Source: Thermoplasmatota archaeon
GTDB lineage: Archaea; Thermoplasmatota; JAKEGO01
Reading direction: 5' to 3'
NCBI GenBank assembly: GCA_028279595.1
Contig: JANQNK010000015.1
Span: forward strand, 1 to 55,371
Length of the DNA stretch: 55,371 bases
A program made the translations under genes and the position numbers. The notes beneath the pieces were generated by a model that worked only from the letters and a program-made list of their open reading frames with translations, did not search any database and was not told where the DNA came from. Of this stretch, positions 1 through 55,371 are shown one piece after another. The number at the start of each line of letters is the position of its first letter. Positions within the stretch are counted from its first letter, which is position 1.

Positions 1-285
1 CAAAGGATATCAGGAGAGCCCAACTACGGACGAGTCTTCTGCCGTTGCGAACACGCAAGCCAGGCGGAGATACAGGCTGCGCTCGAGAACCCTCTGGGAG
101 CGACATCACTGAACGCCATCAAGTACCGCACGCGTGCGATGATGGGACGCTGCCAGGGCGGATACTGCAGTCCCAGGATCGCCAACATGATGGTATCGAG
201 AGGGACGGACCCGACCGAGATCAGGACCGGGCGTGCAGGCTCCGAGGTCTTCGTCGGAAGGGTCAAGGACGAGGTGGTCGAATGA
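1..285 (+). CDS. C-terminal part of an FAD-dependent oxidoreductase (GlpA-like) with a BFD-like [2Fe-2S] domain; 5' end outside the window
   Basis: Frame 1 reads ...YGRVFCRCEHAS...AIKYRTRAMMGRCQGGYCSPRI...VVE*, the CRCE / GRCQGGxC BFD-like motif. Its stop overlaps the next ATG (ATGA, 282-285). Confidence 0.85.
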   Translation, partial: QRISGEPNYGRVFCRCEHASQAEIQAALENPLGATSLNAIKYRTRAMMGRCQGGYCSPRIANMMVSRGTDPTEIRTGRAGSEVFVGRVKDEVVE

Positions 286-1511
286 TCAACGAGCATTCCG
301 TCGACCTCGCCGTCATCGGGGCCGGCGCTGCCGGGCTCGCTGCTGCCGTCGCCGCAAAGCAGGCCGGTGTGGAGAACATCATTGTCATCGACCGCGAGCA
401 CTCCCCCGGTGGGATCCTGAAGCAATGCATCCATCCCGGCTTCGGGCTCTACCGTTACGAGGAGGAGTTGACTGGTCCTGAATACTTCCAGCGTCACGCC
501 ATGGACGTCATCCATCAGGGGATCAAGGTCATGTCCGACACGATGGTCCTCGACATGACGGCAGAGAAGGAACTGATACTGTCGAACACAGACGGTATCG
601 GGATCCTCAAAGCCAAGGCGATAATCCTCGCAATGGGATGCCGCGAGAGGACCAGGGACAACATCCTCATTCCGGGAACCAGACCTGCAGGGATATTCAC
701 AGCAGGTACTGCCCAGCAGATGATGAACGTCAGGAACCTTATGGTCGGGAAGAAGGTCGTCGTTCTCGGTTCTGGAGACATAGGGCTGATAATGGCCCGA
801 AGACTTGTGCTCGAGGGCGCCGAGGTCCCTACTGTCCTGGAGATCATGTCCTTCCCTGGAGGACTCCAGCGAAACATCACCCAATGTCTGGATGACTTCG
901 ATATCCCGCTTCATCTGAGCACGACAATTATCGAGATCAAAGGCAAGGGTCGGATATCTTCGGTCGTCGTCGCGACCATCGGCAAGGACGGAAAACCGCT
1001 CGAGAGGACAGAGAAGGAGATCGAGTGCGACACGCTTCTGCTCTCTGTCGGATTGATCCCCGAGAACGAGCTATCTCGAGGCGCTGGGGTCGAGATCGAC
1101 AACGTTACTAGCGGACCTATTGTCGACGCCAACTTCATGACCTCTATCCCAGGGATATTCTGCTGCGGTAACGCCCTCCACGTCCACGACGTCGTCGACT
1201 ACGTCTCCGACGAGGCCGAGGAGACGGGTTACGCCGTCTCCAGATGGCTTAGGAACGACGTCGAGGAGTTCGACGTCGATGTCAAGGCCGGCGACGGGAT
1301 CCAGTACGTCCTTCCTCACAGGATCGGACGTAGCAGTGCAACGCTCAAGATGAGAGTGACCGAGCCGGGACGCGATATCTCCATCGTCGGAAGGTCAGGT
1401 GAGGACGAGACATTCAGGAAGAATCTGCCGAGAGTAGCACCCTCAGAGATGATCATGATCGATGTTGGTAGAATTACTGGAGACGTACTCACTGTGGAGG
1501 TGGTCCGGTGA
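282..1511 (+). CDS. NAD(P)/FAD-dependent oxidoreductase (pyridine nucleotide-disulfide family, partner of the GlpA-like enzyme)
   Basis: Motifs VIGAGAAG, GGILKQCIHPGFG, ILAMGCRER, VLGSGDIG and GIFCCGN. The true start is ATG 282 (SD GAGGTG, coupled to the upstream stop), not 45. Confidence 0.9.
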   Translation: MINEHSVDLAVIGAGAAGLAAAVAAKQAGVENIIVIDREHSPGGILKQCIHPGFGLYRYEEELTGPEYFQRHAMDVIHQGIKVMSDTMVLDMTAEKELILSNTDGIGILKAKAIILAMGCRERTRDNILIPGTRPAGIFTAGTAQQMMNVRNLMVGKKVVVLGSGDIGLIMARRLVLEGAEVPTVLEIMSFPGGLQRNITQCLDDFDIPLHLSTTIIEIKGKGRISSVVVATIGKDGKPLERTEKEIECDTLLLSVGLIPENELSRGAGVEIDNVTSGPIVDANFMTSIPGIFCCGNALHVHDVVDYVSDEAEETGYAVSRWLRNDVEEFDVDVKAGDGIQYVLPHRIGRSSATLKMRVTEPGRDISIVGRSGEDETFRKNLPRVAPSEMIMIDVGRITGDVLTVEVVR

Positions 1512-1873
1512 CCAGGATGATCTGCATCGTCTGCCCCATCGGCTGCGAGATGGAAGTCACGATGGAGGGCGGGGTCGTCCTCGTTAAGGGGAACCAGTGT
1601 CCGAGGGGCATCGATTACGCTCAAGCCGAGATGACAGATCCGCGTAGAACATTGGCAACTACTGTCTACGTCCTCGGAGGAGCGAGACCTCTTGCGAGCG
1701 TCCGCGTCGACAACGTTCCCAAGGATGGAATGATGGAAGCGATGGCTGCCATAAGGAAGATCAATGTCCCCGCACCAGTGATAATGGGACAGGCCATCGC
1801 CGAGATCGAAGTGAGAGGGGAGATCTTCCCCGTTGTAGCTACATCGACTGTTCCCGGATATTATTTCGTCTGA
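1508..1873 (+). CDS. DUF1667-family CxxC metal-binding protein
   Basis: ICIVCPIGC...GNQCPRG...DPRRTLATTV. GTGA overlap with the upstream gene. This is the usual third gene of this oxidoreductase triad. Confidence 0.85.
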   Translation: MTRMICIVCPIGCEMEVTMEGGVVLVKGNQCPRGIDYAQAEMTDPRRTLATTVYVLGGARPLASVRVDNVPKDGMMEAMAAIRKINVPAPVIMGQAIAEIEVRGEIFPVVATSTVPGYYFV

Positions 1874-1927
1874 TCGGATGACATTCTAGAGGGATAGATT
1901 CAAAAAGGGTATGTCTCAGGGAACGTC

Positions 1928-2071
1928 ATGGGCAGGACGTATGTTGAGATTGATCTCGAATTGAAGGAGATACTGTTGTCGATAGGATTGGAGGGAGAAT
2001 CCATCAATGACATCATCTGGAGGATAGTTGACGATTCAGGTTACACTGAACTGATGGTAGACATGGAATGA
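1928..2071 (+). CDS. Small ribbon-helix-helix / antitoxin-like protein (47 aa; not in the ORF track)
   Basis: MGRTYVEIDLELKEILLSIGLEGESINDIIWRIVDDSGYTELMVDME shows the strand-helix-'GES..D.I.R'-helix pattern of archaeal RHH proteins. Confidence 0.55.
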   Translation: MGRTYVEIDLELKEILLSIGLEGESINDIIWRIVDDSGYTELMVDME

Positions 2072-2086
2072 TCGATAGGGTCTCGC

Positions 2087-2737
2087 TCAATTCTGAGGCA
2101 TCTCTGGTTTGACCATGATGCCAATTTCGGAGAGTTCGAGCGGCAACGGGTCCACCCGATGCTTGCTACCCCTCAGCTTGACGATCTGGATGCTCCTCAT
2201 GTTGGAGTCGATATCGAGCATGATGATGCCGTCGGAGACGTTCATGAGGAGCTGACTCGGTTCAGGAGCGACGACGTATACCATGCATCCGAGCTTCGTC
2301 AACGTCGAGATGCTATTGATCAGGAACGGTCCGAAGTTCGGTCCGAGCATCGCCTCGAAGAGGCCGACGTCGTCGAAGCAGACGCGGTCGAACTGTCCAG
2401 TGCTCACGGTCTCCTGTAGCATGGAGACGATGTCCGCGTTCGGGTTGTTGACGACCTCTGCAACGTCGATGATCGTGAAGTCTCCCTTGTCCATCACTTC
2501 CTTGTCGTAGAATCCCATTCTCTCAAGGTAGGCGAGAGAAACTTCCATTGGTTCTCTCAACGGAGTGACGTAGAGTACCTTCTCCTGGTTCCTGCAGGCG
2601 AACATCAATGATTGTAATACGAAAGTGGTCTTGCCAGCGCTTTCATCTCCCGTGATGAGAAGAGTTGACGGTCTGTAGAAGCCACCACCAAGGGCCGAAT
2701 CCAGGCCCGGAACCCCCGAATCGACGAGTTTGAGCAT
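2087..2737 (-). CDS. KaiC/RAD55-family RecA-superfamily ATPase (single domain)
   Basis: SGVPGLDSALGGG, Walker A GDESAGKT, Walker B VCFDD and C-terminal RSIQIVKLRGS. Start placed at MLKLVD; a TTTTTATA box lies just upstream on the minus strand. Confidence 0.85.
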   Translation of the reverse strand: MLKLVDSGVPGLDSALGGGFYRPSTLLITGDESAGKTTFVLQSLMFACRNQEKVLYVTPLREPMEVSLAYLERMGFYDKEVMDKGDFTIIDVAEVVNNPNADIVSMLQETVSTGQFDRVCFDDVGLFEAMLGPNFGPFLINSISTLTKLGCMVYVVAPEPSQLLMNVSDGIIMLDIDSNMRSIQIVKLRGSKHRVDPLPLELSEIGIMVKPEMPQN

Positions 2738-2889
2738 ATTGTTAAAACAGGAGTGGATTATAAAAAGGTTGCATGGTGGTTTGCTTCTTGGTTGGATTTG
2801 GATTTCTACGGGCCAGAGTCCTTTCGGTTGGACTCTGCAGCAGCCCGGAAGGATTAAAAGGGTCATAACTAATTGTAATTGGGGATTAA

Positions 2890-5598
2890 ATGAGAGGTGT
2901 CAATAAAATACTGCCAGCATTCATATTCATACTACTCATGTCCACACATACCTTTGTACTTGTAAGTGAGACAAATAATATTGAACATGAATCGCTTCCA
3001 ATCGGAAGTCCGATATCTGAAGATTCGGATGGAGATGGGATACCGGATGATGAGGATCTAATTGACGACGGAAATGCGGTTCTAATATTCTCAATTGATT
3101 ATTGTGAGATAGATCAAAATGCTGATGTTTGGTCAGACGGAGATCCCTATTTCAAGGTCTTTTTCGACCTTGATAATAATGGATCGTTTAATAGTGAAGA
3201 ACAATGGAAATCCAAGATGTTTGAGAATGTAGTTGTAGTCGATGATGAAGGATTTGATGATCTTGGCGCTTGGTGGATCGAAATCGGAATTGAAGATGAT
3301 ATTGACGAGCTATATTTCTGGATCTATGCATACGATGATGATAACGATGGTAATTATGAAGTTGCGGATATCAATCCTAATGCGAGTAGAACTTCAGTAG
3401 ATTTTATTTATGAGATCTCAGAATCGAATGATAATCCGGATAGGTATTACTTAGATGGGAGTGAAGATGGGCAATCGGAAATTGATGCATATATCGAATT
3501 TTCATTCCGTCTCAGGAAAGGTGTCACAATTGAAGAGATCTCTCCATCCAGTGGAGTTATATCAATGAATGAGGGTGAAACAACCTCACTCTCTATTGTT
3601 GATCCATTCATCCCATATTATCTTCCAGACACCTTTACCTATCTCTGGCTTTTCAATAACATATCAAGTAGTGATTGGATACCAATAAACGATACTGATT
3701 CGAACAATCAAACATTTGAATTGTTCGCAAACTACGGTTCTGCTGGAACTTATTTTATCGGTTGCATTATGTATTTCGAATCCTCACGCTACAATTACTG
3801 GTATTATGATATCTGTTTCTGGGAAGTGACAATTATCCATAATAATTCCGTTCCAGTAGCATCAATTACTATCGATTCAGATTATCTCCATCAGTTTGAG
3901 GACATTTCATTCTCGGGGCGGAATTCATTCGATCTAGATGGCGATGAATTGAATTACACATGGGATTTCGGCGATGGTTCAATCGGTTACGGAGTTGACG
4001 TTACGCACGTCTATACGATACCTGACGAATATTTCGTTAAATTGACAGTCGAAGATGACGAACTTGCCACGGATATTAAATTAAGGCCGGTGACGATCGA
4101 GCCGATCGATCTTTCTGCAGCAGAACATTGGGGCACAATTTCAAACGGGAGCACCGTTACCCTGAATACCGATTATAATAATTTCAATGTGGATATGGTA
4201 TCTGAATCGGTATTGATGCCCTTACCATTCGGATATACACTATCGATAAGAACGGGCTTCAAATCGACCATGTTACTAGAACATACTGGCCGTTGTACCT
4301 ATAGGCTGGAAATTAATGAGGATAAACGAGATGTGGAATTTGAAATACAATTGCTAAATAAGACTGATTATTACGAAATTTGGTATCGACCCTCCCTGCA
4401 ATTCACAATATCGATAATCGATTCAAATGAACAAGAGACCGAATTATGGTCAAATGAAACCTCTATTCCGTTGATGAATAACAATCAAGGACTCGATAAT
4501 GATGGAGAACCATTGATATCGATACCTACACTTTCACACGGAAGTGTAGACATATACACCTGGGACCAAATGAAACGAATCTACAAATCAAACGGTACAA
4601 TATACAATCACATTGGATCAATTAATCTTGGTACGATACCGGTTAATATTGCTCAAGTTGACATCTTTCAATTCATCAAAGCCTTAACGGGTTCAAATCC
4701 AATTACTAACACAATAATCAACATCGGAAACTTCTTTACCAACGTCTATATCGAGTCAGACCTTCTACTTGACACACAAATTCAGGACAGATTGGGTTTT
4801 TACATTCAGTCAACTGGGGACTCAAATTTAGAGAACGATTTTGTTTGGTGTGATAGCATTTCATCACATCCATCGTTCACTGTTTCCGGATCGAAAACTG
4901 ATTCAAAGTTCTATGGGATTATGAAGACTAAGTCCGAAGCTTCTCTTTCGCTCGGAGTATACTTCCATCTCAATCTTACTGAGAGTGGAAAAACAGCATA
5001 CGGATTTTACTCAACAATACAGGATAAAGGATTGATAATAGGTCTTCTCGATACTTTGCTAGAGGTCATTGAGACTGGATCTCTACCAAAGAAGGATTTC
5101 GTGATCAGAGAACCTCTCTGGGAATCCGGAGAAATTCAATCACTTCAGGATAGCACAGTATGGTATTGGGATTACCTCGATTATTCACACGAATTCATAA
5201 ATCATGCACCGGTTATCACAGTTTCTTCACCGTCCGAAGCAGTCTACGAGTTAAATGATACAATTCTTCTTGATTGGGACTCGTCTGACGAGGACGGAGA
5301 CACAATCGCTTATGAGGTATATTTAGATACCAACGAGAATCCCACGACTATAGTCGCGCAGGGTTCATCCATTGACTCATATGAAACTACAGATCTAGAA
5401 CCGGGAACATACTATTGGAAGGTAGTCGCGGATGATGGGGAATCTAGAACAGAATCAGAAATATATTCCTTCCAGATTCAAGGTGAATCCGCAAATAAAG
5501 ATAAATCCTCGGGTACACCAGGATTCGGTATAATAACCGTAGCCCTAGCTATGTCGCTATTAGTTATCGTCCAAAGAAGGAAATTCCGAAACAGATGA
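2890..5598 (+). CDS. Secreted PKD-domain surface protein with PGF-CTERM anchor
   Basis: Signal peptide, DSDGDGIPD Ca-binding-like motif, PKD motif FDLDGDELNYTWDFGDG, FN3/Ig-like domain near the C-terminus, and a TPGF + hydrophobic helix + RRKFRNR tail. AT-rich. Confidence 0.85.
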   Translation: MRGVNKILPAFIFILLMSTHTFVLVSETNNIEHESLPIGSPISEDSDGDGIPDDEDLIDDGNAVLIFSIDYCEIDQNADVWSDGDPYFKVFFDLDNNGSFNSEEQWKSKMFENVVVVDDEGFDDLGAWWIEIGIEDDIDELYFWIYAYDDDNDGNYEVADINPNASRTSVDFIYEISESNDNPDRYYLDGSEDGQSEIDAYIEFSFRLRKGVTIEEISPSSGVISMNEGETTSLSIVDPFIPYYLPDTFTYLWLFNNISSSDWIPINDTDSNNQTFELFANYGSAGTYFIGCIMYFESSRYNYWYYDICFWEVTIIHNNSVPVASITIDSDYLHQFEDISFSGRNSFDLDGDELNYTWDFGDGSIGYGVDVTHVYTIPDEYFVKLTVEDDELATDIKLRPVTIEPIDLSAAEHWGTISNGSTVTLNTDYNNFNVDMVSESVLMPLPFGYTLSIRTGFKSTMLLEHTGRCTYRLEINEDKRDVEFEIQLLNKTDYYEIWYRPSLQFTISIIDSNEQETELWSNETSIPLMNNNQGLDNDGEPLISIPTLSHGSVDIYTWDQMKRIYKSNGTIYNHIGSINLGTIPVNIAQVDIFQFIKALTGSNPITNTIINIGNFFTNVYIESDLLLDTQIQDRLGFYIQSTGDSNLENDFVWCDSISSHPSFTVSGSKTDSKFYGIMKTKSEASLSLGVYFHLNLTESGKTAYGFYSTIQDKGLIIGLLDTLLEVIETGSLPKKDFVIREPLWESGEIQSLQDSTVWYWDYLDYSHEFINHAPVITVSSPSEAVYELNDTILLDWDSSDEDGDTIAYEVYLDTNENPTTIVAQGSSIDSYETTDLEPGTYYWKVVADDGESRTESEIYSFQIQGESANKDKSSGTPGFGIITVALAMSLLVIVQRRKFRNR

Positions 5599-5602
5599 GA
5601 GA

Positions 5603-5630
5603 TGGTGGTAACCAAGGCAGCCTTATAAAG
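5603..5630 (+). promoter_or_regulatory. TGGT-N4-ACCA palindrome plus TATA box (unit A)
   Basis: TGGTGGTAACCA at 5603-5614 and TTATAAAG at 5623-5630. The same layout recurs at 5742-5768. Confidence 0.5.
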
Positions 5631-5650
5631 AAAAACCTCAGATGGAAAAT

Positions 5651-5715
5651 TGGTTGCGGGGACCCGAATCGCAAATGCGAATGCAACTCTCGAGACTCGC
5701 AACCACCTTCTTCTT
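5651..5715 (+). ncRNA. Candidate small hairpin RNA A
   Basis: TGGTTGCGGG (5651-5660) pairs with CTCGCAACCA (5696-5705), with an inner hairpin TCGCA-AA-TGCGA. It starts 28 nt after a TATA box and is followed by a pyrimidine tract. Confidence 0.45.
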
Positions 5716-5741
5716 AGGTTGGGGTTATAACCGGTGTATCT

Positions 5742-5768
5742 TGGTTTCCACCAAATTACGTATATAAC
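5742..5768 (+). promoter_or_regulatory. TGGT-N4-ACCA palindrome plus TATA box (unit B)
   Basis: TGGTTTCCACCA at 5742-5753 and TATATAAC at 5761-5768. Confidence 0.5.
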
Positions 5769-5789
5769 CACGAAAGGGATTGTAGAAAT

Positions 5790-5852
5790 TGGTTGCGGAG
5801 TCGACACGCAGATACGTGGCTATTACCTCTCCGCAACTATCTTCTTTTTCTT
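5790..5852 (+). ncRNA. Candidate small hairpin RNA B
   Basis: TGGTTGCGGAG (5790-5800) pairs with CTCCGCAACTA (5829-5839), with an inner hairpin CACG-N6-CGTG. It starts 29 nt after a TATA box and is followed by TCTTCTTTTTCTT. Confidence 0.45.
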
Positions 5853-5959
5853 GTTTCCGGAAGGATTAAGTGTCGAAGGTTCAATCCTTGAAATGGGACC
5901 ATCATTGGCAACCAAAGCTGAATATTGGGTTCGTTCAGGTGGTATCTCCTTACGAGGGA

Positions 5960-7114
5960 ATGGATATGGAAGAACGGGCAAAATCGCTAATCGAGGAACA
6001 TCAATTGGACAAGGACCTTTCAGGAATGGATTTGTCAGGTTGGGATTTCTCTGGAGCCGATCTGAGTGAGTGGAATCTGTCGAAATGTAAGTTCAATGGG
6101 GCAATTTTCTACGATCAGAGAGATCCGATCGATGACTCGCTAAAAACTGATCTTCGGAAGTCTAATCTTCAAGATGCCGAGTTCGAAGGAGCAGAAATGT
6201 CATATGCGGACCTCGGGGGAACAAACATCTTTCGAGCAGATTTCAAAGATTCTACATTGATCTATACTGCCTTCGATTTTTGTCAAGGACGATTGTCCCA
6301 CTTCGAAAATGCAAACCTTGGTGGCGCAGACTTCACTCGTTCGAACCTTGAAGGATCTTTCTTTACTCGAGCTCATTTATCTGAATCCATATTCGATAAA
6401 TCGAACTTAAATGAGGCAAATTTTGAGTATTCAAATTTAAAGGGCGCATCGTTAAACAAGGCGAAAATGAGGGATGCCAATTTACGATATACCGAGATGA
6501 ATAGCAAGACCGAGGTGCAAGGTATTGACTGGTTCAATTGTGTCATTGATGGTTCAACTCTGTACTATACTAAGGTAGATGAAATTGTCGTCAATGAAAG
6601 GAAATTCAATCGCGGTAAGAAGAATAACGATCGAGATCAGATGATTGAGCAAGCCGGGGAAGCTCGTGAAGTCTATGTCAAATTGAAAAACCATTTCAAA
6701 CAAGCAGGTCAATACGAAACTTCTGGCAAGTATTATTATCGCGAAAAGTTGATGGAGAGTCACGTCCACCGGTTCGCAAAGAATTGGACGAATTGGTTAT
6801 GGAATAGTATCTATCGTTATAGTGCTGGATACGGTGAGAAACCCCACTATATACTTGCCTGGTGGGCAATTATCATCACACTCTTTGGTACAATTTACTG
6901 GCTATCGGGCGGATTACATCGAGCTGGAGAGTCAGTAAGTATCCTGGATTCATATTACTTCAGTGTCGTCACTTTCACGACCCTCGGGTTCGGTGATATC
7001 CAACCTGCAGCCTCCATGGATTACATTAAGGTCTGCGCAATGACCGAAGCGCTCCTCGGAACTATGCTGATGGCACTATTCATTCTTACCTTTGGTCGAA
7101 AAATGATGAGATAA
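5960..7114 (+). CDS. Pentapeptide-repeat protein with C-terminal 2-TM potassium-channel domain
   Basis: A(D/N)(L/F)xx pentapeptide run, a helical linker, then YFSVVTFTTLGFGDIQP (pore helix and filter) flanked by TM helices. Start probably ATG 5960 (SD GAGGG). Confidence 0.85.
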   Translation: MDMEERAKSLIEEHQLDKDLSGMDLSGWDFSGADLSEWNLSKCKFNGAIFYDQRDPIDDSLKTDLRKSNLQDAEFEGAEMSYADLGGTNIFRADFKDSTLIYTAFDFCQGRLSHFENANLGGADFTRSNLEGSFFTRAHLSESIFDKSNLNEANFEYSNLKGASLNKAKMRDANLRYTEMNSKTEVQGIDWFNCVIDGSTLYYTKVDEIVVNERKFNRGKKNNDRDQMIEQAGEAREVYVKLKNHFKQAGQYETSGKYYYREKLMESHVHRFAKNWTNWLWNSIYRYSAGYGEKPHYILAWWAIIITLFGTIYWLSGGLHRAGESVSILDSYYFSVVTFTTLGFGDIQPAASMDYIKVCAMTEALLGTMLMALFILTFGRKMMR

Positions 7115-7118
7115 TTCA

Positions 7119-8759
7119 TCAAATGTCAATCGGACTTCCATATTCAGGAATGATAATGTCGACCTGACTGCCGTCTTCCGATTGGATCTCTCGCGCAATG
7201 ACTTCAAACTCCTCTGGATGTTCCGTATGGATCGGAATGAGTTTTTCGGGAGCGAGGAGCTCGATCAGTCTCTTGAGCTCCGGTCTTGACGCGTGTCCGG
7301 AGACGTGGGCTCTGTCCACGCACGGATAATCCTTCTCTTCGTCGCGATCGTATCCGATCCCGAACTTGTCGAGCCAATTGATCAGACGTTTCTCGTCGAT
7401 CTCCATCTCGTCCGAGAAAGGTTCACACTGTGCCTTGATGAAGAATGAACCCGGTATATTCCCCTCTTCGTCGGCGAAGTCGAAGATCTGACCCAGGTCG
7501 AAGAATGATAGCATCATGACGTACTTGGACGGTTCTGCCACGATCTGACTTGCGATGATGCCGTTCTCGTAATGTTCAAGGTCCGGCTCATTGTTCTTCC
7601 AGTCTATCTCGTATCCAACTTCATGCTTGTAGCCCGTGTAATCCGCAGGAGAATACAGACAGGATCCCTTCCTCTTCAGGAAGACCTTCACATCCTCGGG
7701 CAACTCCTCCCCGAGCTTGTTGAGAAGGTAAGCGAGTCGCGAGTTGATGACGAAAGTGCGTCCTCTTGCATCATTCCTGACGGCTTCCAGGATGGTCTCG
7801 TACCTGGTGGTGTCCTTCCAGGCGAAGTCGACAAAGACGATACCTTCCGTCTCCGAGATCTTGTTCGAAATGGATTCGCAGATGTCCTTTTCTGTAATCT
7901 GCTTGTTCGAGTCGACACGGGTGCCTTCACAGAGCATGACGTCGATCGCTCCGACCTTCTCCACGTACTCTTCTATCGTCATCCCTTTGTTGCCGTGGAA
8001 ACGGATGTCGCCAGTGTAGAGTATCCTCTTTCCTTCCGCTTCCACCACGAACGAGGCTGCTCCCGGGACGGAGTGGTCCACTTCTATCAGTTTGACCTTG
8101 ACGTCGCCCAGGGAGACGGTCTCTCCGTCCTCCATTGTGTTTACTTCCCTTTCCACGGATTCCTTCTTCAGTTTGAGAGCTCCGGGGAAGGTGGAGCGGT
8201 CTCCACTGGTGGTGACTTCTACCAATTCGGAAGTGATCGCTTTCGTTCTGAAAGTGGTGACGTCGTCTATGGCTCTGACGAGTGTTTCCGTTACTTCCGA
8301 GCAGTACAATGGTATCTGGTGGTGGAGGTAGCCGATGGCTCCGGTGTGGTCGAGATGAGCGTGGCTGAGGAAGATCGCGTCGACGAAGGGTTTTCCATGT
8401 TTGTTGGAGTAGTCTTCCGCTGAGATGATTTCAGAGTTGACGAGGGGGGAGTCTGAGGTGAGGGTGCGGGAGGATGTTGGAGAGACCTCATCTATGCCTC
8501 TGGGGCGGATGAGGCCTTCACGGTAGATACCGTCAATGTGGGGGAGGACTCCGATGGTTAATTTGTCGGGGAGGTCGGTGTTCGTGCGGATGCCGAGGAA
8601 TTCGGCGAAGTACTGGGACTCGTAGCCCATGCGGGAACCGAAGTCGAGGAGGATTCTAGTTTGAGCTGTTTCAATTAGGGGTTTATTACCCCCAATTTCA
8701 GAAATTCCTCCGAACATACTAATCGACATCAAATTACTACCAATTATGGAATTACTCAT
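7119..8759 (-). CDS. Metallo-beta-lactamase / beta-CASP nuclease (RNase J-like)
   Basis: GGISEIGGN, LLDFG, SHAHLDHTG, VDHSVPGA, YTGDIRFHG, EGT, HVSGHA and PIHTEH motifs. The start could be 8729. Confidence 0.85.
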   Translation of the reverse strand: MSNSIIGSNLMSISMFGGISEIGGNKPLIETAQTRILLDFGSRMGYESQYFAEFLGIRTNTDLPDKLTIGVLPHIDGIYREGLIRPRGIDEVSPTSSRTLTSDSPLVNSEIISAEDYSNKHGKPFVDAIFLSHAHLDHTGAIGYLHHQIPLYCSEVTETLVRAIDDVTTFRTKAITSELVEVTTSGDRSTFPGALKLKKESVEREVNTMEDGETVSLGDVKVKLIEVDHSVPGAASFVVEAEGKRILYTGDIRFHGNKGMTIEEYVEKVGAIDVMLCEGTRVDSNKQITEKDICESISNKISETEGIVFVDFAWKDTTRYETILEAVRNDARGRTFVINSRLAYLLNKLGEELPEDVKVFLKRKGSCLYSPADYTGYKHEVGYEIDWKNNEPDLEHYENGIIASQIVAEPSKYVMMLSFFDLGQIFDFADEEGNIPGSFFIKAQCEPFSDEMEIDEKRLINWLDKFGIGYDRDEEKDYPCVDRAHVSGHASRPELKRLIELLAPEKLIPIHTEHPEEFEVIAREIQSEDGSQVDIIIPEYGSPIDI

Positions 8760-8887
8760 AGTAATATAGGTTTAATGGTACTAGTTATTCATTCAGGATA
8801 GTCTTAATAATGGGATCCGAACAATTACTCAAATTTACATTTACATTAGATATCAACAGAACGTATAGGAATATCTTTAATGGGTAA

Positions 8888-9430
8888 ATGGAATTAAATG
8901 TCATGATAGATCCTGCGGTTTCCGCAATAATTGGTGTTGTTATCGGATTCACTCTACATGAAATCGCAAGGTCTTTCCGAGAACATCGGAAGTTCCAAGA
9001 AGAACGTAATGCTGCGCGGATCCTAGTGAATCTTGAGGTTAAACGTAATATACGACTTTTACAATTATTTTGGAATGACATTGCTGCATATGACGAACCT
9101 CAATGGTATCCAAAGATACATGGTTCATTACCGAATTGGAGTTGGGAGGTTTGGAATAGTCAGTTGAAGATTGCTCCTAAGATCTTTAATAGGTCGGAAT
9201 TAGAGCGATTATATGTTCATTATGGGGATTTAGAGAGAATTCGAGATTGTTTATTAGATTTGAGTATTACTGAACCGGGGGGAGAAATGGTTCTCCCTAA
9301 TGTTGCAGATAGTGCAGGGGCTATTAAATTCCAAGGAACTATCCGGGGGGGGCTTCATAGTTGGGATGAATGTAGGTTTATTATAAGACGACTTTTAAAG
9401 AATAAAAGAGGTGTACTATCGATACAATGA
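8888..9430 (+). CDS. Hypothetical protein with N-terminal TM helix
   Basis: 180-aa ORF with AVSAIIGVVIGFTL followed by a charged helix. AT-rich. Confidence 0.65.
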   Translation: MELNVMIDPAVSAIIGVVIGFTLHEIARSFREHRKFQEERNAARILVNLEVKRNIRLLQLFWNDIAAYDEPQWYPKIHGSLPNWSWEVWNSQLKIAPKIFNRSELERLYVHYGDLERIRDCLLDLSITEPGGEMVLPNVADSAGAIKFQGTIRGGLHSWDECRFIIRRLLKNKRGVLSIQ

Positions 9431-9524
9431 TTACATTTCACCATCCAATAAGGTTAGTTATAAGACCTAATAACTTGATAATATTACAGGATAATGCTGA
9501 TAATGAATTAAAATTGTTGGAGGT

Positions 9525-9968
9525 ATGCAATTGGACTTTGAAGAGAAGTTGTTTAGAGAACAAAGTTTGAGTAATCAAATACAAACAAAAAAGCAAGAGA
9601 GTCAAACAGCAATCGCTTGTGAAACGATGCGACAAGAAACAGAAAAAATAAGACTAGAAATCGAGAAGGAAAAATTACTACAGGAAAGGGATAAATTTAA
9701 ACTTGAGCTGACTAAAAGTAAATTAGATTCATTTCCTATGACAATATTAGGGCGGATATTAATGGTTTTAGGTGTTGGAATGATTACTTCTTCAATAGCA
9801 TTATCGGGGGTGGTTTCTCAATTTAATAGTAATCTTGTTCAGGTAATTTTTATTGCTGCCGTGGTTATTCTTATTGGAACTCTTGTCTTTTTAAAAGGGT
9901 ATTTTATGATGAATCGCGATGAGACTGAACTTAAGGAGATGTATAAGAAGAAAATGAAAAAATTCTAA
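9525..9968 (+). CDS. Hypothetical coiled-coil plus 2-TM membrane protein
   Basis: SD GGAGGT, an E/K/Q-rich N-terminal half and two hydrophobic helices. Confidence 0.7.
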   Translation: MQLDFEEKLFREQSLSNQIQTKKQESQTAIACETMRQETEKIRLEIEKEKLLQERDKFKLELTKSKLDSFPMTILGRILMVLGVGMITSSIALSGVVSQFNSNLVQVIFIAAVVILIGTLVFLKGYFMMNRDETELKEMYKKKMKKF

Positions 9969-10116
9969 ATTAGATGTCGATTAATCGAAGTTATACAATG
10001 ATCAAATAATTTCTATTATCGAAAATACATTCCGGGATGACCATTTGTAGATATGGAACTTTCACTACCTTTACAGTACAAACAGAATCTCATATGGATG
10101 GGATTCTCTGCTCCCA

Positions 10117-10923
10117 TTGTTCATACTCACTAGAATAGTGAAGAATAGCACGTATGTATTTATACATTTTATTCTATTGATTAATGTGCCATCAGATATT
10201 GAAATTAAAAAGATGCTACCATCATGCAATATAAACAAAGGAATGATTAGGGAAATTGAGAGTTTATTAAATGATAAAATTCAAGACGAGATAATTGGAG
10301 ATAGAAATCCTGAAAGATTAAATATCTCACAAAGTATATACATATACGATAATTTTGGCACTGAAGAAATGGATAGCATAGATGATTATTCATTATTACG
10401 CTTTTCAGACAATACTAGATCAATTAGTATTCATTACGAAATATGGGATAGTGATCAATCGTTATTTCTCGGGACAATTAAAATTCATTTTAGTACGTGG
10501 AAATCAGGTACATATGTAGATATTCGATGTTATTCAGAGAGACCACGCCGGAAAGCCAGCAACATATTCCAGATGATAAAAGAATTAACTGAAAAACATC
10601 GAAATGATCATTATAGATGGCACGAGGATACTGATTCTGGATCTGTAGTGTGGTTCTTAGCCTATGTCTCCTTTTTACTTTCAATAATCCTGTTGATAAA
10701 TCGTTCGTATGTTTTAGGAATTTTATTCATTCTTATAGCTGTTACCTATTATTTGTTCCAACGGAATGGTAAGCAATTACATCCATACTCAATGTTTGAT
10801 AATCCAATTAATCACGAGAAATTAAAATTACACGAGATCAGAAGACAAATTGAAATTGGAATTATTTTTTGTCTACTTGGAATAATTGGCGCGGTAATCA
10901 TTATGGAATTCGTTTATAGTTAA
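10117..10923 (+). CDS. Hypothetical membrane protein (about 3 C-terminal TM helices); start uncertain
   Basis: 268-aa AT-rich ORF with hydrophobic segments near the C-terminus. The real start may be a downstream GTG or ATG. Confidence 0.6.
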   Translation: MFILTRIVKNSTYVFIHFILLINVPSDIEIKKMLPSCNINKGMIREIESLLNDKIQDEIIGDRNPERLNISQSIYIYDNFGTEEMDSIDDYSLLRFSDNTRSISIHYEIWDSDQSLFLGTIKIHFSTWKSGTYVDIRCYSERPRRKASNIFQMIKELTEKHRNDHYRWHEDTDSGSVVWFLAYVSFLLSIILLINRSYVLGILFILIAVTYYLFQRNGKQLHPYSMFDNPINHEKLKLHEIRRQIEIGIIFCLLGIIGAVIIMEFVYS

Positions 10924-11066
10924 AAATCCTAATTTGAGATTAATTAGTTTTTACCACAGACACCTTATATAATGTACGCAAGATTGCGGTTATATAAATG
11001 ATTAGGTATAATCAGATATTCCCCAATCCTCTTAAAGACATGCAATAATCATGGTTTGGTGATGAA

Positions 11067-12938
11067 ATCCGGCTCTACTCTGGTTCTACAGAACAGTTGA
11101 TAGCTGATACAGTTCAAAATCAAATCGCTGATAAACTGAAATCATCTTTCTTTCATCATTTTAGATATTATCCATCTCCCTCAGAGATCAATTCATGGAG
11201 AAATTCAATACGTGCAATTTCAATGGTATTTCGAGAAGCTGAATTAACTGACCACGGTGTCATTCTTGAGCAACAACTTCCACTTACATCAAAAAGGCTC
11301 GACTGTCTCATTTGCGGTCGAGATAGTGATCAATCTGATTATGCTATAATTATTGAATTGAAACAATGGGAACGATGTAAATCAGCAATGGGTGATAATG
11401 AAGTTCTAACGTTCATTGGCGGTGGGGAACGGGAAGTTCTTCATCCATCGGCTCAAGTTGGTCAGTATCAGATGTACCTCGAGGATACTCATACTGCATT
11501 CTATGAAGGTAACTCTCCAGTCCAGCTCAAGTCTTGTAGTTACTTACATAATTACCAACGTTTTGGTGCTGATCACCTCTTTGATCCGAAATTTGATGCA
11601 ATTCTCGAACGATTCCCATTGTTTACCGGTGATGACGTTCCAAGATTGATGAGTTATCTCAGATCAAGCCTTGATTCAGGGGCTGGATTAGAGGTTCTGA
11701 AACGAATCGAAGAAAGTAAATATCGTCCAAGTAAAAAGCTGATGGACCATGTTGGTCAGATAATTAAAGGAAATCCTGAGTATATTCTGATAGATGAGCA
11801 GCTTGTCGTATACGATAAGGTCCTATCAATTGCACGGAGCGGTTTTCACGATAGAAAAAAATCTGTTCTAATAATCAAAGGAGGCCCTGGGACCGGGAAA
11901 TCAGTAATCGCTATCAATCTTATGGCCGATCTTTTACTCAAGGGTTATAATGCTCATTATGCAACTGGATCTCGTGCGTTCACTCAAACGCTCCGAAAAA
12001 TAATCGGAACCCGGGGTGCGGTTCAATTCAAGTATTTCAACAGCTACAAGGATGCTGATTATAATTCTGTAGATGTCCTGATTTCGGATGAAGCTCATAG
12101 AATTCGAGAATTCAGTCATAGTAGATTCACAAAGAAGAAGGACCGAACGAATGTACCACAGATACAGGAATTAATCGACGCAGCAAAAGTATCTGTTTTC
12201 TTCATTGATGATAAGCAGATCGTCCGTCCAAATGAAATTGGTTCGGTAGATTTGATACGAGAGTATGCCGAGAAGAATGAATGCGAATTATCAGAATATC
12301 AGCTGGAAGCACAATTTCGATGTGCTGGATCCGACGCATTCGTGAACTGGATTAACAACACACTGGGAATAGAAAGAACAGCAAACGTATTATGGGATTC
12401 AGCTGATGAATTTGAGTTTAAGATTTTCGATTCACCACTCGATCTTGAAAATGCAATCATGGAGAAGCATAATCAGAATTTCACAGCCCGTATGTCAGCT
12501 GGTTTCTGTTGGAAATGGTCGACAAAAGCAAAACCTGATGGAACTCTTCAAGATGATATCGTCATTGGAGATTATAAACGACCATGGGATGCTCGTCCTG
12601 AAACAAAGGGTTTGAATCTGAATATTCCTCCTGCAGACCTGTGGGCATATGATCCGAATGGGATCAATCAAATCTGATGTGTCTATACAGCTCAAGGATT
12701 TGAGTTTGACTATATTGGAGTGATATGGGGTCTAGATCTCCAGTATAACTTTAAGACACAAACATGGGAAGGTCATAAAAATGAATCTCATGATACGATG
12801 GTAAAACGTAGCAAGGATAAGTTTACTGACCTAGTTAAGAACACATATCGGGTTCTCCTCAGTCGAGGATTAAAAGGCTGCTATGTACATTTTCTTGATG
12901 AAGATACCGAGAAGTTTATCAGAACCAGGATAGAATGA
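11067..12938 (+). pseudogene. DUF2075-family (Schlafen-group-like) nuclease-helicase, interrupted by an in-frame TGA
   Basis: RLDCLICG...IIIELKQW nuclease-like motif, HPSAQV, Walker A GGPGTGKS, DEAHR and QFRCAGS. TGA at 12675-12677 sits in frame within NQI*CVYTAQGFEFDYIGVIWG. The reading frame continues upstream of 11097 to ATC-RLYSGS at 11067, behind SD GGTGA. Confidence 0.8.
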
Positions 12939-12947
12939 TAATAAAAT

Positions 12948-13292
12948 TCATCGACGATTATACTTAGTTGCATTACCTTTGGACAGCGCTATGGGATACT
13001 TTACTTCATTCAATTGAAGTTTCTCTTCAACTGCCATCTCGATGTCGATATCAAGTTTGTCTGATAACCTGAGTAAGTATATCATTATGTCACCCAGTTC
13101 TTGAGTCACATGGGACATATCCTCCTCTGAGAGATTAGTGGACTGCTCTGCGGTTAACCACTGAAATAACTCAAGAAGCTCTCCAGCTTCTCCGGATAAT
13201 GCCATTGCAAGATTTTTAGGTGTATGGAATTGATCCCAATCGCGACTCTTTGCGAACTCATCGAGTTTCTGCTGATAATGATTTAAGTCCAT
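12948..13292 (-). CDS. MazG-like nucleotide pyrophosphohydrolase (dCTP pyrophosphatase / RS21-C6 type)
   Basis: RDWDQFHTPKNLAMALSGEAGELLELFQW...ELGDIMIYLLRL...KYP. Confidence 0.9.
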   Translation of the reverse strand: MDLNHYQQKLDEFAKSRDWDQFHTPKNLAMALSGEAGELLELFQWLTAEQSTNLSEEDMSHVTQELGDIMIYLLRLSDKLDIDIEMAVEEKLQLNEVKYPIALSKGNATKYNRR

Positions 13293-13329
13293 ATATGTCC
13301 CATTATTATAACGACACATCTACAAAGAT

Positions 13330-14217
13330 TTATCGTTCAAAGCCATGAATTCTACGATGTTCTCGTAGATAGAGTGGATCAGGTTGATATCTTTCGTCAT
13401 CATTTTTCCTTAACTTATTTCCCTCAAATCGAGTAATTTCGTCATAATTCGGGTCACCACGAATCCAATCTTTAATGATTATTGATAGGTCATCTTTAAT
13501 GGCGAAGAGCCCGCCATCAAGGGCCCAATGATGAAGTCTACATAGAGCAATCCCGTTGCGTAAATCATCAGCGCCATTCTTTGATTTCGGATATATGTGA
13601 GCTGATTCTACTTCTGGATGACCCGCATTAGTAAATCGAGATATACCACATACAGCACATTGGTTTTGGTAAATTTCCTTGATCCCTCGCCCGAATGCAT
13701 AGCTTCTTGCTTTTCTCTTGGAAGACGTCATTGCCGACGGTTCTTCAAGAATTGGGGGAGTATCATCATGCATTAATTGCTCGTATTGCTGATAACTTTC
13801 ATCTGGACTTAATGCATCGAACTTTAAAGCGAACTCGTACACCATGAATTGATCTTTTCTCACATATTCCCAATTAAGTACAGTTAAAATTCCGAGGTAT
13901 TTATAGAAACCACCTTTATCATCTTCTCTAAATCCAAATATCGGTGTGCTCCGCTCATTCGCTAACATTAGACCACGATTGGCTGCCGTTTCAATTTGAT
14001 CCTTGTTTTGACCTTCACCGTCGTAATAAAGAATATCACCTTCAATGCGATCAGAATATGGTCCATGTGCTCGGGAGAAAAGGATAATATATTGAGTTCC
14101 GTCCGACCATCGTCTTTGTGTTATTCCCTTTATTCTACTTCCGAATTGTGTCTTGAATATATTCTCAATATCATCTTTATTGTATTCGGATCCAACTGAT
14201 AAATCCACTTGAATCAT
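13330..14217 (-). CDS. SRA/YDG-like domain plus HNH endonuclease (putative modification-dependent, Type IV restriction enzyme)
   Basis: N-terminal YSDRIEGDILYYDGEGQNKDQ...ANRGL (SRA-like). C-terminal CAVCG...ESAHIYP...DDLRNGIALCRLHHWALDGG (HNH). Confidence 0.75.
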   Translation of the reverse strand: MIQVDLSVGSEYNKDDIENIFKTQFGSRIKGITQRRWSDGTQYIILFSRAHGPYSDRIEGDILYYDGEGQNKDQIETAANRGLMLANERSTPIFGFREDDKGGFYKYLGILTVLNWEYVRKDQFMVYEFALKFDALSPDESYQQYEQLMHDDTPPILEEPSAMTSSKRKARSYAFGRGIKEIYQNQCAVCGISRFTNAGHPEVESAHIYPKSKNGADDLRNGIALCRLHHWALDGGLFAIKDDLSIIIKDWIRGDPNYDEITRFEGNKLRKNDDERYQPDPLYLREHRRIHGFER

Positions 14218-14317
14218 TTAATCCCCGTCATATAGTATTCCGCCTTGATATGTAATTATTGGTCAATAATTATCACAGTGGCGCAACCTATTTATAAAAT
14301 CATTAAAATCGAAGTAT

Positions 14318-16363
14318 ATGTCCATTATCAATGCTCAGTTGTCTGCTGTCGCAGTGGCATTCATCATGCTCATGACAGTCCCGACCATCGCTGGGATCGA
14401 TATGAACTCATCCGAGATCGGATCAGATATCCAATCCGATGACCGAACCTGGACCTCCGAAATCCCTCTCCAAACACCGAAACCAGCACCCACAACCCAA
14501 CCCTGGTGGGAACGCACCTCCCGCGACTCTAACCGCAACAGCATCGTCGACTCACTCGAATCCCTCACGGATGACACCGAGGAACCGCTCATCATCTCCT
14601 ACTCACGAAAAATTACACCGACCGACCTCGATTCCCTCGCGGAGCTGGGGATCGAGGGAGGCTACATAGTCAAATCAATTGACGCAATCAGCGTCGGACT
14701 CAGACCTATCTCAATCATCCCTCAACTGACAAACCTCGACGGAGTAGTAATGATAGAACGCTCCGGTATGGTCCATCTCTACTCCGACGTGGCCACAAGG
14801 AATCTCAAAGCACGTGGCTCGGAAGAATACTCACCGTACAGCGCCTGGGAACAGTTCAACTACACCGGTTACGGCATCAACGTCGCCGTCACCGACACGG
14901 GCATTGACGACATGCACCCGTCACTAGAATACAAACAGGTAGCAGGATACGACGCAGTCGCACCCGAATCCAACGAGGACGGCACCACGGATCCCGACGA
15001 CAGGAACGGTCACGGTACGTCCTGTTCCGGGATGGCAACGGGTACCAGCAAGGGAGATCCGGACCTCGCCTACATGGGTTCTGCACCCGGAGCCACCCTC
15101 GTCGACGTACAGATAGGAACGGATATCGGCGCAGGTCCCTTCGAGAACTATCTGCTTCCGACGACCTACTACGATTCCGCCCTGCGCGGGATGGAATGGG
15201 TCCGTGACAATGCCGACACGGAATGGAGCTGGGTCGAGGAGGAGCACTACGGTATCGATATTCAGTCGCTCTCATGGGGCATCACCTCTCACGAGGACGG
15301 CGGTTCCGACGGTTCGGACCCGTTCTCCCGGCTCATAGATGAGATAGTCGAGGAGGGCGTCGTGTGCGTCGGAGCTGCCGGCAACGACGGTCCGAACAAC
15401 GACGGGTTCTCGGGCATGTCCGCAACGAGCGAGGGCATCGTCGTCGGCGCGACCGACGACCTGAACACGGTCACCAGGGACGACGACATCATTGCGGGAT
15501 ACTCGAGCCGGGGTCCGCGCAGGGACGACGGCGACGGCTACCCCTACGACGAGCTCAAGCCCGACGTTTCAGCTCCTGGAACTTCGATCTGGAACACTGA
15601 ACCGTGCGTCGATTCCAACCTCTGCTACGGTGACGCGGAAGGCAATGGTTACGAGAACAGGGGCTCCGGCACGTCCTATGCGACCCCCGCTGCCGCGGGC
15701 GTCGTGGCGTTGATGATGGAGGCGAACCCTGAGCTGGAACCGGCCCACATCAAGCAGATCCTTCACATGACGTCTGAAAGGCGTGGTGAAGCCACCCTTC
15801 CGGACATAGATCCGTTCTGGAACAGGGACTTCGGCTACGGGATAGTGGACGCCTACGAGGCGGTGAAGGTCTCCGTGGAGCTCCAGGGACAGGACCTCCG
15901 GTCGTTGGACGTCGAACTGCAGGCCTACATCGTGAACATAACCGAGACGAAGAAGGGCGCCGTGATCGAGGGACTGGCGTGGGCGAAGGTCGACGAAGTG
16001 GAGATGATCGAAGTCAGTATCGACGGGAAGGACTGGGTCGAGGTGGAGTACGCGGAGGACACATACGGCACCGGCGAGTTCATCGACTGGCGCTACGAGG
16101 TCAAGAAGTCCAAGCTCGGATTCACCGGGAACCACACGGTCCACGTCCGCGCGGTCAACGGTAACGATCACTCGATACCTCACTCTGAGGACTTCTACGC
16201 GAAGGGAAGCAGCGGAAGCGGGGAGGACGATGGTGACGGACTCCTCGGACTCGGTTCCGGGTCAGATTCGATCCTCGGATTGCTGATCGGCGTTGTGATT
16301 CTCGTCGGGGTCTTCTATTTCGTCTACAAGAAGCCGAAGAAGACGACACAGAACGGCCAGTGA
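14318..16363 (+). CDS. Secreted, C-terminally membrane-anchored S8 (subtilisin-like) serine protease
   Basis: Signal peptide; catalytic motifs VAVTDTGID, HGTSCSG, AAGNDG, KPDVSAPG and GTSYATP; Ig-like domain; TM helix followed by KKPKK. Confidence 0.92.
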   Translation: MSIINAQLSAVAVAFIMLMTVPTIAGIDMNSSEIGSDIQSDDRTWTSEIPLQTPKPAPTTQPWWERTSRDSNRNSIVDSLESLTDDTEEPLIISYSRKITPTDLDSLAELGIEGGYIVKSIDAISVGLRPISIIPQLTNLDGVVMIERSGMVHLYSDVATRNLKARGSEEYSPYSAWEQFNYTGYGINVAVTDTGIDDMHPSLEYKQVAGYDAVAPESNEDGTTDPDDRNGHGTSCSGMATGTSKGDPDLAYMGSAPGATLVDVQIGTDIGAGPFENYLLPTTYYDSALRGMEWVRDNADTEWSWVEEEHYGIDIQSLSWGITSHEDGGSDGSDPFSRLIDEIVEEGVVCVGAAGNDGPNNDGFSGMSATSEGIVVGATDDLNTVTRDDDIIAGYSSRGPRRDDGDGYPYDELKPDVSAPGTSIWNTEPCVDSNLCYGDAEGNGYENRGSGTSYATPAAAGVVALMMEANPELEPAHIKQILHMTSERRGEATLPDIDPFWNRDFGYGIVDAYEAVKVSVELQGQDLRSLDVELQAYIVNITETKKGAVIEGLAWAKVDEVEMIEVSIDGKDWVEVEYAEDTYGTGEFIDWRYEVKKSKLGFTGNHTVHVRAVNGNDHSIPHSEDFYAKGSSGSGEDDGDGLLGLGSGSDSILGLLIGVVILVGVFYFVYKKPKKTTQNGQ

Positions 16364-16419
16364 GGTCCGACCCAGAATCCATTTATAAGCGTACCATGAT
16401 GTCAGCGACGGTGCTGTTG

Positions 16420-18033
16420 ATGAAGATGGTCCCTTTCATGCTGATGCTCGTTGTAATGGCTGTCATGTCGATATCCCTGAGGGGTGCTGATGGGGTCGTC
16501 GTCGATGACGATGGAGGGTCCTGGGCGGATTACACATCGATCCAGGAGGCCATCAATGCGTCGTCCAACGGCGACACGATCGTCGTTTACAACGGGACCT
16601 ACTACGAGAACGTGACCGTCAACCGTATCGTGAACCTGACCGGGAACGGGTCATCCGACACCATAATCGACGGACAGGACACCGAAGACGTCGTCCGGAC
16701 GGTCGTCAACTGGGTCAACATCTCGGGATTCCTCGTCCGGAACGCAGATGGTCAATCGGCTGTGAATGTCGGAGGAAAGAACACAGCCATCGACAACTGC
16801 ACCATCGAGATGGCGGACATTGGAGTGGACGCTCGATGGGCGGAATCCCTAACCTGCGACAACCTCACTGTATCGGACTGTACCAGGGGCATCTATCTCG
16901 CCTACTCACATGAATCGACCGTCAAATGGTCCGAATTATCGGATTGCTCGAGGTCGGGCATCGACACCATCAACAGTCACACGCTGGACCTGAACAACCT
17001 GTCGTTGCTCGGCTGCGGTCTGTCGCTAGACGACCAGAACGTCGACACGCACGTCATCGACAACTGCACGGTGAACGGACAACCGGTGCACTACTACGTG
17101 CTCGTTGACGATCTGGTCCTGGATGGCCTCGAAGGCGACCTGATAGTCGGATCCTGCGACAACATCGTCGTATCCAACTTCACCAGCTCGAACTCGTCGA
17201 CCGGGCTGAGCCTTGCCCAGGTCAACGGGTTCACTTTAAGCAACTCCTACTTCAATGGTCATTACAGGTCGATACTGGTCGAGGGTTCGACGGGGTCGAT
17301 CTCCAACGTCACCATAGAGAACTCGACCTCTGACTACATTGCCCTCTACACATGGCATGTGGACATCGATGATGTCCATCTTTCAGGCCTAGGTCCCGGC
17401 GAAGGCATCTACTTCGGAAGCCAGTGCCACAACATCACGGTGACCAACAGCACGATCGATCATCTCAGCACGGGGATACGGATCAGGGGCGAGAACATCA
17501 CGGTCGACAACGTCACCGCATATGGTCCCGTCTGCGTGTGGGCCGACGGCCTCCGGTACTCGGCCTTCAACAACTGTTCCTTTGAAGGTTCGGGCCTTTA
17601 CATCTATGATAGCCACAATATCACGGTAACGAATTGCAGCATGTACGACGGATCGAAAGGCGTTTACATCGACGATACAAACCACGTGACCGTGACCTAC
17701 TGCGAGATCTTCGACCACTCGAACTTCTGCATTCAGCTCGCGGGCGACTCGCGCGACAACCTCTTCCATCACAACAACATCGCCGACGGTGTCGTAGCCA
17801 ACGCGTACGACGATACTGGCGACAACACGTGGGACGATGGGATATCCGAGGGAAATTGGTGGGATGACTGGAACGGCAGCGGACCCTATACGGTCGACGG
17901 AGGAGCCGAGGACGCATATCCTCTTTCCGACCCGGTCGAGACCACAGCCCCCGAGAAGGTTCCCGAGTTCGGGCTCCTCCTGACGGTAACGATGATCCTC
18001 GCGCTGATGGTGATTATCCGCAGGAGACGATAG
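16420..18033 (+). CDS. Parallel beta-helix (NosD/CASH-like) surface protein, PEF-CTERM type, array copy 1
   Basis: Signal peptide, VVDDDGGSWADY..IQEAI N-cap, PbH1-like coils, HHNN..WDDG..EGNWW C-cap, and APEKVPEF-TM-RRRR. Start taken at the ATG after the GGTG SD. Confidence 0.88.
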   Translation: MKMVPFMLMLVVMAVMSISLRGADGVVVDDDGGSWADYTSIQEAINASSNGDTIVVYNGTYYENVTVNRIVNLTGNGSSDTIIDGQDTEDVVRTVVNWVNISGFLVRNADGQSAVNVGGKNTAIDNCTIEMADIGVDARWAESLTCDNLTVSDCTRGIYLAYSHESTVKWSELSDCSRSGIDTINSHTLDLNNLSLLGCGLSLDDQNVDTHVIDNCTVNGQPVHYYVLVDDLVLDGLEGDLIVGSCDNIVVSNFTSSNSSTGLSLAQVNGFTLSNSYFNGHYRSILVEGSTGSISNVTIENSTSDYIALYTWHVDIDDVHLSGLGPGEGIYFGSQCHNITVTNSTIDHLSTGIRIRGENITVDNVTAYGPVCVWADGLRYSAFNNCSFEGSGLYIYDSHNITVTNCSMYDGSKGVYIDDTNHVTVTYCEIFDHSNFCIQLAGDSRDNLFHHNNIADGVVANAYDDTGDNTWDDGISEGNWWDDWNGSGPYTVDGGAEDAYPLSDPVETTAPEKVPEFGLLLTVTMILALMVIIRRRR

Positions 18034-18107
18034 AACTCTCGCATCCGGCGTAACGCCTATTGGAAATCACTAAATAACAACATCGGTATCAACTCCCGGT
18101 GCGACGA

Positions 18108-21100
18108 ATGATGAGGTGGCTATTTTCAACGTTAGTACTAGCGATGGCGCTCTTTACGATCGCCGGAATTGCTGCAGCGGATGTGTACGTGGACGACTCC
18201 AATTCAGGGGATCCGTCGATGGACGGTACCGAGGACCATCCGTGGGATAAGATCCGGAAGGGCGTCGACGATGCTCAGGAGGGAGAGACCGTTTACGTGT
18301 GGGCCGGTACTTACCGGGAGAACCTCGAGATCGACATGCCCGTGACCCTTCAGGGGAACGGCACGAGCGCGACCTATTTGAACGGCATGGGAGGAGTGGC
18401 GATCAACATATCCTACCGGCACGTCGTCATCAAGGGGATCGCATTCCACAACTGCTCGAACGCGATCGAGACATCGGCGCCGGGCTTCGACATCGACTCT
18501 AACCTGTTCGAGGAGATCGACGAGGATTGCATAGCGATCTGGATCAACGGAACCGGCTCAAGCCTCAATATGACGAACCAGTTCCTGGCATTCCCCTCGA
18601 ACGTTACATGGAACGATATGGACTGCGAGAAGTCCGGCATCTCGGTGAACTTCACGCACATCGGGAGCTACCTCACGGACAGTGCGAGCGTGGATATCGG
18701 CGCCTTCAACTTCAACAACAACACCATCGTCGCGAAGCGCGGTGTCAACATCAACAAGGTGAGGTACCTTGGACATTCGAACACGGGTTCGACATCGTTC
18801 ACCTGGGGCGGGTTCAGGATCGTTGACAACGACATCAACGCGACGATCGGCGGTGTCAGCACGCACTGGCAGATGCAGGCCAGGTTCTGGGGCGAAACAC
18901 TGAACGGAAGTGCGCGGGTGATCCTCGGAAGCCTCGATATGAGCAACAACGTGATCGAAGCCGGGCACGAGGGGATACACTTCCCGATGATCCGCGACGT
19001 CGGGAACAACCTGTACGGCACCTCCAATGTGACCATGGGCGACGTCAGGTTCGATGACAACGACATCCTTGTCTGGAACAAGACCGACGGCGAGGCCGGG
19101 ATCGAGCTCAGGGACATCGCATACTTCGGCGAGTACATGTACGACTCCGCATCCGTCCGGATGGGCGACATCAGCTTCAGCGGGAACACGATCAACTCCA
19201 CGGGCGACGGCATATACCAGGACGATTTCGACTACTGGGGCACCAGGATGTGGGACAACACCACCTGCCTCGTGGGGAACACGACCTTCAACTGGAACAA
19301 CATCACCGCCGGGGAAGAGGGGATATACTTCGGCGAGTACGAGTACCACGGCTATAACCTCTATGATGACGCATACGTCAGGGTCGGCAACGCTGAGTTC
19401 AACCACAACAACATCACGTCCGGTAGCAACGGCATGGACGTGGACGACTGGGACTCGTGGGGACAGTACTGCTACAACAGGTCGGTCGTCAAGCACGGAT
19501 ACATGCAGGTCAACTACAACACTATCGTCGCCGGGATCGACGGTATCGAGACGAACAGCCACGGGCGGAATGCCAACGACCTCCGGGGAAGCGCCTCCGT
19601 GACGATCGGTTCCACCAGCATCGACGGGAACGTCATCGATGCCGGGTTCGCGGGGATCGACGCGGACCGCTGGGAGTATCGCGGTTGTTATCTTTACAAC
19701 GACACCGTTGCCGTCCTGGGAGACCTATCCATCAGCGACAACGTGATAACGGCCGTCTTCGACGGCATCGAGCACGAGGAATGGGCGAACTACGGCAGGA
19801 ACCTTTACGGTCGCGCCAACGTGACGGTCGGAGATATCCGCCTCGACAACAACACCGTGACCGCAGGAGGCCATGGTATCGAGTTAGATGACTTCGACAA
19901 CTACGGTTATTACATGTACAACGATTCGTCGTTCCGGATGGGTGACCTGACGACCAGCAACAACACGGTCGTGGCGAACATGACGGGCATCGAGCATCCA
20001 GAGTGCGAGTACCACGGATATCATATCTATCACAATTCGAAGGTCACCATGGGTTCGATACACCTCGACTGGAACAACGTCACGGCGAACGGGACCGGGT
20101 TCTTCATGGACGACTTCGGGTACTACGGCTACAACGTCCACGACGCGTCCTCCTTCACGATGGGCGATTTCACGTTCAACGACAACACCATCGTCGCAGG
20201 CGAGGAGGGCGTGTACCAGAGCGACTTCTCATACATTGGCCAGCATGTTCGTGGGGACTCCCATGTGACCATTGGGAATCACGAGTACAACCGCAACAAC
20301 ATCACATCGAGATACAACGGCTTGATCATCGAGGACCACTACCACTGGGGCAGGAACATGAACGGGACGTCCACGTTCACTAGGGTAGACCTGTCCATCG
20401 TCGACAACAGGATCAGGACCTCGAACGGATCCGCATCCCATAGGTCCAGCGGATTGGAGTTCAGATGGCTCAACAGCTGGGGCAGAGGGCTCTCCGACGA
20501 CGCTGAGGTGACCCACGGGTCGGTGTACGTCGTCGGGAACGACATCGAGGCGGAGGACGCCGCAATCAACTTCACGGAACAGTCCAATTTCGACTACTTC
20601 GGCTCACAGATGAGCGGGAACGCGATCACGACCATCGGTCATGTGTACATCCAGAACAACACTCTGACTGGCAACTACACGATCCACGTGGACGACCCCG
20701 ACGTCATTGGAGTAGAGAACGTCAACAACTCCGTCTTCAACTTCGGAGGGATCGTGATCTCCGGCAACACCATCAGCTCGCGTCAGAGGGGCATATCGAT
20801 CTATGACCTCCCGAAGATCTGGTCGAATCGGACAGGATCACAGAACCTCTCGTTCTTCAGGGTCCTCGACAACCGTATCAACTCCGGAAGGGTAGGCATC
20901 TGGCTTCAGGATGCATTCCAGACCGAGATCGCCTTCAACAACTGCACTGTGGACAAGTACGGGATATTCCTGGACTCCAGCAACCTCAACGACGTCCACG
21001 ACAACGAGATAGATGGAAGCGACTACGGCATGTGGCTCTGGTCCGCCGACCGCAGTGTGATCTGGAACAATTCGATACGCTACTGTGGCGTGGGAGTATG

Positions 21101-21821
21101 GGACAGGTCGAACGATTACATGGACTTCCACGGGAACGAGATCGACAACAGCACCATGTTCGGCATCAGGGGAAGGGACCCTGAATGGTGCAACTACTGG
21201 GACAACGTCATCACGGGTTCCGGAGACGACGCCTTCGCAATGAACAACTCGAACAATTGCACGATCTACAACAACACGATCTGGCGCAACGATATGGACG
21301 GCATCTACCTCTGGAGCGGGTGCGAGAACGTCACCATCTTCAACAACTCGATCAAATGGAACGGCGAGCGAGGGATCTACATCCGGGACACCAATCACTC
21401 GATGATCGAGAACAACACGATCGGGTTCAACGACGTCGGGATCAGGTGCAACGAGGGCACGAACTTCCTGAACTTCACGTACAACGAGATCTTCTGGAAC
21501 GACGGCTACGGCATTTACCTCGAGAGCAACAACTGCACTGTCCATCACAACAACTTCGACAACAATACGGCATCACCACAGTGCTCTGACGAAGGGATCG
21601 GGAACATGTGGGACGACGGCGTCTCGGAGGGGAATTGGTGGAACGACTGGAACGGCACCGGAAACTACACCATAGGTGGGTCGCCCGGCAATGTCGACAG
21701 GTATCCGCTCGGGAACAAGACAACCACCAACGCTCCGGAGAAGGTTCCCGAGTTCGGGCTACTGCTCATGGTCACAGCCCTCGTCTTCATCGCTATCGTG
21801 ATCCGAAGGCGAAGGAAGTGA
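18108..21821 (+). CDS. Large parallel beta-helix surface protein with a 37-aa repeat insert, PEF-CTERM, array copy 2
   Basis: YVDDSN..GTEDHPW N-cap, about 19 copies of a 37-aa repeat, NosD-like coils, and APEKVPEF-TM-RRRRK. Confidence 0.88.
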   Translation: MMRWLFSTLVLAMALFTIAGIAAADVYVDDSNSGDPSMDGTEDHPWDKIRKGVDDAQEGETVYVWAGTYRENLEIDMPVTLQGNGTSATYLNGMGGVAINISYRHVVIKGIAFHNCSNAIETSAPGFDIDSNLFEEIDEDCIAIWINGTGSSLNMTNQFLAFPSNVTWNDMDCEKSGISVNFTHIGSYLTDSASVDIGAFNFNNNTIVAKRGVNINKVRYLGHSNTGSTSFTWGGFRIVDNDINATIGGVSTHWQMQARFWGETLNGSARVILGSLDMSNNVIEAGHEGIHFPMIRDVGNNLYGTSNVTMGDVRFDDNDILVWNKTDGEAGIELRDIAYFGEYMYDSASVRMGDISFSGNTINSTGDGIYQDDFDYWGTRMWDNTTCLVGNTTFNWNNITAGEEGIYFGEYEYHGYNLYDDAYVRVGNAEFNHNNITSGSNGMDVDDWDSWGQYCYNRSVVKHGYMQVNYNTIVAGIDGIETNSHGRNANDLRGSASVTIGSTSIDGNVIDAGFAGIDADRWEYRGCYLYNDTVAVLGDLSISDNVITAVFDGIEHEEWANYGRNLYGRANVTVGDIRLDNNTVTAGGHGIELDDFDNYGYYMYNDSSFRMGDLTTSNNTVVANMTGIEHPECEYHGYHIYHNSKVTMGSIHLDWNNVTANGTGFFMDDFGYYGYNVHDASSFTMGDFTFNDNTIVAGEEGVYQSDFSYIGQHVRGDSHVTIGNHEYNRNNITSRYNGLIIEDHYHWGRNMNGTSTFTRVDLSIVDNRIRTSNGSASHRSSGLEFRWLNSWGRGLSDDAEVTHGSVYVVGNDIEAEDAAINFTEQSNFDYFGSQMSGNAITTIGHVYIQNNTLTGNYTIHVDDPDVIGVENVNNSVFNFGGIVISGNTISSRQRGISIYDLPKIWSNRTGSQNLSFFRVLDNRINSGRVGIWLQDAFQTEIAFNNCTVDKYGIFLDSSNLNDVHDNEIDGSDYGMWLWSADRSVIWNNSIRYCGVGVWDRSNDYMDFHGNEIDNSTMFGIRGRDPEWCNYWDNVITGSGDDAFAMNNSNNCTIYNNTIWRNDMDGIYLWSGCENVTIFNNSIKWNGERGIYIRDTNHSMIENNTIGFNDVGIRCNEGTNFLNFTYNEIFWNDGYGIYLESNNCTVHHNNFDNNTASPQCSDEGIGNMWDDGVSEGNWWNDWNGTGNYTIGGSPGNVDRYPLGNKTTTNAPEKVPEFGLLLMVTALVFIAIVIRRRRK
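18663..20800 (+). repeat. About 19 tandem 37-aa (111-nt) protein repeats
   Basis: Example units: GTRMWDNTTCLVGNTTFNWNNITAGEEGIYFGEYEYH, GYNLYDDAYVRVGNAEFNHNNITSGSNGMDVDDWDSW and GRNLYGRANVTVGDIRLDNNTVTAGGHGIELDDFDNY. Confidence 0.85.
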
Positions 21822-21906
21822 GCGCGGACCTTCGGATGGACGCCATCGTCCGATGGTCAACATATCGCTTAAATAATCAGGACGATATCCGGAAACGGTG
21901 ACCTGT

Positions 21907-23547
21907 ATGCGTATCTTGCTGTTCGCAGGATTGTTCATGTACGTAGCCCTGTTAGCGATCGTTTCCTCAGCCGAGGGCCTTTCGTTCGTAGTCGACGACG
22001 ACAACGGGACCTGGGCGGATTACGGTTCGATAACCGAGGCGATCAACCATGCTCCGGAATTCAACACGATCTACATCTACAACGGTACCTACAACGAGGA
22101 GTTCAACTGTCCGTACACGTTCACGTTCATCGGGAACGGCTCGGACGTAACGACCGTGGATGCAGACGAGGCCGACGACGTCATGGTGCTCCAGGCTCCG
22201 TGGATCAACGTCAGCGGACTGAAGCTGATGGGCCCCGGAAGCGGCGACAGCTATCTCGGGATCAACGACGAGAACGTGACCGTCGAGGACTGCGACTTCG
22301 GGGACCCGACCGACAACATCGGGAAGGCGTTCAGGATGTGGCGGAACAGCAACGTCACCATCAGGAACTGTTCCTGGTCCCTCATGAGGTGGGGAGTGCT
22401 TCTGAGGGAGTGCAACGACACGCTGTTCGAGAACTGCAACTTCTCTTCCAGCGCCTACGGGATGCTGATAGATACATCCTGGAGGATCACGATCCGCGAC
22501 TGCGAGTTCTACAACAACAGCTTCGGACTCAACATCACCGACGGATCGTACGACATCGTCGTCGAGAACAGCACCTTCCTTGCGAACGACGGGAACGTGA
22601 TCGTGGAGGAAGACTCCCATGACGTCCTGATCGGGAACTGCACCGTGAAGAGGTCGGACAAGCACGGTATCCTCGTCAACTGGTCCAACGAGGTCGATGT
22701 CATCGGCTGTACCATCTCGGATAACGGCGATCACTCTAAGGGCGATGAGATTAGGATCCAATGGGCGGACGATTGCAGGATCATCGACAACGACATCGAT
22801 ATTGGCTACAACTATGGGATCTTACTGTCGTACTGCGATGACAGCGAGGTCCGGGGAAACACGATTACAGGGGGGGGCCCAGGGATCCGCATAAGCACCT
22901 CTCACCTTTGTATCATCGAGGACAACTGGGTCCACAATATTTCCAGCGGTAGGGGTTTGCATCTACTCGATTCGAATCACACCGATATCCACAAGAACGT
23001 CTTCCTTGACAACCATGGGAATGAGATTATAGAGATCGTCTATTGCTATGATGTCAACATTACCTTCAACAACATCTCGAGGGACACCGATGCCACTGGT
23101 ATTTCCTTTAGTAACACTGACAATGTCACGGTCTTCAACAACACCATCTCGTGGACCGAGATCGGCATCTATTCGACGGACTGCGACTATCTCGAAATCG
23201 CCTACAACGAGCTCTTGAACAACACCTACTGGGGCGTGACCCTATCTTCAAGGACGACGAACAGTCTCGTGCATCACAACAACTTCTACGGCAACTACAA
23301 CAACGACGAACAGGCCTACGACTCCCAGACCAACGACTGGGACAACGGGACCGAGGGTAACTGGTGGTCCGACTGGGACGGCAACGGGACCTATGAGATT
23401 GGGGGTTCATCGTTAGCCGAGGACAATTACCCGCTCGGTTCTCCCGTCGTGACCTCGGCTCCAGAACGGGTGCCCGAGGTCGGACTGCTCCTCACGGTCG
23501 CAGCCCTCACATTCATCGCTATCGTGATCCGAAGGCGCAGGAAGTGA
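21907..23547 (+). CDS. Parallel beta-helix surface protein, PEF-CTERM type, array copy 3
   Basis: SFVVDDDNGTWADY N-cap and APERVPEV-TM-RRRRK tail. Confidence 0.88.
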   Translation: MRILLFAGLFMYVALLAIVSSAEGLSFVVDDDNGTWADYGSITEAINHAPEFNTIYIYNGTYNEEFNCPYTFTFIGNGSDVTTVDADEADDVMVLQAPWINVSGLKLMGPGSGDSYLGINDENVTVEDCDFGDPTDNIGKAFRMWRNSNVTIRNCSWSLMRWGVLLRECNDTLFENCNFSSSAYGMLIDTSWRITIRDCEFYNNSFGLNITDGSYDIVVENSTFLANDGNVIVEEDSHDVLIGNCTVKRSDKHGILVNWSNEVDVIGCTISDNGDHSKGDEIRIQWADDCRIIDNDIDIGYNYGILLSYCDDSEVRGNTITGGGPGIRISTSHLCIIEDNWVHNISSGRGLHLLDSNHTDIHKNVFLDNHGNEIIEIVYCYDVNITFNNISRDTDATGISFSNTDNVTVFNNTISWTEIGIYSTDCDYLEIAYNELLNNTYWGVTLSSRTTNSLVHHNNFYGNYNNDEQAYDSQTNDWDNGTEGNWWSDWDGNGTYEIGGSSLAEDNYPLGSPVVTSAPERVPEVGLLLTVAALTFIAIVIRRRRK

Positions 23548-23634
23548 GAGCGGACCCACACCGATAATACCGATAGTCCAATGATTTACATATCGCTTAA
23601 GTAATTCGGATTCCATCGAAACGTGGTGCCAAGC

Positions 23635-25275
23635 ATGCGTATCTGGATATTCGTAGGATTCCTGTTCCTTGCCCTTATCGCGATCATTTCTTCCGTCGAA
23701 GGAGTCTCCTTCGTCGTCGACGATGACAACGGAACCTGGGCCGATTACGGATCAATATCGGAGGCCCTCAACGATGCTCCCGAGGGCAGCACGATCTACA
23801 TCTACAACGGGACCTACGAGGAGGAGATCAACACCGGCAAGGAGTTCACCATCATCGGGAACGGTTCCAGCGACACGAAGGTCGACGCCAATGGATCGGA
23901 TGTAGTCATGACCCTTAACGGGAACGGAACATTCGTTAGCGGACTCCATCTCAAGGGGCCGGCCGAGGGTGACGAGGTCGTCAGCGTATCGGCCGAGAAC
24001 GTTACGATAGAGGATTGCGTCTTCGGTTCCAATTCCGATCCCTCGAGCAGCGGTCTGATGGGCCACGGATCGCACAATCTGACCATTCGTAGATGCACAT
24101 GGAAGGACAGGGAGAGGGGCGTCAAGGTCCGCGATGCGGTCAACATCCTCATCGAGGACTGCAATGGCTCCTCGAACGACAAGGGTATCATCTTCGATAA
24201 CGTGCAGAACGCCACGATATCCAACAACGACCTCTGGAGGAACGAATACGGCATCTGGTTGAGGGACGGATGCAGTGACGTGACGATCGAGGACAACAAC
24301 GTGGATGACAGCGGTGAGAACGGCATCGAGATCAGGATGGACTGCAACAACATCACGATCTTCGACAACGATCTGCTCAGGGCGGACCGTATTGCCATCA
24401 ATCTAACTGATACCGGTGATGTCCTGGTCGAGGACAATTACATATTCGATGATCATACCGACAACATGAACGGTGTTCGTCTCGTCAGGTCCGAGGACTG
24501 CACGATCCACAACAATACCATCGAAGCGGGAAACGCCGCCACGGCTGTCCTGCTGGAGAAATACTCTCACAGATGCAACATCAGCGATAACGTCATATAT
24601 TCGGGAAGGCACGCCATCCGCGTCAACGTTTCCAACGGCTGCTTGATCGAGGACAACTGGATACACAACAACTCGGGAATAGGTCTCCACATCGAACGGT
24701 CGAACCGGACCGATGTCCATGGGAATGTGATCGCCGACGGGACCAGCAGCAGGGAGCTCATGATGATCGAGAACTGCTACGACCTGAACATCACCAAGAA
24801 CAACTTATCCCGGAACGAGGACCGGGTCGCCATCTATATCGATGAGACCGATGACGTGTGGTTCGAGAACAACACGGTCGCGTGGAGCCAGCAGGGACTA
24901 TATGCCAGGTCATCGGACAACATCACGATAGTCTACAATGAGTTCATCAACAATACCTACTATGGCGTCTCGTTTTCAGGAAGTACCACCAACTGTCTGG
25001 TCCACCACAACAATTTCTATGGAAACTATGACAACGACGGCCAGGCATACGACAGCGCCTCGAACGATTGGGACGACGGGTCCGAAGGGAACTGGTGGTC
25101 GGACTGGGACGGTAACGGAACCTACGAGATCGATGGTTCCGGACAGGAGGACGGTTCTCCCTTTGCGGAGCCCGTCGAAACCGGTGCGCCCGAAAAGGTT
25201 CCCGAGATCGGGCTGCTCCTCACGGTCGCATCCCTCGCCTTCCTCGCCGTTTTCATCCGACGGAGATACATCTGA
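23635..25275 (+). CDS. Parallel beta-helix surface protein, PEF-CTERM type, array copy 4 (close paralog of copy 3)
   Basis: SFVVDDDNGTWADY N-cap and APEKVPEI-TM-RRRYI tail. Confidence 0.88.
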   Translation: MRIWIFVGFLFLALIAIISSVEGVSFVVDDDNGTWADYGSISEALNDAPEGSTIYIYNGTYEEEINTGKEFTIIGNGSSDTKVDANGSDVVMTLNGNGTFVSGLHLKGPAEGDEVVSVSAENVTIEDCVFGSNSDPSSSGLMGHGSHNLTIRRCTWKDRERGVKVRDAVNILIEDCNGSSNDKGIIFDNVQNATISNNDLWRNEYGIWLRDGCSDVTIEDNNVDDSGENGIEIRMDCNNITIFDNDLLRADRIAINLTDTGDVLVEDNYIFDDHTDNMNGVRLVRSEDCTIHNNTIEAGNAATAVLLEKYSHRCNISDNVIYSGRHAIRVNVSNGCLIEDNWIHNNSGIGLHIERSNRTDVHGNVIADGTSSRELMMIENCYDLNITKNNLSRNEDRVAIYIDETDDVWFENNTVAWSQQGLYARSSDNITIVYNEFINNTYYGVSFSGSTTNCLVHHNNFYGNYDNDGQAYDSASNDWDDGSEGNWWSDWDGNGTYEIDGSGQEDGSPFAEPVETGAPEKVPEIGLLLTVASLAFLAVFIRRRYI

Positions 25276-25330
25276 GACCGTCCCCCAATCCTCTTAAACC
25301 CGCCATCGCATTCATGTACTGGTGGACGAA

Positions 25331-26917
25331 ATGAGGATGCTTCAGTTCGTGTTAGTGCTGGGAATTCTGCTTGCCATATCGATTACCGTCAGCGGAGACC
25401 TCGTCGTCGACGACGACACGGGCACCTGGATGAATTACGACAACATCCAGGACGCCATCGACAACGCCGCAGACAACGAGACGATTTACGTCTACGACGG
25501 CGTCTACTACGAGAACGTCATAGTCAACCAGACGGTCAACATCGTAGGTAATGGCACCAACGACGTGATGGTCTACAGTCCGAACGACGACAGCACGTTC
25601 AACGTCTCCGCGGACTACGTCAACATCACCTACCTCACGGTCGAATCGAACATGACCATGGACCCGAAGGCCGCCGGGATATTCATTGAATGGGCCGATC
25701 ACGTCCGCATCGCATACTGCAGGGTCAACGACACCGAGATCGGCATCTTCGGATACTACGCCAACGACGCTGTCATCGAGTTCACCGGCGTCTACAACTG
25801 CAGCGACGACGGACTGTACATAACCCATTCACAGGACGTGACAATGTACCAGGTCAGGGTCGAGAACTGCGACAGATCCGGCATCGAGGGATGGCACAGC
25901 GACGGCATGACCATCAACTACGCCGACGTGTACGACTGCAACACGGACGACGGTGCTGACGACGGCGGCTTCACGTTCCACTACTGCGACGACCTCACCC
26001 TGGGCTACAGCCAGGGAGACACCAACAAGCGGTTCGGCGTCCTTCAGAGGTACGCCGAGGACACGTTCTACTACAGGAACACGATGGAGGACACCATCGG
26101 AGGAGAGGGGTTCTACATCAGCAGCGCTGTGAGAGTGCTGTTCCGGTGGAATGACGCCTACCAGAACGACGGTATCGGCTTCTGGTTCACCTCCGCCAAC
26201 GATGGTGAGATCAGCAACAACACCGCGGAGGACAACGGCGAGCACGGCTTCCATGTCAACGGAAGGGGGACCTTGTTCGCCGACAACAACGCCACGGAGA
26301 ACGGATGGACAGGCTTCTATCTCACGACGTTCTCGGGGTCCGACATCGTCCGGTGCTGGGCCGTGAACAACACTAGTGCGTCATATGACGGTTTCCACAT
26401 CGAGTACTCCAGGCATGTCAACATCACGGAGTGCGTATCGAAGGGGAACGGGCGCGATGGATTCCAGTTCCTCCTCTACTACGGGATCAACATGACCAAC
26501 ACGACCATGGCGGACAACGGTCGATATGGACTCTATCTCTGGGCCCTCAACGGGGGCGTCTTCGAGTACAACGAGATATTCGACAACACCAATTACGGCC
26601 TATACTCCAGTGCCTCTCCCAGGAACATCACGGTACGCTACAACAACTTCGCCAACAACGGCGGCTCCTCGTCGCAGGCATACTGCGGTAAGGACGAGAA
26701 CAACACCTTCAACGGAACCGGCGAGGGCAATTACTGGTCGGACTGGAACGGAACGGGCAATTACAGCATCGACGGGTCCGCGGGACTCGCCGATGAGCAT
26801 CCCCAGGGGAGCATCATCCCTACGTCAGCGCCGGAGAGGGTGCCGGAGTTCGCATTCCTGCTCGTACTCACGATGATGTTCATAATGGCAATCGTTTACC
26901 GCAGACGGGAACAGTGA
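25331..26917 (+). CDS. Parallel beta-helix surface protein, PEF-CTERM, array copy 5
   Basis: LVVDDDTGTW..IQDAI N-cap and APERVPEF-TM-RRREQ tail. Confidence 0.88.
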   Translation: MRMLQFVLVLGILLAISITVSGDLVVDDDTGTWMNYDNIQDAIDNAADNETIYVYDGVYYENVIVNQTVNIVGNGTNDVMVYSPNDDSTFNVSADYVNITYLTVESNMTMDPKAAGIFIEWADHVRIAYCRVNDTEIGIFGYYANDAVIEFTGVYNCSDDGLYITHSQDVTMYQVRVENCDRSGIEGWHSDGMTINYADVYDCNTDDGADDGGFTFHYCDDLTLGYSQGDTNKRFGVLQRYAEDTFYYRNTMEDTIGGEGFYISSAVRVLFRWNDAYQNDGIGFWFTSANDGEISNNTAEDNGEHGFHVNGRGTLFADNNATENGWTGFYLTTFSGSDIVRCWAVNNTSASYDGFHIEYSRHVNITECVSKGNGRDGFQFLLYYGINMTNTTMADNGRYGLYLWALNGGVFEYNEIFDNTNYGLYSSASPRNITVRYNNFANNGGSSSQAYCGKDENNTFNGTGEGNYWSDWNGTGNYSIDGSAGLADEHPQGSIIPTSAPERVPEFAFLLVLTMMFIMAIVYRRREQ

Positions 26918-26973
26918 GCCATCTGCTCCACAAAATCCTTAAGTAGTCACCGACAGGTCGACACGGTGTGCAA

Positions 26974-27186
26974 ATGACAAGTCGACTGTCGGCAGTTATC
27001 CACAAGGAAGGGAACTGGTTCGTATCGCTCTGTCCCGAGATCGATGTCGCCAGCCAGGGCAGCACCGTCGAGGAGTCGATCGACAACCTGCGCGAGGCCG
27101 TCCAGCTCTATCTCGAGGACGAGGATGTCGTCCTCCCTGACGGCGAAGCGATCGTCACGACATTCGATGTAAACAAGAGACCGTAG
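26974..27186 (+). CDS. hicB: HicB-family antitoxin (short, solo)
   Basis: AVIHKEGNWFVSLCPEIDVASQGSTVEESIDNLREAVQLYLE. It has its own TTAAGTA box (26939) and a GGTG SD. Confidence 0.85.
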   Translation: MTSRLSAVIHKEGNWFVSLCPEIDVASQGSTVEESIDNLREAVQLYLEDEDVVLPDGEAIVTTFDVNKRP

Positions 27187-27223
27187 CAAGGAACGCAGAC
27201 GCCGTTCCGGCTAAATAAAGAAC

Positions 27224-27583
27224 TCAGGGACGTGTACCGTTCTCCATCCTGTACACGTAGATCCTGTCGTGGACGTTCGAGAGATCGTAATCCGAGGCCA
27301 TTCCCTTCTCGGAATAATACTTCAGTATCTTCCGGGTGCTTTTGATCGACTCCGTCGTGAGCGCACGGTAGAAACCGTTCTCCCTGTCGACGAGATGCTC
27401 CTCGAACAGCTGCGTCTCGATGTCGTCCGAGGTACCGATGAACCATTCCTCGTAACCGGAGCTGTGGTTCACGACGAAGAGGCTGATCCTCTGCTTGATG
27501 GCCTTCTCCGGCATGGGGATCCTGCGGATGTCGAACGGAACTGTGAAGTCGTTCAACGCTGCGACCTGGTCCTCCGCTATCAT
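27224..27583 (-). CDS. Hypothetical protein, possibly a degenerate GIY-YIG-like fold
   Basis: YEEWFIGTSDDIETQLFEEHLVD...IYVYR pattern. The start (MIAED or the later MPEK) is uncertain. Confidence 0.55.
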   Translation of the reverse strand: MIAEDQVAALNDFTVPFDIRRIPMPEKAIKQRISLFVVNHSSGYEEWFIGTSDDIETQLFEEHLVDRENGFYRALTTESIKSTRKILKYYSEKGMASDYDLSNVHDRIYVYRMENGTRP

Positions 27584-27721
27584 GTAGTCTCCCTCGGATG
27601 TCTGCCTCTTAGCGAGTCGCTTTACTACCACTTATTACTTCCGGACGGTGCAACCCACGTCAGAGCATTCGCTGTGTTCTCTACTTATAGCAACTGGTAA
27701 ACCCGTTACATCGGGTCCCGG

Positions 27722-28540
27722 CTACGCGAACATCGCTTCCGTACCTGGGTCCATGAACGGATCGTAGACGATCTTCTCCGGAGTGGCCTCCTCGGAGATC
27801 TCCCAGTATATGTACCACGATACTGACTCGCTCGGTTCGACCTGGTCCGGTTTGGCGTCGTCCTCACCGTCGTAATATTCGTGGATCGGGTCCCCGACGA
27901 GGTAGAGGTCGAAGTAACCGCCACCCGTGGTGAAGTTGTTCATGGTCTCCCCCGTGTTCTCGAGGGTTATGTTCGCGTACAGGAACGTGTGGTTGGCCGA
28001 CGCGTTCAGTCCGTCGTCGTCCTGCTGGGCGTAGTGGTAGCTGTCGATGGTCAGTACGACGTAGGTAGGATTGTGTATCCCGTCCACGATGTTGACCAGG
28101 TTCGCCTCGGCCCCGAAGAAGAGCTGGGTGTAGGTCAGCTTCCACGAGGTCGACACGGTCTCGTTGTCGGGAACCTCGAACCCGACGAAGAAATCGCCGG
28201 ACTCTCCCTTCTCGAGCTCGGTGTCAGCGTCGCCACCCAGAAGGCTCCATTCCGCGTAGTGGCTCCAACCGCCCGGATGCTCGAGCGCGAACCAGAGGGC
28301 CGATATATAGATTGTCGAGTCAACCCCGTTCTTGATGGTGAACTCGACAACGATGAACGTGTGATTGTCATCGGGCTCCATTCCATAACCGTCTATCGTA
28401 CGCTTCTCCACGCGTGTCACAGTGATCGTGACCTTCTCGTCATCATCCCCTCCGCTCTCGGAGGTACATCCGACCAGTGAGATCAACAGTACCGCCATCA
28501 AACATATCGCTATGGTCCCGTTCTTCATTTTCATCATCAC
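27722..28540 (-). CDS. Lipoprotein with two DUF4352-like Ig-fold domains
   Basis: Lipobox-like LVGC; VVEFTIKN...ELEKGESGDFFVGFEVP and ANITLEN...VEPSESVSWYIYWEI. Confidence 0.75.
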   Translation of the reverse strand: MMMKMKNGTIAICLMAVLLISLVGCTSESGGDDDEKVTITVTRVEKRTIDGYGMEPDDNHTFIVVEFTIKNGVDSTIYISALWFALEHPGGWSHYAEWSLLGGDADTELEKGESGDFFVGFEVPDNETVSTSWKLTYTQLFFGAEANLVNIVDGIHNPTYVVLTIDSYHYAQQDDDGLNASANHTFLYANITLENTGETMNNFTTGGGYFDLYLVGDPIHEYYDGEDDAKPDQVEPSESVSWYIYWEISEEATPEKIVYDPFMDPGTEAMFA

Positions 28541-28723
28541 TCCGATACTGCCATCGGCGCGTCACCGGGTACCCAGTCGGTCCTGCAGGGCCCCGGACCG
28601 GTGGCCAGGCCCCCATGTCATCTTGCATATTTAACGATATCCCGTCCGCCTCTCCCCTTTGGTTCCCGTTGGGAATATATAAATACCAAACAGTGGATTT
28701 AGAATCAGTCGGGAGATGGGAAG

Positions 28724-30019
28724 ATGCGACTCTGGATACTTGGTCTGGTGGTCATCGCAGCGTTGGCCATCATTGGGACAGCGGAAGCGGATGTTGTAGT
28801 GGACGACAACAACGGTACGTGGGCGGATTACGGCACCATAGGAGAGGCCCTTGCGGACGTCGGTTCCGGTGAGTACATCAACGTCTATGCAGGCACGTAC
28901 AACGAGAACCTCGTCGTGAACAAGACGGTATCGATATGGGGCAACAGCTCCTCGACGGTCATCGTCAACGGCGGAAGCGGCTTCGTGACGTTCAACGTCT
29001 CCGCTGCGAACGTGACGCTCGGCAACATGAACATCACGAGCTCCAGCTTCGGGATCCACCTTCAATGGGCGAACGACAGCGCCGTCTACCAGTGCATGGT
29101 CACCGACAACTATCGCATCGGGATCTACATCAACGACAGCAAGCGGGTCGGCGTCGTCGGATGCAATGTCAGCCACAACGGCGACGGGATATTCATCCGG
29201 AACTCGACCCACGTCGAGGTGAACGAGAGCTCGATCTGCAGGAACATGCGTGGTGGCGGCACCTGGAACGACGGGATCAGGTTCGACTCGCTTGTCGAGA
29301 ACTCCACTATCTGGGGGAACGACATCTACCGGAACGAATACGGCATCGATCTGGACGACCCCTACAACAACGAGCACTACTGGGACATCCTGTTCTCGAA
29401 CAACACCATCGTCGGCTCCAGCAGCAACAACATCTTCGTCGACAAGCTGAACCGTTCCGTCTTCAACCACAACTACGTGATCAAGTCCGGAAGCTACGGG
29501 GTATCGATATCCAACAGCAGGGTGCTCTCCTTCGGATGGAACAACATCAGGTACTGCACCAACTACGGCCTCCAGTCCATGGACTGCAGGAACGTCACCT
29601 TCGAGAACAACTCGGTGTTCTACAACTACGGCTCCGGGGTCAACCTCATAAGGGACGACAACTGGTCGATCGTGAGGAACGAGTTCAGGGGCAACGACGA
29701 CTACGGCCTCAGGATCAACTCCCCGAAGGTCAACTACGTCTATTACAACAATTTCAAGGAGAACAACGGCGTCGGGGTCCAGGGATACAATGCGGACGTC
29801 GCGAGCGTTTGGGACGACGGCGTGTCTGAGGGCAACTACTGGCACAACTCCACCGCCGACCCGTACGAGATGGACGGGAACGCGGACGCCGAGGACAGGT
29901 ACCCGCTCTCGAAACCGGTCGGCACGAGTGCGCCGGAGAAGGTAGCGGAGTTCGGACTGCTCCTGGCAGTGTCCATCGTGGCCTTCATGGCGATAGCCAT
30001 TAGGCGCAAACGTAGGTGA
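28724..30019 (+). CDS. Parallel beta-helix surface protein, PEF-CTERM type, array copy 6
   Basis: VVVDDNNGTWADY N-cap and APEKVAEF-TM-RRKRR tail. Confidence 0.88.
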   Translation: MRLWILGLVVIAALAIIGTAEADVVVDDNNGTWADYGTIGEALADVGSGEYINVYAGTYNENLVVNKTVSIWGNSSSTVIVNGGSGFVTFNVSAANVTLGNMNITSSSFGIHLQWANDSAVYQCMVTDNYRIGIYINDSKRVGVVGCNVSHNGDGIFIRNSTHVEVNESSICRNMRGGGTWNDGIRFDSLVENSTIWGNDIYRNEYGIDLDDPYNNEHYWDILFSNNTIVGSSSNNIFVDKLNRSVFNHNYVIKSGSYGVSISNSRVLSFGWNNIRYCTNYGLQSMDCRNVTFENNSVFYNYGSGVNLIRDDNWSIVRNEFRGNDDYGLRINSPKVNYVYYNNFKENNGVGVQGYNADVASVWDDGVSEGNYWHNSTADPYEMDGNADAEDRYPLSKPVGTSAPEKVAEFGLLLAVSIVAFMAIAIRRKRR

Positions 30020-30079
30020 ACGTTCCACGGAACGTATAAGAACGGGCCATTGCATTCGTTACCCAAAGGGGTGACTAGA

Positions 30080-31741
30080 ATGAGGATATCGATCGTAATG
30101 ATGATGGTAGTTGTGGCCTGTTCCCTTGCATTCACCACGGGAACGGTCGTCGGCGAGCTGATCGTCGACGATGACGACGTCTCTTTGAAATGGGCTGATC
30201 ACAACAACATAACGGCGGCGATGGATGCCTCGACCGAGGGGGAGGTAATCTACGTCTATGCCGGGTCATACAACGAGACGGTCCTCGTGAACAAGACGGT
30301 TAGCATCATCGGGAACGGGTCCGCGGACACCTTCGTGTTCTATGACACGTTAAGCGACATCATCCACATCGAATCCGACTGGGTGAACATCACCGGGCTC
30401 AATGTCTCGGGCTCCGAGGACAGTTCCGGGATCGACATCCGGGGACAGTACTCCACGGTGGACAACTGCACGATCCATGACAGCGATGAGGGTATCAGAC
30501 CTGCAGCGAGCTACGTCACCATAGACAACTGCACGATATACGATTGTGGTTACGGAACATTCAGCGCATACACTCCATATGTCACGATCAATTGGTGCAC
30601 ATTCTGGGATATACCCAGCTACGAGGCGATCAATGGCTACAGGAGCAGTTCCATGACCCTGTTGAACAACACCTTCATCGACTCCTCCATAGATCTCGGG
30701 GGTTGGCTCCCCAGTGACTACGACAGCCACGAGATATGGGATTGCACGGTGAACGGCGATCCGGTCTACTACCTAGCGAACACCAACGGCCACACCGTAC
30801 CATCCGGTACCTACGGTCAGGTCATCCTCGGGGACTGCGACGACGTCAGGATGGACGACGTGACGATATCCGATGCCGGGAACGGCATGTTGATCGCCTT
30901 CTGCAACGATGCCCATCTCAGCAATGTCACCCTTCGGAACCTTAGCCAGGGAATGTACCTGCGATATTCGGACGGATCCCTCATCGAGGACTTCACGATA
31001 GACGGTATCTGGGAGAACGGAATGTACATCGACTACTGCGAGGACATCGAGATCGCGAGGATCAACGGGACCAACACCGGCAATGACCGCTGTCTGTACA
31101 TACTCGCGAACAACCAGGATGTCCTGATCAGGGACTCCGTTTTCACGGGATTCTCGTACGCCATCTACTCGTTCGCCACGAACCACACCTACAGGAACAT
31201 AACGTTCAAGGACAACAACCTGGCAATATACCTCAGGAACTCGCTCCTTGTCAACATATCCATGTGCCTGTTCTCGGGCGACAACGGCGACATCTACTTC
31301 CGCGATTCGGACACGGCGACCATATTCAACAATACGATGAAGAACGCCACTGGTTATTCCGTCCGACTGGAGAGCAGCTGGAACATAACACTGACCCACA
31401 ACGAGATGATGGGCGCGGACTCCTATGCCATCCGGATGGACGGGACCTCGGGGAACAACTCGGTCCACCACAACAACTTCCTCGATAACTCCGGATCATC
31501 ATCGCAGTGCTATGACATGAACGGGAACAGCTCGTGGGACGACGGTGCCGAGGGGAACTGGTGGTCCGACTGGGGCGGATCAGGCAACTACACCATCGAC
31601 GGGTCCACTGCGGCTGACGAGTACCCCCTTGACGATCCTGTGGCTACCAGCGCCCCGGAGAAGGTTCCCGAGCTCGGACTGCTCGTCGCATTGTCGATGG
31701 TCGCGTTCATGGTCATCGCCATCAGGCGCCGGCGCCGCTGA
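30080..31741 (+). CDS. Parallel beta-helix surface protein, PEF-CTERM type, array copy 7
   Basis: LIVDDDD..WADH N-cap, CTVNGDPVYY insert and APEKVPEL-TM-RRRRR tail. Confidence 0.88.
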   Translation: MRISIVMMMVVVACSLAFTTGTVVGELIVDDDDVSLKWADHNNITAAMDASTEGEVIYVYAGSYNETVLVNKTVSIIGNGSADTFVFYDTLSDIIHIESDWVNITGLNVSGSEDSSGIDIRGQYSTVDNCTIHDSDEGIRPAASYVTIDNCTIYDCGYGTFSAYTPYVTINWCTFWDIPSYEAINGYRSSSMTLLNNTFIDSSIDLGGWLPSDYDSHEIWDCTVNGDPVYYLANTNGHTVPSGTYGQVILGDCDDVRMDDVTISDAGNGMLIAFCNDAHLSNVTLRNLSQGMYLRYSDGSLIEDFTIDGIWENGMYIDYCEDIEIARINGTNTGNDRCLYILANNQDVLIRDSVFTGFSYAIYSFATNHTYRNITFKDNNLAIYLRNSLLVNISMCLFSGDNGDIYFRDSDTATIFNNTMKNATGYSVRLESSWNITLTHNEMMGADSYAIRMDGTSGNNSVHHNNFLDNSGSSSQCYDMNGNSSWDDGAEGNWWSDWGGSGNYTIDGSTAADEYPLDDPVATSAPEKVPELGLLVALSMVAFMVIAIRRRRR

Positions 31742-31799
31742 ACCCATCACGGAACCTATAATAACTGGCCAGTACATTCGGTCACCAAGGGTGACGTGA

Positions 31800-34700
31800 A
31801 TGAGGGTAGCGACCGTACTGATGATGATAGTGATAGCCTGTGCGTTGACAGTCATGGCGGGATCCGCTTCGGCGGCAGACATAATCGTCGACGATGACTG
31901 GGGGGGCGCCGACCACTCCGACATCCAGGACGCGATCGACGCTGCGACGGCCGGGGACAACATACTGATATACGAGGGCCAGTACAACGAGCACGTCCTG
32001 GTGAACAAGTCCGTGAACCTGGTGGGCAACGGGACCGACGAATCCGTCGTGTACGGATTCTACAGCTTCGGGGACACCATCCGGGTCACTGAGAGCTATG
32101 TGAACATATCTGGCCTGAACATCACCGCCAGCGGGACGGACTCCTGGGACGCGGGCATCGAGGTGTACTACTCCGAATACGTGAACGTATGGGACTGCCT
32201 CTTCTACGACGACTACTGGTCCGTCCTTCTGACACTTTCCAACTTCGTGAACATCACGGACTGTGACATGTTCAACAATTCCGACGGGATGCGCGTCTAC
32301 GGGTCTACGAACGTCACCGTCAAGGGATGCAACATCACAGGGAACGATTACTACGGGATCTATGTCTATCAGGGTTCCGAGCATTGCGTCTTCGCCGACA
32401 ACGACCTCAGTCTCAACAACAGGATAAAGGGGTACAGCTACGATGGGTTCAGGATCCATGCGAGCTCCAACATCACGGTCAGGAACAACCGGATGAACAG
32501 GACCCACATGCACCTTCTCCGGATAACTGCGAGCCGTGAGTGTCACGTGTACGATAACTACTTCATCAAAGCGCGCGGAAAGAACGACGACCACGCAGCG
32601 GTCGAGATCAAGAGGTCCAACAATGGAACGTTCTACTACAACAACATCTCGGAATGCGTCAAGCAGGGACTGCGGATGGAGAGGTGCGACCATTACTACG
32701 TCTACATCAACACCGTCATGGATGCCTATGAATTGCCCTTCTACATCTTCGACTCGGTCGACGTCTCCGTGTCGGCCAACTGGGTCTCGGACAACTACCG
32801 GGCCGGCATAACCCTCGTCAATGTCACAGAGCTGGACGTCATTGCGAACACTGTCAAGCGGAACAACGGCAACGGTCTCACGGTGAGGATGTCGGATGAT
32901 GCACTGGTGCAATGGAACGAGGTGCACCACAATTACGTGTCTGGGATCCTCCTGTGGCAGGCCAACAACTCGACCGTACTGAAGAACAACGCCACGTACA
33001 ACAACCAATACGCTCTTTTGCAGGCGAACAACGCCGGGATAACGCTCCGCAATTCCACCTGGAACAACGTCTCGGGCAACTACGTGAGCAACAATCCGAA
33101 ACAGGGCGTCTATCTCTTCCAGGGTGCCGAGAACAACACCCTGTACAACAACGACGTCGTCTTCAATTGCGGTGGGGACGCCGGCATCTTCGTGAACTGG
33201 TGTCCGAACACCACGATCATGAACAACAACGTCTCCAACAGCACTGGCGACGGGATCCAGCTCTTCGGCTCCGAGTACAGCACGATCACCGGGAACACGA
33301 TCAACGGCAACAACATGAACGCCACGCAGACCGCTGGAATGGTCGTCACGAACAGCGACTACGTCTACGTCGCCGACAACGAGATCTCCTGGAACAGCGG
33401 CCGGGGATTCACCATCGAGACGAGCGACATGGCCAACGTCTCCCGCAACGAGATACACAACAACACCGAGCGGGGTCTCTATCTCTACTTCAGCGACAAC
33501 ATCACGGCCGTGGACAATAACATCACGGGCAACGGTTACGAAGGGATCTACGTGGTCGAGTGCATGTCAGCAGAGGTCTTCGGGAACGATATCGTCCTTA
33601 ACAACCAGGACGATGCGGCTCCATGGAGCCACGCCGGCCTCTACCTCTACGACACCGACTACGTGAACGTCTCCAAGAACTACGTCCGCGGCAATCCCTA
33701 CTACGGTGTCCGTGTCAACAACGCCTACCACAACGAATTCTTCAATAATACCATAGTCTTCAACTGCGGAGGTCACTCCGGGATATACCTCTTCACCGCT
33801 GATTACACGGAGATCTGGTACAACAACATCTCCAACAACACCGGGGACGGGATCGAGATCAGTACGTCCGACCACCTGGAGATACACAGGAACAGGATCA
33901 ACGGGAACAACAGGGGAGGGGACGGTTCAGGCGGTATCATGGTAAGCAATTGCGACCGCGTCAGCATCTTCTACAACGAGATATCGGACAATTACGAGAA
34001 CGGGGTGAGGACGTCTTCTGCCGACAACGTTAACCTCCGTCACAATGAGATACACAACAATGAGTGGACTGGCGTCTACGGTTGGTACTCCGACTATCTG
34101 TGGGTGGTGTTCTGCAACATCACCGGCCACAACGAATCGGGACTCTACCTGGGTCACTGCGACTCCCCATACATCGCGGACAATCACGTGGCCGACAACA
34201 ACAATGGGCCGACCCCCGAGGACCATGCGGGGATATACATCGAGGACGGCAGCGATGGCCACTACGGCGGGAACGATCTCTACAGGAACATGGAGTACGG
34301 CTTCTACATCACCGAGACCGACAACGCCTCGGCCAACAACAACATCGTCAAGTATACCAACGGCAGCGGAGCCGGTGTCTACCTGAATGAGAACGACAAC
34401 CTCACGGTATCCTGGAACGTCATAAAGCTCAACAGGATCCACGGAATAAGAATTGAGGAGGGAAAGTTCTGTCGCTATCACAACAACACGATCGACGAGA
34501 ACGGCCGTCCCGGGTGGTGGTATGCCGGCGTCTCGACCAGTAGGTGCAACAACGCGACATGGGAGAACAATACGATCATCAACAATCACGGGAATGCACT
34601 CAACTTCTCCCCTGGATTCTATATCACGATCGAGAACAACATACTCACCGACAACACCCATTACGGAATAATCTACAGCGAGAGCGACGTCTTCGTCATC

Positions 34701-35114
34701 TCGAACAATACGATCGCGAGGAATGGATGGAGCATCCGTTTGTATAAATCCAACAATTCGGTCATAACATACAACGAGATCTTCTACAATGAAAATCACG
34801 GCGTTTACATACGCAGTGGCAGCTGGAACTACGTCCACCACAACAACTTCTACGGTAACGGGAACTTCACATCCCAGGGCTACGACAATGGAACGAACAA
34901 CATATGGGACAACGGCATCGACGAGGGCAATTACTGGGACGACTGGAGCGGCAACGGGACCTATCCGATCGACGGGAGTGCTGGAGCCGAGGACAGGTAT
35001 CCGCTCGGGAACGCGACTAACAACAACGCTCCGGAAAAGGTACCGGAACTCGGACTGCTCCTATCGATCTCGATGATCCTGGTAGCAGCCGTGATCGTAC
35101 GCAGACGTTTCTAG
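31800..35114 (+). CDS. Large parallel beta-helix surface protein, PEF-CTERM type, array copy 8
   Basis: IIVDDDWGGADH..IQDAI N-cap, a long PbH1 run with an internal ~199-aa duplication, and APEKVPEL-TM-RRRF tail. Confidence 0.9.
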   Translation: MRVATVLMMIVIACALTVMAGSASAADIIVDDDWGGADHSDIQDAIDAATAGDNILIYEGQYNEHVLVNKSVNLVGNGTDESVVYGFYSFGDTIRVTESYVNISGLNITASGTDSWDAGIEVYYSEYVNVWDCLFYDDYWSVLLTLSNFVNITDCDMFNNSDGMRVYGSTNVTVKGCNITGNDYYGIYVYQGSEHCVFADNDLSLNNRIKGYSYDGFRIHASSNITVRNNRMNRTHMHLLRITASRECHVYDNYFIKARGKNDDHAAVEIKRSNNGTFYYNNISECVKQGLRMERCDHYYVYINTVMDAYELPFYIFDSVDVSVSANWVSDNYRAGITLVNVTELDVIANTVKRNNGNGLTVRMSDDALVQWNEVHHNYVSGILLWQANNSTVLKNNATYNNQYALLQANNAGITLRNSTWNNVSGNYVSNNPKQGVYLFQGAENNTLYNNDVVFNCGGDAGIFVNWCPNTTIMNNNVSNSTGDGIQLFGSEYSTITGNTINGNNMNATQTAGMVVTNSDYVYVADNEISWNSGRGFTIETSDMANVSRNEIHNNTERGLYLYFSDNITAVDNNITGNGYEGIYVVECMSAEVFGNDIVLNNQDDAAPWSHAGLYLYDTDYVNVSKNYVRGNPYYGVRVNNAYHNEFFNNTIVFNCGGHSGIYLFTADYTEIWYNNISNNTGDGIEISTSDHLEIHRNRINGNNRGGDGSGGIMVSNCDRVSIFYNEISDNYENGVRTSSADNVNLRHNEIHNNEWTGVYGWYSDYLWVVFCNITGHNESGLYLGHCDSPYIADNHVADNNNGPTPEDHAGIYIEDGSDGHYGGNDLYRNMEYGFYITETDNASANNNIVKYTNGSGAGVYLNENDNLTVSWNVIKLNRIHGIRIEEGKFCRYHNNTIDENGRPGWWYAGVSTSRCNNATWENNTIINNHGNALNFSPGFYITIENNILTDNTHYGIIYSESDVFVISNNTIARNGWSIRLYKSNNSVITYNEIFYNENHGVYIRSGSWNYVHHNNFYGNGNFTSQGYDNGTNNIWDNGIDEGNYWDDWSGNGTYPIDGSAGAEDRYPLGNATNNNAPEKVPELGLLLSISMILVAAVIVRRRF

Positions 35115-35208
35115 GGCGAACACTGGGGCATCGCTGAGTCAGCACGAGTGGTATAGCTTTACCCAAATACCTTAATATCACGGATGACATTCGAAAACGG
35201 TGCTCTAC

Positions 35209-36870
35209 ATGCTGCGGGGAATCATATATGGAATGGTAATGCTGGCAGTCGTCACGTTGGTCCTCGGCCCTGTCCATGGGGATGACTGGATCGTCGACGA
35301 CGACGCCGGGACATGGAGAACGCATCACACGATCCAGGACGCCATCAACCAGTCCTCGGCAGGGGACAACATAAGCGTCTATGCCGGCACGTACAACGAG
35401 GACGTCGTCGTGAACCAGACCGTCAGGATCATCGGGAACGGGTCCGGAGAGACGGTCATCAACGGATCTGCATGGGCGACCGCTGTCTTGATATCCGTCA
35501 ATCATGTCAACATCACGGGCGTATCCATCAACGCGACCCCGTTCACGTACGGGATCGATGTCGACGGCCACTACGTCACCGTGGACAACGGCAGCATCAC
35601 GAACTGCAGCACCGGCATCCACTCCTCGGCGATCTACGGGCGGTTCGACAACCTCACCATCTCCGATTGCGAATACGGAGCCTATTACGATTTCCTGTCG
35701 GGATGGCATTACATGCGGGAGTGCACCTTTGACAACATGTTGACGGCCAGTATCAGTATGTACTACTCGGAGAACAACATCTTCCGCGAGTGCGTGTTCG
35801 CCGAGAAGGGGGTCGAGATAGGCGGGGGTTCCGTGGATTACTTCGAGCATCACACGATCCACAATTGCAGGATTGCCGGTCCTGGATGGAAGGCCGTCGT
35901 CTACGACGATATGGGCGATAACTTCACGTTCCAGCGCGACGACAACATTGGTCAGCTCATTCTTGTGAACGTCGACAACGTGACCATCGAGAACACCGAT
36001 TTCGAGACGGGAGGATGGCCGATCGTCCTGGCCTACAGCAAGAACATCGAGATCAGGAACATGACGATTACCAACGCCACCAATGGCTACACCATAATGA
36101 ACTCCAACAATGTCACCTTTCAGAACGTGAGCATCTCGGGGATGTCGGGTTCATCGATCTATGCCGAGGGATCACCGAACTGCGTACTAGATGGAGTTAA
36201 CGTGACCGACTGTGAATACGGGTTCTGGACCACGAACGGTGGCGGTTACTCAACGTTGTCGTACTTCAACGTCACCGACACCTATCGGCCAATCCATTGC
36301 TTCGATCCATATGTCACGGTCGAGAACTCCACGTTCACCGATTGTCAGAGTCCGGTATACGTCTATGACCACAACTTCACCATGCGGCACTGTCTCATCA
36401 ACGGAACCAGTTCGTCGGGGTGCTATCTCCGGTCGAGCTACTCCCTTTACGAGAACAACACGTTCCGCGATATCGGGACCTATGGCTTCTTCATGACCGA
36501 TCCGGTCACCCGTGGGAACGTCATCATCTACAACGAGATCTTCAACACCAACAATTACGCGATATGGATGCGGTCCGGCGCCAACAACAACACGGTCCAT
36601 CACAACAACTTCGCGAACAACGACCGGGACCCGCAGTGCAGCGATGACGGCGTCGACAACATGTGGGACGACGGAGCGGAAGGAAACTACTGGGACGACT
36701 GGAACGGGACCGGCAACTACACACTGGACGGCTCGGCCAAGAGTGCGGACGAGCATCCGCTCGGTGATCCCGAGGACACCAGTGCTCCGGAAAAGGTACC
36801 GGAACTACACGTGATGGCATCTATGATTGGCCTCCTCGGCGCCGTCTTCATCCTCCGGAGACGTCGCTGA
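35209..36870 (+). CDS. Parallel beta-helix surface protein, PEF-CTERM type, array copy 9
   Basis: WIVDDDAGTW..IQDAI N-cap and APEKVPEL-TM-RRRR tail. Confidence 0.88.
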   Translation: MLRGIIYGMVMLAVVTLVLGPVHGDDWIVDDDAGTWRTHHTIQDAINQSSAGDNISVYAGTYNEDVVVNQTVRIIGNGSGETVINGSAWATAVLISVNHVNITGVSINATPFTYGIDVDGHYVTVDNGSITNCSTGIHSSAIYGRFDNLTISDCEYGAYYDFLSGWHYMRECTFDNMLTASISMYYSENNIFRECVFAEKGVEIGGGSVDYFEHHTIHNCRIAGPGWKAVVYDDMGDNFTFQRDDNIGQLILVNVDNVTIENTDFETGGWPIVLAYSKNIEIRNMTITNATNGYTIMNSNNVTFQNVSISGMSGSSIYAEGSPNCVLDGVNVTDCEYGFWTTNGGGYSTLSYFNVTDTYRPIHCFDPYVTVENSTFTDCQSPVYVYDHNFTMRHCLINGTSSSGCYLRSSYSLYENNTFRDIGTYGFFMTDPVTRGNVIIYNEIFNTNNYAIWMRSGANNNTVHHNNFANNDRDPQCSDDGVDNMWDDGAEGNYWDDWNGTGNYTLDGSAKSADEHPLGDPEDTSAPEKVPELHVMASMIGLLGAVFILRRRR

Positions 36871-36922
36871 CCTCCCAATATCGCTAAATATCGGCATGCC
36901 GTTGCCGCTACCAGTGGTGCAA

Positions 36923-38593
36923 ATGTTCAGGCTACTGGCGATCATCGGGATCATCGCAACGATCATCGTTCTCATCGCTCCAGCGGGAGCCAAGGTCTAC
37001 ACGGTCGACGACGACTGGGCGGGCGCGGACTTCTCTTCTGTCTGGGGTGCCGTTGACTACGTCAATACACAGGAGGAGAACAACGTCACCCTCCGGGTCC
37101 ACGCCGGTTGGTACAACGAGACCTCCGTCGTGGAATGGCCCATGTCGATAATCGGCAACGGTTCCGACGAGACGATCGTGAGGGGATACGACAACGACGC
37201 GACCTTCGATGTGGACGCCGACGAGGTAAGGATCGAACACATGAACGTCTCGAGGATGGACGACGACGAGGTGGCCCTGCAGCTGCGTGGTCAGGGGATC
37301 AATGTCACCAACTGTTCGATCTCGGGCAAGGACGATGAGATAGTGAACTGCTGGGGCGTCGATTACCTCACGATGGACAACTGCACCTTCGATCACGGCG
37401 AGGAGGGGATCCGGCTGTGGAGGTCGAAGGAGGTAGCCATCAAGGAATGTTCCTTCGTGAACATCTCGAGGGCGGGCATCCGGCTTTTCGAGGTCCGCAG
37501 GTCACACTTCCTCAACTCCACTTTCGACGGTAACGGGTTCATGATACACGGTACTGAACCGTCGCATCACCGGTCCCACGTGATCGACAACTGCACCATC
37601 GACGGCGATCCGATAGTGTACCATGCAAGGAAGCATGGGATCACGGTCCTCGGGTCGGCCGGACAGCTCATCCTGGGGGACTGCACCGACGTGACCGTTG
37701 ACGGATTCAGCTCCGACGCCGGTTCCATCGGGATCATGGTCTCCGGCTGCACCAATACCTCGATCGTCGATTCCAGTATCACCGCTTCCTACACCGACGT
37801 CTACATCTCGGATTCGACGTGGTGCAACGTCAGCGAGAGTCAAATGACATCCGCATCGATCGGAGTGACCATCAGGGACAGCCACAACTGCACGGTCCAG
37901 AACATCACCCTGAACGGGACCATATGGGGGACCGGCGTTTACATCCTCGAGCATTGCTGGAACAATGTGATCGCTGACTCGACGTTCGCATCCGTCTACT
38001 CGGGCGTCGACACAAACGGAAACGGTACGCTCGTCCGGAACTGCTCCGTCGCATGGGGCAGGTACGGTGTCAGGATCGAGGAGACCCGCGGCGCACTGGT
38101 GACGGGATGCAACATCAGCAGGGTCGACCGCGGGATCAGGATCGACGAGTCCCGGCTCAATCGGATCGAGAACTGCAGCGTCCATCACTGTTCCGAATAC
38201 GGTATCGGCGTGGACGATTCCGACAACACCACGATAGTCTACAACGAGTTCTTCATGAACGACGGTCCGAGCGTTTACATCAACTACCCGCTCGGAATGC
38301 ATTTCATCCACCACAACAACTTCCACAACGGCAGCGGTTCAGGGAACATGACACACGACGAGACCTCGTATTCCGTATGGGACGATGGTGTGTCCGAGGG
38401 CAACCACTTCTCGGACTGGAACGGTTCCGGACCGTACACGATCGGCGGGCCAGGGGGAAGGGAGGACAGGTATCCCTTGGGGAGTCCGGTCGACAATGAC
38501 GCTCCGGAGAAGGTCCCGGAGTTCGGAGTGCTCATCTCGGTCTGTCTGGTCGCATTCGCGGTGTTGCTCATCCGTAGGCGAAGGGTCCGCTGA
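36923..38593 (+). CDS. Parallel beta-helix surface protein, PEF-CTERM, array copy 10
   Basis: TVDDDWAGADF N-cap and APEKVPEF-TM-RRRRVR tail. The start is MFRLL at 36923; the track start of 36827 overlaps copy 9. Confidence 0.88.
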   Translation: MFRLLAIIGIIATIIVLIAPAGAKVYTVDDDWAGADFSSVWGAVDYVNTQEENNVTLRVHAGWYNETSVVEWPMSIIGNGSDETIVRGYDNDATFDVDADEVRIEHMNVSRMDDDEVALQLRGQGINVTNCSISGKDDEIVNCWGVDYLTMDNCTFDHGEEGIRLWRSKEVAIKECSFVNISRAGIRLFEVRRSHFLNSTFDGNGFMIHGTEPSHHRSHVIDNCTIDGDPIVYHARKHGITVLGSAGQLILGDCTDVTVDGFSSDAGSIGIMVSGCTNTSIVDSSITASYTDVYISDSTWCNVSESQMTSASIGVTIRDSHNCTVQNITLNGTIWGTGVYILEHCWNNVIADSTFASVYSGVDTNGNGTLVRNCSVAWGRYGVRIEETRGALVTGCNISRVDRGIRIDESRLNRIENCSVHHCSEYGIGVDDSDNTTIVYNEFFMNDGPSVYINYPLGMHFIHHNNFHNGSGSGNMTHDETSYSVWDDGVSEGNHFSDWNGSGPYTIGGPGGREDRYPLGSPVDNDAPEKVPEFGVLISVCLVAFAVLLIRRRRVR

Positions 38594-38661
38594 TCCTCGG
38601 AAGCGAGAACTCTCCCAAAAAGGATAAATAATCTCATCCCATTCGATAGGCGGGTGTGACC

Positions 38662-40494
38662 ATGCGGGGGCATATGCGAATATTTGTAATCGGCATGATA
38701 GCATTGGCGATCTTCATGACGTTGATTGGGACCGTCGAATCCACAGATTGGATAGTCGACGACGATCCCCATTCGAACAGGGATTTCAGGTACATACAGG
38801 ATGCGATCAATGCATCCTCGAGCGGTGACAACATCAAGATATACAACGGGACGTACAGGGAGCATCTCACTGTGAACACCAGGGTGTACATCCAGGGGAA
38901 CGGAACGGACCAGACCTTCATCATCGGCAGGGGTGATGCCGATGCGATCATAGTGACGGCGGACGAGTGCGTGTTCTGGATGCTGAACATCACCCCCGGG
39001 AGCGGACTCAATCTGACCGGTATCTACGTCTACAGGTCGGATGACGTCGAGATACTGGACTGCTCGATACATCATTGCATGATGGGGGTCTACTACTACG
39101 AGTCCTCGCACCCGTGGACGGAGGACCTCGTTCTCTACGACAATTCCGGTGATGGGATCAAGATCCACTACAGCCCGTATTGGTTTGTGGATTCCGCATC
39201 CATCTGGGACAACGGCGGGTTCGGTGCCTATTCCGCCGGCAGTTCCAACGGGACGATGGTCAACACCGATTTCGTGCGCGACGGCTTGTACATCGACGGG
39301 AATATCAACGACACAACATCACACTGGATCGAGGACAACACAGTCAACGGCCGGCCTCTATACTTCATCAACAACACCCAACAAGCGAGTATACCCAAGA
39401 ACCAGGGCCAGTATATACTCGCAAACGCCGATTTTGATTACATCGTTGACACCGTGATAACAGACACCGACGTCGGGATCCTTCTCATCCACTCGTCCAG
39501 GATCGGGATCAGACGAGTTGAGATATTCAATGTGATGACCGGAGTGATCTTCGACAGGACCACGGAGTCGAATATAACCAACTCCGGGATCAATGACACC
39601 ACCGATTGCGGGATCAAGGTCCTTGCCTCTACCCATTGCTTCATCGAGAACACCACCATCAACGACACGACCGACGGGATCAAGGTGGACGGTGAGACCT
39701 TCACCGAGGTTTTGAACAGGACATCGGGATACTCCATCTACTACGAAGGCCATCACCTCCTCATCAACGACTGCCACATATTCAATCTGTCCGACGACGG
39801 CATCGATGTCCACACTATGAACTACACGCTCATCAACTACACGAGGATCAACAACACATACGGGAACGGTATCCTCATACACGAGAACACCCACAATTCC
39901 TCGATCTATCGGTGCGCCATCCTCAACGTGAGCGATGACGGGATCCTGTTATTCAACGAAGTGAGCAACAACACCGTGGCCCGCTGTGACGTCTCCAACT
40001 GTTCCGGCAGGGGGATCGTGATGACGACCGATGCCAACAGCAACAACATCACGAATTGTTCCGTCCACAACAACACTAATCCCGGGATAATGGTCCTTTC
40101 CTCGGATTACAACAACATCACCTACAACAACATCTGGGGCAACGGGAACTATGGTGTTAGCCTTCTCGGGGCCTTCGGGACCCGGGTCCATCACAACAAC
40201 TTCGACGCAAACGGTGCAGGGACCTCTCAGGGCAACGATAACAACGGTCTGAACCATTGGGACCAGGGCGGGGAGGGCAACTACTGGGACGACTATGGAG
40301 GCACAGATGGTAATGGAGATGGGATCGGTGACACGGCCTATGACATCGACGGCGCCGGTAATGACACTGACGACTATCCATTGATGGACCCTGGCGACAC
40401 CTCCGCGCCGAGGAAGATCGCCGAGTTCACGATACTCGTCACCATATCCATTACCCTCTTCGCCCTCCTAGCCATCGGAAAACGAACGAGGTGA
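38662..40494 (+). CDS. Parallel beta-helix surface protein with degenerate PEF-CTERM, array copy 11
   Basis: WIVDDD..IQDAI N-cap, NTVNGRPLY insert, GNYWDDY..DGNGDGIGD C-cap, and APRKIAEF-TM-KRTR tail. Confidence 0.88.
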   Translation: MRGHMRIFVIGMIALAIFMTLIGTVESTDWIVDDDPHSNRDFRYIQDAINASSSGDNIKIYNGTYREHLTVNTRVYIQGNGTDQTFIIGRGDADAIIVTADECVFWMLNITPGSGLNLTGIYVYRSDDVEILDCSIHHCMMGVYYYESSHPWTEDLVLYDNSGDGIKIHYSPYWFVDSASIWDNGGFGAYSAGSSNGTMVNTDFVRDGLYIDGNINDTTSHWIEDNTVNGRPLYFINNTQQASIPKNQGQYILANADFDYIVDTVITDTDVGILLIHSSRIGIRRVEIFNVMTGVIFDRTTESNITNSGINDTTDCGIKVLASTHCFIENTTINDTTDGIKVDGETFTEVLNRTSGYSIYYEGHHLLINDCHIFNLSDDGIDVHTMNYTLINYTRINNTYGNGILIHENTHNSSIYRCAILNVSDDGILLFNEVSNNTVARCDVSNCSGRGIVMTTDANSNNITNCSVHNNTNPGIMVLSSDYNNITYNNIWGNGNYGVSLLGAFGTRVHHNNFDANGAGTSQGNDNNGLNHWDQGGEGNYWDDYGGTDGNGDGIGDTAYDIDGAGNDTDDYPLMDPGDTSAPRKIAEFTILVTISITLFALLAIGKRTR

Positions 40495-40502
40495 CGCCGA
40501 GG

Positions 40503-40533
40503 CTGGGAAGGGAGCTTCATGCGACCCTTCCAG
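40503..40533 (+). terminator. Possible stem-loop after the array
   Basis: CTGGGAAGGG...CCCTTCCAG inverted repeat immediately after the copy 11 stop; no strong U-tract follows. Confidence 0.3.
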
Positions 40534-40634
40534 AGGCTGTCCAGAAGGACCCCCAGACAGAATGATCAACCCTATCCCCACTCGTAATGTTAACCTCCGC
40601 AAACATTTTAATAGATGATAGCATTGCACGATTT

Positions 40635-40830
40635 GGAGGAGGAAGAGGTAATAGCTGCTCCGGTACTCGACAGGGGACTAGGGTTGTGGAGTGGTGGATG
40701 AATTAAAAACCGACCAGCCTTACCTCGGTCTGTGCACGCCCTTCAAAGGGCATGTCTTCTTGTCGTCGTTTCCGGCCACCCCGACGTGTGTCGATAGAGG
40801 CCTTCGAAGAAGAAAAGAGGGGGAGCATGG
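40635..40830 (+). promoter_or_regulatory. Structured 5' leader, copy 1 (candidate cis-regulatory RNA)
   Basis: Starts 29 nt after the TTTTAATA box at 40606. GAGGTAA (40645) pairs with TTACCTC (40720). It shares ordered sequence blocks with 41180-41369. Confidence 0.6.
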
Positions 40831-41088
40831 ATGGAAGCCAACGATGACGCGACGTCCGACGATCGGACCACCCAACGCACACGGATAGGCCAGTCCGTCC
40901 ATTCTCTCAGATCCTGCCTCGACCGCATCGACGACTGTTTCCGACCGGAGTCCGGGAGCCAGATACGCAACCTTCATCTCCAGAGGTTACATCCTGGACA
41001 CCACCCCGCGGAGCAGCCGGATGACCTGAACGAACGCCAACCTTCATCGGCCGGGGCAGGATCAATGACACACGAAGAGGAGCCCTGA
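40831..41088 (+). CDS. Hypothetical small hydrophilic protein (85 aa)
   Basis: Strong SD (AGGGGGAG) at the end of leader copy 1 and a hairpin plus T-tract after the stop. No recognisable motif. Confidence 0.4.
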   Translation: MEANDDATSDDRTTQRTRIGQSVHSLRSCLDRIDDCFRPESGSQIRNLHLQRLHPGHHPAEQPDDLNERQPSSAGAGSMTHEEEP

Positions 41089-41130
41089 GAAAAGCTCTCA
41101 TCTTTTCGGGTCTTTCCTTAAGTTTTTCTC
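41083..41130 (+). terminator. Hairpin plus T-rich terminator-like element
   Basis: CCCTGAGAAAAG...CTTTTCGGG followed by TCTTTCCTTAAGTTTTTCTC. Confidence 0.45.
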
Positions 41131-41179
41131 GTTTGAAGCGTTCGACAACGCTTTTATACCTCAAACCAATCCAGACAAC

Positions 41180-41369
41180 GGAGGAGGTAGAGGTAATGGC
41201 CACTTCGATACTCGATAGTAGGGGGATCGTATGTGGAGTGGTGATAGAGTAACACTAACAGCCAGACCTCTAGCCCTAGCCACGTACCGGACGATGCCGG
41301 TGGATGGACATCGTTCGATGATTTGTGTGTCGACGCAACCGAGCCCATAGCAGAAAGGGGGAGCGTGAA
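41180..41369 (+). promoter_or_regulatory. Structured 5' leader, copy 2 (candidate cis-regulatory RNA) of the giant gene
   Basis: Starts 28 nt after the TTTTATA box at 41152. TAGAGGT-AA-TGGC pairs with GCCA-G-ACCTCTA (41261-41272). It ends in AGGGGGAGC-N-ATG. Confidence 0.6.
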
Positions 41370-44300
41370 ATGGACAGGAAGCAGAAATTGGTCGTTGCGT
41401 TCGCATTGGGCATTCTGATAGGGACGGGTTTCCTATCGATGTTCGTGGCGGACGGGAGCAGGAATTCGCTGGACGACGCCCACGTCGTGGACACGGTCTC
41501 GTTCAAGACCCCGGTCGTCCGGCAGCCAGGATCGCCCACGGTGCCGATGTTCTATCTATTCGAGACGGACAACGGCGTATTGCTGGACTACCGGCAGGCC
41601 GTGATGATGGGACTGTCCCGCAAGGACGTCTGGGTGCAGGACCGCGAGGGCGATCCATTGGGAAGGTACAGGATCGAGGAGCGAGATGACGGCACGTACG
41701 ACCTCGACATATGGGTCGAGGACGACGCGAGGATCGAGATGGTCGGCATGGCCGAGAGGCCGGACGACCTCCTGGTGCGCATCGACTCCGAGATCAGCCC
41801 CGCGCAGCGGGAATGGTACAGCCTGTTCCGCGACCTGGGCGTGGAGAAGCAGTTCGACGAGCACGAGCACTTCGTCACAGACGTGGTGTACGTTGATCCC
41901 GTCGAGATGGACCGGGCGACACTGACGCTCCCCCTGAAGGGCGAGCCCGGTTCCATCTGGTTCTCCGAGGACTTCGACCTCATGACGTTCTCGGGACCGG
42001 ACTGGGAGGCGACGCGGACCCCGTTCACCGTCGATAACGGCTTCGTTACGTTCGAGGTGGACGGGTTCAGCGCATATGCGGTGTCTGACAGGCCGATGCC
42101 CGAGGACCCGCGACCGGAGCACTGGACCGACGAGCCATATCCTGATGGTACCGATGTGGATACGACGACAGAGCCGAGCGACGTCGACGCGGACAGGTCG
42201 GTCCGCCTGATAGGACCCGACGGCGAGGTCCTGGCCGACAGCGCCGACAACGACGGCGGACCTCTGTTCGTCGCACCCGACGAGACCCTGATGGGCTCCG
42301 GGACCATCGAGGACGACGTCGTCGTGGACGGCGTCTTCAGCCCGGGGAATTCCCCCGGTATCGTAACGATCCAGGGAGCGCTGACGATCTCGAGCGGGGA
42401 TTCCGACACGATAGATGACTCCTACACCCCACCGACCGGCTCGGGGGACACCGTAGGAACCCTGCACATCGAGGTCGGCGGACCGGACCCTGGACCCGGC
42501 ACACCTACCGACAACGGCTACGACCAGATCAAGGTCCAGGGGAACATCAACCTCGGCGGGAAGCTGAAGGTCGACATCATCAACGACTACGACCCGGCGG
42601 TCGGGACCAAGTTCGACATCCTGCTGGTGGATTCGGGGTACACCGGGGTCCTATCGGACGACGATTTCGCGTCCTCCGAGGGGCTCTTCGGCGAACTGCC
42701 CGGGGACAAGTACTTCGAGATAGTGAAGGACACGACCAACAAGAAGGTCTACCTCGAGGTGAAGCAGATCGGCGGAGGAGGGTTCCAGCTGAAGGCGCTG
42801 GGGACCCATGCCATCGGGATCGCAAAGGTCCTTACTGATTACTTCGACGACACCACCTATACAGGCGAGCTCGACAACATCGACGTCCTAGGACTGGTCC
42901 ACGGGAGCGCCGACTTCACGATCACCAAGGAGGAGGTCGACATCGACATCGACGGGTCCACCGGAACGACGGACGACCAGTACGACGACGCCACCCTCAT
43001 AACCGTATGGCTGAGCGACCTCATGCTATACATCGGTAAGGGCACCATCGGACTCTACGTCACGAGCGGGAAGGTCGGCATAGCCAGCCTCAAGGAGTCG
43101 GGAGGCAAGTCGTGGCTGGCCCTCGTCGTGGACGATGTCGGCGGAACGATCACGATCAAAGGGGTCAAGGGCGACTTCGCGGACATCACCGTGAAGCTCA
43201 ACAAGGCGAAGGGCGGCGCCTCCGCGCTGAACTGGACCCAGTCCCTGAACCTCGACGAGGACTCGGACTATGGTGACGGCGACGGCGACCTCGTCGACTT
43301 CGACGGCAGCGGCACCACAACGGACGACCGTGTCACGTACACCACCGAGTACCTGGAGGTCTCGGGGGACATCACCGACCTTGACGTGCTCAAGATAGTC
43401 ACCGGAAGCGCCAGTTTCGCGTTCGAGCAGCAGCCGGTGGACGTTAACACCGACGGCGACGCGGACTTCGAGGTGACGACCGGCGACGACCTCGACGACG
43501 CCACACTCATGATGATATCGTTCGGGATAACCGACGTCTTCGTCGGGGTGCCGGACGGCGCGGGATTCAAGCTCACATCCGGTTCACTGGCCCTGGCGAC
43601 CATCAAGCCGGACGACGACACCGACGACCGCTCATGGATGTCCCTGAGCGCTTCCATCGGGAGCGCCTCCCTCACCGGGATAGAGGGTCTCTCGGCCAGC
43701 GGCAGCCTGGCCGTCGAGATCAACAGGGCGTTCGACGGATCGGTGGTCGCGACGGGAGACGCCATCGACTGGGGCGAGGACATCAATCCCGACGCAAACT
43801 CGACCGACGGCGACACCTTCAGCGGTGATACCGTCGACATCGGCGGTCACACCATGGAGCTCGACGGCGACTTCCTGCAGGCTTCAGGCTCCCTGACCAT
43901 CGACCTCTTCGGATTCGTGTCTGGGACGGCCGGGTTCACCTTCCAGCAGCAGCTCGTCGACGTCAACCTCGACGGCAACACCACCTTCGACTCCGCCGAC
44001 GACCTAGACGACGCCGACCTCGTGATGCTGAAGTTCGACGTCACTAGCGTCAAGATCGGAGTCGAGAACGGCGCCGGCTTCTCCCTCGCCAGCGGAATGC
44101 TGGCCATGGCATTCATCACTCCATCGGACACGGGAACGGACAACAGGTCGTGGATGGCCATGAGCGCCGCCATCGGTACGGCGTCCCTTACCGGCATCGA
44201 GGGGCTCAGCGCGAGCGGCAGTTTCGATCTCGAGATCAACAGGGCGTTCGCGGGAACGGCCGTCTCGGCGGGCGACGCGCTCGACTGGGAGTCGGACGTC

Positions 44301-47300
44301 AACACGGCCGCCGATTCGGTGGACACCGAGACCTTCTCATCCACCACTGTCAGCATAGGAGGGCACAACGTCACTCTCGACGGCGACTGGCTCCAGGCGG
44401 ACGGCACCCTCACGATAGACCTCTTCGGGTTCGTCAAGGGAACGGCAGGCTTCATCTTCCAGCAGCAGCCGGCGGACGTCAACCTGGATGGCAATACCAC
44501 CTTTGACACCGCCGACGACCTGGACGACGCCGACCTCGTGCTCCTCAAGTTCAACGTGAGCGACGTCTTCGTCGGGGTCCCCGACTCCGTCGGCTTCTCC
44601 CTGGACAGCGGGATGCTCGCGATGGCCGTCATCACGCCGGCCGACACGACGTCCGACGACAGGTCATGGCTCGCGATGAGCGCCGAGATCACCGCGGCGT
44701 CCCTCACGGGCATAGAAGGACTGATCGCCACCGGCGGGTTCGACATCGAGATCAACAGGGCCTTCGACGGGTCGGACGTCGCCACCGGCGACGCTCTCGA
44801 CTGGGAGGAGGATGTGAACACCGAGGCCGATTCAGTCGACACGGAGACCTTCGACGCCACAGCGGTGAGCATCGGCGGTCACGACATCACGCTCGACGGT
44901 GACTGGCTCCAGCTCAGGGGCAACCTCACGCTGGACCTGTTCGGCTTCGTCAAGGGCACCAGCGAGTTCATCTTCCAGCAGCAGCTGGTGGATGTGGACG
45001 CGGACGACTCGGGCGACTTCGACACCGGCGACGGCGACCTCGAGGACGCCGACCTGGTGCTCCTCAGGCTGGACATCACCGACGTGTTCGTCGGTGTCCC
45101 GGACAGCATCGGATTCTCGCTGGACAGCGGAATGCTCGCGATGGCCGTAGTCAAACCGTCGGACACCACGTCGGACGACAGGTCGTGGGTCGCCATGAGC
45201 GCCTCGATCACCACGGCGTCCCTCACAGGCATCGAGGGGCTGACCGCCGACGGTGACCTAAACGTCAAGATCAATCGCGGCTTCTCCGGCACTTCGGTCG
45301 TTGCCGGAAGCGCCCTGGACTGGAGCGACAACATCGACATCGATCCAGGCACGCCCGCGGTGTTCACCCCGTCCACCGTGAGCATCGGCGGACACACGAT
45401 ATCCCTGGTGGGCGATTACCTGGAGGCGTCGGGCGAGCTCGTCATCGACCTCTTCGGGTTCGTCTCGGGGACGGTAGGCTTCACATTCATACAGACGCAG
45501 GTCGACGTGGATGTCGACGGCGGCGACTTCGAGCCGACCTACGGTAACGACATCGACGACGCCGACCTCGTGATGCTCGACCTGACCGCCTCCGACGTGT
45601 TCATCGGCATTCCCGGAAGCATCGGTTTCAAGATGGAGAGCGGCGGCCTGGCGTTCGCCATCATCAAATCCGCGGACACCGGCGACGATCGCAGCTTCAT
45701 GACGATGTCGGCCTCCGTCACCAACGCCGAGCTTGATGGCATCGAGGGCCTCACCCTCGAGGCGGAATCCCTCGTCCTCAAGATCAACAGGGCGTACGAC
45801 GGCACGACCGTCGACGAAGGCGCGGCCCTCGATTGGACATCCGACGTCGACATCGAGGCGAACGCTACAGAGGGCTCGCCGCTCGTCCCGGACGAAATCG
45901 AAGTGGGGACCACGACGCTGACCCTCGACACGGACTTCCTCCTCGTATCTGCCTCGGGGACGATAGACATATTCGGTTTCTTCTACGCCGACGCCTCGTT
46001 CGCATTCGAGAAGTCCGATACCACCGTCACGGTCACCGACGGGTCGGACACCGACACCGTCGACGTGGATTACATGACGGTCGGTGTCGAGATCGACAAC
46101 GCCTTCGCCGGCGTGAACGGTCCCTACTGGACCGACGACGGCGACGGCGTCATGCAGGACGCCGAGCTGAACACCACCTCGATGGGCCTTTCGCTCACCG
46201 GGGTCGAGTTCGCGCTCGTCCTGATGTCGGTCCAGACCGACGACCCGGACAACGAGAAGGACCTGAGGACATGGACCGCCATGTCAGCGGTCGTTGACGA
46301 GGTCGCGTTCGTCGGCATCGACAACGTCGTGGTCGAGGGCGGCGCATACGTCAGGATCAACGAGTGCGGCGGAGGCATCCTCGAGAACGTGGGAGATCCC
46401 GATCTCGACGAGGTCAATGACAAGGTCGTGGACTTCCCCGACAGCTTCACGGGAAGCGGCATGGAGGTCGACACTGGAGACGGTACCCCCATCGTCATCG
46501 ATTTCGACACCAAGTACCTGAACGTGGGCGGCTGGCTCCAGGTATCCCTGGACGGCTTCTTCTACTTCGACGGCTCGTTCGCCTTCGAGAGCTCATCCGA
46601 AGAGGTCGATCTCGTTAGGAAAGATACCAACGGTACAGTGGTCGAGAGCGAGACCGATGTACTTGTGGAGACCCTCACGGTCGGAGCCGAGGTCAAGCAC
46701 GCCTTCGTTGGCACCGACGGTCCGTACTGGACCGGCGACGCCGACGAGGACGAGGAGATCGACGATCCGGGCGAGGTCAACACGAACGCGACCGGGCTCT
46801 CCCTCAGCATGTTCGAGTTCGCCCTGGTCCTGATGAAGGTCAAGGGCTCGGACCCGGACACGCAGACCGACCTCAGGAACTGGACGGCGGTCACCGCGTC
46901 GGTCGACGACATTTCTCTGGTCGGCCTTCCCAACCTTAGCATCTCGGGCAGCGCGGCCTTCAAGATCAACACAGGCGGCGGAGGGACCCTGGCGACCGTA
47001 GGGGACGATGTCTACGACGAGGAGAACGACATGGTCGTCGACTTCCCGTCCAGCTTCGTGAACCCGTCCCCGCCCCACGGCATGCCCGTCGACACGGGCG
47101 ATGGCACGCCCATCCTGATAGACTTCGATAACACCTATCTCTTCGTGGACGTACAGGGCACCCTGACGGTCGGAGGCCTGGAGCTTGTGGGCGGGTTCGC
47201 CTTCGAGCAGGATGGCGCGGACATCGGTGTCGCCGCCAACTTCTCCATCGAGTTCGAGTCCGGCGGCGAGGTCGTCTTCGGCTTCTCAGTGGACGGCAAG

Positions 47301-50300
47301 GTCCTCATCAAGGGGGACGGCGCGGCGATGCAGCTCAGCATGTCCATAGACGTCGGGACCTCGACCGGTCCCTTCGAGTTCGATGGCGCAGGCACCTTCT
47401 ACATGAACACAACCGGTGATGATGTCACAACGATAGCCGGAAAGGCCGTCGACCTCGAGATACCTGACGGGAAGACCAGGGTCCTCAAGGTGTCAGTACC
47501 GATATTCAAGGTCAGGATCGGCGATTACGTCACGTTCGAGGCGGGCGACATCGTTCTCGACCTGACGGCAACCGGCACCGAGCACCTCATCGTGTTCGGC
47601 GACGCCGGTCTGTCGATCAAGTTCGGCTCCGGCATATCGTTCCTCGACGGAATGGGCGGAAGTGTGAGCAACTTCGCCGTAAGGGCGGACTTCCTGCCGA
47701 TCCTCCAGCCGAACTTCGCCGCGTCGCTCACGTTCGGCGACGTTTCCACCACCGACTTCGACCTTCCCATCCCCATCAAATTGACGGAGATCGGCGTCAG
47801 GTTCAAGGACGATGCGATCACCACGGAAGGGGTTCTGGAGAAGCCCTGGCTGTTCGTCCTCACCCTCTCGGGAGGTCTCGACGGCTCGGGCGGATTCCCC
47901 ATAACCGCCCTCGTCGACGGCCTCGAGGTCGACATAGGCCTGCTCGTCGAGGGCAAGTTCCCGTTCACGAAGATCGACGGGGTCCAGTTCGGCATCGACG
48001 ACATGAGCCTCGGCCCTGTGAAGGTCGGGGGGATGTTCACGTTCGGCATCGTCGAGATAACCGATCCCGCCGACAGTTCCAAGAAGAAGACGGCGTTCTA
48101 CGGAGGCATCGAGGGCTCGTTCAAGTACAGCGGCATCGGCGGCGGTTTCAAGCTCTACGTCTGCGAGCGCGGACCCCTCGTGGCGACGCTCTCCGTCGGC
48201 GGTCTCGTCCTCGGACCGACCGGGTTCGTACTCGGCGTCGAGGACGGCGGCTTCGCCTTCGGCGGGTCCCAGTGGCCCTCGCCGGACGGTCCCGAGGACC
48301 TGTTGACCAATCCGGTGTTCCAGGACCCGTTCGACACCTCGCTGCCGGCGATCAAGAAGCGGGTGGAGGAGGTCCTCGCCCTGCCGGGCATCGGCACCAC
48401 GTTCAACGAATCGTTCACCATGGCGGCCACCGGGACCATAACGAACCTGTACGTCCAGGGTATGATCTCCGGAAATGTCACTGTCGCGATGAACATCGGA
48501 TGGCCCGATTCCATCTCGGACCCGGTCCCCGATGTCAAACTCCTCATCAACGGGACCATCGACCTCCTCGGAATGCCCTTCGGCTACGCCGGGTTCATGA
48601 TAGACCTCTCCGACCCGCTGGTGCCGATGTTCGACTTCGCATTCCAGGTGCCCGCGCCGGGGAATCCCCTCAGCTTCCTGTTCCCCTCGAAGACGACCAT
48701 CCTTGCAAGACTGGACACATCGGGGATAATCGAGATGCCCGTCGTGGGCTTCTCCACATTCCTCAGCAGCACAATAGAGGGCGCTCTCGAGCTCTTGCTC
48801 GAGGGCCTCGCCGAGGAGCTGGAGAGGAACCACGCCAGTACGCTCTCGAAGCTGATACTCGACGCCGACCACGACGGAACCGTGGACACGGCCGAGGACA
48901 TGGAGGTCATAGATGCCGAGTTCCTAGTGGACCGTCTCATCGGTAACGACGATCCTGTCGTCAAGGGGATACTGCCGACGTCATTCGAGGATCTCGAGGA
49001 TCTCACGTTCGACGACCTCGTCATAGCAGTGGAAACTATCATCGAACTCGTTCCCGCACTCATCTCCCAGGCCACCCTGCTGGCGAACGACCCCGAGGAG
49101 AGCTTCGATCTCGGCGAGTTCCTGCTAGACCTCGTCGATGTCCTGATAGATGCGGCCATCGACGGTCTCGAAGCCGGGTGGGAGACCTTCGACCCCTCGC
49201 TCGAGATCACTGCCCAGATCCAGCCCATGATCTTCGGGATGCCACTGGGACAACCGGACGTGGACGTCACCCTCCGCCTGGACAAGACAGCGCTCTCGTT
49301 CGAGTTCGCAGGTTCGATACGTGATCTGCTCCTGCAGACGGTCTTCTCCCAGTTCGGCGGACAGATCCTCACGATGCTCCCCGCAGGCCTCGACGGGATC
49401 ACCGACTCTTCCTACTTCTACTTCAAGCTAGACATGCCCACAGGGCTCATCGACGCGATAATCTCGGGCCTCGCCGACCCGGATGACTCGAACTCCCAGA
49501 AGCTGATAGACATCTTCGTCGACATCATCAATCCCTTCACCGGGTGGGAGGTGCTGTTCGCCAGCACCATAACGTTCTTCGGATTCAAGCTCGGCTCGGT
49601 GTCTGGCTTCATGTTCGGACCACAGGACACCACCGATCCCGACTTCGATGAGACGACGTTCGGACAGCGCGTGGTGAACCTCGACCCCGACGACGACGGC
49701 GAGCCCAACGAGGATCTCGTCGAGTACTACACAGACGTCGTGAACATCATCCCCGTCAACTCTAACGACCATTACGAGGACATCGTCGAATACGGCGGAC
49801 TGCTCCTCACGGGCCAGCTCTACATGCCGGACATCATCGCAGATCCCGTCTCGGTCATCACAACGAAGCCCGAATGGGCGTCGGCCACCGTCGAACTTAC
49901 GAGCGGAGAGTTCCTGACCATAACCGCGACGGAGCCGGGAACGAACTACAACAACGTCAGCATCCGCTTCGTCGACGAGGAGGGCATCGCGGGCAGCGAG
50001 GTTGCCGAGTACAACGATTCGAATATCGCCGACAAGCGTCTCAAGATAACTGTGGAGGATGGGGTCAGCACGGCTGAGGACATCATCGCTGCCATCGACG
50101 CCGAGGGAACCTTCACGGCATCGACCCCGAGCATGTCCAGCGTGATCGACATGGCCACCGTGACCACGGTCGATACCTCCGGGGGCTCCTCCGGGAAGGC
50201 CAACACGACCTTCGGCTCCACCACGAACGATTTCGAGCTGTATATCGAGGCAGCCTCGTCCGGAACACAGTACGACGATGTCGAGATCGTGTTCGACGAC

Positions 50301-55371: not shown

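What the first reader, a model, noticed from the sequence alone, without database searches (positions are those of the whole stretch)
5603..5852. Twin promoter + small hairpin RNA units with a shared palindromic operator
Seen: two units about 139 nt apart, each with TGGT-N4-ACCA, 7-8 nt, a TATA box, then a start 28-29 nt after the box begins (AAATTGGTTGCGG). Each forms a 10-11-bp terminal stem with compensating changes (GCGGG/CTCGC versus GCGGAG/CTCCGC), a small inner hairpin with unrelated sequence, and a pyrimidine-rich terminator-like tract. No convincing ORF lies here. Inference: two co-regulated 50-55-nt RNAs with constant scaffold and variable interior (guide-, antitoxin- or decoy-like), lying in an accessory island near a beta-CASP nuclease. 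Alternative: unit A read on the minus strand (TTGCGATTCGGGTCCCCGCAACCA) resembles a tRNA 3' end, so these could be integration-site relics.
Basis: partly seen in the sequence, partly recalled or inferred. Interest (0 to 1): 0.7.

Follow-up and report, generated by a model that had tools for sequence, protein, structure and literature searches.

The report
Orphan twin promoter-hairpin RNA units
Two neighbouring copies of a small module (regulator site, archaeal promoter, stable RNA hairpin, stop signal) lie in an acquired DNA segment of an uncultured marine archaeon; they probably make two small non-coding RNAs, but no relatives, targets or expression data were found, so their job is unknown.

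Summary
At 5603-5715 and 5742-5858 (+) there are two units 139 nt apart. Each has TGGT-N4-ACCA, 7-8 nt, a TATA box, an identical 13-mer at the predicted start, a 10-11 bp terminal stem and a pyrimidine tract.

The conserved blocks are perfect, while the stretches between them are no more alike than shuffled sequence. That points to selection on the blocks, not a recent copy.

The palindrome is a real promoter element of this archaeal class. It occurs at 8, 5 and 5 places in the three genomes held, with zero control matches. Elsewhere it precedes protein genes, many for small winged-helix-like or surface proteins.

The tRNA/att alternative is not supported: no host tRNA match above chance, no integrase and no tRNA nearby.

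No homologue turned up in Rfam, the own genome, 400 genomes of the phylum, or the phage, plasmid, viral, metagenome and genome collections. No antisense target was found.

Both units and the upstream surface-protein gene are bracketed by a 13-bp direct repeat. They sit in a segment missing from the nearest relative.

Most likely (about 0.4) these are two orphan small RNAs made from regulon-type promoters. The main rival (about 0.3) is a tandem promoter and attenuating leader for the downstream channel gene. Expression is untested.

The scan has noted other orphan tandem small-RNA pairs in other archaea, none related to this one.

The parts
5603..5614 (+). Unit A palindrome TGGTGGTAACCA (regulator site just upstream of BRE/TATA)
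   Evidence: the same TGGT-N4-ACCA + TATA module occurs at 8 places in this genome and 5 each in the two class relatives, controls 0
5623..5629 (+). Unit A TATA box TTATAAA
   Evidence: lies 8 nt after the palindrome and 17 nt (box end to 13-mer) before the conserved 13-mer, the same layout as unit B
5647..5659 (+). Unit A conserved 13-mer AAATTGGTTGCGG (predicted start region and 5' arm)
   Evidence: exact copy only here and at 5786 in window and genome
5651..5705 (+). Unit A hairpin: 10-bp terminal stem (5651-5660 with 5696-5705), 35-nt interior with a 4-bp inner hairpin (5669-5672 with 5677-5680)
   Evidence: -20.8 kcal/mol, z -3.1; pair counts
5706..5715 (+). Unit A pyrimidine tract CCTTCTTCTT (weak terminator-like; no T run of 3 or more)
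   Evidence: T runs and pyrimidine tracts are 2-9 times enriched after stop codons in this genome
5724..5733 (+). Unit B distal palindrome GGTTATAACC
   Evidence: aligns with the distal site of the conserved promoter at G000 C11:84470 and in relative G002
5742..5753 (+). Unit B proximal palindrome TGGTTTCCACCA
5761..5767 (+). Unit B TATA box TATATAA
5786..5798 (+). Unit B conserved 13-mer AAATTGGTTGCGG
5790..5839 (+). Unit B hairpin: 11-bp terminal stem (5790-5800 with 5829-5839), 28-nt interior with a 4-bp inner hairpin (5805-5808 with 5815-5818)
   Evidence: -20.3 kcal/mol, z -3.2, 0 of 200 shuffles as stable
5840..5858 (+). Unit B pyrimidine/T tract with a T5 run at 5845-5849 (the first T run of 4 or more after the upstream gene's stop)
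2845..2857 (+). Left copy of the 13-bp direct repeat CCGGAAGGATTAA
   Evidence: 0 of 2000 shuffles of the two boundary zones share a word of 13 or more
5857..5869 (+). Right copy of the 13-bp direct repeat, starting at the last bases of unit B's tract
2890..5598 (+). Upstream gene: 902-aa PKD-domain surface protein with a PGF + hydrophobic + basic C-terminal tail; its stop lies 4 nt before unit A
5960..7114 (+). Downstream gene: pentapeptide-repeat protein fused to a potassium-channel pore domain

Best explanation
These are two paralogous short transcription units on the + strand.

Proposed mechanism:
1. A lineage-specific regulator, probably one of the small winged-helix-like paralogues that sit behind the same motif, binds the TTGGT-N4-ACCAA palindrome just upstream of BRE/TATA. 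That is an activator-type position.
2. Transcription starts 22-25 nt after the TATA box, at the base of the hairpin.
3. The RNA folds at once into a 10-11 bp terminal helix that encloses a 28-35 nt interior differing completely between the units.
4. The RNA ends in the pyrimidine/U tract. This signal is strong for B (T5) and weak for A, so some A transcripts may run into B.
5. The products would be about 55-70 nt non-coding RNAs with a constant helix-plus-tail scaffold (protein binding or stability) and unit-specific interiors.

Shown: the sequence elements, their non-random conservation, the genome-wide and class-wide use of the promoter module, the thermodynamic stability, and the absence of coding signal.

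Inferred: transcription, start and end points, the strand, and any trans-acting function.
For: - Identical element order and spacing in both units.
- Perfect conservation of the 13-mer, CGCAAC, the palindrome half-sites and the TATA box, with null-level identity between these blocks.
- The palindrome + TATA module is enriched: 26 loose matches against 4-14 in shuffles. Strict matches number 8, 5 and 5 distinct sites in the three genomes of the class, with 0 controls.
- The unit-B promoter matches a conserved promoter at E 3e-7, and the similarity ends at the TATA box.
- Both hairpins are more stable than shuffles.
- Both G-U pairs lie on the + strand and would be A-C mismatches on the other strand.
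- The conserved 3' block is read in different frames by the only shared ORFs, so the constraint is not on a protein.
- T runs mark gene ends in this genome.
- Unit A is followed directly by unit B's promoter, so it leads no gene.
- The units end exactly at the boundary of a repeat-bracketed segment.
Against: - No expression data.
- Only two copies exist, so covariation cannot be tested.
- No homologue anywhere searched.
- No target found.
- All nine further promoters of this type examined in the two relatives run into an open frame within about 10-55 nt of the TATA box. Those with a convincing downstream gene in this genome do likewise.
- Unit A has no T run.
- The palindrome and the TATA-like sequences are nearly symmetric, so a minus-strand reading of unit A is not excluded.
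Confidence: 0.4

Rival explanations
1. Cis-acting reading. The units are tandem regulon promoters for the downstream pentapeptide-channel gene. Each hairpin plus pyrimidine tract acts as a 5'-terminal stabiliser or premature-termination (attenuator) element, and the same hairpins also terminate the upstream surface-protein gene.
For: - All nine promoters of this class examined in the two relatives precede an open frame, several of them membrane or secreted proteins. The clearer cases in this genome do the same, and the downstream gene here is a membrane channel.
- No strong independent TATA box lies between 5858 and the start codon.
- Unit A lacks a T run, so read-through is likely.
- The first T run of 4 or more after the upstream gene's stop is the one in unit B.
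Against: - The leader would be about 170 nt with a T5 tract straight after a -20 kcal/mol hairpin. In the relatives an open frame starts within about 10-55 nt of the TATA box.
- A pure terminator or attenuator needs structure, not an invariant 13-mer and CGCAAC.
- The 13-bp repeat suggests the units arrived with the upstream gene, not with the channel gene.
- A palindrome (TTGGCAACCAA, 5905-5915) followed by AATATT lies 34 nt before the start codon and could be the channel gene's own weak promoter.
Confidence: 0.3
2. DNA-level element. The inverted repeats TTGGTTGCGG...CCGCAACCA are protein-binding or recombination sites. Their outer bases equal the half-sites of the promoter palindrome. They may be connected with the insertion of the repeat-bracketed segment, and the RNA fold is incidental.
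For: - The arm ends TTGGT and ACCA(A) are the consensus half-sites of the class-wide palindrome.
- The units lie at the edge of a segment bracketed by a significant 13-bp direct repeat that is missing from the closest relative.
Against: - The arms are 35-45 bp apart, unlike the 4-bp spacing at all other sites.
- No recombinase or transposase domain was found among the island ORFs scanned.
- No target-site duplication flanks the hairpins.
- Only two copies exist in the genome.
- The G-U pairs favour an RNA-level constraint on one strand.
Confidence: 0.12
3. Decayed remnant. This is an old duplicated promoter fragment without present function, and the shared blocks are leftovers.
For: No homologue and no detectable target. 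The region is an acquired, fast-changing segment.
Against: Neutral decay would not leave 13/13, 6/6 and both palindrome half-sites intact while the sequence between them reaches shuffled-null identity.
Confidence: 0.1
4. Leaderless micro-ORFs. Each unit encodes a 26-codon peptide that starts at TTG at the predicted transcription start (5650-5730 and 5789-5869).
For: Both frames start at the predicted start site, are exactly 26 codons long and begin with the same three residues.
Against: - The peptides share nothing beyond the residues encoded by the 13-mer.
- The conserved 3' bases are read in different frames.
- No family match.
- From general knowledge, TTG is a poor start for leaderless translation.
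Confidence: 0.05
5. tRNA 3'-end relics that mark an integration (att) site.
For: The arm ...CCCCGCAACCA (minus strand of unit A) looks like a tRNA acceptor 3' strand with CCA. Sequence look-ups in the scan's notes share a few short words with bacterial initiator tRNA notes.
Against: - The best local alignments to all 42 host tRNAs score 11-14, within the shuffled null whose maxima are 14-16.
- The host initiator tRNA ends CCCCGCTACCA, not CAACCA.
- There is no tRNA gene in the window and no integrase domain among the island ORFs scanned.
- The ACCA is base-paired inside the hairpin.
- Both units carry promoters.
Confidence: 0.03

Closest known systems
Lineage-specific intergenic archaeal sRNAs with their own promoter and U-tract end (for example Methanosarcina mazei and Haloferax volcanii sRNAs; from general knowledge, and compare scan notes e1-5425936 and e1-4519008 on other archaea)
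   Same: Intergenic, no ORF, own BRE/TATA-type promoter, a stable hairpin, a pyrimidine/U tail, in tandem paralogous copies, and no Rfam family.
   Different: Only two copies in one genome. No conservation in relatives, so no covariation support. The RNA is very short (about 55-70 nt), starts inside the helix, and has no expression evidence.
5'-terminal stem-loop stabilisers and promoter-proximal attenuators (ompA 5' UTR type in bacteria; from general knowledge)
   Same: The hairpin lies at the extreme 5' end of the predicted transcript, is followed by a termination-prone tract, and sits upstream of a gene.
   Different: Two copies, each with its own promoter. The stem sequence is invariant, not only the structure. 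Unit A leads no gene. Not demonstrated for archaea of this group.
Type III toxin-antitoxin RNA arrays (ToxI/ToxN type; from general knowledge)
   Same: Tandem RNA units upstream of a gene in an island that also carries defence-like genes (AbiO/Nhi-like helicase, HNH).
   Different: ToxI repeats are near-identical 36-nt units under one promoter, directly followed by an endoribonuclease toxin gene. Here the interiors are unrelated, each unit has a promoter, and the next gene is a channel protein.
tRNA acceptor minihelices and tRNA-derived att sites
   Same: GGTTGCG...CGCAACC + A + CC in unit A resembles a 7-bp acceptor stem with a discriminator base and part of CCA.
   Different: No cloverleaf, no similarity to host tRNAs above chance, no integrase found, and unit B lacks the CC.

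Membership tests
Any Rfam 15 family | Covariance-model score at or above the gathering threshold | tested here: not met
   no match in the window; with E up to 10 only two chance-level matches, both outside the units.
tRNA gene or tRNA-derived att site | Cloverleaf tRNA, or an exact or near-exact copy of a host tRNA 3' end, next to an integrase | tested here: not met
   0 tRNAs in the window; best alignment scores lie within the shuffled null; no integrase domain in the island ORFs scanned. The genome is 86% complete, so a missing tRNA cannot be excluded.
Box C/D sRNA | C box RUGAUGA near the 5' end and D box CUGA near the 3' end | tested here: not met
   Read directly/: neither UGAUGA nor CUGA occurs in either unit. 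No Rfam hit.
Box H/ACA sRNA | ACA/ANA box directly 3' of the lower stem, and a K-turn or K-loop in the upper stem | tested here: not met
   Sequence: the stems are followed by ACC (A) and AUC (B). The upper stems are 4 bp with no G-A tandem. No Rfam hit.
Type III TA antitoxin RNA (ToxI-like) | Near-identical short tandem repeats under one promoter, immediately upstream of an endoribonuclease toxin gene | tested here: not met
   interiors at null identity; a promoter in front of each unit; the next gene is a pentapeptide-channel protein; no PADLOC hit for it.
CRISPR mini-array or crRNA-like RNA | Direct repeats flanking a spacer, with cas genes nearby | tested here: not met
   The arms are inverted, not direct. 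The beta-CASP neighbour scores 58 bits against a cut-off of 800 for the type VII Cas14 model. The two unnamed ORFs of 180 and 268 aa downstream of the beta-CASP gene match nothing.
Integron attC site | Outer core sites RYYYAAC and GTTRRRY, extrahelical bases, and an IntI integrase | tested here: not met
   By inspection the arms read GGTTGCG...CGCAACC, the opposite order of GTT and AAC, with perfect stems. No integrase found.
Stand-alone archaeal intergenic sRNA (generic class) | Own promoter | tested here: met
   Motif level only: palindrome + TATA with regulon-type spacing.
Stand-alone archaeal intergenic sRNA (generic class) | Discrete transcript with defined ends | not testable with these tools
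Stand-alone archaeal intergenic sRNA (generic class) | Conservation with compensatory changes in relatives | tested here: not met
   No copy in the 2 class relatives, in 150 phylum genomes by covariance model, or in 400 by pattern. Between the two units there is one compensatory pair, not significant.

The most novel reading that the evidence does not exclude
The units are founding members of an undescribed class of very short archaeal RNAs. They would have a fixed acceptor-stem-like helix (GGUUGCG...CGCAACC-A-CC in unit A) and exchangeable interiors, be switched on by a class-specific regulator, and be carried as cargo of a mobile surface-protein cassette. Possible roles are a tRNA-end mimic or decoy for an RNA-processing or tRNA-targeting enzyme, or a guide-like scaffold RNA.
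Probability: 0.08. Interest if true: 0.65.

Novelty: new member of a known kind. Interest (0 to 1): 0.3.

Why it matters
If the two RNAs are real, they would be a compact example of small non-coding RNAs wired into a lineage-specific archaeal regulon and moved between genomes together with a surface-protein gene. This lineage is a barely sampled class of Thermoplasmatota, with only three genomes held. The more robust by-product is the regulon itself: a TGGT-N4-ACCA palindrome, often doubled about 21 nt apart, sits just upstream of TATA boxes across the class, in front of small winged-helix-like proteins, a response regulator and large surface proteins. As it stands, the twin units are an orphan without expression data, so their value is that of a lead for metatranscriptome mapping rather than a finding that changes a field.

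Tried and rejected
- **Rfam.** Gathering thresholds on the whole window and E up to 10 on 5400-6100: nothing relevant.
- **Exact-pattern scans for the scaffold.** The 7 viral, 13 metagenome and 10 genome-collection stretches returned were all chance: bacterial or phage contexts, coding sequence or plain terminators, none with the promoter. The best-looking one lies inside a membrane-protein gene.
- **Pattern search in 400 genomes of the phylum.** Two chance hits only.
- **Covariance model from the two units.** Only the two units themselves scored, in the own genome, in 20 relatives and in 150 phylum genomes.
- **blastn against phages and plasmids.** No match.
- **Synteny route.**
  - The channel protein's nearest homologue is only 45% identical.
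  - The channel paralogue in the own genome sits inside an operon without such units.
  - The surface-protein homologue in G022 (42% identity) has no units downstream.
- **tRNA comparison.** Negative.
- **Antisense-target scans.** The interiors against the window, and the whole RNAs against the start regions of the island genes, did no better than shuffles. A whole-genome duplex scan timed out.
- **Island-flanking repeats.** None convincing.
- **Bacterial-type promoter and terminator scan.** Uninformative for an archaeon.
- **Literature search for the palindrome sequence.** Nothing relevant.
- **Motifs checked by eye and rejected.** K-turn, C/D box, H/ACA, attC, IS200/IS605-type hairpins and replication-origin boxes.

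Full report
**What is there**

The 361-nt gap between a 902-aa PKD-domain surface-protein gene (2890-5598, +) and a pentapeptide-repeat/potassium-channel gene (5960-7114, +) holds two units in tandem on the + strand.

- Unit A: palindrome TGGTGGTAACCA (5603-5614), 8 nt, TTATAAA (5623-5629), the 13-mer AAATTGGTTGCGG (5647-5659), a hairpin (stem 5651-5660 with 5696-5705) and CCTTCTTCTT (5706-5715).
- Unit B: a distal palindrome GGTTATAACC (5724-5733), a proximal palindrome TGGTTTCCACCA (5742-5753), 7 nt, TATATAA (5761-5767), the same 13-mer (5786-5798), a hairpin (5790-5800 with 5829-5839) and a pyrimidine tract with a T5 run (5840-5858).
- The 13-mers are 139 nt apart.

**Is it more than chance?**

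- The exact 13-mer occurs only at these two places in the window. With up to one mismatch it occurs only there in the 2.29-Mb genome, with zero control matches.
- The hairpins fold at -20.8 and -20.3 kcal/mol, z -3.1 and -3.2.
- Conservation between the units is block-wise.
  - The 13-mer is 13/13, CGCAAC 6/6, the palindrome half-sites 8/8, and the TATAA core and CTTCTT are shared.
  - The TATA-to-start stretch (10 identical, shuffled mean 10.4) and the hairpin interior (21, shuffled mean 20.5) are no more alike than shuffled sequence.
  - A recent duplication would keep everything and neutral decay would erase everything, so this pattern argues for selection on the blocks.
- The stem comparison gives 7 invariant pairs, 2 wobble changes, 1 full G-C to A-U swap and no broken pair. 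With two sequences this cannot reach significance.

**The palindrome is a real promoter element**

- TGGT-N4-ACCA placed 5-10 nt before a TATA box occurs at 8 distinct places in this genome, 5 in the same-family genome G001 and 5 in the same-order genome G002. Reversed-pattern controls gave zero.
- A looser form gives 26 sites against 4-14 in shuffles.
- Many sites are doubled, with a second palindrome about 21 nt upstream.
- The unit-B promoter, from its distal palindrome through the TATA box, is 84% identical over 49 nt (E 3e-7) to a promoter at C11:84470. That promoter is itself conserved in G002, and the similarity stops at the TATA box.
- Because the site lies upstream of BRE/TATA, an activator-type role is more likely than a classical operator. 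This is an inference from where known archaeal activators bind.
- In this genome and in both relatives, the module otherwise precedes protein genes. These are several 100-125-aa proteins with weak, sub-threshold winged-helix matches, a response regulator, and large secreted or membrane proteins. In the relatives an open frame starts within about 10-55 nt of the TATA box.
- The two units are the only instances followed by no ORF.

**Strand and coding**

- The + strand is favoured. Both units have the full promoter layout there, and both G-U pairs would become A-C mismatches on the other strand.
- A minus-strand reading of unit A is not excluded. The distal palindrome GGTTATAACC could act as a TATA-like box, and there is a T5 run after the hairpin on that strand.
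- The ORFs that cross the region have no family match.
- Both units contain a 26-codon frame starting with TTG at the predicted start. The peptides share only the residues encoded by the 13-mer, and the conserved 3' block is read in different frames. The constraint is therefore on nucleic acid, not on protein.

**Setting**

- The genome has 57% G+C, while 2000-14000 has 35-46%.
- Earlier notes of this scan call the organism an uncultured marine Thermoplasmata archaeon. Its class has only three genomes in the held set.
- In G001, the homologues of the 121-aa gene (1508-1873), the KaiC-like ATPase (2087-2866) and the beta-CASP nuclease (7119-8759) are direct neighbours, with only a small unrelated gene between the last two. 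The surface-protein gene, the units and the channel gene are therefore an insertion here.
- A 13-bp direct repeat, CCGGAAGGATTAA, lies at 2845-2857 and 5857-5869. It brackets exactly the surface-protein gene plus both units. None of 2000 shuffles of the two boundary zones shares a word that long. I noticed this repeat after the fact, so it deserves caution. It suggests the units travelled with the surface-protein gene.
- The beta-CASP protein is RNase J-like but far below every curated cut-off. Its relatives at 50-55% identity are scattered over different families. Nothing links it to the units.
- Further right lie an AbiO/Nhi-like DUF2075 helicase and an HNH protein.

**Search for relatives and targets**

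- Searches for relatives found nothing:
  - Rfam gave nothing, and no tRNA lies in the window.
  - Exact-pattern scans of viral, metagenome and genome collections returned only chance hits.
  - A pattern search of 400 genomes of the phylum found nothing beyond two chance hits.
  - A covariance model built from the two units found nothing else in the own genome, in 20 relatives or in 150 further phylum genomes.
  - blastn against phages and plasmids found nothing.
- Searches for targets found nothing:
  - Short exact matches to the rest of the genome are at chance level.
  - The interiors against the window, and the whole RNAs against the start regions of the island genes, showed no pairing better than shuffles.
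- The synteny route gave no help:
  - The channel protein's best homologue is 45% identical.
  - The nearest surface-protein homologue (42%, G022) has no such units downstream.

**The tRNA/att alternative**

- The minus-strand arm of unit A ends ...CCCCGCAACCA, which recalls a tRNA acceptor 3' strand.
- None of the 42 host tRNAs aligns better than shuffled units: best scores are 11-14, while null maxima are 14-16.
- The host initiator tRNA ends CCCCGCTACCA.
- The ACCA is paired inside the hairpin.
- No integrase or tRNA gene was found nearby.
- This alternative is not supported, with the caveat that the genome is 86% complete.

**How it most likely works**

1. My best reading (0.4) is two short, independently promoted RNAs. 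Regulator-dependent initiation would occur at the base of the helix, followed by immediate folding into a terminal helix with a unit-specific interior. The RNA would end in the pyrimidine/U tract, efficiently for B and weakly for A. T runs do mark gene ends in this genome: T5 is present after 5.4% of long ORFs against 0.6% inside them.
2. The main rival (0.3) is that the same promoters feed the channel gene through an attenuating leader. This fits the regulon's liking for membrane and surface proteins. It does not explain the invariant stem sequence, the promoter-only unit A, or the link with the upstream gene implied by the direct repeat. The two readings are not exclusive, since short products and read-through could coexist.
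3. Lesser rivals are a DNA-level protein-binding or recombination element (0.12), a functionless remnant (0.1), micro-ORFs (0.05) and a tRNA relic (0.03).

**Comparison with known systems**

The units behave like the generic class of lineage-specific archaeal intergenic sRNAs. They meet none of the defining features tested for C/D, H/ACA, ToxI-type, CRISPR-like, attC or tRNA-derived elements. The guide, antitoxin or decoy ideas remain pure speculation.

**Verdict**

There is no family and no homologues, and function and expression are unknown. Interest is modest. The class-wide palindrome regulon is the firmer by-product.

Noticed in passing
G000 C1:53350-53376, C9:33626-33652, C13:42064-42088, C18:8407-8433, C18:400471-400497, C20:5195-5219, C11:84470-84519; also G001 and G002: A class-wide promoter module: the palindrome TGGT(A/T)AxxACCA, often doubled about 21 nt apart, ends 7-9 nt before the TATA box. 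It precedes several 100-125-aa winged-helix-like paralogues (probable self-regulated factors), a response regulator, tiny conserved proteins and roughly 980-aa secreted proteins. I found no published description of it.
   Followed up: partly
window 2845-2857 and 5857-5869: A 13-bp direct repeat CCGGAAGGATTAA brackets the PKD surface-protein gene plus both hairpin units (0 of 2000 shuffles reach 13). It may be the scar of a cassette insertion by microhomology or site-specific recombination. No recombinase lies inside.
   Followed up: partly
window 1508-8759 compared with L059 (G001:C181): In the same-family genome, the homologues of the 121-aa gene, the KaiC-like ATPase and the beta-CASP nuclease are adjacent. 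Here a 4.2-kb insert (surface protein, units, channel gene) separates KaiC and beta-CASP. These shared genes are 44-46% G+C here but lie in 66% G+C DNA in G001.
   Followed up: partly
window 7119-8759 (-): A divergent RNase J-like beta-CASP protein, far below all curated cut-offs. Relatives at 50-55% identity are scattered over several Thermoplasmatota families in both low- and high-G+C DNA, which suggests horizontal movement. A second, 37%-identical copy lies at G000 C4:142078-143598.
   Followed up: no
window 5861-5890 and 5905-5926: Between unit B and the channel gene lie a 7-bp-stem hairpin (AAGGATT...AATCCTT) and a palindrome TTGGCAACCAA followed 5 nt later by AATATT, 34 nt before the start codon. 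This could be a weak third promoter of the same style for the channel gene.
   Followed up: no
window 11097-12677 (+) and 13330-14217 (-): The DUF2075/Schlafen-type helicase matches the AbiO and Nhi defence models (E 4.5e-15 and 3.6e-14), and the neighbouring protein matches an HNH defence model.
   Followed up: partly
G000 C11:84560-84815 and L004 (G002:C124): The promoter most like unit B's drives a conserved pair of tiny genes (about 32 and 51 codons) in both genomes. Neither matches a protein family.
   Followed up: no

What the first reader, a model, noticed from the sequence alone, without database searches (positions are those of the whole stretch)
16420..40494. Eleven-gene tandem array of PEF-CTERM-type beta-helix surface proteins with constant ends and variable middles
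Seen: 11 co-oriented paralogs (about 430-1,240 aa) share an N-cap (VDDD..WAD...I..A.....G..I.VY.GTY.E...GNG) and a C-cap (HHNNF..WDDG.EGN(W/Y)W.DW.G.G.Y.I.G....D.YPL...APEKVPE(F/L/I/V)-TM-RRRR), while the solenoid between them is highly divergent. They are dense in N-x-S/T sequons. Established: PEF-CTERM tails are predicted archaeosortase (ArtC-type) substrates, often glycoproteins. Inference: a diversified repertoire of surface adhesins or glycan-binding proteins, where conserved ends act as recombination handles. With the flanking subtilase and giant adhesin, it forms a ~41-kb cell-surface locus.
Basis: partly seen in the sequence, partly recalled or inferred. Interest (0 to 1): 0.75.

Follow-up and report, generated by a model that had tools for sequence, protein, structure and literature searches.

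The report
Archaeal beta-helix surface protein gene array
Eleven neighbouring genes in an uncultured marine archaeon encode rod-shaped (beta-helix) cell-surface proteins, probably sugar-coated, that share a membrane-anchoring tail. They are old, far-diverged copies of a common archaeal protein family, not an actively shuffling system, so the finding is real but fairly ordinary.

Summary
Eleven co-oriented genes (431-1,240 aa) encode a signal peptide, a NosD-type right-handed beta-helix, a conserved N-cap and C-cap, and an APEKVPE[FLIV]-TM-RRRR tail. Sequons are about 4 per 100 aa. The run is 5 + 6 genes, split by a 1.8-kb insert.

The array is the largest cluster of a family of at least 25 members in this Thermoplasmatota genome. 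The caps match the ends of the NosD models, so they are family-wide features.

The tail looks like PEF-CTERM but misses the curated cut-off (14.7 vs 23 bits). The genome has ArtA, an ArtC-like archaeosortase (51 vs 100 bits) and a third sortase. In a same-order genome the ArtC-like gene lies about 580 bp from a family member.

"Recombination handles" is not supported for the present. Synonymous differences are as saturated in the caps (0.61-0.65) as in the middles (0.60). The longest exact DNA match between genes is 26 nt. Even the closest pair, A3/A4, has dS of at least 0.86 throughout. N-cap and C-cap trees do conflict (AU p = 0.010), which suggests ancient mosaicism.

Function is inferred: a glycosylated coat of glycan-binding or glycan-processing rods. 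This scan has seen similar arrays in other archaea. It is a variant of a known kind, of modest interest.

The parts
14318..16363 (+). Flanking S8 subtilase with signal peptide and C-terminal TM anchor (no PEF-like tail)
   Evidence: Pfam Peptidase_S8, 145.8 bits. A 72% identical ortholog exists in G002, but no array lies beside it there.
16360..18033 (+). A1, 557 aa as listed (likely start ATG at 16396, after a TATA-like box at 16381); tail APEKVPEF
18099..21821 (+). A2, 1,240 aa; long-type N-cap; about 18 internal 37-aa coil units (residues ~178-857)
   Evidence: the N-cap groups with C18/C5/C1 members at 100/98 support
21898..23547 (+). A3, 549 aa; closest paralog of A4 (47% overall)
23623..25275 (+). 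A4, 550 aa
25322..26917 (+). A5, 531 aa
26918..28723 (.). 1.8-kb insert that splits the array: 72-aa ORF 26968-27186 (+), 135-aa ORF 27224-27631 (-), DUF4352 lipoprotein-like ORF 27722-28540 (-)
   Evidence: No family similarity by tblastn; ORFs; DUF4352, 59.9 bits
28724..30019 (+). A6, 431 aa, the shortest member; modelled as a right-handed beta-helix plus a C-terminal TM helix
   Evidence: AF2 pLDDT 91.8, pTM 0.85; Foldseek matches
30050..31741 (+). A7, 563 aa as listed (likely start ATG at 30080)
31800..35114 (+). A8, 1,104 aa; internal ~150-aa module duplication (471-620 vs 670-816, 40.5% identity)
35200..36870 (+). A9, 556 aa
36923..38593 (+). A10, about 556 aa from the likely ATG (the listed TTG at 36827 overlaps A9)
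38656..40494 (+). A11, 612 aa; its C-cap keeps the longer NosD-type loop (GTDGNGDGIGDTAYDI); tail APRKIAEF
41325..55371 (+). Giant ORF (at least 4,682 aa, runs off the contig): signal anchor, ~170-aa tandem repeats, no Pfam hit

Best explanation
The array is the largest cluster (5 + 6 genes) of an old family of NosD-type right-handed beta-helix cell-surface proteins. The family has at least 25 members in this genome and is expanded in an uncultured marine Thermoplasmatota order.

Each gene appears to have its own TATA-like promoter. Each product is exported through a Sec-type signal peptide and probably heavily N-glycosylated (inferred from sequon density and an AglB homologue). It folds into a beta-helix rod whose two ends are closed by the family's conserved N-cap and C-cap.

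A short linker then leads to an APEKVPE[FLIV] motif, a TM helix and an Arg cluster. This is most likely a lineage-specific PEF-CTERM-like sorting signal. I infer that the genome's ArtC-like archaeosortase cleaves it, by analogy with ArtA/PGF-CTERM, which leaves proteins lipid-anchored.

The caps and tail stay alike because of purifying selection on folding, capping and sorting, not because of gene conversion. The helix flanks between them have diverged to about 20% identity, and helix length changes by internal duplication of coils. The likely result is a repertoire of rods with different glycan-binding, adhesive or glycan-processing specificities (inferred).

Shown: gene anatomy, fold, family size, saturation of synonymous sites, absence of shared DNA tracts, presence of the sortases. 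Inferred: glycosylation, sortase processing, ligand specificity.
For: - Fold and family: Pfam Beta_helix and NosD above cut-off in all ten members scanned. AF2 model of A6 at pLDDT 91.8, a beta-helix plus TM helix. NosD is the closest solved sequence relative (7o0y, E 3.9e-29). Fold matches are to AlgE4 epimerase, tailspikes, PL6/chondroitinase B, pectin methylesterases and NosD.
- Caps are family-wide: the NosD NCBIfam model begins at the N-cap and Pfam NosD ends at the C-cap. The C-cap alone matches PDB 2kzw. In other families of the phylum the C-cap recurs without the tail.
- Selection, not conversion: pS is 0.61-0.65 in caps and 0.60 in middles. The longest exact nucleotide match is 26 nt, against 15-17 in codon shuffles. 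No tract exceeds about 88% over 44-61 nt among all 25 genes. For A3/A4, dS is at least 0.86 everywhere, with dN/dS 0.05-0.2 in caps and 0.3-1.0 in the middle.
- Sorting: the tail motif occurs on at least 25 family members, and a second PEF class occurs on unrelated giant proteins. ArtA's own PGF-CTERM substrates are separate. The best NCBIfam hit of the C14 sortase is archaeosortase C, and the exo_archaeo signature passes its cut-off. Its 48% identical ortholog in G002 lies about 580 bp from a family member. G002 has the same three sortases.
- Glycosylation: sequons are 2.5-3 times expectation, and an STT3/AglB homologue is present.
- Separate promoters: every pure A/T 8-mer in the 24 kb is intergenic or upstream.
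- Length variation: internal repeats in A2 and A8.
Against: - The tail scores below the PEF-CTERM cut-off (best 14.7 vs 23 bits) and scores about as well against Heimdall-, Loki- and IPTL-CTERM models.
- The sortase scores below the ArtC cut-off (51 vs 100 bits).
- The ArtC-like gene was not found in the same-family genome G001, which is 73% complete.
- A third, unclassified sortase could be the cognate enzyme instead.
- There is no expression, glycosylation or processing data.
- No polar residue is conserved in the middle, so no function can be read from a shared site.
- Cap trees conflict, so the history is not simple duplication and divergence.
Confidence: 0.68

Rival explanations
1. Active diversity-generating repertoire: the conserved caps are homologous-recombination handles, and middles are currently shuffled or converted among copies to vary the cell surface.
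For: Constant ends with variable middles. Distances in N-cap, middle and C-cap are uncorrelated (Mantel r about 0). C-cap data reject the clade of long-N-cap members (p-AU 0.010) and the pair {A1, C19_45096}, despite 73% N-cap identity (p 0.026). The A2 and A3 tails plus 3' flank are 84% identical over 99 nt. The array is absent beside the orthologous subtilase in G002.
Against: Cap synonymous sites are saturated (pS 0.61-0.65). The longest exact match is 26 nt, and cap DNA is only 60-85% identical. dS is at least 0.86 in every window of the closest pair. This is too little identity for efficient homologous recombination now. The AU groups were chosen partly after the data had been seen. The caps are generic NosD-family ends.
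Confidence: 0.1
2. Surface-tethered polysaccharide-degrading or polysaccharide-modifying enzymes (lyases, epimerases, esterases, glycosidases) used by a marine heterotroph to forage. On this reading the proteins are enzymes, not adhesins or a structural coat. It overlaps with the best explanation instead of excluding it.
For: The best fold and profile matches are enzymes: AlgE4/AlgE6 epimerases, PL6 lyases, chondroitinase B, pectin methylesterases, GH87/GH110. There are weak partial Pfam hits to Pect-lyase_RHGA_epim and Pectinesterase. A secreted subtilase is adjacent.
Against: Identity to all of these is 9-15%. No polar residue is invariant in the middle across paralogs or relatives; the invariant columns all lie in the caps. 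The Pfam enzyme hits cover about 50 residues of generic repeat or fall below cut-off. No AlgE-type DPH motif was seen on reading the sequences.
Confidence: 0.2
3. The tail is just a C-terminal stop-transfer membrane anchor. No archaeosortase processes it, and the APEKVPEF motif is a juxtamembrane linker conserved by descent.
For: No curated CTERM model reaches its cut-off. No sortase is in the window. The ArtC-like gene was not found in G001.
Against: The motif is better conserved than the TM helix it precedes. A PEF-TM-RRRR tail also ends unrelated giant proteins. Three archaeosortase-family genes exist, yet PGF-CTERM tails were found on only about 3-4 ORFs, one above cut-off. In G002 the sortase lies next to a family member.
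Confidence: 0.22
4. Genuine NosD copper/sulfur chaperones of nitrous-oxide reductase maturation.
For: Pfam NosD and NCBIfam NosD_copper_fam are the top named hits. 7o0y is the best solved relative.
Against: NCBIfam scores are 55-133 bits against a cut-off of 300. There are at least 25 copies, each with its own TM tail and no NosFY partners nearby. No nos_propeller hit was found in the genome, though the control for that search was uninformative. The literature treats such NosD-like proteins as adhesion- or glycan-related (PMC13452462).
Confidence: 0.02

Closest known systems
PEF-CTERM sorting signal (TIGR03024) with archaeosortase C (TIGR03762). An in-silico pairing by Haft et al. 2012 (PMC3256604), as cited in PMC9723798 and PMC5244752.
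   Same: A tripartite C-terminal signal (P-E-F-type motif, TM helix, Arg cluster) on many secreted proteins of one genome. The best family hit of the co-occurring sortase is ArtC. ArtA with its own PGF-CTERM substrates is present alongside.
   Different: The tails score 10-15 bits against a cut-off of 23, and the sortase 51 against 100. The motif is longer (A-P-E-K-V-P-E-[FLIV]) and F is often L, I or V. Some paralogs elsewhere have P-G-[IL]. With this exact tail the family was found only in this order (G000, G001, G002), not in 38 other genomes of the phylum.
NosD / CASH-type right-handed parallel beta-helix (Pfam PF05048, PF13229; PDB 7o0y)
   Same: The same fold and repeat type. The N-cap and C-cap correspond to the ends of the NosD models. 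A11 keeps the NosD-type GNYW..Y.G.D.NGDGIGD loop.
   Different: It is not the NosD equivalog (55-133 vs 300 bits). The proteins are multi-copy and self-anchored by a sorting tail, with no Nos partners seen.
Adhesin-like proteins (ALPs) of Methanobacteriales (PMC11532034, PMC13658579)
   Same: Dozens of paralogous, membrane-anchored surface proteins per genome, built on right-handed beta-helix domains of very variable length. They are presumed glycan-binding or adhesion proteins.
   Different: ALPs are mostly anchored at the N-terminus and carry extra adhesin (Big-like) repeats. Here the beta-helix stands alone with a C-terminal sortase-type tail. Homology beyond the shared fold was not tested.
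Tandem beta-helix surface-gene clusters with PEF-like tails, noted earlier in this scan in Aenigmarchaeota and Bathyarchaeia (e1-2767495, e1-2449350)
   Same: Neighbouring paralogs with a signal peptide, a beta-helix and a PEF-like tail; conserved ends and diverged middles.
   Different: The Aenigmarchaeota case was reported to have ends homogenised by recombination. Here the ends are not homogenised at the DNA level, and the array is larger (11 genes).

Membership tests
PEF-CTERM sorting domain (TIGR03024) | HMM score at or above the curated cut-off (23 bits) | tested here: not met
   Best array tail 14.7 bits. Best in the whole genome 15.2 bits. Heimdall-, Loki- and IPTL-CTERM models score similarly, all below their cut-offs.
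PEF-CTERM sorting domain (TIGR03024) | Tripartite architecture at the extreme C-terminus: short signature motif, hydrophobic TM helix, basic cluster | tested here: met
   All 11 end in APE[KR][VI][PA]E[FLIV], then about 20 hydrophobic residues, then a basic cluster (RRRR in most; weaker in A4, A5 and A11). The AF2 model has a helix at 408-430.
PEF-CTERM sorting domain (TIGR03024) | Literal P-E-F signature | tested here: inconclusive
   PEF in A1, A2, A5 and A10; AEF in A6 and A11; PE[LIV] in A3, A4, A7, A8 and A9.
PEF-CTERM sorting domain (TIGR03024) | Many substrates per genome, co-occurring with a dedicated archaeosortase | tested here: met
   At least 25 family members plus about 5 other proteins carry PEF-like tails. 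Three exo_archaeo-family genes are present.
Archaeosortase C (TIGR03762) | HMM score at or above the cut-off (100 bits) | tested here: not met
   G000:C14:105189-106337 scores 51.1 bits. ArtC is nonetheless its best-scoring named family.
Archaeosortase C (TIGR03762) | Exosortase/archaeosortase signature domain (TIGR04178) with Cys, Arg and His motifs | tested here: met
   TIGR04178 scores 42.7 bits against a cut-off of 23. ACSGMYS, NMLRM and WGHAYLG were read directly in the sequence. They were not aligned to an experimentally characterised enzyme.
Archaeosortase C (TIGR03762) | Genomic association with its substrates | tested here: inconclusive
   In G002 the 48% identical ortholog lies about 580 bp from a tail-bearing family member. 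In G000 it is on another contig, and it was not found in G001 (73% complete).
NosD, nitrous-oxide reductase maturation protein (TIGR04247) | HMM score at or above the cut-off (300 bits) | tested here: not met
   55-133 bits.
NosD, nitrous-oxide reductase maturation protein (TIGR04247) | Nos context (nosZ, nosFY) in the genome | tested here: inconclusive
   No nos_propeller match, but the control genomes did not ring either and the genome is 86% complete.
Right-handed parallel beta-helix (Pfam PF13229 / PF05048) | Domain hits above the gathering score, and a beta-helix fold | tested here: met
   PF13229 at 77-159 bits and PF05048 at 61-136 bits in the ten members scanned. A6 model at pLDDT 91.8, with Foldseek probability 1.00 to beta-helix enzymes.
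Recombination-driven cassette / gene-conversion surface-variation system | Long tracts of near-identical DNA shared by copies, with depressed synonymous divergence in the constant ends | tested here: not met
   pS in caps 0.61-0.65 vs 0.60 in middles. Longest exact match 26 nt. Best tract about 88% over 44-61 nt. A3/A4 dS at least 0.86 throughout.

The most novel reading that the evidence does not exclude
An order-specific sorting system: an extended APEKVPE[FLIV]-CTERM signal paired with a divergent ArtC-like archaeosortase. It would serve about 30 substrates in a little-sampled marine Thermoplasmatota order. Its main clients would be a beta-helix repertoire assembled by ancient swapping of caps and middles, sitting in a strain-variable surface island as a glycoprotein coat shaped by virus or grazer pressure.
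Probability: 0.25. Interest if true: 0.5.

Novelty: new variant of a known kind. Interest (0 to 1): 0.33.

Why it matters
The work gives a tested picture of the cell surface of an uncultured marine Thermoplasmatota lineage. That surface would be dominated by a large family of beta-helix rods, probably glycosylated, with a lineage-specific PEF-like sorting tail and a candidate cognate sortase.

It also shows that 'constant ends, variable middle' in solenoid proteins need not mean cassette recombination. Comparing synonymous divergence between the ends and the middle separates selection on fold caps from gene conversion.

The tail motif and the ArtC-like enzyme could be used to widen the curated PEF-CTERM and ArtC models. 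No new principle is revealed.

Tried and rejected
- A degraded twelfth copy in the 26918-28723 gap: no tblastn similarity.
- PEF-CTERM by HMM: below cut-off, both on isolated tails and genome-wide.
- Gene conversion: rejected by pS per region, longest common substrings, all-against-all blastn and sliding dN/dS.
- Strain comparison: the nearest outside homologs of A3 are only 31-36% identical, and the A3 cluster holds only this contig, so no sister strain was available.
- Tail-pattern scan of GTDB genome contigs: no relative found outside this genome.
- Synteny: G002 has the subtilase ortholog but no array beside it. Two marine MAGs with 47-49% identical subtilases also lack it.
- Orthologs of array members in G001 and G002: none convincing (middle similarity at most 0.21, against 0.54 for a true cross-genus pair of the C18 cluster). 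Those genomes are incomplete.
- Shared catalytic residues: none found.
- TRF on the array found only two trivial 15-nt repeats. The internal protein repeats are too diverged for it and were shown by blastp instead.
- Rfam and tRNA scans of the window: nothing.
- The third sortase's neighbour (a 1,563-aa ORF) has no sorting-type tail.
- Two of the planned AU tests did not finish in time.
Full report
**What is there.**
The window is a whole 55-kb contig (C12) of a 2.29-Mb, 21-contig, 86%-complete genome. Between 16360 and 40494 lie eleven + strand ORFs of 431-1,240 aa. An alignment shows that all have:
- a hydrophobic N-terminal signal ending in small residues;
- an N-cap (VDDD..W.D...I..A.....G..I.VY.GTY.E......GNG);
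- a C-cap (HHNNF...WDDG..EGN[WY]W.DW.G.G.Y.I.G....D.YPL);
- a tail APE[KR][VI][PA]E[FLIV], then about 20 hydrophobic residues, then a basic cluster, RRRR in most.

Mean pairwise identity is 45% in the N-cap, 50% in the C-cap, 51% in the tail and 20% in the middle. Sequons occur at 3.7-4.5 per 100 aa. That is 2.5-3 times the expectation from composition, against a genome median of 0.22.

Three corrections apply. The run is 5 + 6 genes, split by a 1.8-kb insert (26918-28723). The insert holds three unrelated small ORFs, one of them a DUF4352 lipoprotein-like gene on the opposite strand, and no family remnant. A10 most likely starts at 36923, not 36827. The array's GC (0.55-0.57) equals the genome mean (0.575), while 2-14 kb of the contig is a low-GC island.

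**Family and fold.**
The ten members scanned (all but A8) hit Pfam Beta_helix (77-159 bits) and NosD (61-136 bits). The NCBIfam NosD model hits them all at 55-133 bits, far below its 300-bit cut-off. An AlphaFold2 model of A6 (pLDDT 91.8, pTM 0.85) is a right-handed beta-helix with a short N-terminal capping helix and a C-terminal TM helix.

Foldseek matches are mannuronan C-5 epimerases, phage tailspikes, chondroitinase B/PL6 lyases, pectin methylesterases and NosD, all at 9-15% identity. By profile, NosD (7o0y) is the closest solved relative (E 3.9e-29). The C-cap alone matches the small uncharacterised chain 2kzw.

The NosD NCBIfam model begins at the N-cap, and Pfam NosD ends at the C-cap. 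The C-cap also recurs, without the tail, in beta-helix proteins of other Thermoplasmatota families. The 'constant ends' are therefore the generic end-caps of this fold family. Such caps are known to protect beta-helix ends (Bryan et al. 2011, cited in PMC11532034).

The long members are lengthened by internal duplication. A2 has about 18 units of 37 aa, and A8 has a module of about 150 aa. No polar residue is invariant in the middle, so no shared catalytic site exists.

**Family size and distribution.**
A profile of C-cap plus tail finds 25 full-length members in this genome: 11 here, the rest on C18, C19, C10, C1, C4, C5 and C9, several in tandem. It also finds many internal C-caps inside giant proteins. 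The same-family genome G001 and the same-order genome G002 have 17 and 40 matches, including tail-bearing members. In 38 other genomes of the phylum, all but one match cover only the helix cap, not the tail. A pattern scan of GTDB contigs for the exact tail found no other carrier. The nearest outside homologs of A3 are 31-36% identical, so no sister strain is available.

**Sorting signal.**
No tail reaches the PEF-CTERM cut-off (best 14.7 vs 23 bits). Heimdall-, Loki- and IPTL-CTERM models score similarly, all below their cut-offs. The genome has three exosortase/archaeosortase-family genes:
- a clear ArtA (141.6 vs 75 bits);
- an ArtC-like protein on C14 (best hit TIGR03762, 51 vs 100 bits; signature domain 42.7 vs 23 bits; Cys, Arg and His motifs readable);
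- a third, unclassified one.

ArtA has its own PGF-CTERM candidates elsewhere. A second PEF-type tail (TGT[VI][IV]PEFG) ends unrelated giant proteins on C19 and C18. This argues for a general sorting signal, not a family-specific linker.

In G002 the 48% identical ortholog of the ArtC-like gene lies about 580 bp from a tail-bearing family member, and G002 has the same three sortases. In G001 (73% complete) it was not found. The ArtC/PEF-CTERM pairing itself is an in-silico association (Haft 2012, as cited in PMC9723798 and PMC5244752). I therefore rate 'archaeosortase substrate' as likely but unproven, and formal membership as not met. An STT3/AglB homologue is present, which supports N-glycosylation.

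**Recombination handles?**
If the caps were homogenised by conversion, their synonymous sites should be less diverged than those of the middles. They are not. pS is 0.61 in the N-cap, 0.65 in the C-cap, 0.63 in the tail and 0.60 in the middle. The longest exact DNA match between two genes is 26 nt (the A2 and A3 tails), against 15-17 nt in codon-shuffled controls. Cap DNA is 60-85% identical. All-against-all blastn of the 25 genes finds nothing better than about 88% over 44-61 nt.

The closest pair, A3/A4 (47% overall), has dS of at least 0.86 in every 60-codon window. Its dN/dS is 0.05-0.2 in the caps and 0.3-1.0 in the middle. The caps are thus kept by purifying selection, and the copies are old. 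Their cap identities (about 45-50%) equal those of a true cross-genus orthologous pair (C18_147434 vs a G001 protein: 0.54 and 0.50).

**Signs of ancient mosaicism.**
The history is still not simple duplication and divergence. N-cap, middle and C-cap distances are uncorrelated (Mantel r about 0). Best partners differ by segment. C-cap data reject the clade of five 'long N-cap' members, which the N-cap tree supports at 100/98 (p-AU 0.010). They also reject {A1, C19_45096} despite 73% N-cap identity (p 0.026). These groups were chosen partly after the data had been seen, and the segments are short. I read this as moderate evidence for ancient exchange of ends, not for an active system.

**Locus stability.**
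G002 has a 72% identical ortholog of the flanking subtilase, but no beta-helix gene anywhere on that 38-kb contig. Two marine MAGs with 47-49% identical subtilases also lack an array. None of the eleven genes has a convincing ortholog among the tail-bearing proteins fetched from G001 and G002. The array's place and content are therefore lineage-specific, within the limits of incomplete genomes.

**Expression.**
Every pure A/T 8-mer in the 24 kb lies in an intergenic or upstream position. Each gene has a TATA-like box about 27-50 nt before its likely start. This suggests separate promoters, which is an inference.

**Verdict.**
This is a real, large cluster of an expanded NosD-type beta-helix surface-protein family. 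It carries a lineage-specific PEF-like tail and has a candidate ArtC-like sortase. It works like the known ArtC/PEF-CTERM and archaeal adhesin-like-protein systems, but it fails the curated membership thresholds for PEF-CTERM, ArtC and NosD proper.

The scan has already reported similar tandem beta-helix clusters with PEF-like tails in Aenigmarchaeota and Bathyarchaeia. The present case differs in size and in lacking homogenised ends. Interest is modest.

Noticed in passing
window 2000-14217: A low-GC island (0.35-0.46, genome 0.575) with defence-island-like content: KaiC-like ATPase (2087-2866, -), PKD-domain protein (2890-5598), pentapeptide-repeat/ion-channel fusion (5870-7114), MBL/beta-CASP nuclease (7119-8759, -), Schlafen-group-3/DUF2075-type helicase (11097-12677), and an HNH endonuclease with a weak SRA-like N-terminus (13330-14217, -).
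   Followed up: partly
window 26918-28723: The insert that splits the array holds a 72-aa ORF (26968-27186, +) that looks HicB-antitoxin-like by eye but has no Pfam hit, a 135-aa ORF (27224-27631, -), and a DUF4352 lipoprotein-like ORF (27722-28540, -).
   Followed up: partly
window 40635-40710 and 41180-41255: Two look-alike elements of about 75 nt (GGAGGAGGWAGAGGTAATRGC ... TGTGGAGTGGTG), each about 25-30 nt after a TATA-like box, lie in the 830-nt non-coding gap before the giant ORF. The motif occurs nowhere else in the genome and has no Rfam match. They could be small RNAs or a duplicated 5' leader.
   Followed up: partly
window 41325-55371: A giant ORF (at least 4,682 aa, open at the contig end) with a signal anchor and tandem repeats of about 170 aa (73-36% identical). 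It is rich in D, G and T, has only 0.85 sequons per 100 aa and no Pfam hit at E <= 0.001. 'Adhesin' is unproven.
   Followed up: partly
G000:C10:11171-12886, C1:3953-8170, C18:20776-22236, C18:22059-24269: Some family members elsewhere in the genome have P-G-[IL] or S-G-L where the array has P-E-[FLIV]. Their tails sit between the PEF and PGF signal types.
   Followed up: no
G000:C19:248399-271323 and C18:271615-272373: A second class of PEF tails (TGT[VI][IV]PEFG-TM-RRRR) ends four tandem giant or large proteins (2,834, 2,402, 1,704 and 572 aa) and a 252-aa protein, none related to the beta-helix family.
   Followed up: no
L017 (G000:C14:103692-107834) and L018 (G002:C39): In both genomes the ArtC-like archaeosortase is convergent with an M50-type (HEMGH) membrane peptidase gene. 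In G000, a large secreted protein lies directly upstream on the same strand.
   Followed up: no
L045 (G035:C12:18500-38000): Another Thermoplasmatota family has three tandem beta-helix-containing proteins of 1,240-1,430 aa. Their tails differ (VPET or LPEV, then TM, then a basic stretch), so tandem beta-helix surface arrays are common in the phylum while the tails are lineage-specific.
   Followed up: partly

Follow-up and report, generated by a model that had tools for sequence, protein, structure and literature searches.

The STAB-SD of Bacillus thuringiensis cryIIIA, attributed to Agaisse and Lereclus (1996), is said to be a 5' mRNA stabiliser. Bacterial mRNAs such as ompA and ermC are stabilised by Shine-Dalgarno (SD)-like sequences without a start codon and by 5' stem-loops, according to a review whose references include the STAB-SD paper (PMC7509114). 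The archaeal leader described here resembles the ompA 5' UTR, 5'-terminal stem-loops and STAB-SD in that a long leader likewise precedes the gene of an abundant or large surface or secreted protein. As in the bacterial stabilisers, an SD-like tract that is fully complementary to the 16S 3' end and has no conserved start codon lies near the 5' end, and the 5' end is predicted to be drawn into a helix. Unlike the bacterial elements, with which it has no sequence homology, the leader is predicted to pair its SD-like tract with an internal anti-SD-like tract and to carry two additional conserved hairpins whose loops are invariant; roles for nucleases (RNase J/aCPSF2-type 5'-3' exonucleases) and for ribosome protection are hypothetical.

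Archaeal riboswitch classes are few (TPP, fluoride), and to our knowledge cis-regulatory RNAs in general have seldom been described from archaea and hardly ever from uncultured Thermoplasmata. Riboswitches and the cis-regulatory leaders of Rfam share with this leader a conserved non-coding domain that lies between the transcription start site (TSS) and the ribosome-binding site (RBS) and has a conserved core enclosed by a helix. They differ from it in that the leader has no Rfam match, no significant covariation and no link to metabolic or transport genes, and occurs in a single narrow lineage. EAR RNA and the put, ops/RfaH and LoaP leaders also combine a conserved leader with an unusually long cell-surface transcription unit. 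In contrast to these antitermination leaders of long bacterial operons, there are no evident terminators to bypass and no Rfam EAR match, and we know of no archaeal equivalent of processive antitermination leaders. Control by a leader peptide or upstream ORF (uORF) has its parallel here in a conserved start codon that is preceded by a separate SD-like tract within the leader, and in a frame that ends near the main RBS, but the peptide and frame appear not to be conserved and there is no terminator/antiterminator pair.

Leader copies and their predicted transcription units

The window, a 55,371-nt stretch from the 2.29-Mb genome of an uncultured marine Thermoplasmata archaeon, includes two related leaders upstream of a giant surface-protein gene (Table 1). 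The copy-1 leader extends from 40635 to about 40830 and the copy-2 leader from 41180 to 41369. Conserved blocks begin at 40635 and 41180, 28-29 nt past the TATA-like boxes at 40606 and 41152, as stated in a preliminary description of this DNA. The copy-1 box resembles the TTAATA/TAAATAA boxes of neighbouring genes. Conservation between the paralogues begins exactly at the predicted TSS (14/29 positions identical in the TATA-to-TSS spacer, 48/66 in the next 66 nt).

The blocks GGAGGAGGWAGAGGTAAT, TACTCGA, TGTGGAGTGGTG, CAGCC..CCTC, GTGTGTCGA and AGGGGGAGC are common to both copies in the same order, again as described, with GTGTGTCGA and AGGGGGAGC at similar offsets. The copies had also been regarded as a ~190-nt duplication, and this claim must be narrowed: a 5' module of ~65-95 nt and three short blocks stand, but the remainder is at chance level. 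The best local alignment of the two copies covers 64 nt at 75% identity, with a score of 45 versus 19.7±2.2 (maximum 30) in 300 dinucleotide shuffles, and blastn between them gives an E value of 1.8e-4 (against the whole 2.29-Mb genome). From nt ~100 to the ATG we found no significant likeness between copy 1 and copy 2 (score 21 versus 19.6±2.4 shuffled), and identity beyond the 5' block is 41-46%. Because likeness beyond chance is confined to the 5' part, the copies share a ~65-95-nt module and short blocks rather than forming a 190-nt duplicate. The copy count in this genome is two.

Table 1. Features of the leader locus, with positions in the window.
Feature	Position	Strand	Remark
TATA-like box of copy 1, TTTTAATAG	40606..40614	+	direct reading; sets predicted TSS at ~40635
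Domain 1 of copy 1, holding the SD-like tract at its 5' end, the closing helix and the P2 strands TACTC/GAGTG	40635..40729	+	
Copy 1 hairpin GCCCT-TCAA-AGGGC, then U-rich tail	40738..40751	+	pair probability 0.97; flagged as terminator-like
Copy 1 blocks GTGTGTCGA (40787-40795) and AGGGGGAGC (40818-40826), then ATG 40827	40787..40829	+	
Orphan 85-codon ORF 3' of copy 1	40831..41088	+	probably non-coding or lineage-specific
T4 (41103-41106) and T5 (41123-41127) runs	41103..41127	+	likely archaeal terminator of copy-1 unit
Copy 2 upstream element TTCTCGTTTGAAGCGTTCGACAA (41126-41148) and TATA-like box TTTTATAC (41152-41159)	41126..41159	+	
Copy 2, domain 1: 5'-terminal AGGAGGT, closing helix P1, helix P2	41180..41274	+	
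Possible uORF, 39 codons, starting in ATGTGGAG and preceded by AGGGGGATCGT	41231..41350	+	
P3 hairpin CGGACGATG/CATCGTTCG, loop block GCCGGTGGATGG (41296-41307)	41288..41317	+	pair probability 0.97
Invariant 18-mer TTGTGTGTCGACGCAACC, possible hairpin P4 (TTGTGT-GTCG-ACGCAA)	41323..41340	+	P4 predicted in folds
Shine-Dalgarno GGGGGAGCGTGA and ATG 41370	41357..41372	+	duplex with 16S 3' end -12.2 kcal/mol
Giant surface-protein gene, >4667 codons	41370..55371	+	open to window end

In the neighbouring array genes the start codon follows a TATA box by 25-33 nt, so that they are leaderless or nearly so, as most genes in uncultured Thermoplasmata appear to be. The long leader is therefore unusual in this setting, as had been noted, and the comparisons support a putative long non-coding leader that begins at the predicted TSS. 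A minus-strand ORF was rejected as coding, given differences at codon positions of 13:9:4 (1>2>3) and a frame broken by an indel. Also rejected were the uORF frames as a coding explanation of the leader, as these appear not to be conserved.

Both leaders had been proposed to control the giant gene. Copy 2 does precede the gene, but control by copy 1 is not supported: copy 1 heads a separate predicted unit of ~490 nt that ends at the T4/T5 stretch; oligo-T is an archaeal termination signal. The tail after the copy-1 hairpin is ATGTCTTCTT only, and the ATG at 40827 opens 6 codons followed by a stop. We did not identify a homologue of the orphan ORF in G000-G002, and a search of 1.84 billion representative proteins returned, beyond the ORF itself, only repeat-inflated matches. 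Its GC3 is 0.66 (0.76-0.86 in neighbours) and its codon log-likelihood ratio -0.22 (+0.7 to +1.4 in neighbours). The segment is absent from the orthologous contigs L044 and L052.

The giant ORF starts at the ATG at 41370, not 41371, and remains open to the window end. The predicted N-terminus is signal-anchor-like. Orthologues share 55% amino acid identity (G001) or 77-86% by best-local BLASTP (L044, L045, L052). The leader carries AGGAGGU at +3 to +9, counted from the 5' end that the TATA box predicts. The 16S 3' end of this genome is GGAUCACCUCCU, and its duplex with this 5' tract has an energy of -12.2 kcal/mol, equal to that of the true SD. The 5' tract has no conserved start codon: the codon 7 nt past it reads AUA in L044, L052 and copy 1, with AUG confined to copy 2.

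Orthologous leaders and their predicted fold

Further homologues were sought, and orthologous leaders were identified before the same giant gene in metagenomic contigs L052, L044 and L045, each with one copy-2-type leader (the 3' part only in L045). Only four or five leader sequences are known, all metagenomic. Identity to copy 2 is 86% (L052) and 75% (L044) over the leader and 91% and 89% over its first 66 nt, versus 70% and 45-47% at four-fold degenerate sites of the adjoining coding sequence. As leader identity exceeds that at four-fold degenerate sites, we conclude from these comparisons that the copy-2-type leader is under purifying selection among the orthologues. The first 66 nt of copy 1 are 71-73% identical to copy 2, L052 and L044, and the rest 41-46%; being equally distant from all three orthologues, copy 1 appears to have retained the block while the rest was randomised. 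The TTCTCGTTTGAAGCGTTCGACAA element 5' of the copy-2 TATA box is nearly identical in L044 and L052. A site that binds a protein or acts at the DNA level would also account for primary sequence being so highly conserved over 60 nt.

The family-level orthologue G001 has a long intergenic region with no alignable leader (model R1 8.8 bits, E 0.59); the same model scores copy 1 at 88 bits. We found no leader by covariance-model search in 101 relatives or by pattern search in about 400 other Thermoplasmatota genomes. The leader was seen solely before the giant-gene family and before one orphan unit, in this genome.

The helices first proposed for both copies are present in the predicted minimum-free-energy (MFE) and partition-function folds. 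In copy 1 the closing helix joins GAGGTAA (40645-40651) to TTACCTC (40720-40726), and the GAGGUAA/UUACCUC and GCUG/CAGC pairings have probabilities of 0.64-0.67. In copy 2, P1 joins TAGAGGT (41188-41194) to ACCTCTA (41266-41272) with a pair probability of 0.99, UGGC/GCCA has a probability of 0.87, and P2 joins TACTC (41209-41213) to GAGTG (41236-41240). Pairing had been described as kept despite differing sequence; the pairings are indeed predicted in both copies, but by register shift rather than through compensatory changes in the same columns. Every copy has a predicted P1 (about 0.66-0.99), which joins the 5'-terminal SD-like tract to an internal CCUC tract, and shuffled versions of its 3' arm pair less well than the native one (P 0.03, 0.006, 0.04, 0.02 and 0.12). 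Inner helices vary between lineages. P2 is broken in L044; the 3' strand AUCGAGUGGC is present in L044 and L045, and L044 pairs it with GCCACUUCGAU in a 10-bp helix that copy 2 and L052 cannot form. For the domain 1 consensus fold, column shuffling yields z -1.75 among the orthologues and -2.47 once copy 1 is included.

Downstream, the 12-nt loop block of P3 is near-invariant in four orthologues, with one change in L052 (GCCAGTGGATGG). The P3 stem varies in sequence with complementarity kept (three compensatory pairs versus L052), and shuffling its arms weakens the pairing (P 0.012, 0.012, 0.0025 and 0.079). The 18-mer is identical in copy 2, L052, L044 and L045. The P3-P4 consensus fold has a column-shuffle z of -1.83 and the full leader -1.04. 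Single-sequence MFE z-scores are unremarkable (+0.46, -1.27 and -0.09), and the RNAalifold covariation term is unfavourable (+0.67). Among the five sequences, 84% of cells pair, versus 35-44% with the 3' partners slid. Three pair changes are both-sided, a count reached by 88/500 shuffles, and formal covariation is not significant on five sequences. G-U pairs, which form only in + strand RNA, constitute 13% of paired cells. On these predictions, the leader structure is plausible.

Alternative explanations for the leader

We give roughly an even chance to the explanation in which two units share a 5' RNA module and the leader acts in cis, controlling a very long mRNA post-transcriptionally. The Rfam scan, with 0 matches in the whole window at gathering thresholds, agrees with the earlier view that this is not a known riboswitch class; with Rfam 15 at E≤10, the sole match in 40550-41420 lies outside the element and is due to chance (15 bits), while positions 1560-1880 of L044 have none. 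The accompanying suggestion of a riboswitch-, attenuator- or antitermination-like element finds less support. In a ligand- or protein-sensing riboswitch-like element controlling the giant gene, domain 1 would be an aptamer closed by P1, and GGAGUG would pair alternatively with CACUUC or UACUC, altering exposure of downstream elements. Domain 1 indeed has a strongly conserved, aptamer-like core within its closing helix, the two mutually exclusive GGAGUG pairings are both compatible with all copies, copy 1 replaces CACUUC by UGCUCC through three wobble-compatible one-sided changes, and the module is reused before a second transcript. This explanation is nevertheless unlikely, given that the element has no Rfam match to E≤10, no significant covariation (five sequences) and ordinary MFE z-scores (+0.46/-1.27), and that the leader has no terminator and no clear SD-sequestering partner. 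No expression platform was identified, and the CCUC tract pairs weakly (4 bp) with the true SD. Furthermore, the motif precedes one gene family among orthologues and one diverged paralogue here, in a narrow lineage, and a surface adhesin is not an obvious metabolite-sensing target. It is similarly improbable that domain 1 represents a novel kind of sensory RNA in archaea (a riboswitch, or protein- or ribosome-responsive) whose SD/anti-SD mimic helix, present in two transcripts, gates production of the giant adhesin-like surface protein. Attenuation is weakened by the copy-2-type leaders, which lack T runs longer than 3 (no run of T4 or longer was found in the copy 2, L044 and L052 leaders); a weak hairpin with a U-rich tail occurs in copy 1 only. 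As for antitermination, the 14-kb sense strand of the giant gene has no T5 and one T4 tract (1.8 and 10.3 expected), and so presents no obvious intrinsic terminators to override. Another way to control the gene would be a uORF, with initiation at the AUG of AUGUGGAG (41231) coupling or gating translation of the giant gene, or keeping the leader ribosome-covered, as ~40 codons are read through P3 and P4 to a stop 0-20 nt before the main start. The AUG and the SD-like AGGGGGAUCGU, a near copy of the main RBS, are kept in copy 2, L052 and L044, where the frame is open for 39, 40 and 48 codons, respectively, copy 1 has UUG at the place of the AUG, and the L044 end, UAAGAUG, abuts the main start. 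We doubt this explanation, as copy 1 has a version of 5 codons, substitutions are even over codon positions (6:6:6 and 12:11:10), and the second half of the L044 frame is shifted into another frame. In addition, an open 40-codon frame has an estimated chance of ~0.24 at this base composition, and the AUG lies inside the predicted P2/P2b helices.

Regulation could also occur at the DNA level, with the +1 to +66 block and the pre-TATA element binding transcription regulators and the RNA functionless. Consistent with this are the conservation of the 23-nt element 5' of the TATA box in three orthologues, a pattern of conservation dominated by primary sequence, in which informative compensatory changes are few, and the frequent binding of archaeal repressors at or downstream of the TSS. 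However, ~190 nt are conserved, far more than in usual operators, paralogue conservation starts at the TSS itself, and G-U pairs and complementarity-preserving P3 changes make sense only in + strand RNA; we consider DNA-level regulation quite improbable. The same is true, more strongly, of stand-alone sRNAs of ~100-140 nt that end past the mid hairpin of each copy, the giant gene then relying on read-through or a different start. At nt ~104-140 each copy does carry a stable hairpin with a U-containing stretch after it, flagged as terminator-like in copy 1, and there is no credible gene 3' of copy 1. Yet runs of four or more T are lacking past the hairpin in copy-2-type leaders, direct reading finds no TATA-like element between hairpin and ATG in any orthologue, and conservation extends through P4 to the RBS. 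Finally, the leader may have no function, copy 1 being a decaying remnant of tandem duplication and the orthologous leaders alike through recent ancestry or recombination. The window does hold an extra unit of ~545 nt that is absent at the locus in L044 and L052, and folding energies are not exceptional. We give this very little credence, because four-fold degenerate sites of the adjacent coding sequence have diverged far more than the leader, conservation is patchy, with invariant blocks adjoining variable but complementary stems, and the copy 1 block has kept 71-73% identity while the rest is at random level.

Proposed mechanism and significance

The leader is a genuine candidate for a cis-acting RNA of narrow distribution, probably with a regulatory or stabilising function and new to science, and its most likely role is control of mRNA stability or translation. 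Under post-transcriptional control in cis, the mRNA of the giant surface protein would have copy 2 as its true 5' untranslated leader. Copy 1 would be an older, diverged paralogue of the first ~95 nt and would head a separate short, probably non-coding transcript. The leader would consist of three parts. In the first (nt 1-95), the AGGAGGU at the extreme 5' end, a perfect SD-like tract, would pair with the internal anti-SD-like CCUC(C) and close a long irregular hairpin. The second would be a hairpin with the conserved GCCRGUGGAUGG loop, and the third the small invariant hairpin, with the actual ribosome-binding site after it. By folding or by binding ribosomes, the 5' end may shield the transcript from 5'-end-dependent decay, as in bacterial 5' stabilisers. 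Alternatively, it may set the rate of translation initiation, and the invariant loops may bind a protein. Since ribosomes binding the 5' SD-like tract would face competition from P1, the data do not single out a stabiliser mechanism. The sequences show homology, purifying selection, placement at the predicted TSS, pairing potential and no match to a known family; from them we infer that the predicted promoters are active, that the RNA folds in this way in vivo and that it works by stabilising the mRNA or through its translation.

With four or five sequences, all from metagenomes, the practical value of the leader is limited. The upkeep and translation of very long transcripts in archaea are poorly understood. 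A leader of ~190 nt kept as strongly as its protein points to post-transcriptional control or protection of an mRNA of more than 14 kb, and the 5'-terminal pairing of SD-like and anti-SD-like tracts provides a concrete, testable hypothesis.

Promoter, leader and orthologues of the giant gene

The source genome is a Thermoplasmata MAG (2.29 Mb, 86% complete), and a coral metagenome is the only sequencing run that contains the whole stretch. The leader region sits between the last gene of a NosD/beta-helix surface-protein array (with Pfam Beta_helix and NosD matches) and a giant frame that stays open through 4667 codons to the window end. In both leader units, GGAGGAGG starts 28-29 nt after a TATA-like box. 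Every block that the preliminary description listed as shared by the two units was found, in the order claimed. In no orthologue is there a TATA-like element nearer to the ATG than the leader promoter, so the giant gene most likely depends on a promoter at ~-215. In the adjoining array genes the TATA box lies 25-33 nt ahead of the start codon. Thus, most of these genes would be leaderless or have a very short UTR, unlike the giant gene, making its leader locally exceptional. Most of the array-gene starts in the table have TATA-like sequences (TTAAATAA, ATAAATAA, TTAATAT) at this distance and lack an SD.

Positions of features in the window and on related contigs
Feature	Sequence	Position
Array-gene starts	window	14318, 18099, 21898, 23623, 31800, 35200, 38656
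Stop of last array gene	window	40494
Post-stop hairpin	window	~40509-40535
Post-stop hairpin	L044	~1481-1509
Post-stop hairpin	L052	~683-710
TATA-like box, copy 1	window	from 40606
Copy 1	window	from 40635
T4 and T5 runs	window	41103-41127
Pre-TATA element (23 nt)	window	41126-41148
Pre-TATA element	L044	1580-1602
Pre-TATA element	L052	786-808
TATA-like box, copy 2	window	from 41152
Copy 2	window	41180-41369
ATG of 18-codon uORF	window	41196
Start of second uORF	window	41231
Giant-gene ATG	window	41370
Giant-gene span counted for T runs (sense strand)	window	41370-55370
Giant-gene orthologue, three overlapping ORFs	L052	1031-1555, 1537-1716, 1713-3137
Possible leader homologue	L040	2558-2800 (minus strand)

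Relatives of the giant-protein N-terminus are few. Identity is 55% in G001, a genome of the same family, and 77%, 82% and 86% (best local alignments) for orthologues on metagenomic contigs L044, L045 and L052. The useful orthologue contigs were found through the protein database; scans of metagenome contigs, whether for a protein pattern or for a leader pattern, gave no matches. L044 and L052 share a gene order of beta-helix gene, conserved post-stop hairpin, ~360 nt of intergenic DNA and giant gene. Each has one leader that is clearly homologous to copy 2, including the promoter region, and L045 retains the 3' 140 nt.

The L052 leader is 86% identical to copy 2 over its whole length and 91% over the first 66 nt, compared with 70% at four-fold sites in the adjoining coding sequence; the corresponding values for L044 are 75%, 89% and 45-47%. 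The 18-mer TTGTGTGTCGACGCAACC is invariant in all four orthologues, and the 12-nt block GCCRGTGGATGG has a single change among them. The leader is thus under purifying selection of a strength similar to that acting on the protein, which is the principal positive finding. Comparison of four DNA runs at the leader recovered only the source contig and near-identical strain fragments, with no informative variants.

In G001 the intergenic region is also long, with a purine-rich start at the correct distance from a TATA box. The leader does not align convincingly (8.8 bits, E 0.59 with R1, a covariance model of the leader 5' part), yet the match is at the expected place. About 215 nt separate the TATA-like box from the ATG on this contig (L040); the region opens with the purine-rich GGGGGAAGGGTCAC, and GTAGGGGGAT, ATGTGG and CACCAGCC occur in it in a partly different order. 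It may be a distant homologue. The DNA upstream of two homologues with 47-48% identity (L046 and L053) is unrelated.

Directly 5' of the giant-gene TATA box is a 23-nt element, TTCTCGTTTGAA(G/C)CGTTCGACAA, that is nearly invariant across the window, L044 and L052 and is a candidate transcription-factor site. Just past the stop codon that ends the last beta-helix gene lies the hairpin GGGAAGGGAGC-N6-CGACCCTTCC, likely a 3'-end or terminator structure; L044 retains it, and L052 has it with two changes in the 5' arm. On L052, a JGI contig, gene calling splits the giant-gene orthologue into three overlapping ORFs, which suggests frameshifts, misassembly or a broken copy.

Extent of the duplication and the copy-1 unit

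The preliminary observation is largely right, although the duplicated part is ~65-95 nt and not the ~190 nt proposed. In local alignment of the two copies, similarity is significant in a single segment, which covers the first 64 nt from the predicted start (75% identity; score 45 vs 19.7±2.2 for shuffles, maximum 30), and the similarity has a blastn E value of 1.8e-4 against the whole genome. Past ~nt 100 the copies are at the random level (score 21 vs 19.6±2.4; 41-46% identity), except for GTGTGTCGA and the G-rich ribosome-binding tract. There is no third copy in the source genome, nor did a covariance-model search of 101 relatives or a pattern search of 400 other genomes from the phylum reveal further copies. 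Searches of 40 relatives with the whole region as DNA returned chance matches only. One covariance-model match, in the relative G019, is a false positive inside a coding ORF (encoding ...KEEVEVID...) that we take to be NifX-like.

Copy 1 belongs to a ~545-nt unit between the post-stop hairpin and the giant-gene promoter that is present in the window and missing from L044 and L052. It is made up of the copy-1 promoter and 5' module, a small hairpin that ends in a U-rich tail, an 85-codon ORF (ORF85) and T4 and T5 runs. ORF85 is unlike a gene in that protein searches give no homologue, its GC3 is 0.66 (0.76-0.86 in its neighbours) and its codon log-likelihood is negative. Derivation from the giant-gene N-terminus or 5' end was rejected, there being no DNA or translated similarity. 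The sole non-self match of ORF85 with E below 1e-10 is P0008 (E 9.6e-21), a metagenomic protein of 486 aa that is a translated 7-fold tandem repeat with a 56-residue (168-nt) unit. The repeat accounts for the E value; a single unit aligns over just 22 residues, and the similarity is probably due to chance or composition.

Copy 1 is equally far from copy 2, L052 and L044 (71-73% identity in the block, 41-46% elsewhere), and thus behaves like an older paralogue that has kept the first module only. Retention of this module alone argues that it has a function of its own. It also shows that copy 1 lies outside the control region of the giant gene.

Predicted RNA structure

The leader has no match in Rfam, even at E≤10. 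The folding energies of single sequences are unremarkable (z +0.46, -1.27 and -0.09). In the outermost predicted helix, P1, the purine-rich 5' end pairs with a CCUC tract 85-93 nt downstream. Folding of each of the four full-length sequences predicts P1, at probabilities of 0.66-0.99. Its 3' arms vary (UUACCUC, ACCUCUA, GCCUCC and ACCUCC), and each, in its own register of the GGAGGU-AGAGGU tandem, obtains a perfect 6-7-bp partner; after shuffling, the arms pair worse (P 0.006-0.12). TACTCGA and TGTGGAGTG supply the two strands of the inner helix P2, in which there is one U-G/C-G change and a single disruption, in L044. The CACUUC/GGAGUG pairing of the preliminary description is as compatible as P2; copy 1 shows three one-sided changes of the wobble type in it. 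A hairpin with a conserved loop, P3, has stems that differ among copy 2, L052, L044 and L045 and are complementary in each, with three pairs changed on both sides. Arm-shuffle tests gave P values of 0.012, 0.012, 0.0025 and 0.079; these were made at the duplex level, as whole-segment MFE swaps are uninformative because CCGG...CCGG gives an alternative hairpin. The invariant 18-mer is predicted to be able to form a 6-bp hairpin (P4).

Column-shuffle z scores of the consensus fold are -1.75 for domain 1 (leader nt 1-95) in the orthologues, -2.47 with copy 1 added, -1.83 for P3-P4 and -1.04 for the whole leader. Formal covariation among the five sequences is not significant. The inner architecture depends on lineage, as a 10-bp helix in L044 is impossible in copy 2. 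The broad outline of the predicted structure is likely correct, and its details are tentative.

Alternative readings and possible mode of action

Several other readings of the leader were considered. On the minus strand, a frame for a small protein (64 and 75 codons, with DPPT(I/V)EYRSG.YLYLL in common) is open across the leader in the window and L044. It was ruled out because differences are commonest at codon position 1, then 2, then 3 (13:9:4), the frame is shifted by a 1-nt indel and a stop interrupts it in copy 1. The 18-codon uORF was ruled out because its ATG occurs only in copy 2 and is ATA in L044, L052 and copy 1. C/D-box and k-turn readings were rejected on inspection by eye, which found neither a D box (CUGA) nor a conserved C box. 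The start of a second uORF is a conserved ATGTGGAG; ahead of it stands AGGGGGATCGT, a sequence similar to the main RBS AGGGGGAGCGT. In three orthologues this uORF is open, and its end is 0-20 nt from the main start. The substitutions in it are even across codon positions, and half of it is read in another frame in L044. It is kept as a rival mechanism, under which its translation would matter and its peptide would not.

The preliminary description is right in kind: the leader is new and conserved, probably structured and a candidate cis-acting element. The riboswitch, attenuator and antiterminator forms proposed there are unsupported. Leaders of the copy-2 type have no oligo-T tracts, and the 14-kb giant-gene sense strand has no T5 and one T4 (base composition predicts 1.8 and 10.3). 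These counts speak against attenuation and leave no obvious need for antitermination. The scarcity of T runs in the gene fits either avoidance of archaeal oligo-T terminators or the 86% GC3 of the gene.

The 16S rRNA of the source genome ends in GGAUCACCUCCU. The leader tract AGGAGGU, at +3 to +9, forms a duplex with this end (-12.2 kcal/mol) equal to that of the true SD. No conserved start codon follows the tract, and its P1 partner is an anti-SD look-alike. We give a roughly even chance to a leader that would work in cis, via this SD/anti-SD-like 5' domain, on mRNA stability or translation; a true switch, control through the uORF, operators at the DNA level, stand-alone sRNAs and a lack of function share the rest. 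The closest functional analogies are bacterial 5' stabilisers: 5' stem-loops and SD-like tracts protect bacterial mRNAs, such as ompA and ermC, without serving translation (PMC7509114, a review with the STAB-SD paper among its references). By analogy, the leader could block archaeal 5'-3' exonucleases. The leader represents a new family of sequences, belonging to a type of element already known, and is so far confined to one narrow lineage of Thermoplasmata.
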